DNA of 64,000 nt from Candidatus Bathyarchaeota archaeon (GTDB taxonomy: Archaea; Thermoproteota; Bathyarchaeia; Bathyarchaeales; Bathycorpusculaceae). This document shows positions 1-64,000 of the stretch, piece after piece. Position 1 is the first letter of the stretch. Each line of letters opens with the position of its first letter. Made by a program: the position numbers and the translations under genes. The notes below the pieces were generated by a model that was given only the letters and a program-made list of their open reading frames with translations, was not told the origin of the DNA and ran no database searches. Where the stretch lies: the NCBI GenBank assembly GCA_963702095.1, contig OY969706.1, positions 512,001 to 576,000 of the forward strand, in the 5' to 3' direction.

Positions 1-302
1 CCTTAGGCGTCGAAGCGGTGCCCACAGAAATTGCTTCTTTGCCCTATGTGGGTTCTTTGGCGGTGGCAACCAACAAAGGCGTTTTAGCTCATCCCATGCT
101 CAAAGAAGAAGAAAGAAAAATCCTTGAAACCGTCCTTAAAGTTCCTGTTGACGTAGGCACCATCAACTGCGGAGTTCCCTATGTCGGAACAGGCTTAATC
201 GCTAACAGCCACGCTGCTGTAGCTGGTTCTATGACGACTGGACCCGAGATGTTTATAATTGGGAATGCACTGGATGTTGTGCAGGAAGAGAAAATACCAT
301 GA
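1..302 (+). CDS. eif6: Translation initiation factor aIF-6, C-terminal part (starts before the window)
   Basis: VGSLAVATNKGVLAHP, GTINCGVPYVGTGLIANS and TTGPE motifs; conserved position before rpl18a-pfdA-ftsY. Confidence 0.93.
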   Translation, partial: LGVEAVPTEIASLPYVGSLAVATNKGVLAHPMLKEEERKILETVLKVPVDVGTINCGVPYVGTGLIANSHAAVAGSMTTGPEMFIIGNALDVVQEEKIP

Positions 303-529
303 AAGCTTTCAAAGTAACCGGTCAAATCAACAAGCCAGAACTCAAGACTCCGTTTGCAAGAGAACTATTAGCTGACAAAAGCAGCCATGCAGTTGAGCGG
401 GTTTACGCTGAAATCGGCAGCAGACATCGAGTGAAACGGGTACACATAAAAATCTCAGAAGTCAAAGAAATAACAGCTGACGAAATTGAGAACCCGGTTT
501 TAAAGAAAATAGTAACTGGAGAACAATAA
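299..529 (+). CDS. rpl18a: 50S ribosomal protein L18Ae/LX
   Basis: 76 aa; AVERVYAEIGSRHRVKR motif; synteny. Confidence 0.92.
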   Translation: MKAFKVTGQINKPELKTPFARELLADKSSHAVERVYAEIGSRHRVKRVHIKISEVKEITADEIENPVLKKIVTGEQ

Positions 530-530
530 G

Positions 531-971
531 TTGACTCAAAGAGCCCAAGCTGAAGAAGAACTCCGTAAACTCAGCGTAGAAATGCGTTACCTCGAACAAA
601 CAGCGGAAGCGTTGCAGCAACGCATCCAAATGGTCAACGCAGCCATAACCGACATAACCTACGCCAACGCGACACTGGACGGCATAGAAAAAGAGAAAGA
701 AAACACTGAAATGCTGGTTCCAATCGGCGGTAGCTCTTACGTAAAAGTCAAACTTGCAGACCCCGACAAAATCATCGTTGGATTAGGCGCAGGCGTATCC
801 GTCGAGAAAACCCTAGTCGAAGCCAAAGTCACCCTCAAAGAACGCCTTGACGAACTAGAAAAAACCCTCAACGTAGCCCAGCAACAGTTCACTCAGATTG
901 CTGAACGCATAAACTCCGGCAGAGGCAGACTTGAATCGATGCTTGCCAATACACGAGAAGCCAGATCCTAG
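531..971 (+). CDS. pfdA: Prefoldin alpha subunit
   Basis: Coiled coils flanking EMLVPIGGSSYVK and IIVGLGAGVSVEK hairpins. Confidence 0.93.
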   Translation: MTQRAQAEEELRKLSVEMRYLEQTAEALQQRIQMVNAAITDITYANATLDGIEKEKENTEMLVPIGGSSYVKVKLADPDKIIVGLGAGVSVEKTLVEAKVTLKERLDELEKTLNVAQQQFTQIAERINSGRGRLESMLANTREARS

Positions 972-980
972 TGGCGTCAC

Positions 981-1886
981 ATGTTTGAAAAGCTTAAGTC
1001 GGGTTTCAAGGGCTTAGTTACCAAAGTCACCACGACCGAGCTTAAAGAAGAAAACTTAACCCCTATTTTAGCGGATTTCAAAATGAACTTGGCAGAGAAC
1101 GACGTGGCTTTTCCAGTTGCCGACAAAATCGGCGACGACCTAATCAAGCGTCTCTCAGGCGTCCAAGTTAAACGGATAGAAGACCGCAAAAAATTGGTAG
1201 ATGAAAACCTCCGCCAAGTCCTCTTAGACGTAATGTTAACCAACATCCGCATTGACCTTCTAAAGGAAGCTGAGGAGAAACGCAAAAAGAAAGAGCCCCT
1301 CACGCTTATGTTTGTAGGCATCAACGGCACAGGCAAAACCACCACCATCGCCAAAGTCACCAAGTTCTTCCAAGACAAAGGCTACTCCGTGATTTTAGCG
1401 GGCGCAGACACGTACCGTGCAGGCTCCATTGAGCAGCTTGAAGAACATGGCAAACGCCTCGGGGTCCGCGTGATTAAAAGCACCTACGGCGGCGACCCAG
1501 CGGCGGTGGCTTATGACGCGGTGAGCCACGCGAAAGCCCATGGAATCAACGTGGTATTAATTGACACTGCTGGTCGCATGCAGACTAACATGAACCTTAT
1601 GAACGAGCTTGTTAAGGTCAAACGTGTTGTCCAGCCGGACCTAACGATTTTCACTGTGGACTCGTTGATTGGCAACGATGCGGTTATGCAGGCCGAAGAA
1701 TTCAACAAAGCCGTTGGAATCGACGCCACAATCCTAACCAAAGTGGACGCCGACGTGAAAGGAGGCTCAGCCCTAAGCGTTACCTACGTAACTCAGAAAC
1801 CGATCCTCTTTATCGGTGTGGGACAAACCTACAAGGACCTTGAACTGTTTAACCCCGAAAAATTCGTTACTATGGTCCTTCGCTAA
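981..1886 (+). CDS. ftsY: Signal recognition particle receptor FtsY
   Basis: GINGTGKTTT, DTYRAG, DTAGR and TKVD SRP-GTPase motifs. Confidence 0.96.
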   Translation: MFEKLKSGFKGLVTKVTTTELKEENLTPILADFKMNLAENDVAFPVADKIGDDLIKRLSGVQVKRIEDRKKLVDENLRQVLLDVMLTNIRIDLLKEAEEKRKKKEPLTLMFVGINGTGKTTTIAKVTKFFQDKGYSVILAGADTYRAGSIEQLEEHGKRLGVRVIKSTYGGDPAAVAYDAVSHAKAHGINVVLIDTAGRMQTNMNLMNELVKVKRVVQPDLTIFTVDSLIGNDAVMQAEEFNKAVGIDATILTKVDADVKGGSALSVTYVTQKPILFIGVGQTYKDLELFNPEKFVTMVLR

Positions 1887-2295
1887 GTCAGATGGCTCTT
1901 GTTCGGGTTTGTCTGGCGATTCTTTCTTTATATGGGTGTGGCATTTTATGGGGCACCACAGGATGGGTTGAGCTGGCGGTTGCTTTTTGCGGCTGCAGCA
2001 TTTCTCAGCATCTGTTTCGGTGTGGCAACGGTGTTTTTCTCCACACGGTACATGGCTCCATGCAGAAGTCGCCGCCATGTGAGTGTGGAAGCAAGCATCA
2101 TTTGCTTTTTTCCATTTAAATAGCAATGACAGCAAAATGCAAGCGGGCACTATCATGGTCCGATGGGGGAGAGCCGCCCGTCACCAGCAACAAACCAGCC
2201 GCCCCTATAAGGAATTCTCACAAACAAAAAACACAATAAAAAAAGCAATTGCAAACAGCAAAACTAACCTGGTGCTCTTTGAGTGATGAGATGCT

Positions 2296-2390
2296 GGTTG
2301 AGTGGGCATTGCATGCAGTCAATGGACGTGGGGAGAATGGTTTAGTTGTATTTCCACTCTTTTTTTAAGATGGTTCCAGAGCCAGCAACC
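2296..2390. repeat. Degenerate dispersed intergenic repeat, copy 1 (related to 7426-7531, weakly to ~60935-60965)
   Basis: Shared blocks TGAGTGGG ... ATGGTTTAGTTGYATTT(T)CCAYTCTTTT ... GGTTCCAGAGCC(CC)AGCAA(A)CC. Confidence 0.65.
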
Positions 2391-2427
2391 AAATCATTGC
2401 ACTGATCCATAATTAGATTTAGTTAAC

Positions 2428-3693
2428 TTAGGAAATCAGTCTTTTTATTGGTTGCCTGAGTGCTAGGGATACGATTGCTAAAGTGACTGCCACTATTGCG
2501 GCTACTTCGAAAGCTGGAATCGAGCTTCCTGTAACTGTGATTATGCCTCCCGCCACCAATGGCCCGAGCAGAAAGCCGACTCCGCTTATGGCATTTATTA
2601 TTCCTGAAGCAGTCCCTGTAACATTTAATGGAAAATAGTCAGAAACCATCGCAAACGTCACAGCAGGCGTTCCAATCGCAAAGCCCATCGCGGCAACTAG
2701 GATATAGACCGCTGTTATTTCATTCCCAAATATTATGAAGGCTGACAAAAACACAGCGTACAATACGCTGCCGATTGCCACAATATACTTTCTCGCAACA
2801 TAATCGGATAAATAGCCCCATACATATCCGCCAACCATCATAAACAAAGCAAAAACGCTAAACGCTCCTCCAGCTTCCACAGGGCTCAACCCGACTTCTG
2901 AAATGAGGTAAGCTACAACAAAAAAATTGAACACCTTTAAAATAAAAATATTCATAACAAAAATAGCCCCCAAATGCCAAGTGTTACCATTTTTAAGTAC
3001 AGCTATTTTGCTTACCTTACCATCCAGAATTGGCGAATTATTATGTGTCTCATTCGATGAAGCGCCGTAGGGTAATACGTTTTTTTCTCTGGGTTCATCT
3101 CTTACCAGACTGTAAACTATCACCGAAAAGAACAGGTTGATAGCACCTAAGATGTACCATACGCTTCGCCAACCGTAGACAAGCAGTATTAATGGGATCA
3201 CAATCCCTAAAATGGCAGTATAAAGAGTACGCGGGCTATTTATGTAGCTTTGTGCAATCCCTCTTTTGCTCTTGTCAAACCATGCCCTTGTGAGTATTGC
3301 AGACAGCGTTGTTGGTGCCCCGGCTGCAAATCCGATTATAGAATAAAAAAACATGCCAATTACTGTTGAGTTTATTGTTCCCATTCCTATTATGCCGACC
3401 GAGAGCATCAAGGAAGATACTGTCAGTGATTTGCGAAGTCCTATTTTATCGGCTAAAACTCCCCATGACAGAGCGCCAATTATGAAAAAGACGCCGTATG
3501 GAGCGAATATGGTTCCTGCTTCGCCGTTTGTTATCCCCAATGTTTCTCCTAATGCAACAAGTACCAGAGGCAATGTTGCAGTAGCGGTCGCCAAAATAAG
3601 AAAGGCCTGTATTCCGCCAGTTGCGCAAATCCATCCATAGTGAATCTTTAGCTGTTCGCCAAAGCTTCGAATCGGCTTACTCATTAAGGTCAA
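2428..3693 (-). CDS. MFS transporter
   Basis: ~12 hydrophobic segments; motif A GVLADKIGLRK and GYLSDYVARK; WFDKSKRGIA. Confidence 0.9.
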   Translation of the reverse strand: MTLMSKPIRSFGEQLKIHYGWICATGGIQAFLILATATATLPLVLVALGETLGITNGEAGTIFAPYGVFFIIGALSWGVLADKIGLRKSLTVSSLMLSVGIIGMGTINSTVIGMFFYSIIGFAAGAPTTLSAILTRAWFDKSKRGIAQSYINSPRTLYTAILGIVIPLILLVYGWRSVWYILGAINLFFSVIVYSLVRDEPREKNVLPYGASSNETHNNSPILDGKVSKIAVLKNGNTWHLGAIFVMNIFILKVFNFFVVAYLISEVGLSPVEAGGAFSVFALFMMVGGYVWGYLSDYVARKYIVAIGSVLYAVFLSAFIIFGNEITAVYILVAAMGFAIGTPAVTFAMVSDYFPLNVTGTASGIINAISGVGFLLGPLVAGGIITVTGSSIPAFEVAAIVAVTLAIVSLALRQPIKRLIS

Positions 3694-3717
3694 TCTGTGG
3701 TTTTTACAGCTAACGGT

Positions 3718-4539
3718 CTATTGTGTTTTCCAAAGATTTTTGTCTTCGAAGGCTTCTACCCACATATGTTCGAAGTAATCTTGGAGAAGTGCAACGAGGC
3801 AGGGGCTGTCTGAAAACAACCTAGGGGTCTCCATAGGTTTTCGAACAGGTGTTAAGACGCTTACGGATACTTGTTTCTTATCGTCAATTCTGAGCGTGGC
3901 TAATGGTTCGTTTTCTATAAATCTAACTTGAACCGCCTTCACGTTTGTTTTGTATACTTCTGGTAGGCTTTTTTCTTTTTCTGGATGATTTGTAATTACC
4001 CGGAACATAACGTTTCTTTCCAGTAATGTAGCTATTAGATCAGAATCAATTATTCCACGGTATGATATGTGATCGAATGAGTCCATAATGTCAATACTTT
4101 TTTGAGTGCTCACAACGGCATCTTTCAATCGACGCAGATACGCCTCATTTGTCGAAATTAGCTTAAATTCAAATTCTTTTGCATTAGATTCTTTCTTCTG
4201 TTTTTCATTAAAACCTTCGATTAGTTCAACCGTTTTCTTCTTAACATCATTGTATTCGGTTTGTCTTTCGTCAAGTAAAGTTGCTACACATGCCTGCAAT
4301 GGTAAAGCCCTAAATTTAGCTGGCGTATCAATAATTTTTTCCACTAAGCTCTTATTTTCAAGTTCGGTCAATATTCGGTAAATGTCCTGTCTAGCGACTT
4401 TAGAGTTTTTCCAGATTGTTTTGGCTCTAGCTTTTCCCAAGTTTAACAATGTAAGATAGACTTTTGCCTGTGTAATGTTCAGCCCTAAAGCCACTAAGGT
4501 TTCAATTCCCTGCTCATCAGGTATCATAGCCCCCAACAA
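3718..4539 (-). CDS. TrmB-family transcriptional regulator
   Basis: LGLNITQAKVYLTLL...VARQDIYRILTELENKSLVEK wHTH plus C-terminal effector-like domain. Confidence 0.88.
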   Translation of the reverse strand: MLGAMIPDEQGIETLVALGLNITQAKVYLTLLNLGKARAKTIWKNSKVARQDIYRILTELENKSLVEKIIDTPAKFRALPLQACVATLLDERQTEYNDVKKKTVELIEGFNEKQKKESNAKEFEFKLISTNEAYLRRLKDAVVSTQKSIDIMDSFDHISYRGIIDSDLIATLLERNVMFRVITNHPEKEKSLPEVYKTNVKAVQVRFIENEPLATLRIDDKKQVSVSVLTPVRKPMETPRLFSDSPCLVALLQDYFEHMWVEAFEDKNLWKTQ

Positions 4540-4591
4540 CTCCTTGCTCTTTTCTAAGCTATTGATTCAATTTCAATTTAGGTTTTTGCTT

Positions 4592-4609
4592 TTGTCGGCG
4601 AATCGACTT
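4592..4609. promoter_or_regulatory. Candidate operator in the divergent TrmB/PQQ-like promoter
   Basis: TTGTCG-gcgaat-CGACTT imperfect inverted repeat; a TTTTGC..TTGTCGG lead-in is shared with the 62509 site. Confidence 0.3.
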
Positions 4610-4676
4610 ACGCCTATCACTTAAAAGGGCTTAGGCATGAATTAAGCTTCACAAAAAAATGGAGAAAGAAAAATAA

Positions 4677-7361
4677 ATGAAATCAAAAAAATATAAAATA
4701 TTAGCCATTGCTATCATTGCATTATTTGCTTGCAGCGCTTTCGCAATCTCACCTCTAAAAGCAAGTGAATTCCCAAACGTTCCTACATACTCATATTTGC
4801 TTGCAGTTCCAGACTATGTTGGCTTAGGCCAATCGGTGTTCCTCACTGCTTGGGTTGACAAAGTTCCACCAAATGCAGCGATGACTAGCGGCGATCGATG
4901 GGTAAACATAACAATATATCTTACATACCCTGATGGAAGCAAACATACAATCGGACCTCTTACTTCTGACAGCGCTGGCGGTGCCTCTACCACATTTATG
5001 CCCACTACGACTGGAAACTACTCTGCGTACATGGTCTTCCCTGGACAAACAATCACAGGAAACTCAGGAAATCCATCATGGCCTATAAATCCAAACGACA
5101 AAACAATCGGAGACTACTATGGTCCATCCACAAGTCCAACAATCCACTTCACCGTGGGAGATACCCCTGCAACAATGATTGCTGAGAACCCTCTTCCAAC
5201 AAATTATTGGGAGACTCCAGTAGAAGCATTTAATCACTGGTGGTACGCACTTAACGGAAACTGGTTCGGTTTCGCAGACGTAAACTTCGCAAATACCGGA
5301 TGCTACTCTGTAGAAGGCAACTTTAACCCCTATTCACAAGCTCCGACAACCTCGCATATCGTTTGGACTCGCCCCGAAATGCCCGGTGCAGCCGGAGGTC
5401 AAATGGGCGGTGAATTCGGAGGAACCTCGGAAACCAACTACTTTAGTGGCGTTGAATACCAACCCAAGTTCGCACCAATTATCCTAAACGGAGTACTATA
5501 CTACCAATACATGCCAGGCGGAGTACGCAATACTGTTGGAAGTGCAGGTCAAGGCTGGGTCGCAGTGGACCTACAAACAGGGGAAACATTGTGGACTAAA
5601 AATTACCTAAACTACTTTGGCGACGGTCAAAATGACCTTCTTCGATGCGGTCAAATAATGGTCTACAACAATAACCCGAACTACTATGGAGGCAACTCGT
5701 ATCTTTGGGCAACAAGAACGAACACCACAGCTAACTACTATGATTTGTTTGATGCAGCAACTGGAAACTATATGACAAGCGTCTCTGGAGCACCTGCCAA
5801 AGGAAACGGCCTCACTATTGTTGAAGGCGAATACGGCGAACTGCTGTGCTACTACATCAACGCAACATCGTTTTCCAACAATGGCACTCAACTGCAGTCA
5901 CTAACACTTTGGAACTCAACCAAATGCTTGAACCCTACAGGCAACCAAATGATCCCGGATCCAATACAAAACCAACCAGTGCCATGGTCTCAAGGAATAA
6001 TGTGGTCAGTGACTTTACCCAACAGTTATGAAGGAATACCATTCGGAAACGTCATGGCAAACGGTGTAGCACAACCCTCAGGCTTCCTACTTGGAACTGA
6101 AGGACCATACACCTACACATTTGACCTGGAAAACCACATAGTGGTAATGTCAGCTGCACAAGGCGAATACACCAGATGGGAATGGCAGACAGGATGGACA
6201 ATCGACGCAGCCTACAGCTTAACCGATGGAAAACAGCTATGGATAACCAACAGAACACAAACACCATACACAACCCTGATGTGGTGCTCTGGTGCATCTA
6301 ACGGAACCTACGCAGTGTATAACAAAGAGACGCTTAATTGGATGGGCTACAGCACGCAAACAGGAAAAGTAGTATGGGGACCAACAGAGCCATACAACAA
6401 TGACCTAGCATACTATAACGATCAGAGCTCCTTCTGTGCATACGGCAACCTCTACGCATGGACATTCGGCGGAGAAGTCTACTGCTACAACATGGCAACT
6501 GGCGAAAAAATATGGAACTGGAGCACTGGTGACACAGGATTAAACAACCCCTATGGCGTCAACACACTCTGGATGCAAGGCACATACGACGCAACCATCG
6601 CTGACCATATCCTATTCGTTCACGCAGGTCACAACTATGGTCCACCACTGTACAACGGCGCGGAAGTCTATGCTCTAAACACAACTGATGGCAGCCTAAT
6701 CTGGAGTATGAGGAACACTGCTACTGGCGGAAGCATGCCAATATCTTGCGGTTACTTGTTGACCATCAATGCCTACGACAACCAACTCTACGCCTACGCC
6801 AAAGGACCAACCAAAACAACCATCAACGCACCTCAAATCGGCGTGACAACAGCTACAGCCGTAACTATAACAGGCACAATTAATGACATCTCGCCAGGCG
6901 CATCTCAGACAGTAGTTGCAAATAATTATCCCAATGGCCTACCATGCGTTTCCGACGACAGCATGTCTGATTTCATGGAAGCAGTCTACGAACAATGCGC
7001 AATGCCCAGCAACACCACAGGAGTTCCAATCACCATAAGCGTCGTTGACTCTAACGGCAACTACCGCGAAATCGGCCAAACAACAAGCAGTGCTAGCGGA
7101 ATATTCGGTTTCACTTGGACACCCGACATCTCAGGCGACTACACGCTCTACGCAAGCTTTGCAGGTTCTGGCGCTTACTACCCCTCGTCAGCTCAAACAT
7201 ACTTCCATGCAAGTGAGGCATCCACACCAGCACCGACGGCACAGGTACAAACCGGCTTAGCCACAACATCTGACTTGCTAAGTTACATTGCAGCAGCAAC
7301 AGTAGCTATCATAATTGCAATAGCAGTTGCAGTTGTGCTACTTATGAAGAAGAAGGCATAA
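4677..7361 (+). CDS. Secreted, C-terminally membrane-anchored PQQ-like beta-propeller surface protein
   Basis: Signal peptide; repeated AVDLQTGETLW / CYNMATGEKIW / ALNTTDGSLIW blades; C-terminal TM followed by KKK. Confidence 0.85.
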   Translation: MKSKKYKILAIAIIALFACSAFAISPLKASEFPNVPTYSYLLAVPDYVGLGQSVFLTAWVDKVPPNAAMTSGDRWVNITIYLTYPDGSKHTIGPLTSDSAGGASTTFMPTTTGNYSAYMVFPGQTITGNSGNPSWPINPNDKTIGDYYGPSTSPTIHFTVGDTPATMIAENPLPTNYWETPVEAFNHWWYALNGNWFGFADVNFANTGCYSVEGNFNPYSQAPTTSHIVWTRPEMPGAAGGQMGGEFGGTSETNYFSGVEYQPKFAPIILNGVLYYQYMPGGVRNTVGSAGQGWVAVDLQTGETLWTKNYLNYFGDGQNDLLRCGQIMVYNNNPNYYGGNSYLWATRTNTTANYYDLFDAATGNYMTSVSGAPAKGNGLTIVEGEYGELLCYYINATSFSNNGTQLQSLTLWNSTKCLNPTGNQMIPDPIQNQPVPWSQGIMWSVTLPNSYEGIPFGNVMANGVAQPSGFLLGTEGPYTYTFDLENHIVVMSAAQGEYTRWEWQTGWTIDAAYSLTDGKQLWITNRTQTPYTTLMWCSGASNGTYAVYNKETLNWMGYSTQTGKVVWGPTEPYNNDLAYYNDQSSFCAYGNLYAWTFGGEVYCYNMATGEKIWNWSTGDTGLNNPYGVNTLWMQGTYDATIADHILFVHAGHNYGPPLYNGAEVYALNTTDGSLIWSMRNTATGGSMPISCGYLLTINAYDNQLYAYAKGPTKTTINAPQIGVTTATAVTITGTINDISPGASQTVVANNYPNGLPCVSDDSMSDFMEAVYEQCAMPSNTTGVPITISVVDSNGNYREIGQTTSSASGIFGFTWTPDISGDYTLYASFAGSGAYYPSSAQTYFHASEASTPAPTAQVQTGLATTSDLLSYIAAATVAIIIAIAVAVVLLMKKKA

Positions 7362-7425
7362 GGACAATTGAGAAACAAAATTTCCCATTTCCCTTTTTTT
7401 GGGAACTAAAATGCGTAAGTATGTG

Positions 7426-7531
7426 GGCTGAGTGGGTTCTGGATATAGTTAATGCAGTTGCAGTTGAAGGATGGTTTAGTTGCATTTTCCATTCTTTTCT
7501 CCTTAGTTGGGTTCCAGAGCCCCAGCAAACC
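7426..7531. repeat. Degenerate dispersed intergenic repeat, copy 2
   Basis: Same blocks as 2296-2390. Confidence 0.65.
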
Positions 7532-7579
7532 CATCGCCAATTTAGCATCAAAGCCCGCAGCATTTAATGAAACGCGCCC

Positions 7580-7957
7580 TTAAGCTTCTTCGGCTTCGGT
7601 GAGTTCGAAGCGGATTTTAGCTGGGTAAACCCAGTAGGCTTTAACGAAGTCTTCAAAACCCTGGTCGATGTCGGCTGCTTCAAAGAAAGGCAAAAAATCC
7701 TTTTCGACGCCGTCCAGTTTTTTGGATGTGTGCACTTTTACGGTAAAAAGGTATTCGCCGTTGGGCACAAGTTGCTCCATATCGATTGATTCAGCGGCTT
7801 GGACTGCAAACATCAAGTTCGACAATACATCCAGAACCGCCAGTTTGCGGGCACCCTCACTTTTAGTTTTAACCACAACCAACCGTCTCTCGATTAATCG
7901 GTAGGTCCATTCAACCTCTCGGTTTAACGCCGCTGACAAAACAATCTCCTCAAACAA
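7580..7957 (-). CDS. Hypothetical protein
   Basis: 125-aa ORF co-oriented with the cupin gene; protein-like composition. Confidence 0.6.
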   Translation of the reverse strand: MFEEIVLSAALNREVEWTYRLIERRLVVVKTKSEGARKLAVLDVLSNLMFAVQAAESIDMEQLVPNGEYLFTVKVHTSKKLDGVEKDFLPFFEAADIDQGFEDFVKAYWVYPAKIRFELTEAEEA

Positions 7958-7977
7958 CAGAAGCCTAACGTTCTATT

Positions 7978-8286
7978 TTACTTTTTAAATTCAACCACCA
8001 ACATATCCGCTGTTGTGTCGCCGATGTTTTGGGCTTCATGTGACTGAGCGGACAAAAAGAAGGCGTCTCCAGTTTTTAAATCCATAACTTGTGTTTTGCC
8101 ATTGGAATCAGTCATTTTAATTTTGCCGCCGCTAAGCATATAGGCAATATGGTCGGGGTGATTGTGCATTGGAGTTTTGTCGCCTGGCTTAAAGGTTGCT
8201 TTCATGACGCGTGCACGGTCGTTTTCAAACACCAGTTTATACTCGTTGCCCGCATTTTTTAGCGGATCGCTTACTTGGCTCATCAA
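7978..8286 (-). CDS. Cupin-domain protein
   Basis: FENDRARVM...PGDKTPMHNHPDH...SHEAQNIG cupin motifs. Confidence 0.88.
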   Translation of the reverse strand: MMSQVSDPLKNAGNEYKLVFENDRARVMKATFKPGDKTPMHNHPDHIAYMLSGGKIKMTDSNGKTQVMDLKTGDAFFLSAQSHEAQNIGDTTADMLVVEFKK

Positions 8287-8395
8287 AACAGTTTCACCAC
8301 CAAATTTGCTTTGCCAAGAAAGATAAGTCTAGGTGACTGCACATCCTCAGTCACAACTCCCATTTAACGAGGAGCTAATCAGTTTAAAAAAGCGT

Positions 8396-8611
8396 TTACT
8401 TTTGAGGCTGCTTCTTCCATTTAGAGGGGTCACGCAGGTTCTGGACTGGCGAGTCTTCGGTGGCACCCTGTGCTGCCTGAGTTTTCTGTTTATAGTTTTG
8501 CTCGGCGAGTTTGGCTTTTCCCTCTTTGCTGCTGAGTTCCACGCTGTTGCCCAGTTTATAGATGGTTCTGCCGATGCGGCGTTCGCCAACTGTCCTTGTA
8601 CATCTTCCCAT
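8396..8611 (-). CDS. Small basic hypothetical protein (start MGRCTR)
   Basis: ~71-aa ORF filling the gap, divergent from the SRPBCC gene. Confidence 0.4.
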   Translation of the reverse strand: MGRCTRTVGERRIGRTIYKLGNSVELSSKEGKAKLAEQNYKQKTQAAQGATEDSPVQNLRDPSKWKKQPQK

Positions 8612-8675
8612 AAACAGGGATTCTACATCAAAGGTTAAAAACCCTTCCCGTCTAACACTACAAGAGAGTGGTAGT

Positions 8676-9086
8676 GTGAAGCAAGAAGTCAAAACCATAA
8701 AACAAACAGTAATTATACCCAAAGCTTCTCCTCAGCAAGTTTACGAAGCCTACACTGACCCCGAAAAACACTCTGAATTCACCGGCAGCGGAGCCACAGG
8801 CAAACCAGTCGTAGGCGGCGAATTCACAGCTTGGGATGGATACACTTTTGGGAAATACCTTGAGCTTGAAGAGGGCAAGCGGGTGGTGCAGGAGTGGACG
8901 ACAACCGATTGGGTTGAGGGGTATGGTCCTTCACGGTTCGAGTTGACTTTTAAGGCTGTGCCGAAGGGAACAGAGATCAGTATGGTACATTCGAACGTGC
9001 CTAAAGAGAAAGCCGACGAGATCGCTGAGGGCTGGGAAGACTTCTATTGGGCTCCACTAAAAGACTACTTTAGCGGGCAGCGTTGA
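8676..9086 (+). CDS. SRPBCC/AHSA1 (Aha1-like) domain protein
   Basis: ASPQQVYEAYTD, VGGEFTAWDG, GWEDFYWAPLK; probable GTG start at 8676. Confidence 0.88.
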   Translation: MKQEVKTIKQTVIIPKASPQQVYEAYTDPEKHSEFTGSGATGKPVVGGEFTAWDGYTFGKYLELEEGKRVVQEWTTTDWVEGYGPSRFELTFKAVPKGTEISMVHSNVPKEKADEIAEGWEDFYWAPLKDYFSGQR

Positions 9087-9840
9087 TGGCTTAGCAGCCT
9101 TTTTTGCGTTGTTCCATAGGTTGTCAAAGTAGACTTTTGCTAATTCGATGACATGGGGACTGTTTGTCCATAAACTCGGCAGTGGCTTATCTTTTAACAC
9201 AGCTATTGTAAGTTGGTGAGCATCGAAAACATGCATTCCCAATGTTACGACTGACTCTGGCATGTACCTGAGTTCAAAATTTCTGTCTCGCATTTTTAGA
9301 GTACTATTTTCTCTTTCTCCGCTTCGTGTACGATAGCTCTAACTTTTATGCCTCTGCTGCTTGCTCTTGGAACGTAATCGAATTTTTTAAGAAACTGGTG
9401 ATAATTGAGTTTTAGCGGAATTACCATTTCTAAGGTGTCCTTTGTTGAGTCGGCGAATTTTTCATGATTTTTTAGTAAATGCAGTTTTTCGGTTGTAAGC
9501 GAAAATTGAATGTTTTCTTCTGAACCAATGGTTCGGCAAGTTCCCTCGTAGAAATTCTTAAAAAAAAGATTTAACCTCGCTTTGAGTTTCGGCATTCTCC
9601 CTTTTTTGTTTATCCAGCAAAAGCTCAAGTCCATCTTTAATCGGCGTGGCTTTGTAGGTTGCTTTTTTTGCTATGATTTTTTCTGCAAGACCTATCTTTT
9701 GCAGCTGAATCATTATTCGATAGATATCCTGTCTAGCTACAATTGAAGCCGTTGCTATACTTTTTACGTCTGCCTCTCCCAATTTCGCGAGGGTAAGGTA
9801 AGTTTCGCCTGCATGGCGCTTAATCCGAGCTTAAACAAAC
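9057..9840 (-). pseudogene. TrmB-family regulator split by about three frameshifts
   Basis: Fragments LGLSAMQAK / LGEADVKSIA..VARQDIYRIM / 9296-9634 / PSLWTNSPHVIELAKVYFDNLW parallel the 3718-4539 protein. Confidence 0.75.
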
Positions 9841-9883
9841 TTTAAATTATATTTCAAGCTTGCTCCTCAACAGGTAAACCCCC

Positions 9884-11104
9884 TTGAGCAGCATCCGCCA
9901 AACACTATCCGCTGCAACCCACAAAATTGCTTCTCTCCGCCTACGCTACAAGCTACTGCTCATAGCCCTCGTCGCATTCAGCATCTATTTCCTCTCTAAA
10001 GGTCCTCCGCCGGGTCAGAACCACTTTGTCTACTTAGCCGACGCGTTTCTCCATGGCAGACTCGGCGTTACAGGCGGCGGAACCAGCTTAGCAGAGATTG
10101 TTCCCTTCAACGGCAACTACTACGTCGTTTACCCGCCGATGCCCGCCATTTTGCTTATGCCCCTAGTCGCATTATTCGGCACAACCGTCGATCAAGCCCT
10201 ATTTTCGGTTGTCATAGCCAGCCTCTGCGTGTCGGCAACATGGCTTATGCTCAAAAAAACAGGTGCCAACAGCAACAAGGCGCTGTGGTTGACGGCGCTG
10301 TTTGGCTTCGGCACCTGCTTCTGGTTCATCGCCGCCGTAGGCTCCGCATGGTACATTGAGCATGTGGTTGCAGTTTTGTTCCTTACTTCCGCGATTGTTC
10401 TGTCACTGTTTAAGAAGAACAATTTCGCAGTTGGGCTGCTGCTTGGTTGCGCTGCACTTGCACGGTTACCGGTAGTTTTGGCTTTTCCATTCTTTTTATT
10501 GATGATTTACGACCAACAGGATGCTTGGAAACCCCGCTTCAGGCAGGCGCTGCTTTTCTTTGCTGGACTCGCCATCCCTGTCGGCTTAAACGCCCTCTAC
10601 GACTATGTACGCTACCACGTCTTCACCAACATAGGCTACTACCTGATTCCAGGCATCCAAACCGACCCCTACTTCCAACAGGGCATCTTCAACATAAGCT
10701 ACATTCCACGCCACATCTACGCCATATTCTTCCAAGGACCCATCCAACTCCCCAATTTTCCATGGTTTGAGCCGTCATGGATGGGGCTCGCTTTGCTCTT
10801 CACCACACCCGCTTTCCTCTACATTTTCATAGGCCCCTTCAAGGGCGGCTGGCACAGTTTAAGCAAAAAAGCTGCCCTGGCAGTCTTATGCATCTTGCCC
10901 CCAATCATCACTCATGGCACTGTGGGCTTCACCCAGTTCGGTTACCGCTTCAGCCTCGACTTTACGCCGTTTTTGATGTTGCTTGTGGCGGCGGGGATGC
11001 GGGAGAATTTGGGGTGGACAGAGAAGGCGCTGATTGTTCTTAGTGTGTTGGTTAACTTGTGGGGTGTAGTTTCGATTATTGGGTTTAACTTTGTCAGTTT
11101 TTAA
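9884..11104 (+). CDS. Polytopic membrane protein, GT-C-type glycosyltransferase-like
   Basis: ~10 TMs; YYVVYPPMPAILLMP, LARLP and QFGYRFSLDF motifs. Confidence 0.6.
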   Translation: MSSIRQTLSAATHKIASLRLRYKLLLIALVAFSIYFLSKGPPPGQNHFVYLADAFLHGRLGVTGGGTSLAEIVPFNGNYYVVYPPMPAILLMPLVALFGTTVDQALFSVVIASLCVSATWLMLKKTGANSNKALWLTALFGFGTCFWFIAAVGSAWYIEHVVAVLFLTSAIVLSLFKKNNFAVGLLLGCAALARLPVVLAFPFFLLMIYDQQDAWKPRFRQALLFFAGLAIPVGLNALYDYVRYHVFTNIGYYLIPGIQTDPYFQQGIFNISYIPRHIYAIFFQGPIQLPNFPWFEPSWMGLALLFTTPAFLYIFIGPFKGGWHSLSKKAALAVLCILPPIITHGTVGFTQFGYRFSLDFTPFLMLLVAAGMRENLGWTEKALIVLSVLVNLWGVVSIIGFNFVSF

Positions 11105-11253
11105 CTAAACACTAAGTCGCTTGGCTCGGCTATTAATCGACGAATGATTAATTAGGGGTTAATTTGGGTAGAAATCTGTGCATTTATGGGCTGAATTTTG
11201 AAAAATTGTTTAATAAACGATTGACCACCTGACATTTGATAAGGAGGTGTAAC

Positions 11254-11799
11254 ATGAACCGAAAAACAATCGCAGTAAGCCTCATGGCGCTGACAACTCT
11301 GGCAGCAATCATGGGCGCATTCGCAATGACCTCAACATTTGCAGCAGCAAACACAACCACCGACACAACCAGTACACCAGCAGCGTCAGTGACGACACAG
11401 GATTCAAGCGGCAATCAAGCGATGTTCAGCGGAAACATGATGATGGACAACCAAGGATTCGGCAGTATGCAAGGCGGACGCGGACACGGATGCATGAACG
11501 GCATGGGCGCAATGAGCAACCTTGAAGTCAGCTCAGAATACAACGCAACAGTCAACAGTATACTCACCAGCGATACAGACGTACAGACCCTGCTCAACCA
11601 AGGCTACAGTGTAACAGCAATTCAACCCATAGTTCACAACATCGTCGAAGGAGACGGAACCATCGCAACCAAAGCAACCACCGCAACAGTGCTACTCGAG
11701 AACGGAACCTCAGGCTACTCAATCGTTAACGTCGACATCGCCAACGCAAAAGTCACACAGATAACTACCACAACCGTAATCGACAAAAGCAGCAGCTAA
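11254..11799 (+). CDS. Secreted hypothetical protein
   Basis: GGAGGTG SD before ATG 11254; signal peptide; Thr-rich and Gly/Met-rich segments. Confidence 0.75.
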   Translation: MNRKTIAVSLMALTTLAAIMGAFAMTSTFAAANTTTDTTSTPAASVTTQDSSGNQAMFSGNMMMDNQGFGSMQGGRGHGCMNGMGAMSNLEVSSEYNATVNSILTSDTDVQTLLNQGYSVTAIQPIVHNIVEGDGTIATKATTATVLLENGTSGYSIVNVDIANAKVTQITTTTVIDKSSS

Positions 11800-11994
11800 A
11801 CCACTATGCAATCCAACACAGCAGACACAAAGAAACCGCATCCATATTCCACCTTTCTATATCCCATTGAAGCAGCGCTGAAAGGGCACTGGAGAAAAAA
11901 CTTGTTTTCTGCCTCTTAACCTTCTCCTTTCTCTTATTGCGTTTCCAGCGTCCCAGCAATCTCGCTTTATAGATGAAATGTTTTTTGGTTTTTT

Positions 11995-12118
11995 TAGTTT
12001 AAGATGAGGGTAGAGTCGTCTTTGCTCATCTTCTTCCTGTGGGTTTTGCTGGCGGTTGCTTTTTGGGTTCTACAGTGGGTATGGGGTGCTGGCTGGTTGT
12101 GGACAAATCCTCAAGCAG
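11995..12118 (+). repeat. 124-bp dispersed repeat, copy A (inverted copy at 49541-49664)
   Basis: 123/124 identical to the reverse complement of 49541-49664; internal AAGATGAG/CTCATCTT hairpin. Confidence 0.95.
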
Positions 12119-12174
12119 ACCGACCCTTTTAATCTATTTAAAAGCAAAAGTCAAAACAAAATTTTGATCTGCTC

Positions 12175-12831
12175 TTAACTGGGAGCGTAATTTGAAGTTA
12201 CATCAACAGCCGAACCGTCTTCAAAAGCGTAGACCCTAACTGTTGAGCCTAAGCCGCTGCCCCAACCCCAGTTCGAGTTCTGATACCGCGACGGATCATC
12301 CCACACTTTGTCCGAGGGGTCCACGTGTACCCATTTGCCGTTGTAGTAGTCTTCCGCCCAAACATGGATGTAGTTCCAAGTCGACTGTGTGGTGTCCACT
12401 GCGGCGACCAGTCGGCTCTGGTAACCCAATGAGAGGCAAGCAGAAACATACACGATGCTCCACTGTACACAGATGCCTTGTTTGCTGTTTAGGATTTGGC
12501 TGGGAGTCTCATACCATGTGGTGTCCTGTTTGAAGGTTAATTGGCTTGATTCCCACGTGAAAAGGTCGGTTTGATTGTAGTTGGGGTTTAGCAGCGCAGC
12601 CATCTGTGACTTGGTTTCGGTAGAGTTCAAGTTGTGCATGATGTCCATGTAGTGGACAGCTAAGTCTTTGAGCCCCGAGGGCACATTATCGGGTACAATG
12701 TTAACTTGACCTTTAGGAACCGCCAAGTATGCAACCGATGAAACCACAACAACAAGCAACACCGCCATCACAGGCATCAACCATCGGCGACGCTGCTTCT
12801 TTTTTGCAGGCGCTTTTCTCTTTGAACCCAT
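12175..12831 (-). CDS. Membrane-anchored transglutaminase-like protein (PNGase-like core)
   Basis: Basic N-terminus and TM; GICVQWS...HVWAE...WVHVDPS Cys-His-Asp triad; probable ATG at 12831. Confidence 0.8.
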   Translation of the reverse strand: MGSKRKAPAKKKQRRRWLMPVMAVLLVVVVSSVAYLAVPKGQVNIVPDNVPSGLKDLAVHYMDIMHNLNSTETKSQMAALLNPNYNQTDLFTWESSQLTFKQDTTWYETPSQILNSKQGICVQWSIVYVSACLSLGYQSRLVAAVDTTQSTWNYIHVWAEDYYNGKWVHVDPSDKVWDDPSRYQNSNWGWGSGLGSTVRVYAFEDGSAVDVTSNYAPS

Positions 12832-12940
12832 AGGGATTAAATTGCCCGCCTCAACATAAAAGCCTACGCGTTTGTAGCAGTTCTTAACCGACAACATACT
12901 TTTATCTCCATGTCCGCGCATAGCCCATAGGTGATTTTTA

Positions 12941-15331
12941 ACGTCAGCCAAAAACCCGACGAAAAAACCTAATCATAATAATCAAGTCCCAGACATACAA
13001 CGCTCCGTTCTGCCAATACCTGATCAACCCTACAAAGGACTCATCGTCTACGACGCAAAAGATCCTGACGCCAAATTCGCGCCAATCCAACCGATCCACC
13101 CGCCAAAAAACGCTCCAAACATTCTCCTTGTTCTCCTCGACGACGTAGGCTTCGGCGCTTCCAGCGCTTTTGGCGGCCCAATCCATACCCCCGTAGCTGA
13201 AGCCCTAGCCACTGACGGATTACGCTACACCCGCTTCCACACCACCGCATTATGCTCCCCCACCCGCGCCGCTTTGCTCACAGGCAGAAACCACCACACC
13301 GTGGGCATGGGTGGAATAACAGAAATCGCCACTTCAGCCCCAGGCAACACTTCGATGCGCCCCAACTATTGTGCGCCATTGGCAAAAGTTCTAAAATACA
13401 ACGGCTACTCCACCGCGCACTTCGGCAAATGCCACGAAGTCCCCGTCTGGGAAACGGGACCCGTGGGACCGTTTGAGCATTGGCCCACCTTTTCAGGCTT
13501 CGAAAAATTCTACGGTTTCGTCGCCGGCGAAACAAACCAGTGGTACCCCGAAGTCTACGATGGCAGAGCCCGAGTGGCCATACCAAACGACCCCAACTAC
13601 CATTTCCTCGTAGACATGACTGACCAAGCTATCAACTGGATTCGCACACAGAAAGCCATAGCGCCCGAGAAACCATTCTTCGCCTACTTTGCCCCCGGAG
13701 CAACCCATGCTCCCCATCATGTGCCTAAAGAGTGGGCGGACAAGTACAAGGGCAAATTCGACGACGGCTGGGATAAACTGCGGGAACGCACCTTCGAGCG
13801 GCAGAAGCAAATAGGCGTCGTATCTAAAGATGCAAAATTAACCAAGCGGCATAAGGAAATTCCCAGTTGGGATGAAATGCCTGAAGCTCTCAAGCCGGTG
13901 TTGAGGAGGGAAATGGAGGTTTACGCTGGTTTTCTGGAGTTCACCGATTACCATGTTGGGCGACTTCTTGACTCTCTAAAGGACCTCGGAATTTTAGATG
14001 ACACATTGGTGTTCTACATTATCGGCGACAACGGCGCATCCGCAGAAGGCACCCTCAACGGCACCTTCAACGAAATGACCAACTTCAACGGCGCCGCCGC
14101 CTTGGAGACCCCCCAGTATTTGATGGCGCATCTCGACGAGTTCGGCGGACGCAACTCCTACAACCACTATGCTGTGGGCTGGGCACATGCCATGTGCTGC
14201 CCCTACCAATGGACTAAGCAAGTGGCTTCGCATTTCGGCGGCACAAGAAACGGCATGATAATTCATTGGCCCCAAGGAATACGCGCCAAAGGTGAACTCC
14301 GCAATCAATTCCACCATGTAATCGACATCGCCCCAACCATACTGGAAATCGCAGGGGTACCCGAACCACTGTTTGTGGAAGGCGTGCAGCAACGGCCGAT
14401 GGAGGGCATAAGCATGGCCTATGACTTCGACGACCCCGCAGCCCCTGATCTGCATGACGTACAGTACTTTGAGATGTTTGGCAACCGCGGTATCTACTAC
14501 AAAGGCTGGACAGCAGTCACCAAACACCGCACACCTTGGCTGCTGGTTGGGCAAAAAACCGTTGCCTTCGACGATGACAACTGGGAACTCTATGACACCA
14601 CCAAAGACTGGACCCAAGCCGACGACCTCTCCAAAAAATACCCTGAGAAGCTTCATGTTCTGCAGCGGCAATGGCTCATCGAAGCGACACGTTACAATGT
14701 GCTGCCGATGGATGACCGAGCCATAGAACGGTTTAACGCAGAAACGGCGGGGCGACCAAGAATAGTTCAGGGGAACACGCAGTTTCTGTATCCGGGAATG
14801 GTGTTGACTGAAGCCTCTGTTTTGAGCATCAAAAACAAGTCCCATTCAATCACTGCTGAAATCGAGGTGCCCTCTGCAGGCGCTGAAGGCGTCATAGTAG
14901 GACAGGGAGCAAACTTTGGCGGTTGGGCATTGTACATGCATGGCGGACGACTCAAATACATCTACAATTTCCTTGGACTCTCCATCTACACGGTTGAAGC
15001 TCCAAGCGTGCTATCAGGCGGCAAACACGAGGTAAGTATGGAGTTCAAGTATGACGGCGGCGGACTTGGCAAAGGCGGCGCGGTTACACTGTTGATTGAT
15101 GGCGTAAAGGTTGCAGAGGGACATGTGGAGCATACGGTGCCCGTGATTTTCTCGGCTGATTCAACCTGTATGGTCGGCGACAAAATCGGTGCACCCCTCT
15201 CCAGCGACTTCGAGGAATCTGGCAACAAGTTTAACGGAAAAATCAGTTGGGTACGCTTGGAAACAGGCGCAGAGCAAGCTGAGAAGATTAAACCTGAAGA
15301 ATGGGTCAGAGTCCACATGTCAATCCAGTGA
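12941..15331 (+). CDS. Arylsulfatase (Cys-type, formylglycine-dependent) with C-terminal LamG-like domain
   Basis: Frame is open upstream of the tracked TTG 13274 and contains PNILLVLLDDVGFG and ALCSPTRAALLTGRNH (CxPxR); the start must be non-canonical. Confidence 0.9.
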   Translation, partial: TSAKNPTKKPNHNNQVPDIQRSVLPIPDQPYKGLIVYDAKDPDAKFAPIQPIHPPKNAPNILLVLLDDVGFGASSAFGGPIHTPVAEALATDGLRYTRFHTTALCSPTRAALLTGRNHHTVGMGGITEIATSAPGNTSMRPNYCAPLAKVLKYNGYSTAHFGKCHEVPVWETGPVGPFEHWPTFSGFEKFYGFVAGETNQWYPEVYDGRARVAIPNDPNYHFLVDMTDQAINWIRTQKAIAPEKPFFAYFAPGATHAPHHVPKEWADKYKGKFDDGWDKLRERTFERQKQIGVVSKDAKLTKRHKEIPSWDEMPEALKPVLRREMEVYAGFLEFTDYHVGRLLDSLKDLGILDDTLVFYIIGDNGASAEGTLNGTFNEMTNFNGAAALETPQYLMAHLDEFGGRNSYNHYAVGWAHAMCCPYQWTKQVASHFGGTRNGMIIHWPQGIRAKGELRNQFHHVIDIAPTILEIAGVPEPLFVEGVQQRPMEGISMAYDFDDPAAPDLHDVQYFEMFGNRGIYYKGWTAVTKHRTPWLLVGQKTVAFDDDNWELYDTTKDWTQADDLSKKYPEKLHVLQRQWLIEATRYNVLPMDDRAIERFNAETAGRPRIVQGNTQFLYPGMVLTEASVLSIKNKSHSITAEIEVPSAGAEGVIVGQGANFGGWALYMHGGRLKYIYNFLGLSIYTVEAPSVLSGGKHEVSMEFKYDGGGLGKGGAVTLLIDGVKVAEGHVEHTVPVIFSADSTCMVGDKIGAPLSSDFEESGNKFNGKISWVRLETGAEQAEKIKPEEWVRVHMSIQ

Positions 15332-15514
15332 TTTCTGCCATACCCCTTTTTTATTTTTTAATGCCTCTTTTGGCGTTGAGCAATTGCCGGTCAAGGCATT
15401 TAAAACAAGTTTTCGGTCTAACGACCTAGGGTTTAATACTGATTTCAAAAACCCTTCGATGATAACCATACAAATGAAAAAAGGTTGAAAATGGGAAATT
15501 ATTACTATCACAAT

Positions 15515-15763
15515 CTACATTCCCAGAAGCTTCTTTTTAGATTCAGCGAATTCTTGATCTGTAAGTGCGCCTGAAGCATGAAGATCAGCCAGTTTCTTTA
15601 ACTCACCGGAGACATCGTTGGTTGGCGCTGCTGCCGCTGGTGGAGCCTGCTGTGCTTGTTGCGCTTGTGCTGCTTGCTGTTGTTGTGCCTGTTCTTTCTG
15701 CGCTGCTTTCTTTTGCCCCATCTTTGCTCCTGCTGCCAGTGCTACTATTCTTCCTCTTGCCGT
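15515..15763 (-). CDS. Small SHOCT-domain protein
   Basis: Gln/Ala-rich linker then ELKKLADLHASGALTDQEFAESKKKLL; ATG at 15721 or in-frame ACG at 15763. Confidence 0.8.
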   Translation of the reverse strand, partial: TARGRIVALAAGAKMGQKKAAQKEQAQQQQAAQAQQAQQAPPAAAAPTNDVSGELKKLADLHASGALTDQEFAESKKKLLGM

Positions 15764-16321
15764 TTAGATCCCCCCTTTTGTGGTTGATAGCGATCGTTTC
15801 CAGAACCCCTTGAAATAATCCATTGCACCAAGGGTCCCGAATTTTTAGAGTTCAAAACAAATTTCAAAACATCGCCATAAACTATGCTAAAAACAAGTTA
15901 ATACCTCTATGTGGATGCTTCACTACACCTTCAAAGAGTTACTAATGGCATTTTTTTCAAAAGACAAATAATGCATGCTTGGGCTCCTTAGAGTAACCAG
16001 TATTAGCCGCCGAGGAAATAAGTCAAGATTGCAATGGCTAAACCCAAAACAGCATATAACACTCTTTCCCTAACCTTAAACTTCAGGCTTCTACGGTTTC
16101 CGACCAGACTCCAATGATAAACATCAGAATAAGCGCTATAATAACCGCCAAATTCACTAACAGAGAACGTCAAAACATTCCTTAGAAAATGCGAGCGGAA
16201 GAAGAATATGCTTTGTTTTGGTCTTCGCCCTTTGATCTTTCAGGAATTAGGAACGCTACATACAATCTGACCTCACGCTACACTTAAATCGTTGCTTAAA
16301 CTAGGGTTAATGGGTGATTTT

Positions 16322-16609
16322 GTGCCAATCTACATTCTTGTATCCACCTTGACTTCTGAAGGCAGAAAAACCATCAAAGAAAGGCCTGAAAGAATTAAAG
16401 AGGTCAACAGGGAAATCGAGGCTTTCGGCGCTAAAGTTCTTGAGCAATTTGCTGTTTTGGGGCGATACGACTTTGTCAGTATCGTAGAAGCACCCAGCAA
16501 TGATGCAATCACGCGTGTCTCCATTGAACTTGGTTCTCGCGGAACTGTACACATAATGAGCATGCCCGCACAGCCCATCGACGATTTTTTGGCGATACTA
16601 AAGAAATAA
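16322..16609 (+). CDS. GYD-domain protein
   Basis: LTSEGRKTIKERPERI...LGRYDFVSIVEAP...GSRGTV. Confidence 0.85.
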   Translation: MPIYILVSTLTSEGRKTIKERPERIKEVNREIEAFGAKVLEQFAVLGRYDFVSIVEAPSNDAITRVSIELGSRGTVHIMSMPAQPIDDFLAILKK

Positions 16610-16842
16610 CCGAAGAACACATTGAGCTCTCCTTTTCTTTTTTCTATTGTAAACTCTAAAAATGGCTTAAGACCAATCATGCGAGTTCAAGACAATCGGC
16701 TCACCCGTGCATGGCTTCTTTGGTTTAGAAAGAAGAAAAAATTGGTAATTTACATCTTGGAAGTACTTGGGGATAGTTTTATCTGAATAATCTTGCTTTT
16801 GATAATTGTATTCGAATGTAATTTTTGTGATTTGGTTAACCT

Positions 16843-17565
16843 ATGAGTTTTCTATTTGTTGAGACTGTTTTATCCGGCGTATTTGTTGCCTCCGCCTTCC
16901 TCATCGGCGCATGGATAGCAGTTTCAGTTGATTACTCCACACGGGAAAAAGCTCTTTTCGCAGCCTTCGGCGCGGGCATATTTCTTGCCGCAACTATGCT
17001 TCTAATTCAAGAAACCCTCAAATTAGGCAATTTCTTGGATTTGCTTTTAGGGTTCATTTTAGGAGCATTAACCTTTGGCATCGCTCAACACTATTTCAAA
17101 CATGACGAGAACGTAAGTTCGAAACAGCCCAAAGGCAGACTCTCGATTGTAGGAACCATTTTAGACAGTGTCCCTGAAACGATATTCATCGGCGTTATAA
17201 TTGCGCTTCAGGAACCAGGATTATTCGCTGTTGAAGCTGTGCTTTTTATGGGTAACTTGGCAACCACTTTGGAGGGGGCAAAAATAATGCAGAAACAAGG
17301 CTTAAAAAAGAGAATTATTATGAGAGATTGGCTGGTTGACTTTGTCATCGTGGCGGTTGCAGCGCCGATTGGTTATTACCTCGCAAAAAATGTTATCCAA
17401 GAGTTTATAGCGGTGGTTTTGGGGTTTGCAGCTGGAACATTGATTGTTTTTGTTGCGGGGGAACTTATAGCCAGAGCCTACCGTGAATCCACAGGTCACG
17501 CTGAGGACTTTGCCATATCTGTGGGTTTCCTTGTGGGTATTCTGTTACTTTTTGTCCTTGCATAA
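16843..17565 (+). CDS. ZIP-family metal transporter-like membrane protein
   Basis: AFGAGIFLAA, LDSVPETIFIG and GFAAGTLI motifs; multiple TMs. Confidence 0.75.
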   Translation: MSFLFVETVLSGVFVASAFLIGAWIAVSVDYSTREKALFAAFGAGIFLAATMLLIQETLKLGNFLDLLLGFILGALTFGIAQHYFKHDENVSSKQPKGRLSIVGTILDSVPETIFIGVIIALQEPGLFAVEAVLFMGNLATTLEGAKIMQKQGLKKRIIMRDWLVDFVIVAVAAPIGYYLAKNVIQEFIAVVLGFAAGTLIVFVAGELIARAYRESTGHAEDFAISVGFLVGILLLFVLA

Positions 17566-17644
17566 AAGCCAATTTTTCCTTGTAATCCTGTATTTGCAGG
17601 TCTAAAAGCTGAGGATTCGAAATGGAGCGGAAATGGGAATGGAG

Positions 17645-18116
17645 TTACCGTTCCCAGACGCTACTTAAAACAGAAATTCTCCTTTTTAAAATGCGGATTG
17701 GGTTAATTTTGAACCCCAGACCCCTTAACGCACGTGCCCCAGCTACTGCAAACACAACAACAAACATTAGAACCAAAAAATTAAAACTGAAGACAAAAAA
17801 AATCAACCCTCCAAAAATTGGAATTAAATATATTGGGAAGATTGCCGGCATACTCCTGTTGATTTTCTTTGGAAAGGTTCTCATCATTCTTTTTCTTGAA
17901 CCTTGCAGAGATTTGACCATGTCCACTGGGACAGGTGCCGCCAAAATTCTGGCAATATGGACAAACAAACGTAGCCATCCAAAATACGACTACGATTCCA
18001 TATATGATGTAGGCTGCTGTAGAGAGCCAAGCGGTAAATGAAAAATTAAGCGTAACTAAAAAGATGGATGCTCCTAGTAGTATCATTATTGCATAGGGCA
18101 GATTTTCAACAAACAT
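17645..18116 (-). pseudogene. Frameshifted or truncated membrane protein with CPYC motif
   Basis: TMs and CPYCQNFGGTCPSG in one frame continue as PAIFPIYLIPIFGG TMs in another (shift near 17870). Confidence 0.5.
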
Positions 18117-18369
18117 GGCGGAACGGCGAGTTTCCCTTTTGTGGCCGTCTATGCTGGCTTTGCTCTCTATTCTTGCGTCTGAGGTGGCAATTTTAACCAA
18201 TGAAAAGTTATCTATTTCTGGAAAATCAGTTTCAAGACTCATTAACTCAAGCCACCCATCCTTTTTTCAACCTTTTTAGCTTGCACGCTTTATTAAACAT
18301 TCTAGCACGCGTTTGCATTCTTAAAGCCATACTGCAAAACCTGGTTGATTCATTGCTGAGGTTCGGAAA

Positions 18370-18419
18370 ATGGAGTTGAGGATGAGAATTGAACCATATA
18401 GAGCACAACTCTGCAGGCT
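18370..18419 (-). repeat. Decayed copy of the 3' half of tRNA-Cys (old att-like scar)
   Basis: atggagttgaggatgagaattgaac-catatagagcacaactctgcaggct aligns to atggagctggggatgggaattgaacccatatagagca--gctctgcaggct starting at 49196. Confidence 0.85.
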
Positions 18420-18623
18420 GTCTATGATACATAAGAGCCTTGCTTGGCAAGGTTTTTACTATCAATTTTTCTGCTGCTTTTGAAAGCTTATTGTCGTCAG
18501 TTACCGGTATTTTCCCTTTTTCAGATGCGCTTACCGTTGAGTCGTTATTGTCAAAGACAATATAAATCTATAGTGATAAATGTCACAAGTTAAAGATAAG
18601 CAATAACTCAAGCGAGTGGGATA

Positions 18624-19505
18624 ATGGAAACACTGTATAAGTCGATAACACGAAACGATATTAGCCGTTACAAAACAATATGCGAAACATTGATTACGAA
18701 AACACAAGTTGCAAACGATTACACTACACTAAGAATCCTATTTATCGATAATAATTCCCTGCTTGAGGTTTTCCAACAAGAAATCACCCAAGCAATCGGT
18801 GGACACTTCCACGGCAATTTGCCAACTCAGGCTCATGCCTACGCCTCAAAACAAGGTCGAAGCGCTATAGCAATTAACACGGATGATTTGAGGAACAAAA
18901 CAACAGATAATTGCGAGTTTATTATTTTAGAAAAACTTTGTCATTTGTTAGATTATGCCGCAGACGATTTTACTCAAAGCGAACAATTACTTAATTTCCT
19001 TAATGCATACAGCAGAAACGCTGATTCTCATTTTGCATCTGAAGTTACCGAGAACCTTGACCGACATTACAATCATTATTACGTAAACAAACTCGTGCTA
19101 TCCTTTGATGTAGAAAAATGGATTCAATTCAAAGGTGGCTATTACGAAAAAAGCTCAAGAGCCCAATTAAGTCGCTTATTTTCTGAAATCAGGGCAACAA
19201 GACCACCCAAACATTGCCTCGTAGTCATTACGACAGAAATCCTAAAGATGCTCTGTTTTGCACGTGCTGTAGAGAGTTTTTTACTGTACGCAGAACTGCC
19301 AGAGATACAACAACTACAGCAACTAACTGGATGCAAAAACAATACATTCGAAACAATAAGATTTGCAGAGCTGAATGCGAAAGCGATTGATAATACCTAC
19401 CCAAACACAATTGATTACTTTAGACCAAATGATTTTGTCTCTAAGGATAACTTTTTTATCAGAATCAGGCAATTTTTTAATTATCTCCACTTGTTGGGGC
19501 ATTAG
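18624..19505 (+). CDS. Hypothetical protein, AT-rich, between two att-like copies
   Basis: 293-aa ORF; FIILEKLCHLL resembles a degenerate zincin HExxH helix. Confidence 0.65.
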   Translation: METLYKSITRNDISRYKTICETLITKTQVANDYTTLRILFIDNNSLLEVFQQEITQAIGGHFHGNLPTQAHAYASKQGRSAIAINTDDLRNKTTDNCEFIILEKLCHLLDYAADDFTQSEQLLNFLNAYSRNADSHFASEVTENLDRHYNHYYVNKLVLSFDVEKWIQFKGGYYEKSSRAQLSRLFSEIRATRPPKHCLVVITTEILKMLCFARAVESFLLYAELPEIQQLQQLTGCKNNTFETIRFAELNAKAIDNTYPNTIDYFRPNDFVSKDNFFIRIRQFFNYLHLLGH

Positions 19506-19552
19506 AGATTACAAGTTTTGTATTTTATTTGTTTGGAACCAATAATAGAAGT

Positions 19553-19581
19553 ATGGAGCTGGGGATGGGAATTGAACCCAT
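19553..19581. repeat. Left att site: 29-bp direct repeat of the tRNA-Cys 3' end
   Basis: ATGGAGCTGGGGATGGGAATTGAACCCAT identical to 49196-49224. Confidence 0.96.
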
Positions 19582-19634
19582 TCCCGAGTGGAGATATCAC
19601 CCGCATACCCCTCTTTTTTCCAAATTTAGTTAGT

Positions 19635-20495
19635 TCAAATTTTTGATGGACTTAGTCTCAACAAGAACATTGTTTTTATAAACTCATAGATTTTTGGATC
19701 GTCTATACAAATACCTTCATTTGTTCCTTCATCAGCGTTCTTATTCCAGCCCAACAGTACCTGATTAATACCAGTCATCGCTGAAACGCCTTTGTAGGGG
19801 TCTACACCAATCAGTTCGTAATAGAAATGATGAGAATATTTTTTTTTCACAGCATCAACTATTTCTATTTGGTCCAGAATTGGACTTACAAGAGCGTAAA
19901 GCTTGCCGCCTCTGGAAAAATAGTCTCTCAAAGTTGCTCCAAATTGTTCTACAGGATCTAACTCTTTTGAAGCCATTCCTACGTCATCGAGTATGGATTT
20001 ATAGAAAACTCCTCTTCTACTAATAACAAAGACTTCATCAGGTTTTTTCTTAATCATTTCAATTGCTTTTCTGTAGAAAGTGTCTCTTCCAAATAAATAT
20101 TCGAAATGAGGGTCTGGCGAAGTCGGACCAGTTCCATACTGCTCTATGTATTTGTTAAGAGAATCCAGAGAAATGTGGTTAAGCTGTTGGTTGAATCTCA
20201 ATTGTGCCTTTTCTAACATCGTTTTTATGGTGTCGGGTGGCAAGATTTTGTATTTTGCTGGTCTCTGGTCTTTTGGTGTTGTGAGAATTATTAAGTTCTT
20301 AGTGTGAAGTGATTTGAGAGCAACATGCACTTTTCCTAACTGTATCCTCTTTCCCCCAGAAAAAGCAATTGTCTTAGCATCTGCAGGCTCCTTTGCTCGA
20401 AGTAAAGCTCTGAGTGTTTGCTTTTCCTCTGTTGATAAACTTTCACCCATTTCTGTGAGTATATCGAAAATATCTTTCTCTGCACTTGAGTCCAT
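19635..20495 (-). CDS. Divergent TrmB-like wHTH regulator
   Basis: LSTEEKQTLRALL...GKVHVALKSLHTKNLI...RPAKYKILPP, then an effector-like domain. Confidence 0.65.
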   Translation of the reverse strand: MDSSAEKDIFDILTEMGESLSTEEKQTLRALLRAKEPADAKTIAFSGGKRIQLGKVHVALKSLHTKNLIILTTPKDQRPAKYKILPPDTIKTMLEKAQLRFNQQLNHISLDSLNKYIEQYGTGPTSPDPHFEYLFGRDTFYRKAIEMIKKKPDEVFVISRRGVFYKSILDDVGMASKELDPVEQFGATLRDYFSRGGKLYALVSPILDQIEIVDAVKKKYSHHFYYELIGVDPYKGVSAMTGINQVLLGWNKNADEGTNEGICIDDPKIYEFIKTMFLLRLSPSKI

Positions 20496-20612
20496 AACAC
20501 CACCAAACTATTTGTTATTGGTTCTAATATTTAAAATATTCGACTATTCATAATAAATAGTCTTTTGTAGTTAGCCACCCTGATTATTCGTAGATATCGA
20601 GGTCGAGAGATA

Positions 20613-20756
20613 ATGTTGGAGCCTATAATAATAGGGTGCCAAACAAAATCTGAATTCATAATCTGCGGGAACTGCATCTACTTCAGGGAGTGTAAACTTC
20701 GTACCAGATTAGGAGTGGGCAAAGAAGATCCGACGAGCAAGATTTGGAAGCGATAA
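20613..20756 (+). CDS. Small Cys-rich protein (47 aa; not in the ORF track)
   Basis: MLEPIIIGCQTKSEFIICGNCIYFRECKLRTRLGVGKEDPTSKIWKR; GAGGT upstream. Confidence 0.45.
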   Translation: MLEPIIIGCQTKSEFIICGNCIYFRECKLRTRLGVGKEDPTSKIWKR

Positions 20757-20898
20757 CTAACAAAACGCTATACCGTCCCCGATACGAATTAGGACTAATT
20801 GAAAAACGCTTTGCAGTGTACAAATATGGATTGCTTCGGAACCCTCAGTTCAGTGAAGATGTCACCCTCATTACCCATTTTTTTCGTTAATAATTGGG

Positions 20899-21435
20899 CT
20901 ACAGGTTAAGGCTACAAGCTAGATCCAGAAGGTCCTTCAGTTCTTTTTGACCTATATTGTATTTGTCAAGTAGTGCTGCGAGTTTCAAGATGTCAAGAAC
21001 TTCGACTGGGATTGGAATTGTCCTATTCCATGCCTGTATAGCCCTCCAAGCTTCAGGTTTTATTTCACCATTAGTCACTAACAGAAGGCGCCTTGGATTA
21101 TCTTTTGATGTGCCATTTGGAAAATCGTGTTCTAGAGTACAAAAGGCTGCAAACATCTGACCCGATATTGTATTCATCCAATCAGGTAATGAAATGTCTC
21201 CAACTTTTACTTGTATAAGCAGAATCTGTTTTTTGCCTAATGGGTCATTTGTTTCATCGACGGTAGCGATTGTATCTTTTCCATGCTCGCTGGGACCATG
21301 AAGTGGTTGCACATTGAATTTAGAAATTTTTGTCGCAAGAAAAACTCTAACTAGTTTTCTTAATTTATCCTCATCCAGCTGCTGTAATGCAGGTACGATC
21401 AATAGTAAATCGGAGGACAAGATAACGAGCTCCAA
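20899..21435 (-). CDS. Mrr-like restriction-endonuclease-fold protein
   Basis: HGPSEHGKD...LIQVK (D..QxK), LLLVTNG and VEVLDILKL motifs. Confidence 0.7.
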   Translation of the reverse strand: MELVILSSDLLLIVPALQQLDEDKLRKLVRVFLATKISKFNVQPLHGPSEHGKDTIATVDETNDPLGKKQILLIQVKVGDISLPDWMNTISGQMFAAFCTLEHDFPNGTSKDNPRRLLLVTNGEIKPEAWRAIQAWNRTIPIPVEVLDILKLAALLDKYNIGQKELKDLLDLACSLNL

Positions 21436-22068
21436 TCAAGCAGTTGGCTTTTTGGATTGATCGGTAGCTTCAATTTTTTGTTTTTGTTCCTGATATTTTC
21501 TCATAATCACTTCAAGTTCTTTCTTCTCATCCTCAGGTGATTTGACAAGAAGCCCGCCAGTGTTCGCAAGAAACTTGCCGAGCGTTCTCTCAATCGACTC
21601 AAGTTTTTCAGACATCTGTTTGATACGACGATCAAGAGGTTCATCCACCAACATTTGTGCCGTGATCCAGCTATTCAGTACCGAGCGTGTGTCAATAGAA
21701 TCTTTGGAAGTAAACTCAACATTGAAGAGATTCTTGCATTTAGAAACCATGTTTATTGAAGTAATCTTTTCAGCGATTGTTTTCATATCGCTTTCTGGAA
21801 GGAAAAATCTCTTCTTTTCGCCGGCATTTAATATGGGGAAAAATACCTTCTTTCTATAGTCTGTAACCGGTTCTACCCAGAACTCAACCTGCAAGTCAAT
21901 TGCGGGGGTATTGCTAACATTTTGTATTCCAAATACTACAGAAACGGGACCGAGTGTATCTAGCAGAGGTTTGATTACGGGTGAATATCTCAATTGATTG
22001 CTTACTCGTACTTCATTGGTTAAAGCTTCAAGTGACTTTGATTTGTCTTGATCCATCAAACTCCCCAT
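21436..22068 (-). CDS. Hypothetical protein with C-terminal coiled coil
   Basis: 210-aa ORF directly abutting the Mrr-like gene. Confidence 0.6.
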   Translation of the reverse strand: MGSLMDQDKSKSLEALTNEVRVSNQLRYSPVIKPLLDTLGPVSVVFGIQNVSNTPAIDLQVEFWVEPVTDYRKKVFFPILNAGEKKRFFLPESDMKTIAEKITSINMVSKCKNLFNVEFTSKDSIDTRSVLNSWITAQMLVDEPLDRRIKQMSEKLESIERTLGKFLANTGGLLVKSPEDEKKELEVIMRKYQEQKQKIEATDQSKKPTA

Positions 22069-22240
22069 TTACTTATCAGTGTTTACCAATTTAATAGTAG
22101 CGATAAGGAGTGCTCATTCAGACTCAACGATCAGAAATCGCTCTTTAATATAGTGGAGCATTTTGCCCATGGGAGAGTTTTTTGCCAAAGACAAATTAGC
22201 CAAGACCAAGTAGTCCTATCTTCAGGGGGATGACGCTAAA

Positions 22241-23275
22241 ATGTTTAGGGATGCACCCGAATCATATCAGGGTAACGTTTTTCTTGAAGCTGCTTCCAGG
22301 CCAGCCAGCTTTGTTTCTGAATTATTCTACAATGGTACGTTTCAAAATATGGATTCTCTTTTTTACAATGGTTGGACGGATAAAGTTGTTGAAAGGTTGA
22401 AAATATCCAAGGGATTATTTCTTGCTTGTTACTTAGCTGATTTGAATGCTGCAATTCAAAATATGAAGAAGTTCAAGTGTTTCGATGGCATATTGGAAAA
22501 ACTATCTGAAGTAGATGATAATTTTATTCCTACGGTTTTTGAAATTGAGGCCGCAGAATTGATAATTAACATGTTCAAGGAACGTGCAACTGATCTAGAA
22601 TTTGCAGGGTGTTTTGCAACTAACGGTGACAAAAAGATCGATTTGAGGTTAAAAGTGGAAAATCACTGGATCTATTTCGAGATGACCAAAATTATGGATT
22701 ATGTTGGAAAGCTAGATACACTTCGTCTTTACAATTTGGCTTGTTCTTTTCTACTGGGTGCTAAAACACTTTCCGGAAAAACGCTTGAATTGCAACTTAT
22801 TTTCGAGAATTCCCCAAATCAAGGTTCAATTGACAGTGTTCTGAATGAAATTTCAAGTATGTTATCCAAAAATATATTTGAATTTACGGTTATCCATGAA
22901 AAATTCAAGTTTTCAGCAAAAGAAACAATTGTACCGAATGTTAGGCTTAAGATAAAATCAGATACTATAGCAAATAAATTAAAAGACAAGTACTTTGAAG
23001 AGCTAGAGCATTTTGATAATCAAACCATTAATTTGACTGTAATTGACACAACTTATTTGCCGGATACTCCGGGTGAATTGATTGATCTCACGCGAAAGAT
23101 CTTTAAGACCGAAGGAGACCTGAGTCCAATCTCAGCTGTAATTCTAGCCTGTAAGAAACATGTGATAGACAATAGAAATGCTTTTCCAATAACAGGAGCT
23201 TGGGAATTACCCGTTATTTTCAACGATAGATGTGATAAATATAAGATTGTTAAAGGGTTATTCCGTTTCAGTTAA
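22241..23275 (+). CDS. Hypothetical protein, possible PD-(D/E)xK fold
   Basis: VFEIEAA...KKIDLRLK...IYFEMTK spacing. Confidence 0.55.
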   Translation: MFRDAPESYQGNVFLEAASRPASFVSELFYNGTFQNMDSLFYNGWTDKVVERLKISKGLFLACYLADLNAAIQNMKKFKCFDGILEKLSEVDDNFIPTVFEIEAAELIINMFKERATDLEFAGCFATNGDKKIDLRLKVENHWIYFEMTKIMDYVGKLDTLRLYNLACSFLLGAKTLSGKTLELQLIFENSPNQGSIDSVLNEISSMLSKNIFEFTVIHEKFKFSAKETIVPNVRLKIKSDTIANKLKDKYFEELEHFDNQTINLTVIDTTYLPDTPGELIDLTRKIFKTEGDLSPISAVILACKKHVIDNRNAFPITGAWELPVIFNDRCDKYKIVKGLFRFS

Positions 23276-23309
23276 TTAACCCCTTTTTTGATTTTACTTG
23301 AATGGCCAA

Positions 23310-24254
23310 TTAACAATTATCTTTGAACCTAGACTCAACACCTGGATACCCAAAGCCTTCAACTGGCCAAGGTTCAGCCGGAAGTTTTGAGAAGATGATT
23401 TCCAATTTCGTGTAAATCGAGTTAGCCCAGGTTGTTTCTGGGGTATCCTTGAGATCTGGAATTTTTTGTTTTAAGTGTTCGCAAGCAAGTCCCAGTTCGT
23501 AGTTGGCAGTCTCGACTTTCTTCTTTCCGTCCATTAAATAGGAGATCGCTACACCCACTTTTTCGATTGGATAAAGTATAACGTCGGCTAAAACTCTTCC
23601 AGGCTTTCCTAATTCATAAGTTTGGGTTAATTCTAAAAGAATATGTTGAAGTTCGAGCAATAGATCGATGTGATCTTCAGGATAAACCACTTCAACTGGA
23701 TACCGTATTGCCTCTTGATAGTATTTTTCGGTTGCGACTTGATAAATTCTCATGGCGCCACCTAGATATTCGTCATCTAAAATCTTTTGAATTGATTCTG
23801 CTTTACTGAATTCCAAAGCTTTGCTTAGATAAGTTTTAGTTTGGATCCAATCCGGCTTTCTCATGGCATTTACAGAACTTCCAATACTATTAAGCCACTC
23901 CAAAATATCATGGCTCTTATACTTCTGTTCTTTTGAAATTTCTAATCGATAGAAAATGTCAAAAAGGCTTATTTCGGTATCTTGCATCTCAATAGCTAGA
24001 TCTCGCCAATCTCGAGAGGGTGGATCAAAATTGATAAGTGGTTCTAAGGCAAATCCCAATTCTCTATGGGTTCCGTTAGAAGAGCTCGTTAATTCTTTGT
24101 GAAGCTTAACAATATCGCCCTGGCTAATCTCTTGGTTGGAATAAAGGCGTTCCAGTTGATCCATTATTTTCGGTAATGAATTGTCATATCTGTAATTGTC
24201 AATGCACTCAATTAAAACAGATCCAATCACAAACTTTGCAATCTTCGGGTCCAA
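23310..24254 (-). CDS. Hypothetical alpha-helical protein
   Basis: 314-aa ORF; no motif recognised. Confidence 0.6.
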   Translation of the reverse strand: MDPKIAKFVIGSVLIECIDNYRYDNSLPKIMDQLERLYSNQEISQGDIVKLHKELTSSSNGTHRELGFALEPLINFDPPSRDWRDLAIEMQDTEISLFDIFYRLEISKEQKYKSHDILEWLNSIGSSVNAMRKPDWIQTKTYLSKALEFSKAESIQKILDDEYLGGAMRIYQVATEKYYQEAIRYPVEVVYPEDHIDLLLELQHILLELTQTYELGKPGRVLADVILYPIEKVGVAISYLMDGKKKVETANYELGLACEHLKQKIPDLKDTPETTWANSIYTKLEIIFSKLPAEPWPVEGFGYPGVESRFKDNC

Positions 24255-24337
24255 TCTAATTCCTTCTTTTATTAATGAGGGCTATAATTAGTCTTAAGGT
24301 TTGCCAAGGAAATTACGAATGCTTTCAGTGTGCACCT

Positions 24338-25069
24338 TTATACATGGAGACGAGAGTAGAAATGTTCAGCTTTTTGATTAATAACTGAAATAATAAGCCA
24401 AGTTCCGTAGTGGACGTGTGTTCCTACTAAGAAATATGGGTTGAAATCGTTAACAAACTCACAAAAACTGTTTTCGATCTTTTGCATGGCCTTGGGAGAA
24501 TTATTGTTCAAGAGTAGCTTTCTATAATAATTCCCAATTTCCATATCTTCGCACATAATTGAGTGTCCTTTGCAGTTTGGACGACACAAGAAATCTATCT
24601 TCATCCAGAAAGGAAGCAAACTAATTGAATTTATGCTCTTTCCTCTGAGACGAGTGTAATGTCCAGTTTTTCTTTTGCACTGGCGGTCTGCCCGGCAACT
24701 GGTTATTTCTGTGGGCTTGATTATTGAGAGCGACATTTTATTTCTTTGATTAAGGTAATCAAGTGAGGGACTTGTGTTGTTTCTAATTTTTTCAGCAACT
24801 GTAGCTTGGCTAGCGAAATCCAAAGGCTCAATTGTGTTATATTTTACTTTGCGGCTCTCGGGTCTACCGTCTCTGTTCGCTTTTTCATCAATTTCGTAGC
24901 TTATGTATTGGAACTTCTTAAATGGTCTACAAACGTAGTGACTCATTGGAACGGAGTACATGCGTCTAAATTTGCCCTCGGAAGTTATGCCAGCCACGCA
25001 AATGGCTACTTCATACGTTCTGCTTGTGTGGGGTTCTGCAATTCCCAATACTAACATTTTTTCCTTCAT
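24338..25069 (-). CDS. DUF488-associated protein, probable OB-fold family
   Basis: EPHTSRTYEVAICVAGITSEGKFRRMYSVP, DGRPESRK, MCEDMEIG and YFLVGTH motifs. Confidence 0.65.
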   Translation of the reverse strand: MKEKMLVLGIAEPHTSRTYEVAICVAGITSEGKFRRMYSVPMSHYVCRPFKKFQYISYEIDEKANRDGRPESRKVKYNTIEPLDFASQATVAEKIRNNTSPSLDYLNQRNKMSLSIIKPTEITSCRADRQCKRKTGHYTRLRGKSINSISLLPFWMKIDFLCRPNCKGHSIMCEDMEIGNYYRKLLLNNNSPKAMQKIENSFCEFVNDFNPYFLVGTHVHYGTWLIISVINQKAEHFYSRLHV

Positions 25070-25111
25070 AAATTCACTTCAGATAATAATCCTCGTTCTG
25101 ATAAAATAGAG

Positions 25112-25540
25112 TCAGAGATGAATAATTTCAAAACCTTCATTTATCATCTCAGCAACCAATCGCCTGTGACACTTGTCTGCTTTATCCTCACTGCACAGTA
25201 GACATGACACTTTTGTGTCTAATTTTAGGTCGTTTAGAATTTTCTTTGCATTTCTTGAATCCATAAGCGATTTGAAATTAACTTCATATTCAACCCAGTT
25301 TTTATCTTTACGATACTTGGAAAGAAGAGCTTCATCTGGAGCAAGTTGTTTAACACTAACGTATTCAATTCCAAATTGGCTTAGGATGAATTCCAGATCC
25401 GGACTTTTGGCAAAGCCTGAGAGTTGAGAAGAGTTATTCAATCTAATGTCCACAATTCTCTGGACCCCTGCCTCTTTCAGACGTGTGATGAATTCTTCTA
25501 AAGTCTTTTTGGTGAATCCAATTGTACATATCCTGTTCAT
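25112..25540 (-). CDS. DUF488-family protein
   Basis: TIGFTKKT, VDIRLNNSSQLSGFAK, LLCSEDKADKCHRRLVAE. Confidence 0.9.
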   Translation of the reverse strand: MNRICTIGFTKKTLEEFITRLKEAGVQRIVDIRLNNSSQLSGFAKSPDLEFILSQFGIEYVSVKQLAPDEALLSKYRKDKNWVEYEVNFKSLMDSRNAKKILNDLKLDTKVSCLLCSEDKADKCHRRLVAEMINEGFEIIHL

Positions 25541-25554
25541 CGAATAATCCTCTT

Positions 25555-26058
25555 CTAGAATCCTGTTAGTTTACTTTGATTCTTATTATTACTAGCTGTC
25601 TCTCGCTTTTTTGATCTTTTTGGTGAGAGAGTAAGGGTATGTGTATCTGCGTTTCCATCTTTATCTATGACTGTCACATCAATACCTCTCTTAATTAGTT
25701 CTACGATAATAAAGCGTCGATGACACTTTGAAATATCGAACTCCGAGCACATTAAGGCAGAAGACTTCTTTCCAATCTGTCGCAGTAGAAGGTCGATATT
25801 TTCTTTGAAGGCGGCTGAAGCGTGGAATTTTTCAAAGCCTCCAGTAGGGCGCCCTCCAAGTTTATCTCCAAAGTACAGATAGTCAATGTTTTCTCTTTGT
25901 ACAGAGGAAGATAGACTTTCGCGGTTAAAATGCGGAACATATTCGCTGTAGGGTTGAGACCTCAAATCAACCAAACACTCGATGTTCCATTTCTTGAGCC
26001 TCTCAATGAAGCCACTTAAGCTTTCATTTCCTGGGCATATCGAGAATATCATGGACAT
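25555..26058 (-). CDS. DUF488-family protein (second subtype)
   Basis: LVDLRSQPYS..PHFNRESL, LGGRP, LMCSE...CHRRFI. Confidence 0.88.
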   Translation of the reverse strand: MSMIFSICPGNESLSGFIERLKKWNIECLVDLRSQPYSEYVPHFNRESLSSSVQRENIDYLYFGDKLGGRPTGGFEKFHASAAFKENIDLLLRQIGKKSSALMCSEFDISKCHRRFIIVELIKRGIDVTVIDKDGNADTHTLTLSPKRSKKRETASNNKNQSKLTGF

Positions 26059-27510
26059 ACACCTTCTGCGTAATAATCCGGAACTGTCAAAACGCTTACG
26101 ACCATTGGCCAGTACCTCGGCTGAATTGAGCTTCCAGGTGGAGCATATTTTCCATCCTTAATCTTATTATTGGAATCAAGGGAATCTCCAGTTAAACCTA
26201 TCACGAAATACGTTTCCTTGTTTCTAAGTTCAACGATGTCCTGTGAATTCATTATTGTTTGATTACAGTTTTCAAGTTTGTCAATGATGAATTTGCAAAA
26301 TCTAATATCAGTGCACGTTATGGAAAAGACTCTTTGTTTATCGCTCTGCCTAACTATCCATATTCTGGGGTGTTTTTTTCCGATTACTATGTTGGATTGA
26401 ATTTCAAAATAAGGCACGGGACCCACTAAAACTAGCGACTTTTCTAGGCTGGTGGATAGTTCATCAAATAGTTCTTCCCGAGAACTGACTTTGTTAAGAA
26501 TTCTGTTATCGACCACTTCTGAGAGCAGACTTTTCCGTGTTTCTTCTTCTAGATTCATTACGAATTTAATGCCTTCTACTGCGCTAAATAGCAAATTCTC
26601 TTTTTGATGCTTGATTGGAAAGTGATTGCTAAATCCCATCTCGACAACATCAAAAAGTGATAGCCTCTTGCCATTGTCCATAATTATGTCTTCTTCCCCA
26701 AAACCCCCTGGTTTAATCGGACGAACCCATAATTTATCCTCATCTACCCCTGCAAGACAAATTCTTCCGTTTTTTTCCGATTCTACTAAGAATAGTAACT
26801 AATCGATTTTCTTGAGTTGAACTATATAAGGCATTTTGGGATTTGTCTAAACCCAGTTTTTTAAGTCTCGAACGGATAGCTCCTGTTCTTCTTTGGTGCT
26901 TTTTTGCTATCTCAGAAACAGAAAAACCTTCCTTGAAATATTTGGATAATTCACAATCTTCGTCCGGAGTCCAGCTTTCATATGCTCTCGGATCCTTTTT
27001 TCTAATTTCGCCAAGGTCGTATGACTTATCTTGAATTGCTTTCTGTGAAATCAATTGTTTTGGTTCGTCAGTAATAGAATTAAAATATGCTTTACCTGTT
27101 CTCTTAGAAATGTTAACAACAAACTTCTTCCTGGCTGAGAGATTTTGAAGTTTGCTTGTGTCTTTCCTTGTTGTCACAATATCTAGATCTTGGGCTTTTG
27201 TTCGAATTTCAAAAGCAAACTCGATCCCTTTATCTGATTTCCATATAACGTTAATTAAGCTTGTTCGCCCTTCTCGGACCAAATCCGGAACAGGATACTC
27301 AGTAATTGAGTGAAAACCTAGCTCATTGCCTATTCTCCATAACTTATACTCTGCAAGCTTGTGAACCCTCTTTCCAGCTTCAATTTCTACCCCCCCGAAT
27401 AGTTTTGCTAAATCTGCACCATCCCAGGTCTGCCATAATTGAGAACCGCAGTTAGGGCAAAATTTGTATTCTATTCGCGTTTCGTTTTTGCAGTTTGAAC
27501 AAACTGGCAT
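26049..27510 (-). CDS. Multidomain protein: Zn-ribbon, REase-like, HTH/Myb-like and dual-OB-like domains; frameshifted at an A7 run near 26770-26776
   Basis: CSNC..CPNC; AFEIRTK; RAYESWTPDED..GAIRSRLKKLG; removing one A joins ILSRIGKNGRICLAGVDEDKLWVRPIKPG to ORF 26049-26681. Confidence 0.7.
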
Positions 27511-27589
27511 CCGTAATCTATCAGTTGTTTGTTGTGAAGTAGTTTTAAGGATTGTGAACTAGTGATATTAATGCAGCTATTCGTGACGC

Positions 27590-27817
27590 ATGGAGAGCGA
27601 TAAGGTGGGCGCAACTTGGTTAAAAACAAATCCAGAGAAATGTGTTCACAATTGTTCCATACTTAGAATACATGAATCTTATATGTGTAGTGATTACATT
27701 AAAGATTGGAAAAACTCTAGGTGCCATCTGGAGTTACCTAGAAGAACCAATAAGCCACCCAATAGCACGGAAAAGGATAGAAAGAAACAGCTGAGAGTGT
27801 TAGCCAAAGCAGACTAA
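27590..27817 (+). CDS. Small hypothetical protein with four Cys
   Basis: 75-aa ORF upstream of the helicase operon. Confidence 0.35.
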   Translation: MESDKVGATWLKTNPEKCVHNCSILRIHESYMCSDYIKDWKNSRCHLELPRRTNKPPNSTEKDRKKQLRVLAKAD

Positions 27818-27864
27818 AGATGCCTGGGTGAAACCCAACTTTAGAAGACAACGGTGAAAATAAA

Positions 27865-29922
27865 TTGGACTATGATGAATGGAATAATGCGATAGGGCGC
27901 TATTTCTTCAATGCCCAAAACTGCGGTAAAGAAGTATTACTTTTCGTTAATGATGAGCGTCTCAACGAGATAGGGCTTGAAGATGATGCTACCGTTGCAG
28001 ACTTTATAAGTGCAGTTAAAAAGAAAGCGGCAATAGTTTCCGGGGGCAACCTTTGCAAACGAGCTCTTCAATTGTATGACGACTGGAGAGAAGCAAAATA
28101 CGAGTACCCCCCATACTTGGCCTATCTCGCTTTCTTCGTCCTCGCTACGACTGCTGAAGGAGATTTTGACCCCAACGCGTACTATCCGCGGTACTGGGCT
28201 TTACTGAATGAACCTGGTCAGGGAGCTCCCCATGGTTTCTACGATACAGCAGATCTTTGGGAAGATTTAGAGAAGTGGACTGTTGAGGACAAAAAAGAGC
28301 AACTGGGTCGTTTCAAGGCCAGAATACGAGGAAAATGGCGCCATGTAGGGCGCCCTTTATCACAAACGCTGCTTTCAGAAGATGAGCGCAAAGCCTTGCC
28401 AGAAATATTTCGTGACTGTGGCTTTGATCCAACAAACATTCCCTCTGAAGCAACCATTAAAAACGGGCTCCTTCAACACGGAGATTACCACCTAAGGAAA
28501 CGAACCATCAAACTGCTAAAGAGCCAAGCCGGCGAAAACGAAGAATTTGTAAATTCGCTTCTAGACCTTGTAATTACAGAACTGGAGCAATGGGGTAAAT
28601 ACGAAGTAACATCTCCAATCGAAGAAAAAAGTGTCCCAAGCGAAAAGCAGCACGCAGAAAAAACAGCCCCGGTACCATCTCTTTTCCTTCGGACCTGCCT
28701 AGAAATAGATACGCCAAAACAACATGTCCGCCTGAGCCTTAGACTGAAGACTAATCGTCAGTACCCCGAAGATGAGTTGAAATTCGAAATCGCTGGAAAA
28801 GTATTATTTTGCACAGAAACCTATCCCGTAGGCTGGTCCACCCAGCTCACAGAGGTTTCCGCCAATGCTCCACTCGACCCCGCCACATTGGACTGGAGCA
28901 AAAACTGGACGTTCGAAGCCGAAAACGGCTGGACCGCATCCTACAAAAGTCAAGAATTCCGCCTATTCCGCCCCGGAGAAGAAGAGGCCTGCCGGGATTC
29001 ATTGAGTCTCAGAAGCTCGCGCGCAACATTGAATTCTTCCTGCTCTGCAGCAATACCTGTGCCAAGGCAATCCGAGAATGGGGTAAGGACGCCTGTGAAG
29101 AATTCTCTGACCTAAAATACTCTGGCATACCCATCAATTGGTCTCTTTTCAGAGGCATGAATGCAAACAAATCCCTTCCAGGCGTAGATGTCCTCGAGTT
29201 GCCCACACTTACTAGAATCCAACTGAGATGGCGGGATTCTCATTGGGCACGGCAACCAATACCTTGCTTTTGCACCTCCAAGAATAAGAATCGACGGCGG
29301 CATGGGTAATGAAGAACTGTTTCTAAACGAAAAAAAGCTCCAAAAGCTTGAAGGCAGCAGCTGGGACCTCCCCCAAAATGCCCCGATTGGCATCCCTCTT
29401 AGCCTGCAAATCCAGCGCAACGGCGAATTTCTAAGCAAAACCGTCGTGGAGCTAGTTGAACCAACCATAAAAATTCTCCCCTCAAATGAGATGCTAAAAC
29501 GCGACCGCGAAGGAAACTCAACTGCAGAAGAAACGCAACATTATGTTACAGGAGCATCAGTTTTTGGAGAAAATGGAAAAACTGTTTCGCCTCGAATCCA
29601 AATAACTTCTCTGCCGGGAACGCTAATCCTTGTCGGTCGGGAAGCAGGACAAATAGCGAGATGGCCAAAAGAGCCTTTCCCCACGGCTTGGACCCCAGTG
29701 TGGGCAATTCGACGCATTGCTCGCAAGAAATGGCAGGCTCAATTCTGCGGGCAAGAAATCTCGCAAGGGACAAGCCCCATGGAATCCGACACTTACTCTA
29801 TCAAACGGAGAAAAGAATGGAGGGAAGCCCTCTGGATAATGAGGCAAAGAGCGCTTCCCCCTCAACTCCCCGAACTTAGCCAACTTTGGACAAGGTACAC
29901 GGAGGTTGCTCAAGATATCTGA
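27865..29922 (+). CDS. ~685-aa partner of the helicase operon (Druantia-accessory-like); two frameshifts near 28985 and 29228
   Basis: ORFs 27865-29115, 28809-29309 and 29302-29922 join into one reading (..GLPGFIESQKL.., ..GGILIGHGNQYLAFAPPRI..). Confidence 0.7.
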
Positions 29923-30895
29923 TAAATTGCTAAACGCACTCAGCTCAAAAGGTGAGATGCGCACAGAGGAATTCTACAACATTTTCAGCATCGTTTATGC
30001 CCAAAACCCAAGTGCATACGCAGCAGACCTAAAAAACGAAAGATACAAAACAATAAGGATGCTCGACTCGTTGGGGCATTGTGAATTCGACTTCACGCGC
30101 AGAAAAGTCTACGTTTGCCCTCCAACACTTGTCGGCATGCCATCAATCGGGTTGCCCCGAGTCCTTCTTACCGGAGCGAGATCCAGCACACTAATACAGG
30201 AACTGAAGGCTGCAGTCAAAAGCACCGGGGGAGCTGCATACATAATAATGCAACAGCAAACCGAACCTTTGCTTCCGACAGCATTTATCATTGAATCAAG
30301 CAACCAAGGCGCAATAGCAGAGATTGCCAAAAAAACGGGCATAGCTTACAGTCCCAACATAGCTTCCTGGGAAATAATCAACTTCGCCGCCGGACTCGAC
30401 CAGATAGCGCTACACTTTCTAGAAAGAAAACCCCCAAATTGGCAAAGCCAAACGTTCTGTCCAACGCTCCTCAAGTTCATGAGGCAACCAGCAAGTCAAG
30501 ACCTGGACAAGCTCGTGGGATACAAAAACCCAATTACCCAGCAGTACGACCACTGGCTCTGGAGAGGAACGCTTGCCGCCGAAATAGACCGCGACTTGGG
30601 TCGCTACCTAATGCTCGTAAAACATGGCATAAGCGTCCTAGTCCACGACCGGGTCCACAATTACCTTCTTGTTCCGGAGCAAATACCACTACCCCGCCTT
30701 TTTGCCAGAGCATTGGCGCTCTGTTCAGGTAAGGCGCCAATTAGCCAATATCTAAAGGAAAAAACAAGCTTCAAACGGATAAACGAAATTCCAATGCAAA
30801 TCTACTCAAAAGTCCCAACAGAAGTTGTCGACATATTAGCCAAAAAGCTTTCGCAAACGCCCTTCGTTGGCGAAATTAGTTCAAAACAATGGTGA
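29906..30895 (+). CDS. 329-aa partner of the helicase operon
   Basis: LDSLGHCEFD, LLTGARS and LPRLFARALALCSG motifs; overlaps both neighbours. Confidence 0.75.
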   Translation: MLKISDKLLNALSSKGEMRTEEFYNIFSIVYAQNPSAYAADLKNERYKTIRMLDSLGHCEFDFTRRKVYVCPPTLVGMPSIGLPRVLLTGARSSTLIQELKAAVKSTGGAAYIIMQQQTEPLLPTAFIIESSNQGAIAEIAKKTGIAYSPNIASWEIINFAAGLDQIALHFLERKPPNWQSQTFCPTLLKFMRQPASQDLDKLVGYKNPITQQYDHWLWRGTLAAEIDRDLGRYLMLVKHGISVLVHDRVHNYLLVPEQIPLPRLFARALALCSGKAPISQYLKEKTSFKRINEIPMQIYSKVPTEVVDILAKKLSQTPFVGEISSKQW

Positions 30896-33800
30896 AATAC
30901 ATGATTGACCCAATAGGCTCCTTTGACGAAGTAAAAAAGAATGTAATCCTTTATATCCAAACCGCTTTTGGAACAAGCTTCAAAGCAATCGAGGACGAGC
31001 GAGAGAAGCTCCTTTTGGACGAAAACGTCCTTTCCAGAGACCCATACATTGAGCCTTTGCCCAAGTATCAATCGTCTGGTAAGAAAATATTAGACCTTGT
31101 CAAAAACGATTTGCCCAGCTTAGGTGACCAAGAACTAGACCTCTTCAAATCTTTAGTCTCGTGCGGCCTGTTTGGGGGGTCCAGACAAATGTACCACCAT
31201 CAATTAGAAATGCTGCAAAAAGCGGTATCGGGAAAGAACTGCATAATTACCGCTGGAACTGGTTCCGGAAAAACTGAAGCGTTCCTTCTTCCCTTATTTG
31301 CCTACCTAGCAAATGAGTCAAATTCGTTGGCCAGCTCCCTCAGCGCCTGATGTGCACACTAAAGATTGGTGGTCGAACGTTGCATATCAAGACTCATGTC
31401 TAAAACAAAAGAAATCCTATCGCGTCACGCAAAGAAACGGCGAAAAGAGAGAAGCCGCTGTTCGTGCGATAATACTATACCCAATGAACGCGCTCGTGGA
31501 AGACCAACTTATCCGCCTCAGAAAGTCACTAGATTCTGATTCCGCCCGGCAATGGTTCGACAATAAAGCGCATCGAAACAGGATATACTTTGGCAGATAC
31601 TATGGGAATACTCCAATACCAGGGCATGAAAAATCGACTTCATCGTCAGGAATTCCAACCTATGACTTCAAGAAGCTGGATAGACTTGCAACGAAGCTAA
31701 AAGACCTTGAAAAGGACGCAAACGAGGCCGCAAAGGAAAGCAAAAAAGTCGAAAATAGCGATCCAGAGTTAGCAGATGTGATTAGGTATTCTTTCCCCCG
31801 TCTTGATGGTAGCGAAATGCGTTGCAGGTGGGACATGCAGGACTACCCGCCAGACATCCTAATCACTAACTTTTCAATGCTGAGTGTAATGCTCATGCGT
31901 AACGAAGATTCACCAATCTTCGAAAAAACGAAAACATGGCTCAGACAAGACAAAAAGCACATTTTCCACCTTATAGTCGACGAATTGCACATGTATCGTG
32001 GAACAGCCGGAACAGAAGTTGCATTTTTAATACGTCTGCTACTTTCGAGACTCGGCCTTAAGCCAGGCGATCCCCAACTTCGCGTTCTCAGCTCAAGTGC
32101 GTCATTAGTCAAGGGGAAAAACGAAAGCGAGACCTTCATCAAAGATTTCTTCGGTCTTGCTGAAAACGATTTTGAGATAATCGGAGGAAAACTTGAACCT
32201 CCAAAAACATCAGGACCCCAAATGGCGCTTCAAGCAGCTCCATTCATCAAATTATCCCAAATTCAAGGTCAGCCAAACGAACAAGAGCTTACGGACATTG
32301 CTAAAATGCTTGGCTATACAGGCACTTCAACGGGAAAAACGGCATTAAACGAGTGGCTGACAGCCTCAAATGTTGACCTTGCTTCACGTATTTACAAGGC
32401 ATGCAATTCGGTAAGCCAAACCAGAGCCGTTTCAATTGAAGAATTCGGCGATGGACTGTTCGGGGTCCAATTAAACAAAGGGGAGAGAAGGCAAGCCGTC
32501 AGAGGTTTTCTAATAGCAAGAGGAATAAGCGAATCGAGCGCCCTTCCCGCCATCCGACTACACTGGTTTTTTAGAAACATTGAGGGCTTATGGGCTTCCA
32601 TCAAACCAATATCCAAAAGCAACAGTCCTGTGGGCGAATTGTTTTCTCAACCTCGAATACTAAATGAAAAAATGGATAGCAGAGTACTGGAACTTCTTTA
32701 TTGCGAAAACTGCGGAGCAGTCTTTCTTGGAGGCAGCTGGATACCTCTAGAAAACGGCAACATAGAAATGGTCTCCGAAGACCCATATTTCGAGGGCATT
32801 CCAACCAAACAAAGGTCCAGAATAGTTGAAGAAAGATCATATGACGAATTCGCAGTCTTCTGGCCTCAAGGCGACCAGGAGCCGAGTGCAGAAATACCCG
32901 GATCTTGGAAGCAAAGGCGAATGAACAAAGAGCCATCCGAGTGTTACAGAGGTCAATGGAAACTAGCAAGCCTCGATTCTCGAACTGGAAGAGTCGAGCT
33001 CGGAGCCGACAAAGCCTCTCAAGACCCCAACAACTGGGTCAAGGGCTATCTCTTCCGCGTATCCAAAGGCAAACAACACTCCTTGACTGAAGATGAGAAA
33101 AAGGAGCTGAAAGACCTTAGAGCTCTTCCCTCCGTATGTATTCACTGCGGGCTAGAGTATTCGCCAAAGAAAAGAATGGTCTCGCCAATCAGAGGTTTTA
33201 GGACCGGTTTCAGCAAAATAAGCCAAATACTAGCCAAGGAGATATTCTGTGTAAACCCCGAAGCAAAAAAACTGGTTGTTTTCTCGGATAGCAGAGAAGA
33301 CGCCGCACAGATATCTAATGGTATGGAAAGGAACCACTTCTCCGACCTCCTGAGAGAAACTCTGATAAAAGAGCTGAGCATACGCGTTATAGCTGAACCT
33401 GAACTGCTGAAAGATCTCTTAGGCAGCAAAGCTCACAGCAAACGCCTTAGTGAATTTGTCTTAAAAAATCCGGGAGTCGAGAAGGAGCTGCAGGATGCCA
33501 TTGACTTGTCCAAGGTGGCATATGACACAAACGCCACAATAAAGAAACTGGTAGACGCAGCAAACAAAACTATTAGCGAAGTTTCAGAAAGAGGCAAAAC
33601 ACGGACGTGCCCGCTTTTTGATATAATTGAAGGAACTGACGAAAACGGAAAACGCAAATTGGGTCGACTGGTGCAAGCGCTAATAAAGGTAGGCGTAAAC
33701 CCTGCTGGTAACGATCGTGACGTGCAAACCTTCTATTGGGAGGGTTTGTGGCACCATTGGAGCGAGCTTTTCGACTTCAGCACTTTTGACTGGAAAGATG

Positions 33801-36653
33801 GCTTGCCACTTGGAGCAACAAAGGCGAAAGATGAAATAGTTGACGCCCTGAAAAGCGAAGTGAGCACAATTCTTTTCGGAAAGTTGTTCTACAATCTAGA
33901 GGCTGCCGGACTTGGGCAAGTTCGAATTAATTATTCCAGTGATAATGTAAAAGAGTTAGCATCGGTCGCAGGTTTGTCTGGAAGAGAGGATGTGTTTGAG
34001 CAAATCTGCAATTCCTCAGTGAGAATATGGGGCGAGGCTTATCGACATGAAGGCAGTAGGTATCAAAACTACGACTGGATCAAGTACGATAACACAGCAT
34101 CTAAATTCAAGAAGTACATACGACGAGTTGCAGACGTTTACAGCCTATCAGAATCTGCCCTCGGTCCTGCTGTATTTTCTGCGCTAGAGGCTGCAGGTCA
34201 CCATAATGGTCACCTAAGCACATCCAGGTTATCCGTAAAGGTTGCAATCGGCTCTGACCAAGTGTGGAGATGCCCCGTTTGTCAGAAACCACATCTAACG
34301 GAATCGGCTCAAGTATGCACTGGCTGCTACAATGACTTACCCGCGGCTTCGAATGCCACATGCAAGGACTTGTGGATCAGAAACTATCTTTCGATGCCTG
34401 TGGCATCCGAGAGAGACCCAACAAGACTCCATTGTGAGGAATTGACCGGTCAAACGGATAATGCGCCCGAACGGCAAAGATTATTCAGGGGAATAACGCT
34501 CGACCTAAACGGCAAAAGTCGAAAACAGATAAAACAAATTGACGAAATCGACGTCTTAAGTGTCACAACAACTATGGAAGTCGGCGTAGACATCGGGCCA
34601 CTGCAAGCAGTGATGCTAGCAAACATGCCGCCAATGCGCTTCAATTATCAGCAACGAGTCGGAAGAGCAGGCAGGCGAAGCAAGGCATTTTCAACTAGCC
34701 TTACACTGTGTCGTGGGCGAAGCCATGACTTCTACTACTACAAAAAACCGGACAAGATCACGTCTGAAGCCCCGCCTATTCCATTCCTAACGATGAACCA
34801 GCCAAGAATCCCCCGCAGAATCATCGCCAAAGAATGCCTTCGGCTAGCATTCCTCGATGCGGGCGTCACATGGATAGACGTACCAAAAGCACACCCTGAC
34901 ACCCATGGGGAATTTGGTCAATGCAAAAACTGGCCAAGTGTTCGCCAGGCAGTCACAGACTGGCTAAAAAACAGTGTCATGGTGGAAAAGGTAATCGAAG
35001 AGGTCACCGCGCCCAAACATTCGGATGCAGCACAACATTTAGCGTTCGTCAGGTCAGAATTGCCATACAAAATCGACGAGCTGAGCCTCAGATCCCGCTG
35101 TAAGCGAACGAAATCTGGCAGAAGTTCTCGCTGAAAATGGAATACTGCCCATGTACGGCATGCCAACTAGAACTCGCTTCCTATACCACAAGCTTGACAA
35201 CGACGAAGAGCATGTAATCGATCGGGACATTGAAATTGCCATAACAGAATTCGCTCCAGGATCTCAGAAAACAAAGGACAAAGTTATCCACACAGCTATT
35301 GGATTCACAGCAGACCTAATTAAGCAAAACTGGAGCAACAAGTGGAAGCCTGTGTCGACCGATCCCTTTTCGTTCAACGGCTGGATGACCTCCTGCTCCA
35401 AGTGTGGAGAAACCAGCACAGATCGCGTCCACCCCCCAGAGCCATCTTGCGAAAACTGCGGCGCCTCAGGAAAAGACGCTTCAGGAAAAGACATAGTGGA
35501 AGTGGAAAAGGTTGTTACTCCTCTAGCGTTCAGGACTGACCTTTCAGATGGAAAAGACACAAAGGATGAAGACTTCGTGCAGCGTGGAATGCCGAACGTA
35601 GTCGCTCAATCTTCCAAACTTGTTCCCGCCAAGAAGGTCCCCGGAAACACTGATTTGAGCATATTCGTCGACGGAAACGTATGGTCCTTTAACGACAATG
35701 GAAGAAACGGCTTCACAGGGGGCTTCGTCAAGACAAACAGGTATACTTTGGAAAATGGAACACGGGTCTACGCTCCCTACGTGCCCTTCTTGGAGAATCA
35801 GTGGATTGCCCAAGACTATTTTGAAAAGGTATCCGATGAACGCCCAAATCTGGAACGTGTTGTGCTTGGCTCCAAAAAGACTACGAACCTGCTCAGAATT
35901 GGCCTAAGTCCATCCCGTTAGGATTAGTCCTTGATGCATACCGCTCAGGCTCAATATACGCTGCCGTATATTCCGCCGCTACACTGCTAAGGAAAGTCGT
36001 TGCGGAACGTGAAGAAATCGACACCGACGAAATCGAAATATGCAAAATCCGCAACTTCCCAATTAACCAAAGTGGACTCATTGAGTTTGTGGGGGAAATA
36101 TCCTTTAGCGATCAACTGGCAAACGGATCAGGGTTCGTAAATAGGCTATTCGACACCTGGAACGACATTATCAATAGCATACTAAAACCGCAGCCCGGCT
36201 CCTTCCCCGAAATGATAATCTCAAGTGACCACAAGTGCGACTCCGCCTGCTATGACTGCCTCAAAGAATACGGTAACATGTCGTATCACGGACTACTGGA
36301 TTGGAGACTGGGCATGGCCTTATCTCAGAGTGCTAGGAGACTCAAACTATACGTGCGGATTAGATGGGGATTTCAGCGACCCTGAATTATCGACTTGGCC
36401 AGACGATGCCGAAAAGGCGGCCAAAAGCTTCGCTGCGAACTTCCATCTGCAATACCATCAATACGGGTCGCTATCTGGCTTTGAGTTGGGCGGAAAGCCG
36501 GTAATAGTCGTCTACCCACTGTGGCGGATTGATCATCACACAAGTGGAATTCTTGCGGAAGCTATAGTAAAAGCAGGGGGTCAAGCAAAGTTTGTAAACT
36601 CCTTTAACCTTGCAAGAGCCCCAGGAACCACCTACCGGAAGCTAGCTGTGTGA
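30889..36653 (+). CDS. ~1900-aa SF2 helicase with C-terminal DUF1998 (DruE-like); four frameshifts near 31325, 35090, 35900 and 36320
   Basis: TAGTGSGKTEAF, YPMNALVEDQ, DELH, FSDSREDAA, TTTMEVGVDIG, QQRVGRAGRR; SDQLANGSGF..CDSACYDCLKEYGN..LLDWRLG. Confidence 0.9.
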
Positions 36654-37787
36654 TCGAAAACTATAGACTTCCACCAACGCAAGTACGACTGAAGCCTCTG
36701 CGACACATATCGCCCTCCGCATTAGCCTCGCTGAAACAGTGTCCGTTGAGAACCGTCTGGGCTGCAAACAAAGCTCCGAATTTGCTCCCAAGACCTCTCT
36801 CACAAAGACTTGGAACAATAGTTCACCAAGTAATTGAGTCAAGCGCAGAAATCTTTTCTGCTAGCACCGAATTCCAGAAGCTGTGGGACACGTGCGTTAG
36901 CGAGCAAGAGACCCGGATGAGAGCGGTATGGTTCGAGAAGCATCTGGTGCCCTTAAGCAACACTGCCGCAAACTACAATGTTAAGAAAATTCAATGCTTA
37001 CATATTTTGCAGTCAAAAGAGACCCCAAAGCAGCCCACAGTATCAGAAGTGAGAATACCGAAGCATGAGCAATGGCTGAACAGCAAAGATGGTCTGGTTA
37101 TCGGGTGCGCTGATGAAATAAGGGAAGAAGGACCCGGCAAGGTCATAACTCTAGTTGACTATAAAAGCGGCAACATATTCGAAAATGGCTTGGGCAGCAA
37201 CATCCTTCCCTACTATAAAGATCAGCTCAAGTTGTACGCGGCGCTGTTCAGTGAAAAGTACGACCAATGGCCTGAACATCTACGTGATAGTGGGCTTAGA
37301 TGGAATACATCATCCTGTCCCCTTCGAAAAAGATGAGTGCCAGGCGCTCCTACAAACATCCAAGGACAAGCTACGCGAGCTTAACAAGCGAATCGAGTCG
37401 GAGATTGATTCTCCCGAGCACTTGGCAAATCCAACGCCAGAAAGCTGTCAAAGCTGCCTCCAAAGGCCAATCTGCAAAGCATATTTTCTCAAGCGAAAAA
37501 CAAGCACCGATGAAGGCTGGCCAAACGACGTCTGGGGAACTCTAACCGAGAAGAAAACGCTTCTTAACGGTCTTGGAAAAATCACCCTCAACCCACCCAC
37601 AGGAGGTGCCCTCAATCCGATACGCATTAGGTCCCTACAGCTGCAACGCCATCCAGCGTTAGAGTGCTGTCAAAAAATGGGCGTGTTTTCGCTAATTCCT
37701 GATAGTTCACGCGACTGCTATATGGAAGGCCTATTTACAACCATCTATGGGACTGATCTTCTCAACTCATGGAACCAAGGGTGTTAA
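36650..37787 (+). CDS. PD-(D/E)xK nuclease, Cas4/AddB-like with 1+3 Cys; frameshift near 37280
   Basis: SPSAL..QCPLR, GTIVHQVIE, GCADEI, VDYKSG, QLKLYA, CQSCLQRPIC. Confidence 0.85.
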
Positions 37788-37788
37788 A

Positions 37789-38787
37789 ATGCCACTGTGT
37801 GACAAATATGGGCGAGCCTTCGAATTCTCTGCAACTAAATCCATCATTTTGAAACTAAAAGAAATGTACCCTGGAAAAGTCCAGTTGACACAAGGGACAC
37901 AGCTTGGCCAAGAAAGAGGCTTTGAACAGTTCAGCGGACTCTCAAAAGACGAACAATCCTCATTTGACAAGGCAAGCACGGCAATTGCATCCTGGCGAGG
38001 AAAAAACAAATTCAGTCAATCAAGCGTGACGTCCATGAAAAAAGCTCCAAAGACATTGTTTGGCTATGGAACTGAGGGGCAGTCCGTGAAACAGATTTTT
38101 GGCGTCCAAGTTGATCGCTTGTCTGATGTTGAAGGTGTTGGAGGTGATGTTACCGATGTTAGAGTTGAATTCTTCTCCGAAGGCAATGCGATCCCCGTCA
38201 ACATCTCACTAAAACATATGCATACTGCATTGAAGCACCCGCGCCTCACAAGAGTACCCCAATGGATTGGCAAAGTAGACCCCCGCAAGGCACGAGAATA
38301 CGAAGTGAACTATGAAGGCATTTGGTCTTCTTTCTTCAAAAAATGCAATGAAATTTTGCCTGCTGCCCAAAGGTTCAGGGAAGTAAAAGCAGTCGAGCCT
38401 GACAGCATCGAAAAACACCTATACAAACCTCTATATGCCCTCGTCCGAGACTTCCTTTCTGAAAACACAAATAGTCCTACTCAGGTGGTAGAGCTTTTTG
38501 ATTTTTTGGTGGGCAAATATGAATATATAAAATTCATCAACCACGATGACAAGATTGAGATAAGAGACTTCTCCAACATACCCAAACCTCAAACTGTTAA
38601 AATCACATACTCGGGGACGGGTTATCTTCAATTCAATTTTAGCAACGGATGGAAACTCTCAGGTCGACTTCATACGGCTAGCAAATGGCTATCCAAAAAA
38701 CCAATAAAATTCGATGTCCAACCAAGAAACCTTGACGAGCTGGTACCTGCGATCTACATTCCCATAGGTTCGAACCTTCTGGCATAG
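37789..38787 (+). CDS. HaeIII-family type II restriction endonuclease
   Basis: GRAFEF, SDVEGVGGDVTDV and ISLKHMHTALKHPRL match the HaeIII family pattern; convergent with an M.HaeIII-like gene. Confidence 0.8.
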   Translation: MPLCDKYGRAFEFSATKSIILKLKEMYPGKVQLTQGTQLGQERGFEQFSGLSKDEQSSFDKASTAIASWRGKNKFSQSSVTSMKKAPKTLFGYGTEGQSVKQIFGVQVDRLSDVEGVGGDVTDVRVEFFSEGNAIPVNISLKHMHTALKHPRLTRVPQWIGKVDPRKAREYEVNYEGIWSSFFKKCNEILPAAQRFREVKAVEPDSIEKHLYKPLYALVRDFLSENTNSPTQVVELFDFLVGKYEYIKFINHDDKIEIRDFSNIPKPQTVKITYSGTGYLQFNFSNGWKLSGRLHTASKWLSKKPIKFDVQPRNLDELVPAIYIPIGSNLLA

Positions 38788-38805
38788 CCCGTGGACTCCA
38801 AGTTT

Positions 38806-39827
38806 TTAGGTGTTACGAGTCTCGAGATCTGCTTTGATTTTCTTGGCGAGCACTTCCGCAAGCATTACCGGAACGGCGTTTCCAACCATAGTGTATCCAT
38901 CGGCAACGCTTGAATAGTAGAAAATGAAGTCATCAGGGAATGTTTGAATTCTGGCAGCTTCGCGAACCGACAGTCGTCTGTAGATGGGAGCCTTGCTTTC
39001 AAATTTCCAAAGGTCCGTTTCGACTTTTACCATCTTGGAGGAACTTGGGTGAAGCGGCGCATGCCTGCCTCCAGCCTGAATTGTAAAAGAGGGTTCGTTC
39101 CAAGTCCTGCGCCGGTTTCGAGACATGTAAATCGACGAGAAAGTTCCATTCATGTATTCATGATTGAGGCACGTTAGCTTCTTGTTGGTCTTGTTTTTAT
39201 CCTGAGCTGGAACGGCTTCCGGAAGATCGCCAATGGCATCCCAGAGTGTTAGCCACTTCGGTGTCTTTTGACCGTCGAGGTTTTTTCCGCCGTCTTTGGA
39301 ATGCGTCGGTTGAGGGAAAACAAACCTCTTGCCAAGCGATTTGTGAAAGCCGATTACAATTACCCGTTTTCTTGCTTGTGGAACACCGTAGTCGCGGGCG
39401 TCGAGCAGCTTATAGCTGACTTCATAGTCAAGGCTGCAAATTTGTTCAAGATTTTCTTAAATTCGGGAAGGTGCGTGCTGGAAATTATGCCCGGAACATT
39501 CTCGGCTAAGAAGAATTTTGGCTTCTTGTCTCTCAGCACTCGGACGTATTCATAGAATAATTGCCCGCGCTCATCTTTCGCCCCTCGCATCTCTCCAGCC
39601 AGACTCCAGCTTTGGCAAGGTGGTCCCCCAATTATGCCGTCTGCGTCGGGGATTTCTTTCGACTTTATGACAAAAAGTGATCGTTTGTCTATGGGCAAGT
39701 TGTGGTTCTTTTCGAAAGTTTCCCAGACAATGGGGCTAATGTCGTTGGCATAAACCAGTTCAAACCCGGCTCGGGTAAAGCCAAGGTCGAGACCCCCGCA
39801 CCCTGAGAATAGAGAGATTATTTTCAA
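38806..39827 (-). CDS. DNA cytosine-5 methyltransferase, M.HaeIII-like (GGCC predicted); one frameshift near 39435
   Basis: FSGCGG, GGPPCQSWS, ENV, QARKR; TRD FSSIYMSRNR..WNEPSFTIQAGGRHAPLHP; GNAVP. Confidence 0.92.
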
Positions 39828-39889
39828 GTGCCATCGTCCTTAGAAGAAAGCTAATTATTGCGTCGATTATTAATAGATTTGGAACCATT

Positions 39890-40288
39890 TTGGTCGACCG
39901 CATAACCAAAGAGCAACGCTCAAAAATCATGTCTGCGATCCGTTCTGAAAACACCAAGCCTGAAATGTTGCTGAGAAAGGCGCTTTGGGCAAGGAACCTT
40001 AGGTTCAGGGTTTACTACGGAAAAGAGAAGATCGACATTGCCTTTCCTTCAAAAAAAGTGGCTATCTTTGTAGATGGGTGTTTTTGGCATGGCTGCCCTT
40101 TTCATTCTCACATTCCCAAAAGCAACAAGGAATACTGGCTGCCAAAACTAAAGAAAAACATCGAAAGAGACCAAAACAAGAACCAAAGGCTCGAAGCTGA
40201 AGGCTGGAAAGTCTTGCGTTTTTGGGAGCACGAGATTCAGGATAAAATAAAAATTATTGAAAAGATCCAAGCATCGCTTCAAGACTAA
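39890..40288 (+). CDS. vsr: Very-short-patch repair endonuclease Vsr
   Basis: RSKIMSAIRSENTKPE, FVDGCFWHGC, GWKVLRFWEHE. Confidence 0.95.
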   Translation: MVDRITKEQRSKIMSAIRSENTKPEMLLRKALWARNLRFRVYYGKEKIDIAFPSKKVAIFVDGCFWHGCPFHSHIPKSNKEYWLPKLKKNIERDQNKNQRLEAEGWKVLRFWEHEIQDKIKIIEKIQASLQD

Positions 40289-40369
40289 CCTTTCCTCATA
40301 TTGACCGGTCTCTAAGTTTTTTTAAGTAGATGATCTCTATGATATGAATTAACTTAAAGGCGGGAGATC

Positions 40370-41550
40370 ATGGTTCAGAAAGAAATACTCTTTTCAGAAT
40401 TAAAAACTGCAGATTTATACGTCGACGCACTATACAAGGCAGGGATTTCAGGAAACGTCAGCGATGATCCGATAAGCAAATTGATGCTTTGCGAAAATCA
40501 AGGTGGATTTCGAATAGTCGGAAAACGGCCAATTCAGCATACAAATTCGCAGTGCTTTATTCAACACTGGATGACCCTGACTGGCCGGACAGAATAGATC
40601 TTGAATTAGGGTATTTCATCTATTATGGTGACAACAAAGAACCTGGTCACGACCTGTTAGCCACACCTAAAGGCGGAAACAGGTTGCTTCAATTTAGTTT
40701 TGATGTTATTAGTAGCAAACCCGCTCAGCGAGAAAAAGTTCCACCTTTCTTCATTTTCACAAGAGGTGAAAAAGGGAGAGATGTGGTGTTTCGAGGATTG
40801 GCGGCACCGGGATCTGAAAGAGTGAAGCCAACAGAACAGCTAGTTTCAATTTGGAAAACAAAAGAAGGGAAAAGATTCCAAAACTATCAAGCATACTTCA
40901 CGATACTTAACGTTCCAGTTGTTCCCAAACTATGGATTAACGATCTTATCGAAGGTAACCCTCTAAGCCGAAACTGCCCAGAACAGTGGCGCCAATGGGT
41001 AGAAAAAGGAGTCTATGTTGCACTAAAGTCAGAGCTTACCCGAAAGTACCGGTCAAGACTTGAGCAATCTCCTTCAAACGAAATGGAAAAATCCATTGTC
41101 AACGCGATTTACTCTTACTTCAAACCAGATCCATTTGGATTCCAACATTGTGCTGCTAAAGTGGCGAGTTTGATGGATAAGAACGTAATAAGTTGCGATG
41201 TGACCAAACTTTGGCGTGATGGCGGTAGGGACGCTGTAGGCTTATATAGAATTGGCTCAGAGGGTGACAGCATAAATGTTGAATTTGCGTTAGAAGCGAA
41301 ATGTTATGAGTCAAGCAAGGGAGTCGGAGTAAAAGAAACATCAAGATTGATATCAAGGCTAAAGCATCGTGAATTTGGAATTTTCATCACTACATCTTAT
41401 GTGAGCCAACAAGCTTACGAGGAAATTAGAGAAGATGGACATCCCGTAATTATTGTAGCTGGCAGAGACATCGCTAGAATTCTGATAGACGTGGGTATTC
41501 GATCTCAAAATGATGTTCTCGAATGGCTAAAGACCAATTTTCCCAAGTAG
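40370..41550 (+). CDS. AspBHI/MspJI-like modification-dependent restriction endonuclease (SRA-like plus Mrr-cat); frameshift near 40530
   Basis: DLYVDALY, NQGGFR, WPDRID..FIYYGDNKEPG..TPKGGN, FRGLAAPG, RFQNY, DGGRDAVG, LEAKCY. Confidence 0.88.
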
Positions 41551-41627
41551 AGAATACGCAGATCAAAGATGGCGTAAACTGTTCAAATGATTAGCGCACG
41601 CTGAATATTAATTCACGCTGTTGATTG

Positions 41628-42908
41628 TCAAGCAAATCTGAAAGCTCCCAACGGAGGATAAGCAACCAGTGGAATTCCATATCGAATAGCATCTACTGCG
41701 TGGTCACGTCCCTTTACATCAACATTGTATTCCAACAGCTCACTTATCGCATTAACGCAGCGATGAGAAATGAAGAATCTTGGTGTATTATCTCCGGACT
41801 TTCGGAAGCGGGCGCCTAAATCACGTAAACCATCTTCGCGTTTAGCCGAATATGCTTCAGCAGCAAACCCTGAAATTCCTCTCTCTGGTAATCCACGCCT
41901 TATTTTAGTGATTGATTCAGGCTCAGACTTATCACACACTACAGGTCCACCGCCATATGTTTTTCTGAATCCGTCGAGCGCAACAATAAGGTCCTCAGCG
42001 GATGACTGCACTTTATAGTATTCGTCCAGGACCCAGAGCCTTCCGTCTCCATCAAACCCGTCAACTACGATTGCGGATGGATTAGTCCAACCGAAATCAA
42101 CACCATAACGAATCTTTAACGCTTTCAGGTCTGGAGGTTCTCTTACATGAATAGAGGTATCGAATTGAAAACTGCCCGCAGCAACATTTGCGAATCTTCC
42201 ATAAATGAACCGTTCAGCTAATCCTCCAGAATGACTTTGAACTATTGTGTCGATGAAGGCTTTGGGAAGAAATGGATTATCAAAAATGCTCCAGCGATAG
42301 ATAATGCTTTCAGGGTTTCGGGTTTGAGGATTTTCCAACTCGTTAAACAGAACACTCCCGAGTTTGTCTGTGGTGGTTGTTATCCATAAACCTGGCTTGA
42401 CTGGCACTTTGCATCTACCTGAACCTCGAAGACGTCGCTTAGCAGTTAGAAGAGCTTTATCTAAATGCAGAATTAGCCTTGCCTCGTCTAAATGGACATA
42501 ATCCAGATTTGCTCCCTCTACTGATTCTGGATTATCCCAGCTTCGAAACCACCAGTTAGAACCATTCTTCCAGTGCAACCTCATCTCCAAGCGGTTAAAA
42601 TCAGCAATGTAAGGATGACTAGTAAACGGAAAGGGACAGCCTAACAGGTATTTTGATTCGAGTGCAGGAATGATATTCAAACGAACCATTGGATAGCTAG
42701 GTTCAGTAATAACGCCAACGCTTCCCGGATAATCAAGCGCCCAGCGGATGTCTTCAAATAATCCACAGATAGTTTTTCCCGCACCTCCTCCGCATAAGGC
42801 AGCACGTTCATAGTACACTCCTCTACCTGCATGGAACTCAAATTGTTTTGGAGTTGGGCAATAGAGTAGGCTATTCTTCCCTGGAATAGGTGCTTCATTA
42901 CTTAGCAT
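41628..42908 (-). CDS. terL: Terminase large subunit
   Basis: PTPKQ, CGGGAGKT Walker A, EGANLDYVHLDEA Walker B, GVDFGWTNPSA and DHAVDAIRYG nuclease motifs. Confidence 0.93.
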   Translation of the reverse strand: MLSNEAPIPGKNSLLYCPTPKQFEFHAGRGVYYERAALCGGGAGKTICGLFEDIRWALDYPGSVGVITEPSYPMVRLNIIPALESKYLLGCPFPFTSHPYIADFNRLEMRLHWKNGSNWWFRSWDNPESVEGANLDYVHLDEARLILHLDKALLTAKRRLRGSGRCKVPVKPGLWITTTTDKLGSVLFNELENPQTRNPESIIYRWSIFDNPFLPKAFIDTIVQSHSGGLAERFIYGRFANVAAGSFQFDTSIHVREPPDLKALKIRYGVDFGWTNPSAIVVDGFDGDGRLWVLDEYYKVQSSAEDLIVALDGFRKTYGGGPVVCDKSEPESITKIRRGLPERGISGFAAEAYSAKREDGLRDLGARFRKSGDNTPRFFISHRCVNAISELLEYNVDVKGRDHAVDAIRYGIPLVAYPPLGAFRFA

Positions 42909-43395
42909 TTTGCTTCTCTTTCTCTTGCCTTTGCCGTTCCGTAGCTTCTAAGATCAATTTCCTCATTTCTGGGTCAACATCAAATGGTGTTCCAGCAATG
43001 GTCATGGTAGACTCTATCTGTTGAGGCGCCTCTTTTACGATCCCAGCCTTCATTAGTAATAAGCCAATTCGCATTTTTCCGTCTATTATCGTCCGTAAAG
43101 CTCCTATCTTAGCGTTTGAATTGTCGGCAGTGGCATACTCTATCCAGCAGCGCCTTGTGGCCTCATTTGCTCCTGCAATCAACTCTGCAAAATATGACTT
43201 GTCATTGAGCCGAACAACGGAATCAATCCAGCTTTCTCTTCTGTCCCAATCTTTGTAGATTGCATTGATTTCCCTTCTGCGCTCGTATGGGTTACTGATA
43301 TCCTTCGTCATTTCTTCAGCTGCGTCTCTTAGACGTGCACCCCTCACCATATGCCTTAGAAGTATTTCGCGTCTATCCAAGAGCCCCGTGTTCAA
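42898..43395 (-). CDS. Putative terminase small subunit
   Basis: 165 aa, N-terminal HTH-like and helical; overlaps the terL start. Confidence 0.55.
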   Translation of the reverse strand: MNTGLLDRREILLRHMVRGARLRDAAEEMTKDISNPYERRREINAIYKDWDRRESWIDSVVRLNDKSYFAELIAGANEATRRCWIEYATADNSNAKIGALRTIIDGKMRIGLLLMKAGIVKEAPQQIESTMTIAGTPFDVDPEMRKLILEATERQRQEKEKQNAK

Positions 43396-44482
43396 GCGGG
43401 TTCCCCCTTAATTGGACATTTTTGTCTCACATACTCAAGGGTGATACTGATTCTATTGGAGCTGGCGCTTGATCTGATTTCATCGTTTATTCTGGTGCTT
43501 CCTCCGCTATGTTTGGCATGCCCTACTCTCTTGATACGCCAATGGTCCATGTTGCCTCTTACCAACTGAGGATTACTAGTTACAATATAGAATGGAACTC
43601 TTGTTTGGGAAGTATAGAGTTCAGCAGTGAAGTTTAGGAGGCGCTTGCCTACTCCTATGCCTTGATAGTCTGGCAGAACTACAAGTCTATGGACTCGATA
43701 GTATCTGCTTCTCATGTGAATGTGCATGACAGCTATGAAAGCAACAGGCTTTTCTTGGTAAACTGCAGCGTAGCATCGAGCATGATTGGCCAAGGATCCA
43801 CTCAGATAGTGATGTTGCCGAAACATTTGCCAAAGTGAATTGCCGCACCTATGAACTTGGAGTTCAACGGGCGGCCTGCTTCTTTTTTTTGGCTAAACTC
43901 CATTGTATCGGTACACAAGACCCAATCAGGGTCCAGCCAGTCCACGACATCATAATGGCAAGTTACGGCTATGAATTTCTTCGCTGATCGACGGACTGCT
44001 TTGCTAATAGCAAAAGCGCTTACCTTTGCAATCTCTCTGTCCACAACGCTCGTGAATTCGTCAAAGACTATCAGCTCCTTGTTGAGACAGAGGGCTCGTG
44101 AGATATCTACTCGCATTTTCTCACCCTGGCTGAGGCAGTCATAGCTTTTGAGCCAATCCGGCGGAGAAGCAAACCCTACACTTGCCAGAGCCTTCGTGAC
44201 TTCTCCGGTCTCAAGATCCACCGGGAAATCATCAAGGATACACTTTTGCTTGTACTCGAACCCTCGAATGTAGTCATCAGGGAAAAGCTGTTTTGCTATG
44301 CTTGTTTTTCCCGAGCCGCTTCTGCCTACAATAACCCCAATTTGCCAATCTTCAGTTTCAATTGGAAGTGAACCTTTGAAGCGCTTTTCTAGTTTGACGT
44401 CGGAGAGAGCGAAGCTTCCAACAATGCTTTGTGCTCGGAAGCTATCTGCTTGTATCCAACTTTTTATAATGTCAAAATCCGT
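43392..44482 (-). CDS. ABC-type ATPase plus GNAT acetyltransferase, joined by a -1 shift at 43883-43890
   Basis: Frame extends upstream of 44221 to GRSGSGKT, then LSQGEKMR, VFDEFTS, VTCH; GNAT part FRQHHYL..RLVVLPDYQGIGVG. Confidence 0.85.
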
Positions 44483-45043
44483 AGTTTGTATCCCTCGCTC
44501 TTTAGTTTTTCAAAGAAGCGTTGTTGCTCAGTTTCATCTTTGCACTCTACGATAAGCTCCCAGGTTTCTGGAACAAATACTGAGTCATATTGTCTATTAT
44601 CACCTGGAAAGCGTTCTCCAACCGATTCCAATAGCAGCTTGAGATTTTCCTTTTCCCCTAACTCAGCAATCCGTTCGAACTCGGCTGCATCCAGGTCCTT
44701 TGTTGTGTTTGCCTTTGAGTTTGTTGAGTATTTGGCGGAGCATTCGCCTATCGACGTCAGTGATTGGCAACCGCAGAACAGGCGCGTAGAATTCACCATG
44801 TTGCCTACAGACTTCTGCTCTCTGTTCCCCATCTGCGTACATGCCGTCTTTGTTGGTTATAATTGGGTATGTCCAACCATACCTTTGCAAGCTCAGCCAA
44901 ATTTGTTTTTGCTGCTTAATGGTGGTTCGGTTAGGGTTGTTTTGGTCCGTGGACAAGAGACGAATATCTTCTAATAATGGTAAATAGGCATCCGGCACTT
45001 TGAGTGATGTCTTCCCTTCAGTGGAATTAACGGTGTTGCTTAT
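44464..45043 (-). CDS. ParB N-terminal-domain protein; frameshift near 44700; start uncertain
   Basis: DQNNPN..SLQRYGWTYPII..ADGEQR..NKLKGKH, continuing to LIVECKDETEQQRFFEKLKSEGYK. Confidence 0.8.
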
Positions 45044-46929
45044 GGCATAGCCGCCCCTTTTCCATTTGAAGAATCGGAGAAATCTTTTGGTTCCTCGGTA
45101 CTTATCCAAAGATAATATACTTTTTGTGTTCGGCGGTTATTTTTGCCAGTGAATGGTTCGCTGCCTTGTTCGATTTCTTCTCTATCTTTTAGGCTTCTGA
45201 CCGCTAACTCTGCTTCTCTTGCATCGACATTCGCCATACGCATCATGTCGGAATGGTAGACTTTTTGACCGTTCTGCCCATGCTTTTTTATATATTCCCT
45301 AACTCGAGCGAGTGGTTTGCCCATATCAACATAAGTGACTAATTCAGATGCAGCTATCAGGCAGGGTTTGAGGAAAGCCCATGCCCTTTGAACATGTCTT
45401 TTTTGTACGATTATTCGATCGGTCAGTTGAATAGTTGAATTAGTTGGATTAGTAGGGTTAACTGTGTTAGTATCCTTTATGTCTTCTACTAATTCTACTA
45501 ATCCTAATAATTCAACTAATTTACGAATTGAAGTCTGCTCCTTTTTTGTGAGCTTGGAATATTCGCCAAGTGATTCGCTAACCAAGTTGATGTCAGCGAA
45601 AGCTATCACATAGTCGAGGTATCTTCCACCAAAAGCATCAACATTCGCAAACTCTGGGCTTTCATATACTTCTTTTTCGACAACCTCGTTGTAGAATTTC
45701 AGGGCTTCATCGCTGAGCTCAAAGTACGCACCTTTCTTGTCTAATTGGTCAAGAAGAATTAAATTTTCTGTTAAATGGGTCTGCAGCTCAAAAGCCTCCA
45801 CCCTTAGCCGTGCTCTCGGTCTCCGTTTCGCTTCTCCAGGATTCAATACCCACCGCGGTAGTAATCCACCGCATGCCATTTCCCTTGTCACGTTTTCCTT
45901 CAAAACTTCAGGAGTGCAAGTGCTCACGATGCTGAGGTAGGGTTCCTCGATTGTGTATTGTGTTTCCACGCCGTTGAGGCTTTTTTTGCTTCTCGAGTAC
46001 TTTTTGCAGCCAAAAATTTCATTGAGGACTTCAGCTAATGTTGCTTGGTAGTTGCCAGTTTTTATGCCTTTAAGCAGTTTACTGAATTCACCCATTGGCT
46101 GGATGACAGCGTTTTTCTTGCTCATTATTTCAACAAGCCTTTCTTGTGAAGCCACATCATTGTCTGTCAACCTATCGGGTGGTATAAGCTCTAAACCCAT
46201 GTCCTGACTGGTTGATTTCCTCGTTGTGGTGCTCTGCCCGATATGAGCCATATACATTCGGTGGTAAACTGCTTTGGGCTGAATCAAATTAACCACGTCG
46301 TGCCCTAAGAGGTGCCCAATTCCAAAGTAGGCCATCCCGACTCCGTAGTTCGTTGGTGCATCCGTCTTGCAATCCCAATACCGTTTTGTTACCTCAATGT
46401 GGCTTTCAATAGGGTCTGGAACGTAATCTTCACGTTTGGTTTCATGTTTAAGAATGACTTGATTCGAAAATTGACCGGAGTAAACTAGCGTCATATAGTT
46501 TCCTCCTTTTCCGCTTCCAAGGTCGGAGTGCTTTCTAACATTAACCTGAGTAATTTTGGTCCGATAAGAAAGACTGGAGTAATCAACCCTGGTTTTCTCT
46601 ATTTGAAAAGCGAGCCACTTTACGCCAACATCATATTTTTCCATCTTCAAAATTGTTTGAGTGCAACCGCAAATTGGGCATGCTCTCACACTATAGCCAT
46701 CCTCAAGCATCCAATGTGCGTCTTCCAAATTGCTCAAAAGAGTGTTAAAGTCCACACCACAATTCCCACACCTCGGAACTAGGATTTCTTGAAAACCATA
46801 ACCGCAAACTGTACATCCTTCAGAACGCGATTGATCTTTTGTGTCAAGTTCTCGCACCAAATATCTATGATTCTCAACATCATAGCTATGGCAATGCGGG
46901 CATTCTACGTGGTCTTGATTTATCACCAT
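45040..46929 (-). CDS. Putative replication protein: N-terminal Zn-ribbons, DUF3987-like ATPase, C-terminal wHTH-like region
   Basis: Four CxxC pairs; IGQSTTTRKSTS, GEFSKLL, YLSIVSTCTP, GGLLPRW. Confidence 0.72.
   Translation of the reverse strand: MVINQDHVECPHCHSYDVENHRYLVRELDTKDQSRSEGCTVCGYGFQEILVPRCGNCGVDFNTLLSNLEDAHWMLEDGYSVRACPICGCTQTILKMEKYDVGVKWLAFQIEKTRVDYSSLSYRTKITQVNVRKHSDLGSGKGGNYMTLVYSGQFSNQVILKHETKREDYVPDPIESHIEVTKRYWDCKTDAPTNYGVGMAYFGIGHLLGHDVVNLIQPKAVYHRMYMAHIGQSTTTRKSTSQDMGLELIPPDRLTDNDVASQERLVEIMSKKNAVIQPMGEFSKLLKGIKTGNYQATLAEVLNEIFGCKKYSRSKKSLNGVETQYTIEEPYLSIVSTCTPEVLKENVTREMACGGLLPRWVLNPGEAKRRPRARLRVEAFELQTHLTENLILLDQLDKKGAYFELSDEALKFYNEVVEKEVYESPEFANVDAFGGRYLDYVIAFADINLVSESLGEYSKLTKKEQTSIRKLVELLGLVELVEDIKDTNTVNPTNPTNSTIQLTDRIIVQKRHVQRAWAFLKPCLIAASELVTYVDMGKPLARVREYIKKHGQNGQKVYHSDMMRMANVDAREAELAVRSLKDREEIEQGSEPFTGKNNRRTQKVYYLWISTEEPKDFSDSSNGKGAAMP
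45422..45521. repeat. Inverted arrays of 9-bp repeats (consensus ATTAGTWGR) inside the rep gene; candidate origin
   Basis: aatagttga/attagttgg/attagtagg facing tctactaat/tctactaat/cctaataat/tcaactaat. Confidence 0.7.
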
Positions 46930-47017
46930 TAGGTTTTAACTCCTTTATTTTATTGCCTTTTGACATAATAGTTTTCGTTAATGTTGTTTCAGATTTTTCT
47001 CGAAAATGGTTTTGGTA

Positions 47018-47209
47018 TTATTTTTTGGAATCTGCAGAGTCTGCATCTCCCAAAAAAGGTTTTATGATGATGGTTCCGTGGACCTCTTCAAGTGTGACTT
47101 CATTTAATTTTTTACCATTCTCGTTTTCCACGAGTTTTAGCCAACTTGCGGGTAAAGTTACACCACGGCTATCTCCGTGTTCTATAATTTTTCTTAGTAT
47201 CGGGCACAT
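47018..47209 (-). CDS. AbrB/MazE/SpoVT-like DNA-binding protein
   Basis: RKIIEHGDSRGVTLPASWLK...IIIKP. Confidence 0.8.
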   Translation of the reverse strand: MCPILRKIIEHGDSRGVTLPASWLKLVENENGKKLNEVTLEEVHGTIIIKPFLGDADSADSKK

Positions 47210-47263
47210 GTTTAGTTTATTAACATAAACTTCATATAAGTAATATCTCTTTGATACTACTTT

Positions 47264-47869
47264 ATGAAACCGAGCGTTCTATTTGCATTACTTGAAAATT
47301 TTCCATTGACTTTCCAAGACCTCACATCAAAATGTGAATCCAATCGAAACCGTTGCCGCAAGATTCTCAATGATTTGAAGAAAAAAGGTTTCATTACAGA
47401 AAGTGAGCACAAACGAGGGCAAAAAGCGTTTTTTAGTCTAACGGAGAAAGGTCGAAGTGAAGCCCTCAAAGAAGTCAACAATGCTTTGGCATCAAACATG
47501 AGAATACTGAAATTCGACCTTGAACAGACCTTAACAAAATATGGTCTATATCATATGAGACGACAAGCTGCCTTTCACCCAAATAAGGAGATATTTGAGA
47601 GGAGATGCATCGATCAAGACAGTGTAAAAATGATGCAAGCAAAAAGGGAAGAGGTCTTGGAACCCTTAAACAATCTTTTCTTTGAAGTCGCAAAAGCCTT
47701 CGCAATAGCTGACGGTCGATTTCTCACATTAGAGAAAAATGGCGTTCCAAAGTATGATTTTGATAACTTGGCGTTTTGGTTTGAAGGTGGAAAGGCGCAC
47801 TTTATTGTTTTGCGAGATAATAAGAAATTAGGAGAGTTCCTAAGCGATATAAAGAAACCCGAGACCTAA
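47264..47869 (+). CDS. wHTH transcriptional regulator
   Basis: LTFQDL...ILNDLKKKGFI...FSLTEKGR; divergent from the AbrB/rep unit. Confidence 0.75.
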   Translation: MKPSVLFALLENFPLTFQDLTSKCESNRNRCRKILNDLKKKGFITESEHKRGQKAFFSLTEKGRSEALKEVNNALASNMRILKFDLEQTLTKYGLYHMRRQAAFHPNKEIFERRCIDQDSVKMMQAKREEVLEPLNNLFFEVAKAFAIADGRFLTLEKNGVPKYDFDNLAFWFEGGKAHFIVLRDNKKLGEFLSDIKKPET

Positions 47870-48012
47870 AAAGCTGAGTTCAGTCCAAAAGTGATTCCTT
47901 CCTTAAATTCGATTAGATCTTCTCACAAGGAAGCAGTATCAAAGTGATATTACTTATTCTGAGCTTCATGTATATTTTATGAGAATAAACCCGGAAAGAG
48001 GTAATCCCGATA

Positions 48013-49155
48013 ATGAAGTGCTGCCCACAATGCCAATCAGAAAAGACTTGGAAAGATGGCATTCGAGAAAGCAGCAACGGTGCGATCCAACGACATGTTT
48101 GCCGAAGTTGTGGCTATCGTTTTTCAGAAAATGATTCCGCCAAATCATTTTATTCACCTTCAAGTATAGGTTCTTTTAGCCAAATAGGCGCAACGCCTAA
48201 AGCCCATGGGCAGTTAGTGACAAATTTGGCAGCGATAGAACCGCTCAAAGAAGGGCCAGCGGGAGCCACAACTAAAACAGCAGAAGCCAAAGGCAAAATC
48301 CTCGAACATGCATGGTGGCTAAAGAAACAAGGTCGCAAAGACGGCACAATACTTGGCATAACAAAGCTCCTAAAAATCATGGTCAAAAAAGGAGCTGACC
48401 TCTACAATCCAGAAACAATCAAAGAAGTCATAGCCAAACAAACCTGGTCAGAAGGAAGAAAAGAAAACGCAGTAAACGCATATACATCATTTCTAAGAAT
48501 GACTCAAGGAACTTGGAATCCACCAATATACTGCAGAATCAGAAAGCTTCCTTTCATCCCAACAGAGCAAGAAATCGACACCTTAATTTCAAGTTGCACC
48601 TCAAAAGCAGCAACACTTCTTCAAACACTAAAAGAAACCGGCGCAAGAGTAGGTGAAGCCTGGAACCTAAAATGGACCGACCTTGACGTAGACAGAAGAA
48701 CAATAAGGATTACACCTGAAAAAGGAAGCGAACCAAGAATATTCAAGGTAACCCCAAAACTAATGACTATGCTACAAACTTTGCCAAAGAATAGCGTCTT
48801 CATCTTCGGAAGTTATCCCCTAAACGGCTACCGAACATGTTTTACACGTCAACGAAGAAAAGCAGCCACTAAACTCGCAAATCCTCGCCTACTGCAAATA
48901 ACATTCCACACTTTCAGACACTGGAAAGCCACAACCGAATACGCCAAAACCAAAGACATCCTCCACGTTATGCGACTACTCGGCCACAAGAACATCAAAA
49001 ACACCCTTGTTTATACGCAACTAATAGAGTTCAAGGATGACGAATTTATCTGCAAAATCGCAAAGACTATTCAAGAAGCCAGTGAACTCGTAGAAAACGG
49101 CTTTGAATATATTTGCTCATTCGAGGAAGCTAAGCTATTCAGAAAACGCAAGTAG
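48013..49155 (+). CDS. int: Tyrosine integrase with N-terminal Zn-ribbon
   Basis: ETGARVGE, HTFRH, LLGHKNIKNTLVY; CPQC..CRSC; adjacent to the att site and tRNA. Confidence 0.95.
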   Translation: MKCCPQCQSEKTWKDGIRESSNGAIQRHVCRSCGYRFSENDSAKSFYSPSSIGSFSQIGATPKAHGQLVTNLAAIEPLKEGPAGATTKTAEAKGKILEHAWWLKKQGRKDGTILGITKLLKIMVKKGADLYNPETIKEVIAKQTWSEGRKENAVNAYTSFLRMTQGTWNPPIYCRIRKLPFIPTEQEIDTLISSCTSKAATLLQTLKETGARVGEAWNLKWTDLDVDRRTIRITPEKGSEPRIFKVTPKLMTMLQTLPKNSVFIFGSYPLNGYRTCFTRQRRKAATKLANPRLLQITFHTFRHWKATTEYAKTKDILHVMRLLGHKNIKNTLVYTQLIEFKDDEFICKIAKTIQEASELVENGFEYICSFEEAKLFRKRK

Positions 49156-49195
49156 CTAATTAATGATTATCTCCACAAAAGCTTGGGGTTCGTCC

Positions 49196-49224
49196 ATGGA
49201 GCTGGGGATGGGAATTGAACCCAT
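49196..49224. repeat. Right att site (overlaps the tRNA-Cys 3' end)
   Basis: Identical to 19553-19581. Confidence 0.96.
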
Positions 49225-49272
49225 ATAGAGCAGCTCTGCAGGCTACCGCCTAAGCCATTCGGCCACCCCAGC
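49197..49272 (-). tRNA. tRNA-Cys(GCA), intronless, CCA encoded
   Basis: GCTGGGG/CCCCAGC acceptor stem, CTGCAGA anticodon loop, GGTTCAATTCC T-arm, U discriminator then CCA. Confidence 0.96.
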
Positions 49273-49540
49273 ATGTGAAACTTAAGTATATCCCACATAA
49301 AAATATTGTTTCCACTAGACACTATTTAGATGGGTTGGCTGCCTGGGACGTTTATTTTCTTTCATATTTGACATTTTTAGGGATAAGTTTCTGTGGAGTA
49401 GACTGCGCTAACAGTCAGCCAAACCATGCCCAACCCAGAAGTCACCATCAGATAGCTGATAACTCTCGAATGTATTCCATCTCTAATGTTGGGCGAACCT
49501 TGCGGAGCCAATATGTTAGTGAATCAGATTTTCTGTTGTA

Positions 49541-49664
49541 CTGCTTGAGGATTTGTCCACAACCAGCCAGCAACCCATACCCACTGTAGAACCCAAAAAG
49601 CAACCGCCAGCAAAACCCACAGGAAGAAGATGAGCAAAGACGACTCTACCCTCATCTTAAACTA
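49541..49664 (-). repeat. 124-bp dispersed repeat, copy B (inverted relative to 11995-12118)
   Basis: One mismatch versus copy A. Confidence 0.95.
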
Positions 49665-49763
49665 GAAAAATGAAACTACGTGCGAGCCCTCAGCAGCGAC
49701 CAGACAAAAAAATAAAAAATCCGGATCTGGCGCCTTATAGTAAATAAGAAGGGTCCGGTTGCA

Positions 49764-49782
49764 GAGAGGATAACTTCCTCTC
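49764..49782 (-). terminator. Hairpin immediately after the paaI stop
   Basis: GAGAGGA-taact-TCCTCTC 7-bp stem. Confidence 0.35.
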
Positions 49783-50148
49783 TTAATTTTTCTTGAAAGC
49801 TAAACCCGAAAAAAACGCCACCAACTTCTCGTCTTTACATACCGCAACATGGTAGAGCCCCGTGGTTTTACCATCCGAAATACGCGTTGCCTCCGCCGTC
49901 AAGATATCGCCTTCGCCTGTGGGACGCAGAAATTTGATGTCCACCTGAACTGCCACTGCAACGTTGTCGCCGTAGTTGCAGGCGTGTGCAAACGCGTAAT
50001 CCGCCAAGGAAAAGATGGCGCCGCCATGTGTGAACCCCAACGCGTTGGTGTGGGTTTTCTCGACTTTCACGGTGACTTTGCAGTAGCCATCTTTGGCTTC
50101 GAGGACTTTTATGCCGAGTGCTTCTGCGAAGTGGTCGGTGCCTTTCAT
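49783..50148 (-). CDS. paaI: PaaI-family hotdog thioesterase
   Basis: NALGFTHGGAIFSLADYAFAHACN. Confidence 0.9.
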   Translation of the reverse strand: MKGTDHFAEALGIKVLEAKDGYCKVTVKVEKTHTNALGFTHGGAIFSLADYAFAHACNYGDNVAVAVQVDIKFLRPTGEGDILTAEATRISDGKTTGLYHVAVCKDEKLVAFFSGLAFKKN

Positions 50149-51234
50149 TTCTTTTTTGCCTCTTTACTTTCCGGTTTTGTTAGTTGCTGGTAGAGTTTCT
50201 GGAAGAGTGGTGCTAAACCTTTTGGTGAAAAAATCACGATTACAAGCAGCAGGATGCCTATGGCGATGAGGCTTATGGGTGGACCAACGTTGCTTATGCC
50301 GGGGAAGTAGGGGCCGATGGATGTGTGGAGGGCGTCTGCAACGCTTGGTAGTGCCAGAACTTGCTGGACAGACACAAGAAACACGGAGCCTATGATTGGG
50401 CCGATTATGGTTCCTAAGCCGCCTATGACTGCCATGATGAGTGGCAAAAAGGAGTTTGCGGGGGCAAAGATGCTGTTATCGACGAACCGCAGGAAATACA
50501 CATTTAATCCGCCTGCGATGCCTGCGAAGAAGGTGCTGATGACAAATGCGATTAATTTGTATTTTGCAGTGTTTATTCCTATCATTTTTGCTTCTGCTTC
50601 GTTGCCGTGAATCGCCCGGAAAGCTAAGCCCATCCGCGACTTCATAATAAGATACATTATTGCGATGGAAGAAATGGTGAAGGTAAGTGCCATGATGTAG
50701 AAGGGAAACTTGTTAGGCACCAAAGTTAGGGGTGAAAAACCGTTTATGCCGTTTGTAAACATGTCAAATTGGGTTGAGAGTGTGCTTATGATGACTGAGA
50801 AGCCGAATGTAACCATAGCTGAGATACCATGCTTTAAGCCGCACACATGCCAACCCAATTAGCAAGCCGATTCCAGCGGAAATCAAGCCGCCGACGAGAA
50901 GCACCACAACCTGCACCGCCACAGATAGCGCTCCAATCGGCATCATCGAAGCACCCAACATGCCGATTAACGCTATTGAAATAGAGTTTCCGATAAGCGC
51001 CGCTGAGAAGGCTCCAATACCTAGGAAAGCTGCGTGTCCAAGTGACCCTTGCCCTGAGTTGGCGAGGAAGTTCCAGCTTGCAGCATAAATCGCCATTATA
51101 CAAATCAGTGTTAGAACATAGAGGAAAAAGTTGTCTGATATTAGAAGCGGAAGCAACGCTAATGCTATGAAGGCAATGGCTATGATTTGGAAGACTCTGT
51201 TTTTCGGCAGTTTAGAGAGCTGTTTTATGTCCAT
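50145..51234 (-). CDS. livM: Branched-chain-amino-acid-type ABC permease LivM; frameshift near 50825
   Basis: SWNFL..GQGSLGHAAFLGIGA..RLKAWYL continuing as AMVTFGFS..GLAFRAI..IGGLGTIIGP. Confidence 0.88.
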
Positions 51235-51235
51235 G

Positions 51236-52117
51236 TCAATCACCTTTTTCTCCAAACAGCCCCCGCGGTCTAATGATGAGCACAACGATGAGTAAGGTAA
51301 AAGCTACGGCGCTGCCCCAGATTCCGCCCAGGAAAAGCGTCGCTAACTGCTCAGCGATGCCGTAGAGTAATCCGCCGACGATGGCGCCTTTGATGCTGCC
51401 TAATCCTCCTAAGATGATTATGGCGAAGGCGATTATGGTTGGCATAGCGCCTACTTGATAGTTGAAAGAGAAGATTATGCCGTAGAGTCCACCTGCGACT
51501 GCTGCGAGCGCTGCGCCTATGGCGAAGGTTATCATGTAGACTTTTTCTACGTTTATACCCATGAGTCTAGCTGTGTTGTTGATTTGGCTGGTCGCCCGCA
51601 TGGCTAGACCGATTTTTGTTTTGTTAACCAGTATGCCAAACGCTACTAAACTGACTATTACGACGCCCACGGCGATTATGCGGTCGTAGGTTATGGATAC
51701 GCCTTCTAGAAGGGTTAAGCTTTGGCCGCTAAAGGGGCTTGCGACCTGTTTTGGGTCTGTACCCCAAATGAGCATCGCCACGTTTTCGAAGATGTAGATT
51801 AAGCCTAAACTAACGAATATCTCGTTTAACTTGTCGGTGCCTAAGGCTTTGCGGAAAGTTAACCGTTCAACAACTATTCCTAAAACTGCAACGACAAGCA
51901 TCGAGACCAGAATAGCTGCATAAGGATTTAGCCCCGAGGTGAATGCTATGGTCCAAGTTAAGTATGCGCCTATCATGAGGAGTTGCCCATGGGCGAAGTT
52001 GACTTGTTTCATAACGCCGAAAATAACGTTGAGTCCCGTGGCGAGGAGAATGTAGATGCATCCGATGGCTAAACCCCAGATTAACGTAAGCAGTATGGTA
52101 GGCGCTGATATGTCCAT
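51236..52117 (-). CDS. livH: ABC permease LivH
   Basis: GLNVIFGVMKQVNFAHG, GGLGSIKGA. Confidence 0.92.
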   Translation of the reverse strand: MDISAPTILLTLIWGLAIGCIYILLATGLNVIFGVMKQVNFAHGQLLMIGAYLTWTIAFTSGLNPYAAILVSMLVVAVLGIVVERLTFRKALGTDKLNEIFVSLGLIYIFENVAMLIWGTDPKQVASPFSGQSLTLLEGVSITYDRIIAVGVVIVSLVAFGILVNKTKIGLAMRATSQINNTARLMGINVEKVYMITFAIGAALAAVAGGLYGIIFSFNYQVGAMPTIIAFAIIILGGLGSIKGAIVGGLLYGIAEQLATLFLGGIWGSAVAFTLLIVVLIIRPRGLFGEKGD

Positions 52118-52231
52118 TGTAAAGTTATCCTTTCCTCCGCTTTCCTTGAAGCGGTTGACATAATTCAGCGTGTGAACTATTTAAAATATGCGAGAAATAA
52201 AAGAAAAGGAAGGGTTATTGTTTTTAGGCAC

Positions 52232-53602
52232 TTAGTGGCCTGGTCCGCCTGCGATGTAACCGGTTGGCAGGGCGAAGTCTGCTTGCTTGAGGTTTGTTCC
52301 TCCGGCAGAAGTAGGCCAAACAATCACGGATTTAAGTTGGCTATCGTGTGCGTCCCATTGTAGCTGTTCAACGAAGGTCACTGGGTCGATTTCGTGGTAG
52401 TTGACGCCTGTGCTGAACTGGATTTTACCTGTCTGAGTCATGATGAGCATTTGGTCCATGTTTGTGTTTTCGATGGCTGTTCTTACGGTTGCTTTGTCGA
52501 GGCTGCCTGCTTGTTCAATTGCGGCTTTGGCGATGTAGAATGCGTCATAGGTGTCAGCGCCCATCATGCCTGGTACTTTGTCGTAGGTGCTTTGGAATTT
52601 CTCCGAGTATTCGCCAACTAGCGGCAGATAGGAGGGTGACATGAAGGGGTCAAGTTTTGACTCCAAAAGCTGCCCGGCGCCTGCTTGTCCCAATAGGCTG
52701 TAGAATGCTGAGTCTTGGTTGTTTTCTACTGCGATGAAAACTGTTTTTAAGCCGACTTCTTCCCAAGCCTGCTTGATTGCCAAGGGGCATTTGTCGGGGT
52801 TGTCAACTATAAAGACGGCGTCGGGGTTTGTGGCTTTCACTGCGGTGAGGTCTGTTTGGAAGTTGCTGGTGCCTGCTTCATAAGCTCTGTCTGCAACCAA
52901 GGTTATAGGCAAGTTTTCTTCTTGTATCCAGTACTTAGTGGCTTGCTCAACGCCTTGTCCGAATGCGTCGTTGCGGTAGAGTATGGCTAAGCTGAAGTTG
53001 CGGTCTGCTGCAACCATCGGCTTCATTTCCTCTGCGAAGAAGTCAACGACAGTTTTACTGTAGTGATAGGTGGTTGTGCAATAGTGGAAGATGTAGCTCA
53101 TGCCTTCTGAGTCACTTATGCTGTTGGGTCCGTTTGCTCCGAATCCTCCGTAGTCGCCTTGGGGTCCTCTGCGTGTTACAAGCTGGTTTGAGGCGCCTGT
53201 GATGATGTAGGGGACTTTGTTGTCTATGGCTGCTTTTTCGTTGGCTAAGGTGCCTGCGCTGCCGTATCCGCCAATCAGCATATCAACGTTATTTATGTCA
53301 CGGTTAACTGGCGTAACCGCGTTGGATGGTGAGTCATCGACTGTATCGAGGTTAGTGATGGTTATGTTGACTTTTGTGTTCCATTCAGCAACGTAGACGC
53401 CGCCTGCATCATTGATTTCTTTGACCGCCATCTGGGCTGCGTTTGACATGTCTTGCCCAATTGATGTGCTCAGGGGTGCAACTAAGCCTATCTTTATGTC
53501 TCTTGCATCTGCTGACACTGGTTTAGGTACTAATTGCCATGCCGCGACTGCTGCGACGGCTATTATAATAACTACAACTATGGCTAAGATTTTCTTTTGC
53601 AA
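52232..53602 (-). CDS. livK: ABC substrate-binding protein, LivK-like
   Basis: N-terminal TM; IKIGLVAPLS..AVKEINDAGGV; TYDAFY. Confidence 0.85.
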   Translation of the reverse strand: MQKKILAIVVVIIIAVAAVAAWQLVPKPVSADARDIKIGLVAPLSTSIGQDMSNAAQMAVKEINDAGGVYVAEWNTKVNITITNLDTVDDSPSNAVTPVNRDINNVDMLIGGYGSAGTLANEKAAIDNKVPYIITGASNQLVTRRGPQGDYGGFGANGPNSISDSEGMSYIFHYCTTTYHYSKTVVDFFAEEMKPMVAADRNFSLAILYRNDAFGQGVEQATKYWIQEENLPITLVADRAYEAGTSNFQTDLTAVKATNPDAVFIVDNPDKCPLAIKQAWEEVGLKTVFIAVENNQDSAFYSLLGQAGAGQLLESKLDPFMSPSYLPLVGEYSEKFQSTYDKVPGMMGADTYDAFYIAKAAIEQAGSLDKATVRTAIENTNMDQMLIMTQTGKIQFSTGVNYHEIDPVTFVEQLQWDAHDSQLKSVIVWPTSAGGTNLKQADFALPTGYIAGGPGH

Positions 53603-53653
53603 AGTTTTCTCCTCTCAACTTTGCGTTCTATATCCAACAAACAGCTAATAAAA

Positions 53654-54241
53654 TTAACTCTTAAGCACGCTTTCCCTGCCCAGCTGGAACGCTTTTATGT
53701 TCAGGCTAATGAATTTCTCTTTTAGCCTGCCAGCTATTGCCTGCTGGAAAGACTCCACCTTCAGTGGGTTCTCCGGAAGCGCTGAGAGCGCCCCTAACAG
53801 CACCGTGTTAACAACAAGCATGTTTCCCAGTTTCTCAGCGATGCCTATGCCGTCCACTTCATGAACCAACGCCTTTGCCTGCAGCATTGCCATCAGCTCA
53901 CGCTGGCTTTTAGGTTTAACTCCTGTGGGTAGGCAGCTGGGCTGGATAAGTTTCATGTTAACGATGACTGAGCCATCATTCTTTAGCATCGGCAACGAAC
54001 GCGTCGTCTCCAAGATTTCGAAGCCCACGATAGCATCCGCTTTCCCCGTCTCAATCAAGGGCGACTCCACTTTTTCCCCGATGCGCGCAAACGCCACAAT
54101 CGAGCCGCCCCGTTGCGCCATGCCATGAATCTCCGCTTTCGCCACGTCATAACCCTCCAACATTGCGGCTTCACAGTAGATGTCACTTAACACGACCACG
54201 CCTTGCCCGCCGACGCCGCTGAAAACTATGTCAAGCTTCAT
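53654..54241 (-). CDS. iorB: Indolepyruvate:ferredoxin oxidoreductase beta subunit
   Basis: GVGGQG, EIHGMAQRGGS, NTVLLGAL, NIKAFQLG. Confidence 0.93.
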   Translation of the reverse strand: MKLDIVFSGVGGQGVVVLSDIYCEAAMLEGYDVAKAEIHGMAQRGGSIVAFARIGEKVESPLIETGKADAIVGFEILETTRSLPMLKNDGSVIVNMKLIQPSCLPTGVKPKSQRELMAMLQAKALVHEVDGIGIAEKLGNMLVVNTVLLGALSALPENPLKVESFQQAIAGRLKEKFISLNIKAFQLGRESVLKS

Positions 54242-56430
54242 TTCGTTTTCCTCTCTATCGCTTCAAAAGGGCAAACCTGTTCGCAGACGCCGCAACCGTT
54301 GCAGAGGGTGGGGTCGATTTCTGCGTGGTCGCCGTTTTGGCTTATGGCTGGGCAACCGAAGGCTTTGGTGCAGACTTCGCAGCCGTTGCATTCTTCTTTT
54401 ACTTGGCGTTTTGGTCCCTTCTCAGTCAGGAGTGGGCAGGGACGCTTGGAAATGATCACTGCGGGTCCCCGGTAATCGGTTACTTCTCGGATAGCTTTGG
54501 TTGTGGCTTTTAAGTCATAGGGGTCGACGGTGACGACTTTATCGATGCCTACTGCATGGGCGATTTCTTCTATGCTGATGATTTTGGCGTCCGCGCCCCT
54601 GACGGTTTTGCCTGACCCGGGCGTTGGCTGATGACCAGTCATCGCAACAGTGCTATTGTCCATGACAACCACGCAGACGTTAGCCCTATTGTAGGCAATG
54701 TTTAGGAGCCCCGGCATGCCCCCATGGAAAAACGTTGAGTCACCCAAAACCGAGAACACTTTATCTTTAACGCCTGCATGAATCATCCCAGCCGCCTCAG
54801 AGATACCTGCCCCCATACAGAGGCAACTCTGAACCGCTTTCACCGGAGGCAAAACCCCCAAAGTGTAGCAACCGATGTCGCCGGTGACGATTTTGTCGTC
54901 TGATTTAGGCGCTAAACTCAACGCGCTCTCAGGACAAGCTGGGACACATTTTGGGTCGCCGCCGCAGGCGTCGCAGATTAGCGGTTTATGAGTGATAGGG
55001 TGGAATGTCAGTGCGCCGTATTGGCAGGCTTCGATGCACCAGCCGCAGCCTTTGCATTTTGCCTCGTCAACGGTGACGGTTCCTGTCTGTTTAGACTGGG
55101 ATAGGGCGTCTTCGGGGCAGGCGGCGACGCAGGGCGCGTTGAGGCAGGCTTTGCACGTCAGCGCCGTATTGTTTACCAAGTCTACCCGTAGGGAGCGTAT
55201 GCGCGATTTCAATGGGTTAAAGACGCCTTCTTTCTCGTAGGAGCAGGCGTATTCGCAGATGTCGCAGCCGACGCATTTGCTGCTGTTACATTGAATGGAT
55301 TGGTTAACCATGTTTAGCGCGTAGTAGAATGCGCGGTGGGGGCACCCGGGGCAAAGCGCTGGGGGACGCGGAGGCAAATCCAGTTGCTGGGGCTTCTCGG
55401 GTTTGCTGGTTAGGTCTAGTTTGGCGAAGGCTTCGCGGATTTTGTCGGGGGTGAACTCGCCGATTTCCTCCAAGCCCAAAGCTGCTTTGCCCTCGACGTC
55501 GAGTTTTTGGCGTTCGATGTTTTCTTCGATGTAGGGTCGCAACTCTTCGATGACTATTAACTTCTTAACTTTGCTGGCAAACGACTTCACCAGCTCCGAT
55601 GGGAAGGGGTGGACAAACCCCAGTTTGAGCCAAGAAAACTTTTTCGTATCCAACACTGAGCGTGCGTAGTAGTAGCCGACGCCGCTTCCGATTATGCCGA
55701 TGTCGCAGCCGTTATCCTCCTCCACGTTGAAGTGCGAAGTCTCCGCCAACTTCTTAGCTTCCACCAATCTACCTTCCAAGACACGGTGTTGGCGGATGGC
55801 GTTGGCTGGCACCATAACCCATTTTGAACCGTTCTTGTCAAACTCTGCTTTGCGTTCCAAACGCTGGAAACTGCCCAGTTTAACCCGTGACTTGCCATGG
55901 GCAACGCGTGTGGTTAGGCGCAGAATAATGGGGAGTTTGAGTTTTTCGCTGATTTCGAAGGCTTCCCTTGCCATGTCATGGGCTTCCTGTGGGTTGCCTG
56001 CGTCAAGCAAGGGCAGTTTAGAGTGCACTGCAAAGTATCGTGTGTCCTGTTCATTTTGGCTGCTGTGCAGGGCTGGGTCGTCGCAGACCGCGATTATCAT
56101 GCCGCCTTCGATGCCTGTGTAGGCAAGTGTCATAACGGCGTCTGAAGCCACGTTTAAACCAACATGCTTCATAGAAACAATCGAGCGTACACCCGCCATC
56201 GAAGCGCCAACTGCGACTTCGGCGGCAACGATTTCGTTGATGCTCCACTCCGCGTAGATGTCGAGTGGCTCTGCGACTTCGGCGATGGCTTCTAAAATTT
56301 CGGTGGATGGCGTTCCGGGGTAGGCAGCGGCAACCTTTACGGTGGCTTCCACTGCCCCGCGTGCAACTGCTTCATCGCCGTTAAGCAGGGCGAAACTGCC
56401 CGGCTTATCTGCCAAAATCTTGGAAGTCAT
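54238..56430 (-). CDS. iorA: Indolepyruvate:ferredoxin oxidoreductase alpha subunit with an inserted multi-[4Fe-4S] domain
   Basis: AYPGTPSTEI, MKHVGLNVA, SSQNEQD, CPGCPHR, GDIGCYTL, GDSTFFH, C-terminal dicluster; ATG 56430. Confidence 0.93.
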   Translation of the reverse strand: MTSKILADKPGSFALLNGDEAVARGAVEATVKVAAAYPGTPSTEILEAIAEVAEPLDIYAEWSINEIVAAEVAVGASMAGVRSIVSMKHVGLNVASDAVMTLAYTGIEGGMIIAVCDDPALHSSQNEQDTRYFAVHSKLPLLDAGNPQEAHDMAREAFEISEKLKLPIILRLTTRVAHGKSRVKLGSFQRLERKAEFDKNGSKWVMVPANAIRQHRVLEGRLVEAKKLAETSHFNVEEDNGCDIGIIGSGVGYYYARSVLDTKKFSWLKLGFVHPFPSELVKSFASKVKKLIVIEELRPYIEENIERQKLDVEGKAALGLEEIGEFTPDKIREAFAKLDLTSKPEKPQQLDLPPRPPALCPGCPHRAFYYALNMVNQSIQCNSSKCVGCDICEYACSYEKEGVFNPLKSRIRSLRVDLVNNTALTCKACLNAPCVAACPEDALSQSKQTGTVTVDEAKCKGCGWCIEACQYGALTFHPITHKPLICDACGGDPKCVPACPESALSLAPKSDDKIVTGDIGCYTLGVLPPVKAVQSCLCMGAGISEAAGMIHAGVKDKVFSVLGDSTFFHGGMPGLLNIAYNRANVCVVVMDNSTVAMTGHQPTPGSGKTVRGADAKIISIEEIAHAVGIDKVVTVDPYDLKATTKAIREVTDYRGPAVIISKRPCPLLTEKGPKRQVKEECNGCEVCTKAFGCPAISQNGDHAEIDPTLCNGCGVCEQVCPFEAIERKTK

Positions 56431-56440
56431 CGTTAATCCT

Positions 56441-57760
56441 TTACATTTTACCCTTACGCAGGTCCAGTACCCTTTTAGCTTTGCCCTCGGTACGCGGGAG
56501 CTCGCCTGGCTTAACAATTTCGACGTCGGCGCTTATGCCTGTGACTATGTGGATGCGTTTTTGGATTTCGTTTTTGAGTGCGTTTTTGTCTATGTTGGGG
56601 TCTTTGGCTGCTTTTTCTGATAATTCAACTTTCACTACGAAGGTGTCTAGTGCTCCAGGCCTGTCCAAGACGATTAAGTATTGTGTCGCCAACTCTGAGA
56701 AGCACATAACTGCATACTCGATTTGAGAGGGAAAAACGTTTACGCCTCGGATTATGAGCATGTCGTCGGATCTGCCTGTTATACGCATCATTCGGGCGTG
56801 TGTGCGTCCGCATTTGCAGGGTGCCATCTCTACCCTTGAAATGTCACGTGTTCGGTACCGCAGCATAGGCATGGCTGTTTTGGTTAAGGTTGTGAAGACA
56901 AGTTCGCCTTCCTCGCCTGGAGAGAGGACTTCGCCTGTGTCTGGGTTAATGGTTTCGACGATGAAATGGTCTTCCCAAATATGCAAGCCATTGTGGTTCT
57001 CGCATTCAATGGAAACCCCCGGACCATACAACTCTGTTAAACCGTAAATGTCAAACGCTTCGATGCCTGTTTCTTTCTCGATGCGTTCACGGATTTTACT
57101 TGACCATGGCTCCGCACCGAATATGCCTTTTTTCAGTTTGAGGTCATTTCTTGGGTTAACGCCTTCTTGCTCCATGGTCTCTGTGAGGTAAACTGCAAAA
57201 CTTGGAGTGCATGCCAGAATTGTTGTGCCCAAATCCTTCATAAGCTTGATTTGGCGTTGGGTCATGCCGCCGCTTGCCGGCACGATTTTTACGCCGAGTC
57301 TCTGTGCACCGTAATGGAAGCCCAAGCCTCCAGTGAATAATCCATAACCGTAAGCGATGTGGATGACGTCTTGGCTTCTGCCTCCTGCAGTGTAGATGCA
57401 GCGGGCCATAAGTTCCTGCCACATGTCCATGTCGTTTTTGGTGTAGGCCCCGATGATTGGGTTGCCTGTGGTTCCGCTTGACGCGTGGATCTCCACTATT
57501 TCGCTGGATGGCACCGTGACCATTCCGAAGGGGTAATTGTCTTTGAGATCGTTTTTTATTGTGAAGGGAATTTTTTGTAGGTCGTCGAGTGTTTGTATGT
57601 CTTGTGGCTTTAATCCTGCGGCGTCAAATTTTTTGCGGTAAAAACTGCTTTTTTCATAGCAAAAGTTGACTCGTTCTTTGAGTTTCTGGAGTTGAAGGTT
57701 TCTTATGTCCTGCCTGGGCATAGTTTCGATTTTTTGGTTCCAGTACTTGCCGTCTACCAC
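56441..57760 (-). CDS. paaK: Phenylacetate--CoA ligase
   Basis: HASSGTTG, YGYGLFTGGLG, DIYGLTE, RYRTRD, GRSDDMLIIRGVNVFPSQIE. Confidence 0.95.
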   Translation of the reverse strand: MVDGKYWNQKIETMPRQDIRNLQLQKLKERVNFCYEKSSFYRKKFDAAGLKPQDIQTLDDLQKIPFTIKNDLKDNYPFGMVTVPSSEIVEIHASSGTTGNPIIGAYTKNDMDMWQELMARCIYTAGGRSQDVIHIAYGYGLFTGGLGFHYGAQRLGVKIVPASGGMTQRQIKLMKDLGTTILACTPSFAVYLTETMEQEGVNPRNDLKLKKGIFGAEPWSSKIRERIEKETGIEAFDIYGLTELYGPGVSIECENHNGLHIWEDHFIVETINPDTGEVLSPGEEGELVFTTLTKTAMPMLRYRTRDISRVEMAPCKCGRTHARMMRITGRSDDMLIIRGVNVFPSQIEYAVMCFSELATQYLIVLDRPGALDTFVVKVELSEKAAKDPNIDKNALKNEIQKRIHIVTGISADVEIVKPGELPRTEGKAKRVLDLRKGKM

Positions 57761-57775
57761 TTGTTGTCCCCTCTT

Positions 57776-58480
57776 TTATAGGCCTAGATACACTTCTTTT
57801 ATGTGACTATTAGATAAAAGTTCCCTACTCTTCCCTTCCAATACAATCTTGCCCTCTTCCAAAACATAGCCTCGGTTGGCGACGCCTAAACTGTCATGAA
57901 TGTTCTGTTCAACCAGCAAGACCGTTACGCCTTCATCGTTGATAGTGCGTACCGTATCGAGGACTTTTTCCACGATAATCGGCGCGAGTCCCAAGGAGGG
58001 TTCGTCGAGGATAAGGAATTGCGGGTTTGACATTAGGCTTCGACAGATAACCAGCATCTGCTGTTCTCCGCCACTGAGGGTTTGAGCCAGCGCCTTCTCC
58101 TTCTTTTTGAGCACAGGAAAAATCTGGTAGACCCTTTCCTTTGTTTCCTTAACTTTCGCTCTGTCTTTTATGGTGTAGGCGCCCAAGAGCAAGTTCTCAT
58201 ATACGGTCATGCGGGGAAAGATTTCTCTGCCCTCAGGAATCATAGTTAAACCTTTTTTGACGATGTTGCAGGTGGCTAATTTCTCTATGTTTTCGCCCCT
58301 GAATTTGACAGAGCCCATCTGAGGTTTCAGTAAGCCCATGATTGTTTTGACAAGGGTGGTTTTGCCTGCGCCGTTGGGTCCGATGATGCTGACGATTTCT
58401 TTTTCTTCAACGTGGAAGCTTACGTCACGAAGAATCTGCACCATGCCATAAGCCGCAGAGACATTGTCCACTTCTAACAT
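57776..58480 (-). CDS. livF: ABC ATPase LivF
   Basis: GPNGAGKTT, LSGGEQQM, LDEPSLGLAP. Confidence 0.93.
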   Translation of the reverse strand: MLEVDNVSAAYGMVQILRDVSFHVEEKEIVSIIGPNGAGKTTLVKTIMGLLKPQMGSVKFRGENIEKLATCNIVKKGLTMIPEGREIFPRMTVYENLLLGAYTIKDRAKVKETKERVYQIFPVLKKKEKALAQTLSGGEQQMLVICRSLMSNPQFLILDEPSLGLAPIIVEKVLDTVRTINDEGVTVLLVEQNIHDSLGVANRGYVLEEGKIVLEGKSRELLSNSHIKEVYLGL

Positions 58481-59220
58481 TGCGGTGTCTCCTCGTCAAG
58501 TTGGAATTTCTTGCCCAAGTAAACCTTAACAACGTTTTCGTCGGAACAGACCTGTTGAGGAGTGCCTTCATAGATTTTTTCGCCATGCTGCAGAACAATC
58601 ACCCGGTTACAAAGTCCCATGATGACACGCATAACGTGTTCCACGATGAGGACAGACACGCCCTGTTGGTTTAAGAGTTTGATGAGGGCGATGGCTTCAT
58701 CGGATTCTTTCGGTGTTAACCCTGTTAAGAGTTCGTCGAGTAAAAGCAGTTTTGGATTGGTTGCGAGCGCTTTTGCAAGTTGAATCCGCCTCAACTCGAC
58801 GACGTTCAGGTTTTTTGCTTTGACATCGAATTTGTCTTTACTTAACCCCGCGAAGGCTAAGAGTTCGTGTGCCCGAGCAACTGAACCTGTTTTATCGGTT
58901 TTTTTGCGGTTAAACAGTACGCTTGTCAACACGTTTTCTGTTACAGTCATCTCTGGGAACGATTGGACGGTTTGGGCTGTTTTGGTTATGCCTCTGGCGC
59001 AGATGGCGTAGGGCGGCATTTTTGCGATGTTTTCTTCTTGAAAGAGGATTTGGCCTGAGTCGGGTTTGTAGACGCCGCTGATTAGGTTGAGTAAGGTTGA
59101 TTTTCCTGAGCCGTTGGGGCCTACAAGACCCGTTATTTCGCCTTGGCTTATGGTGAAGTCCACGTTTTTTAGGGCTTGAACTCCTCCGAATCGTTTGGAG
59201 ACTCCGATGCACTGTAGCAA
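58474..59220 (-). CDS. livG: ABC ATPase LivG
   Basis: FGGVQAL, GPNGSGKST, LLLLDE, IVEHVM. Confidence 0.92.
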   Translation of the reverse strand: MLQCIGVSKRFGGVQALKNVDFTISQGEITGLVGPNGSGKSTLLNLISGVYKPDSGQILFQEENIAKMPPYAICARGITKTAQTVQSFPEMTVTENVLTSVLFNRKKTDKTGSVARAHELLAFAGLSKDKFDVKAKNLNVVELRRIQLAKALATNPKLLLLDELLTGLTPKESDEAIALIKLLNQQGVSVLIVEHVMRVIMGLCNRVIVLQHGEKIYEGTPQQVCSDENVVKVYLGKKFQLDEETPQC

Positions 59221-59391
59221 ACTTTTTCTCTCTCCGGGTTAGCAAGGAATTATTGAAGTGGAAATATAAATGTTGGTAAAAAACCGATTCTGCCCCATCA
59301 TCCTTCTACTTTGGGAACGCTTTGTGTTTTTCTTTGGGGTTTGGTTAAAGTTAAATACCATCTACACCATTAGGGGTATGGGTGCCCTTGC

Positions 59392-59838
59392 TTGCCAATT
59401 CCACAAGTCAGCGTATTCCTCGATAACCGACCCGGCTCACTATTCGACGCCATGTCGCAACTGGATAAAAACCAGATCAAAGTTTTCGCCCTTGCCATCG
59501 CTGACGCAGGCGAATTTGGGTTAGTCCGCTTAATCACTGAAGACCCACAGAAAACCGGTTCTCTGCTTGAAGAAGCAGGGTTCAACCTTGCCAAATCCAA
59601 AAGAAACACCGAAGTAACCGCCATTTTTACTTCAGACGAAGAGCGCCTCTCAAAAATCACAAAGCTACTAGGCGACATTGGATTAAACATTGAGTATGCT
59701 TATTCGTCAGCGGTTCATGTAGCGGGTAAAGTCGCCTTGATTTTGCGGGTCAGCGACGTGGTAAAGGCGGAGGAACTGCTTAAAGTGAACAGTGTTGAGG
59801 TTTTGTCGCTGGCTGAGATTAAAAATTATTTCCAGTGA
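59392..59838 (+). CDS. Tandem ACT-domain protein of the kind usually found near paaK
   Basis: QVSVFLDNRPGSL..IADAGEFGLVRLI..NIEYAY. Confidence 0.9.
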   Translation: MPIPQVSVFLDNRPGSLFDAMSQLDKNQIKVFALAIADAGEFGLVRLITEDPQKTGSLLEEAGFNLAKSKRNTEVTAIFTSDEERLSKITKLLGDIGLNIEYAYSSAVHVAGKVALILRVSDVVKAEELLKVNSVEVLSLAEIKNYFQ

Positions 59839-60262
59839 CAGTCCTTTGTCATCGTTTTGGTTTTAGTTGCCGCTGTAGTCGGTGTGGTTGTTGGCTTGGT
59901 TGTTTTCTTTAAGAGGCGCCGATGAGTATCACGGGGAAAACCAGTCGGTACATGCTTCTACATCCAACCGTTGAGGCTTCAACATAGAGCCATGCAAGGG
60001 TGTGTGGATGAAAACGCATATCCCACACTGAAACAGACGCCGAAAACCGTTGCAAACGCCAAATGCAATCGTTGCCTCAAGTCGTCTTGTGGCACCCCCT
60101 AAAACGCCACACCCACATAAAGAGAAAAAATGATCTTAACCTTTATAAGATAGAAAAATTGCCTGCCAACTCCTCTCAAACAAGTTCTGCTTTGCTTGGG
60201 AGAGTGCTGTAAAGCTTTTATGATAAGCGTGCAATAGACAAAAAGTGCAGAGGGCGTAAGCG

Positions 60263-60913
60263 ATGGTGGGGGATATTGATACTTTAATTGGGAGAGAGGA
60301 CGCAAAGTTTTCCCTTCATTATATGCGGATGGATCAACTAAGAATCAATTTTACTAATGAAACCATTGCTTTTTGCTCAGAATGGTACAGAGCCACGGCA
60401 AAAGAATATGTTTCCAAGAATGCTGAACTCATTTTGAATATGGGCAGTGACCAGCTTCTACGCATGAAAACCAAAATCGGCTCCTTAGTTGCTAATACCG
60501 AAAAAACCGTCAATGAAGTGCTGAATAATCCTTGCTTATGGTGGCATCTTAGACCTCGCTCACAAGACGCCTTGAACCTGTATTTGCAGGTTGGCGATAA
60601 GCACCCGATAATCCTTGATCAAGCTATAAGGCAGATACTGGGGCGTCTGGGGGAGGTTTTGCAGGAATTCCGGTTTCATGTATCGGTTACTGGCAAACAT
60701 GGTTCTTTTGGAGAGTACTGGTTCATCCAATCTACCAATGGGGCAGTGGTTCCTTATTATCCGCATGCATTGAAGTGGTCAGTTAAAATGCAGGATACGA
60801 TCCGAGAGTACAATGGCCAATATTTGGAAGCAATTGCCCTCTATAAAGAGATGGAACTGCTCAAAGACCAGAAGAAGAGAGAAGAAGCGCTTTCCCGATG
60901 GGATTCATTCTGA
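60263..60913 (+). CDS. Hypothetical protein
   Basis: 216-aa ORF, helical. Confidence 0.65.
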   Translation: MVGDIDTLIGREDAKFSLHYMRMDQLRINFTNETIAFCSEWYRATAKEYVSKNAELILNMGSDQLLRMKTKIGSLVANTEKTVNEVLNNPCLWWHLRPRSQDALNLYLQVGDKHPIILDQAIRQILGRLGEVLQEFRFHVSVTGKHGSFGEYWFIQSTNGAVVPYYPHALKWSVKMQDTIREYNGQYLEAIALYKEMELLKDQKKREEALSRWDSF

Positions 60914-61114
60914 CTGTTGGCGTGGGCTTGATAAGTTCCATTCTTCTTTAATCGTGTTCCAGAGCCAAGTCGAGAGGTTAAAAGTAGCCCGTGAGATACC
61001 GCTGTCTAGGCATGGTTCTATATGAAATGTGGTCTTGGGAAGCAAACTCTTCCCCTTTTTTTTATCTTAACGAGTGCTCATAAAGGGCTATTGTTCGGCG
61101 GAACATACCCTGGT

Positions 61115-61138
61115 TGGTGATGTCACCCGCATACCCCT
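61115..61138. repeat. 24-bp motif also present just inside the left att site (19589-19612)
   Basis: tggtgatgtcacccgcatacccct versus tggagatatcacccgcatacccct (22/24), both followed by T-rich tracts. Confidence 0.7.
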
Positions 61139-61661
61139 TTTTCTTCAAACGTTTGAGTACCATATCCGAAAGGAAACGCTACTCCAGACAACCCGTAATA
61201 CCATAACTTCCTTTTTTTAAGACTAAGCCGGTAGATCGCAGTCTAGTTTGGTATAGTATTCCGCTGTCGATACCGACAGATACTCTTGATCCCTGTTTTT
61301 GCGGTAACCTTTTTTTAGTTTCTTCATTAATCCATGCTTTTGCTGACAGTGTCTTAGATGAAAATTTGGCGAATGCTTGGGATTGCCATTTTATTGCTTA
61401 AATTGTTGAAGCACAAAAGCTTCTTTTCTAGGCAGAAATCGAGACAGGAGAAGCCTCTTTTCTTCAATAGTGCTTGCATTTGCTGCTCCATAGCTATCCT
61501 TAAACTAAACAACGGTTAATACGCACCTGAGAATCTTTTAGTGCTTTTTCTTGCTGTTGATAGCTCAAACAAGCTAGAGCTAATGTCTGATTCTTATCAC
61601 TTTTTTGTATTAACGCTACGTGCATAAGTTTTTTATTATTTTCGAAAAGAATGAGAGCTGA

Positions 61662-62468
61662 TTATACTTCCTTTGCTTTACTCCATAGCATTTCAAAATG
61701 ATCCGATGCTAGTTTAATAAGCGTATTACTATTTGACCAAAGCGCAGGAGAACCAGGTAAGTCTTTTCTCGGAAAAAGTATAATGGACATTTCATTGTTG
61801 TCATATATTCCATAAACTGTCTCTGGCAATTGACGCATAAATTTGACTTGGCAAGAAGTTTTTCTCCTGCAAAATTCTGTTAGCTCTTTTGAAGTAATGG
61901 TGTCTTTTGGCTCTTGTACTAAGAACCTGAACTTCACCTGCTTTTTCCAAGCGTTCTCTAAGTTTTCCGCAAAGGTACTTGTTACTCCACGCGAGAACCT
62001 CCTCCAAGAAAGGACAAGGTCAACGCTTGATTCAACACTATTAATAGCTTCGCCTATTTTACGAATAACAGCATTTCCTTCCGTAATTAGAGCAAATTGG
62101 AAGTTTTTCAGTTGCTGTCTATAGTCTGGCTCCCTTAGATTTATTTCACTAAGCAAAATTTCGGCTTCAGCTATTACATTTTTATATTGTTCTTTTTTTG
62201 TTTCCAGCAAGAACTGGAGTGTTTGATTTAATGGGCTTGCTTTATACCTAACCGGGTTTTCTATAATCTTTTCAATCAAACCCATTTTTTGAAGGTTCTC
62301 TATGGCTCGATATGTGTCTGGTCGAGCAACTTTAGCCATTTCTGCGATTGCTGACACTTTTAACGGTTCAGAGTTTGCTAGCGTCAAGTAAATTCTTGCG
62401 TTTGTTGGCGTTAGTCCCAAATTCGTTAAAACCTCTAGCTCTGAACTTTCCAAAACATTCTCCTTCAT
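61662..62468 (-). CDS. TrmB-family transcriptional regulator
   Basis: LGLTPTNARIYLTL..VARPDTYRAIENLQKMGLIEK; paralogue of 3718-4539. Confidence 0.88.
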   Translation of the reverse strand: MKENVLESSELEVLTNLGLTPTNARIYLTLANSEPLKVSAIAEMAKVARPDTYRAIENLQKMGLIEKIIENPVRYKASPLNQTLQFLLETKKEQYKNVIAEAEILLSEINLREPDYRQQLKNFQFALITEGNAVIRKIGEAINSVESSVDLVLSWRRFSRGVTSTFAENLENAWKKQVKFRFLVQEPKDTITSKELTEFCRRKTSCQVKFMRQLPETVYGIYDNNEMSIILFPRKDLPGSPALWSNSNTLIKLASDHFEMLWSKAKEV

Positions 62469-62508
62469 TTAGAATGATAATCGCTGGATTGTTTTAAACT
62501 CTTTTGCA

Positions 62509-62533
62509 TTGTCGGTAGGAGTCCTACCAACCA
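62509..62533. promoter_or_regulatory. Palindromic candidate operator in the divergent TrmB/PQQ-like promoter
   Basis: GGTAGGA-G-TCCTACC perfect 7-bp arms, extendable to 10/12. Confidence 0.55.
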
Positions 62534-62603
62534 AATTATATTACTATTTAATAACAAACTCGGTTCGCGCATTATGCGCTAAAAATCTTAGGAAGAAAGA
62601 AAA

Positions 62604-64000
62604 ATGTTAAAAAATAAAACAGCAGCTATTGCATTTGTAATATTGCTAGTATTTTCAATATCAGCTTCAATGACACTCGGTCAAGTTCCGATACCTAAAG
62701 GAACCCATACACCAACATATGCTTATCTTAGCCTCGGCCCTAACCCCGCGGGAGTCGGTCAAACAGTGACCGTTAACATGTTCCTTTTGATTCCAATGTT
62801 AACCAGCGAATCCGCAATAGGTTTTACCGTACAAATGACAGATCCCTCTGGACATACTTCAACACTAGGACCATTTAATTCCGATGCTACTGGAGGCACA
62901 TACACTACAGTCGTTCCAGATCAAATCGGCGAGTATAAGTTCCAATTATTTTACCCAGGACAAAACATGACTGGCGCAAACGATACCTGGAAGTTCAATT
63001 CAGACACAGTATATAGGAGTTATCGCGGACCCCAGCCAAAGTGAAGTGAAGACGCTTACTGTGCAGGAAGAACCGATATCACGTAGCATATATCCGATTA
63101 CGCCGCTCCCAACTGACTGGTGGCAGACTCCGGTTACCGCAGAAAATGTTCAACTATGGTACAACCTTAATGGACCCTGGCTCGGATACAGTTCAGTTAC
63201 TTTTGCGACAACTGGCGGCTACAATCTTAATGGCAACTATAATCCTAAAACTGGATCAGTGCTTTCTGGTCATGTTCTCTGGAATAAAGTCTGGGCTGGT
63301 GGTGGTCTGACAGGTATAAGCGGAGACGAAGAGTCGGGACACTACTGGTCAACCTCGCAGTATTGGCCAAAATACGCGCCTGTCATCATCGACGGAAAAA
63401 TGATCTCAACTTGGTATAGCGAAACAACAAGCTACTCAAACGGCATCAAATGCACAGACCTTTACACTGGACAAACACTATGGACAATAAACACCTCTAA
63501 TCCGTTGCGGTGCGGCATGGTTACTCAATGGCACACAATAAACGCTTATGGCGCCATTGGACCATACATCTGGACTACCGGCACTCTACCTGCAGATGAC
63601 ACCGGCGGAAAACTAGTCGCTAACCGTGGAACACAGTTTAACATGTATTCTGCCCTGACCGGAAAATACGTTCTCAGCGTTGTCAACGGCACTAACCCAA
63701 GTTTCACTACAGATGAAAACGGCAACATGCTCGGCTACTACATTAACAGCACTGTTGGCACCATGTATGCATATGATCCTGTGCCACTCAATGGTCCTCA
63801 CGTACCTAGAGAGGCAATAACTATTACTGCAGGCAATCCTGTCCTATGCTGTTTCAACATGTCGAACGCTATTGCCTACGTTGAAGGAAGTCGTAGCAAT
63901 CAGTGGGGATGGGCTCCACCACTAAACAACGTTATCGACTTTGCACATGGAGTAATGTGGGCAGAACCTTTGTACAACAACATTAGTGGCGCATCTATAA
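62604..64000 (+). CDS. PQQ-like beta-propeller surface protein, N-terminal part; frameshift near 63035; runs off the window
   Basis: Signal peptide and PNPAGVGQTV..SDATGG, continuing in another frame as PLPTDWWQTPV..PKYAPVII..DLYTGQTLW; paralogue of 4677-7361. Confidence 0.82.

Follow-up and report, generated by a model that had tools for sequence, protein, structure and literature searches.

The att-bounded segment of 29.6 kb between positions 19553 and 49224 of the window (the whole 64,000-nucleotide stretch analyzed here) is most probably a defective (cryptic) provirus of the Caudoviricetes, joined to a defence island in decay, in a Bathyarchaeia chromosome. Most likely, the front half of a head-tailed virus is left over and its capsid and tail genes are gone. 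The initial annotation had offered two readings, a satellite-like element or a provirus in which a defence island took over the place of the morphogenesis block. The second fits the structural modules of the relatives, the absence of virion relics and the decay of the element.

Integration site and viral backbone

As first described, the element is bounded by a perfect 29-bp direct repeat (19553–19581 and 49196–49224). The left copy forms the attL core and the right copy, attR, is the 3' end of a tRNA-Cys(GCA) on the minus strand (49197–49272), so that the repeat and the tRNA call together cover 49196–49272. An extra degenerate copy of the 3' part of tRNA-Cys, an older att remnant, was found by blastn-short at 18370–18425 on the minus strand (89% identity over 37 nt). 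Comparison of the printed sequences extends this similarity past the 37-nt match, and the same stretch also matches the tRNA-Cys region in many same-genus genomes. The 1.1 kb from this copy to attL holds one ORF of 293 aa. This degenerate copy points to a tandem or older array for the island, with its start left of 19553.

The integrase was correctly called intact: a tyrosine integrase with an N-terminal Zn ribbon is encoded in an open frame at 48013–49155 on the plus strand (Phage_integrase 7e-19; phrog_1 2e-28), and its translation shows R..HxxR..H..Y, which we take to be the catalytic motif. Of the divergent wHTH/AbrB pair proposed earlier, the winged-helix half may stand, as the plus-strand gene at 47264–47869 matches a PHROG regulator (phrog_11046 7.5e-9) and, below the cut-off, TrmB in Pfam (1.6e-5). 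No AbrB was found; the two candidate ORFs (47257–47499 and 47018–47209) have no Pfam or PHROG match and their best PDB match is an unnamed protein (E 0.027). The replication protein rep (45040–46929, minus strand, 629 aa) combines a Zn ribbon with a primase/DUF3987-like region (PHROG DNA primase 1e-10; weak DUF3987). It was found only in G000, the genome of the window, where a second copy, 70% identical, lies at 207.3 kb; a search of 60 further genomes of the genus gave none.

The genes for rep, ParB, ABC, GNAT, TerS and TerL, all on the minus strand, are packed or overlapping. The unit announced by the initial annotation is present, though with a frameshifted ParB, an ABC lacking a canonical start and a TerS assigned by position only. 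The ParB-like (ParB-N) gene (44464–45109; phrog_620 2.3e-11) falls into two parts through a +1 frameshift near 44700, where tblastn finds two frames and no homopolymer occurs, and relatives have a single frame of 187–188 aa. The ABC-type ATPase (43802–44482; phrog_11143) has an open frame. Comparison with G029 and the L052 clade shows an ACG at the position of the ATG of G029 (74–78% identical) and an ATT at the position of the GTG of its closest relatives, the L052 clade; the first canonical start comes after the P-loop. Judging from these sequences, ParB and ABC appear to be conserved genes in decay. The GNAT acetyltransferase part of the pair (43392–43889; Pfam Acetyltransf_7 and Acetyltransf_1) has homology reaching upstream to 43889 and covers positions 217–353 of phrog_11143, which both ORFs match.

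The putative small terminase TerS (42898–43395, 165 aa) overlaps the start of TerL. It has no Pfam or PHROG family match and no significant match in the fold search. Homologues occupy the same position in L052 and 9 other relatives, and the model (pLDDT 70) consists of helices throughout, which form a bundle at the N-terminus and a long hairpin. TerL (41628–42908; phrog_2 1.5e-25; Terminase_6N in Pfam 19.8 bits, under the cut-off) is intact and keeps all the invariant columns of a 9-sequence alignment, including the P-loop GxGKT, the DE motif and the nuclease Asp. Relative-rate counts of the element against L052 (22 vs 14, 19 vs 17, 21 vs 17 and 21 vs 19; chi2 at most 1.8) indicate that the TerL protein changes no faster than that of L052, and the relaxed selection on terL that had been envisaged is not seen. 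Since the viral core genes are open (TerL, TerS, GNAT, rep and integrase) and TerL is not accelerated, either the virion module may have been lost recently or the core genes are still in use.

Defence cargo and frame breaks

A gap of 77 nt (41551–41627) separates the TerL stop from the convergent next gene, in agreement with the roughly 80 bp given before. According to Pfam and PADLOC matches, the 22 kb at 19582–41550 carry nuclease, helicase and R-M genes, as had been reported; they form a mosaic whose genes differ in GC content. Next to TerL lies an AspBHI-like, Mrr-type modification-dependent endonuclease (40370–41550, plus strand; RE_AspBHI_N 4.7e-56 and Mrr_cat) with a frameshift near its N-terminus, profile positions 2–28 being in a separate frame. 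It is followed by a Vsr very-short-patch repair endonuclease (39890–40288, plus strand; 1.4e-22), a broken C5 cytosine methyltransferase (38806–39827, minus strand; Pfam DNA_methylase) and a HaeIII-like restriction endonuclease (37747–38787, plus strand; RE_HaeIII 1.2e-15). The methyltransferase pieces, N-terminal at 39360–39827 and C-terminal at 38806–39153, cover profile positions 1–133 and 226–323 in different frames.

A Druantia-type system on the plus strand has the gene order DruF-DruL-DruE-DruK of the PADLOC models (DruE2/E4, DruF2/F4, DruL4, DruK), with DruE scoring 1207 bits and DruF 383 bits; unlike in those models, frame changes, 7 in all, interrupt three of its four genes. DruF (27865–29922) lies in about 3 pieces with 2 frame changes (DruF4/DruF2; 5e-115 at profile positions 1–375, 5e-35 at 474–677, the middle part in another frame). 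DruL (29906–30895; DruL4 7e-84, positions 2–324 of 330) is a single open frame. The DruE-like helicase of about 1900 aa (30889–36653; DruE2/DruE4) is in 5 pieces covering profile positions 1–154, 153–1390, 1410–1664, about 1694–1813 and 1803–1923; the ORF coordinates give 4 frame changes. DruK, a PD-(D/E)XK nuclease (36650–37787; PADLOC 1e-12 and 7e-5; PDDEXK_1), is in 2 pieces. The system was probably acquired horizontally, since a search of 85 further genomes of the genus found no DruE.

Further left, all on the minus strand, are a Zn-ribbon protein with a weak GcrA-like part (26740–27510; Pfam, below the cut-off) and four candidate defence genes: a DuOB protein with a weak PDC-M45A match (26049–26681; PADLOC 3.8e-4; Pfam DuOB), two DUF488 genes resembling PDC-M45B (25555–26058; PADLOC 2.5e-28; Pfam DUF488) and PDC-M45C (25112–25540; 2.2e-46; Pfam DUF488), and a PDC-M19B-like gene (24338–25069; PADLOC 1.7e-27). 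The element had been called loaded with defence systems; defence genes are present, but the phrase is overstated, as most of them are broken and, from their reading frames, most of the cargo appears to be inactivated.

Over 13.7 kb, the cargo breaks add up to 10 frame changes, with no nonsense codon. In the host background, 87 of 97 orthologues (107 kb) have a single full-length match and about 2–4 are clearly disrupted; in the flanks, 1 of about 10 genes is disrupted. The density of frame breaks in the cargo is thus far above the genome background. The same background predicts about 0.2–0.7 frameshifts in 7.6 kb, which the single ParB frameshift fits.

That all 10 cargo breaks are frame changes is also the pattern expected from local consensus errors in a long-read assembly. 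Under such an artefact, either the islands of two strains were joined (a chimera), or consensus indel errors arose in a low-coverage or heterogeneous long-read region and the defence systems and ParB are truly intact. The ParB break is likewise a frame change, TerL and portal genes are split in related MAGs, and a 1-nt insertion distinguishes one flank gene from its counterpart in G007. We nevertheless consider an artefact unlikely: the host genes are nearly clean, at least four break zones have no homopolymer of 4–5 bases or more, and the ABC start defect is a substitution, not an indel. Moreover, errors would not delete a 15–20-kb structural module, and the main conclusion would hold.

Relatives and what follows their TerL

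The closest IMG/VR relative, L052, matches the element at 78% in TerL, 75% in ParB, 85% in ABC and 57% in TerS. DNA homology between the two stops at the 3' end of TerL, after which L052 encodes a portal (phrog_146, 1.3e-44), a protease (5e-16) and a major head protein (1.9e-11). In the TerL tree, the element is sister to L052 (100/100) within a clade of 12 rows (100/99) made up of viral contigs and proviruses. We examined six of the seven strong TerL loci of the same genus, the contig of G034 being too short. Three of them, G014a, G014b and G012, encode a protease, a cement protein, an MCP (phrog_267 1.8e-10), a portal-like protein, a tail tube (Phage_tube_2 1.8e-19) and a fibre, and their capsid and tail genes lie no more than about 4 kb downstream of TerL; the portal call of the G014b type combines a weak Pfam match (1.2e-3) with position. 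In G029, a long array of genes on the same strand includes a fibre homologue, and in G001b, portal-like and protease homologues run to the end of the contig. At G001a, TerL is truncated and stands alone.

Of the IMG/VR loci, 24 extend at least 6 kb past TerL; family HMMs detect portal, protease or MCP homologues in 21 of these and PHROGs find such homologues in two of the other three, giving at least 23 of 24, a count biased towards complete modules because IMG/VR contigs are selected for viral hallmark genes. Two genome contigs, L087 (81%) and L090 (67%), likewise have L052-type portal and protease homologues after TerL. The exceptions among the examined TerL relatives are the truncated G001a and the unannotated L079, L088 and L094. 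Just after TerL, relatives also have variable inserts, often on the opposite strand. Among the TerL relatives and genomes searched, we found no second element in which cargo directly follows TerL. In keeping with a defective provirus, G000 carries several more pieces of this virus family, namely the C-terminal part of a TerL, a ParB-ABC-GNAT locus, and fragments of protease and fibre genes.

These results bear on the satellite-like reading, in which a helper-dependent element would excise, rely on its own rep for replication and package its 29.6 kb, by means of its own TerS/TerL, into the procapsids and tails of a co-resident tailed virus, spreading its defence genes on moving. A possible helper would resemble the G000 locus at 1.095–1.108 Mb, which holds virion genes (an intact-looking series of protease, cement, MCP (76% to G014b), portal-like (62%), tube and fibre) without a ParB..TerL block of the element's type. 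The intact integrase, att sites, rep, TerS and TerL, the latter not accelerated, agree with this reading, and 29.6 kb is near the size of related virus genomes (27 kb for the L052 contig; 31,982 bp for Fuxivirus according to PMC10848311). It is, however, very unlikely. Nearly all examined TerL relatives with downstream sequence carry virion genes, the kind of evidence that the initial annotation had named as refuting; the closest ones pair with an L052-type portal that has no homologue anywhere in G000, and ParB and the ABC start, conserved in intact relatives, are damaged. The architecture is also unique so far, neither rep nor DruE having turned up in the other genomes of the genus that were searched. 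To our knowledge, satellites with their own TerL (cf-PICIs) keep capsid genes too.

Search for virion genes

Pfam and PHROGs identified no virion gene across all ORFs of the element, as stated from the start. Searches by tblastn with 19 structural proteins of relatives, and with the proteins of L052, found no virion relics in it. Against the six frames, the family HMMs (portal, MCP, protease, tube, fibre) reached at best E 0.013, whereas the TerL HMM, our positive control, gave 1.9e-173. At 19635–24254, ORFs of 286, 178 (weak Mrr_cat), 210, 344 and 314 aa are negative or weak in Pfam, PHROGs and PADLOC; with a 256-aa ORF and leaving aside that of 178 aa, five ORFs of the element have no family assignment. 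The 344-aa ORF (22241–23275, plus strand) has 9 homologues and a D..ExK motif with conserved D134, E147 and K150, and its model (pLDDT 80) gave only weak PD-(D/E)XK matches in PDB and BFVD. Portal or capsid folds, which the initial annotation thought might hide among such ORFs, were not found by profile searches or in the fold search of the 344-aa model. A still-autonomous virus with capsid, portal and tail proteins too divergent to be spotted is hardly credible: the five ORFs without a family (286, 210, 344, 314 and 256 aa) leave room for it, but they total about 4.2 kb on both strands among nuclease and defence genes, none is portal-sized, the 344-aa model matches no HK97, portal or tail structure, and structural genes are readily recognisable in close relatives.

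Discussion

The ancestor of the element was inserted into the 3' end of tRNA-Cys by a tyrosine integrase, with duplication of the 29-bp core. Its virus lineage, as the relatives show, has ParB-like, ABC/GNAT, TerS and TerL genes and, behind them, those for portal, maturation protease, HK97-type capsid and tail. Everything downstream of TerL would then have been lost, with the break at the spot where relatives have variable inserts. About 22 kb now occupy this place, comprising Druantia-type DruF-L-E-K, HaeIII-like R-M with Vsr, the AspBHI-like type IV enzyme, PDC-M45/M19-like candidates and orphan nucleases. The junction of cargo and TerL might result from replacement within the provirus, or from a deletion through which a provirus that had just integrated was joined to an older defence island at tRNA-Cys. 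Tandem arrays are plausible in view of the third, degenerate att copy at 18370 and of the numerous att-like copies that relatives have.

Tailed viruses of Bathyarchaeia include 'Fuxiviridae' and 'Kunpengviridae' (PMC10848311). The element shares with such viruses and proviruses (L052, G014a, G014b and G012) a TerL of the same clade, the order ParB-ABC/GNAT-TerS-TerL and an integrase-mediated proviral state. Unlike it, they continue to portal, protease, HK97-type capsid and tail, and its integrase and rep are not common to those compared. With phage satellites (PICI, cf-PICI, P4, PLE) and the archaeal satellites pSSVx/pSSVi and SRCEs (bioRxiv 10.1101/2025.02.15.638363), the element has in common an integrase, a replication gene of its own, the scarcity or absence of virion genes, a TerS candidate and defence cargo. 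Unlike satellites, it is not a recurring, streamlined and conserved family; it has the size of a full viral genome, a TerL without capsid genes and a damaged backbone. According to the same preprint, the archaeal satellites known so far parasitise spindle-shaped, not tailed, viruses.

E. coli cryptic prophages and P2/P4 hotspots are defective prophages serving as defence islands (PMC9122126). The element resembles them in its tyrosine-integrase insertion at a tRNA, its partial viral backbone, its lost morphogenesis genes and its anti-virus systems at a variable hotspot; it differs in its archaeal host, in keeping a replication and packaging arm with an intact TerL, and in its mostly inactivated defence cargo. 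The element cannot produce virions. At most, with integrase, rep and att sites that look intact, it would still be able to excise and replicate, and the loss of its virion genes may be recent. Decay to a partial provirus with defence genes is an ordinary fate of integrated viruses.

The element occupies a tRNA-Cys hot spot

ARAGORN detects a single tRNA in the window, tRNA-Cys(GCA), on the minus strand at 49197-49272. The perfect 29-bp direct repeat described in the initial annotation was recovered at 19553-19581 and 49196-49224, and its right copy is the 3' end of this tRNA gene. A tRNA 3' end duplicated as a direct repeat is what integration by a tyrosine recombinase classically leaves behind. 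The element is arranged like other tRNA-integrating elements of this kind, with an integrase gene beside the tRNA gene and the duplicated 3' end at its far end. A degenerate third copy of the tRNA-Cys 3' part lies at 18370-18425, and a core of 26-29 bp is found again near tRNA-Cys in many genomes of the same genus, which together identify the tRNA-Cys site as a hot spot. The island is therefore a tandem or older array, starting to the left of 19553.

The right flank of the element is kept in 40 of 40 genomes of the genus. The left flank was found beside tRNA-Cys in none of the relatives examined, and genome comparison gave no clean empty site; the syntenic place in the same-genus genome G014 lacks tRNA-Cys. 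In the closest relative, G007, the genes of window 49.8-59.8 kb run straight into inverted genes of window 1.9-0 kb, which points to an inversion or rearrangement of about 58 kb containing the tRNA-Cys island, with breaks at about 1900 and 59850. Synteny with G014 likewise stops near 59.85 kb. A repeat of about 130-145 nt, which looks MITE-like, is present at 49531-49675 and 11989-12118 (98% identity between both copies), with at least five more copies in the source genome (G000) and many in G007.

Core genes from the integrase to the terminase

The integrase (48013-49155) matches Phage_integrase (7e-19), and R..HxxR..H..Y, which we take to be the catalytic motif, is visible in its translation. 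A divergent wHTH/AbrB pair had also been proposed; the wHTH at 47264-47869 is retained with weak support, while a search of the element for AbrB found none. The 629-aa product of rep is similar to viral DNA primases and DUF3987. The source genome also encodes a rep paralogue at 207306-208772 (70% identical, without the N-terminal ~170 aa) and an integrase paralogue at 213218-214507 (50% identical). The two paralogues flank tRNA-Thr and tRNA-Leu and are probably parts of separate integrated elements.

As first described, rep is followed by ParB-N, ABC, GNAT, a 165-aa ORF and TerL, tightly packed on one strand; ParB, though, is frameshifted and ABC lacks a canonical start. The ParB lesion is a one-base insertion near 44700, outside a homopolymer, and at least eight relatives have a single frame of 187-188 aa. 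The ABC frame is open. It has ACG at the position of the ATG of G029, a same-genus genome whose protein is 74-78% identical, and ATT where its closest relatives, the clade of the IMG/VR contig L052, have GTG; the first canonical start comes after the P-loop.

The ABC-type ATPase and the GNAT both match one family, phrog_11143. They overlap in two frames by about 25-90 nt (43802-43889 in the window) here and at three other loci of the genus (G014a, G014b and G012). Since intact relatives share this overlap, it does not represent decay. The two are one fused protein in phrog_11143 (357 aa) and across the junction in G029, and a single ORF of another locus, L083, is matched by both queries. The overlap could be a conserved programmed frameshift or reflect repeated fusion and fission.

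The 165-aa ORF is a putative TerS, named by its position, its size, its conservation in relatives and an all-helical model. It has no family or fold match: the model (pLDDT 70) gave no PDB match at E <=0.001 with Foldseek, the small terminase 4xvn appearing at rank 31 (E 2.9).

TerL relatives carry a structural module

TerL (41628-42908, minus strand), a hallmark of Caudoviricetes, matches phrog_2 (1.5e-25) with conserved ATPase and nuclease columns. Every column invariant among nine relatives is kept, including GxGKT, DE and the nuclease aspartates. A maximum-likelihood tree of 35 full-length TerLs placed it as sister to L052 (100/100); the clade around the pair is well supported and made up of viral contigs and proviruses. 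Relaxed selection on terL, which the initial annotation had considered, is not indicated: in relative-rate counts against L052 (22 vs 14, 19 vs 17, 21 vs 17, 21 vs 19) the window TerL shows no acceleration.

TerL relatives were found in 14 of the 61 genomes searched, G000 counted, all of the same genus. The block ParB - ABC - GNAT - (TerS) - TerL is conserved in five of the six genus loci examined. Downstream of TerL in G014a, G014b and G012 lie genes for a maturation protease, for cement or scaffold, for a major head protein (phrog_267, 1.8e-10), for a portal-like product (weak Pfam match, 1.2e-3), and for tail tube (Phage_tube_2, 1.8e-19) and tail fibre. A variable insert usually separates the module from TerL. 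In G029 the genes form a long array on the same strand that includes a fibre homologue, in G001b homologues of protease and portal-like genes run until the contig ends, and G001a holds a truncated TerL standing alone. In G014b the gene directly after TerL lies on the opposite strand (L024:349-3654) and encodes 1101 aa; the product's C-terminal domain (~230 aa) has about 15 copies across G000.

L052, the closest relative, is 78% identical to the window in TerL, 75% in ParB, 85% in ABC and 57% in TerS. Nucleotide homology ends at the 3' end of TerL, right after which L052 carries genes for portal (1.3e-44), protease (5e-16) and major head protein (1.9e-11). Among IMG/VR loci with at least 6 kb past TerL, a sample biased towards contigs with hallmark genes, 21 of 24 have portal, protease or capsid homologues by HMMs and two of the other three by PHROGs. 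Among named MAGs, with labels such as Candidatus Bathyarchaeota or Bathyarchaeia, L052-type portal and protease homologues also follow TerL in L087 (TerL 81% identical) and L090 (67%); L089 (83%) stops at TerL. L090 (CAWEAR010000034.1) is a contig of an 'uncultured delta proteobacterium' MAG with an L052-type Bathyarchaeia provirus (TerS 99% and portal 86% identical to L052), so labelled perhaps through mis-binning.

No virion genes found in the element

The absence of virion genes noted at the outset was borne out: Pfam and PHROGs gave no structural match in the element, and tblastn with the structural proteins of relatives gave none. Specifically, no portal or HK97-fold major capsid protein was found by Pfam, PHROGs, tblastn with the relatives' proteins or six-frame HMMs, and the relatives' tube and fibre proteins had no match. 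We also built HMMs from the relatives for five families (portal, capsid, protease, tube, fibre) and ran them against all six frames: there was no match, the lowest E being 0.013 for an off-frame piece of 52 aa. The TerL HMM, used as a control, gave 1.9e-173. The largest ORF without a family (344 aa) has nine homologues and a conserved D..ExK motif. A virion fold among the unassigned ORFs had been envisaged; the model of this ORF (pLDDT 80), the only one fold-tested, matches no capsid, portal or tail structure. ESM Atlas searches with the 344-aa ORF and one of 314 aa returned only unnamed bacterial clusters or scores below 0.8.

Defence cargo follows TerL and is largely interrupted

As initially reported, cargo begins about 80 bp past TerL: the next gene converges on TerL and ends 77 nt from its stop. 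From 41550 leftwards come an AspBHI-like/Mrr enzyme, Vsr, a C5 methyltransferase and a HaeIII-like endonuclease, then DruK, DruE, DruL and DruF, and finally, up to attL (19553-19581), a Zn-ribbon protein, and DuOB and DUF488 genes matching the PADLOC candidates PDC-M45 and PDC-M19. Five further cargo ORFs have no family. By PADLOC HMMs the DruE helicase (1207 bits) lies with DruF, DruL and DruK in one operon, a Druantia-type set. GC content changes in blocks, from about 38% at 19-27.5 kb to about 47% at 28-39 kb, and the cargo is a mosaic.

Much of this cargo is interrupted. DruE is in five pieces, DruF in about three and DruK in two, with assembly error a possible cause. The endonuclease and Vsr frames of the HaeIII-like R-M system are open. 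Its C5 methyltransferase is broken, with profile positions 1-133 in one frame and 226-323 in another. The frame changes number four in DruE, two in DruF, one in DruK, two in the methyltransferase and one in the AspBHI-like gene, making 10 in 13.7 kb. At least four break zones lack a homopolymer.

As a control, 97 orthologues from G014 (107 kb) were compared with G000: a single full-length match was obtained for 87 of them, and of the remaining 10 only about 2-4 show clear disruption. Among about 10 genes of the right flank, one differs from G007 by a 1-nt insertion. This gene, the second from the tRNA (50145-51300, minus strand, break at about 50800), encodes a host membrane protein with orthologues of 375-385 aa in G007 and G014. 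From these control counts the cargo is broken at well over ten times background, and the single ParB frameshift is within the background rate. All cargo breaks are frame changes, with no nonsense codon, and related MAGs show similar gene splits, so a local consensus error may lie behind them instead.

Fragments of the same virus lineage elsewhere in the source genome

G000 holds other fragments of this lineage, namely a C-terminal TerL fragment at 2.046 Mb and protease and fibre fragments. A second relic at 2917438-2937346 has an intact ParB-ABC-GNAT (ABC 82% identical) and fibre fragments, without TerL, together with Vsr (55%), a C5 methyltransferase (Dcm) and an integrase (41%). Another locus, 1095232-1108216 (L033/L034), carries an intact-looking protease - cement - major capsid (76% identical to G014b) - portal-like (62%) - tube - fibre series without the ParB..TerL block of that virus type. 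Its capsid gene, at 1.106 Mb (phrog_267), is the only detectable HK97-type capsid gene in G000; Pfam Phage_capsid and Phage_portal had no match over the whole genome, and the L052-type portal, which pairs with the closest TerLs, is absent from it.

A second terminase type (482-485 aa, T4 gp17-like; phrog_2 1.2e-37, PDB gp17 1e-11) occurs in three copies in G000, at 1090402-1091847 (L033:5400-6848), 1210468-1211913 and 2735005-2736432. Its small cassette includes an ORF of 146-150 aa and, in two of three copies, one of 93-140 aa. Two copies are 88% identical, with otherwise unshared flanks. Of 60 further genomes in the genus, 46 have this type, with up to 7 copies each and mostly in open frames. 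Among terminases with no virion genes nearby, this may be the more interesting one.

A probable provirus remnant rather than a satellite

The element is most probably a defective Caudoviricetes provirus remnant that has lost its morphogenesis arm and abuts or contains a decaying defence island at the tRNA-Cys hot spot. The second of the two interpretations first offered, a provirus with its morphogenesis block lost and a defence island, thus gives the best reading. The one then preferred, a satellite-like element with its own terminase, is not supported: TerL relatives carry a full structural module downstream, the very observation named beforehand as counting against it.

A helper-dependent satellite is quite unlikely. 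Like one, the element combines an integrase, att sites and its own replication gene with the absence of most virion genes; the frames of TerL, TerS, GNAT, rep and integrase are intact, TerL evolves no faster than that of L052, and the element is as large as a whole virus genome. The 1.095-1.108 Mb locus, holding the sole detectable capsid gene but not this terminase type, might also fit. However, no recurrent family with this reduced layout was found: the order int-rep-TerL-cargo was seen at none of the loci compared (6 genus loci, 35 IMG/VR loci and 5 of the 12 genome_contigs loci), rep was found in none of 60 further genomes of the genus and DruE in none of 85. The portal type of the closest TerLs is missing from G000, and further fragments of the lineage are scattered through the genome. 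We hold it very improbable that the element excises from the tRNA-Cys of its uncultivated host, replicates by its own rep and packs its 29.6-kb genome via TerS/TerL into capsids and tails of a co-resident virus of the same lineage. A provirus split by rearrangement into the terminase arm of the window and the structural arm at 1.095-1.108 Mb is also unlikely, since the closest TerLs pair with a portal/capsid type absent from G000, G000 has, at a different place, a TerL fragment with 93% identity to G014b, and the structural locus adjoins the other, many-copy terminase type.

Biological significance

Tailed viruses and integrase-bearing proviruses of Bathyarchaeia have been published (PMC10848311), and archaeal proviruses have been surveyed (PMC13573593). 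A 2025 preprint gives pSSVx and pSSVi as the only archaeal satellites described before and adds plasmid-derived satellites of spindle-shaped viruses (10.1101/2025.02.15.638363). Our search of the available literature found no paper on an archaeal satellite of tailed viruses or on Druantia within an archaeal provirus. A further survey of archaeal proviruses reportedly exists.

Only packaging by a helper, if demonstrated, would make the element bear on whether tailed archaeal viruses have satellites; it would then be the first archaeal satellite of a head-tailed virus, and the first type of satellite with a large terminase but no capsid genes. As a decayed provirus the element is ordinary, yet still informative. 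It defines ParB-like - ABC/GNAT - TerS - TerL as a conserved packaging block of these viruses and marks the position right behind TerL as a hot spot for cargo in the lineage. It also documents that the tRNA hot spots of Bathyarchaeia chromosomes collect pieces of a single tailed-virus lineage, and shows that bacterial-type defence systems (Druantia, HaeIII-like R-M) arrive in these archaea on islands of this sort and decay afterwards.
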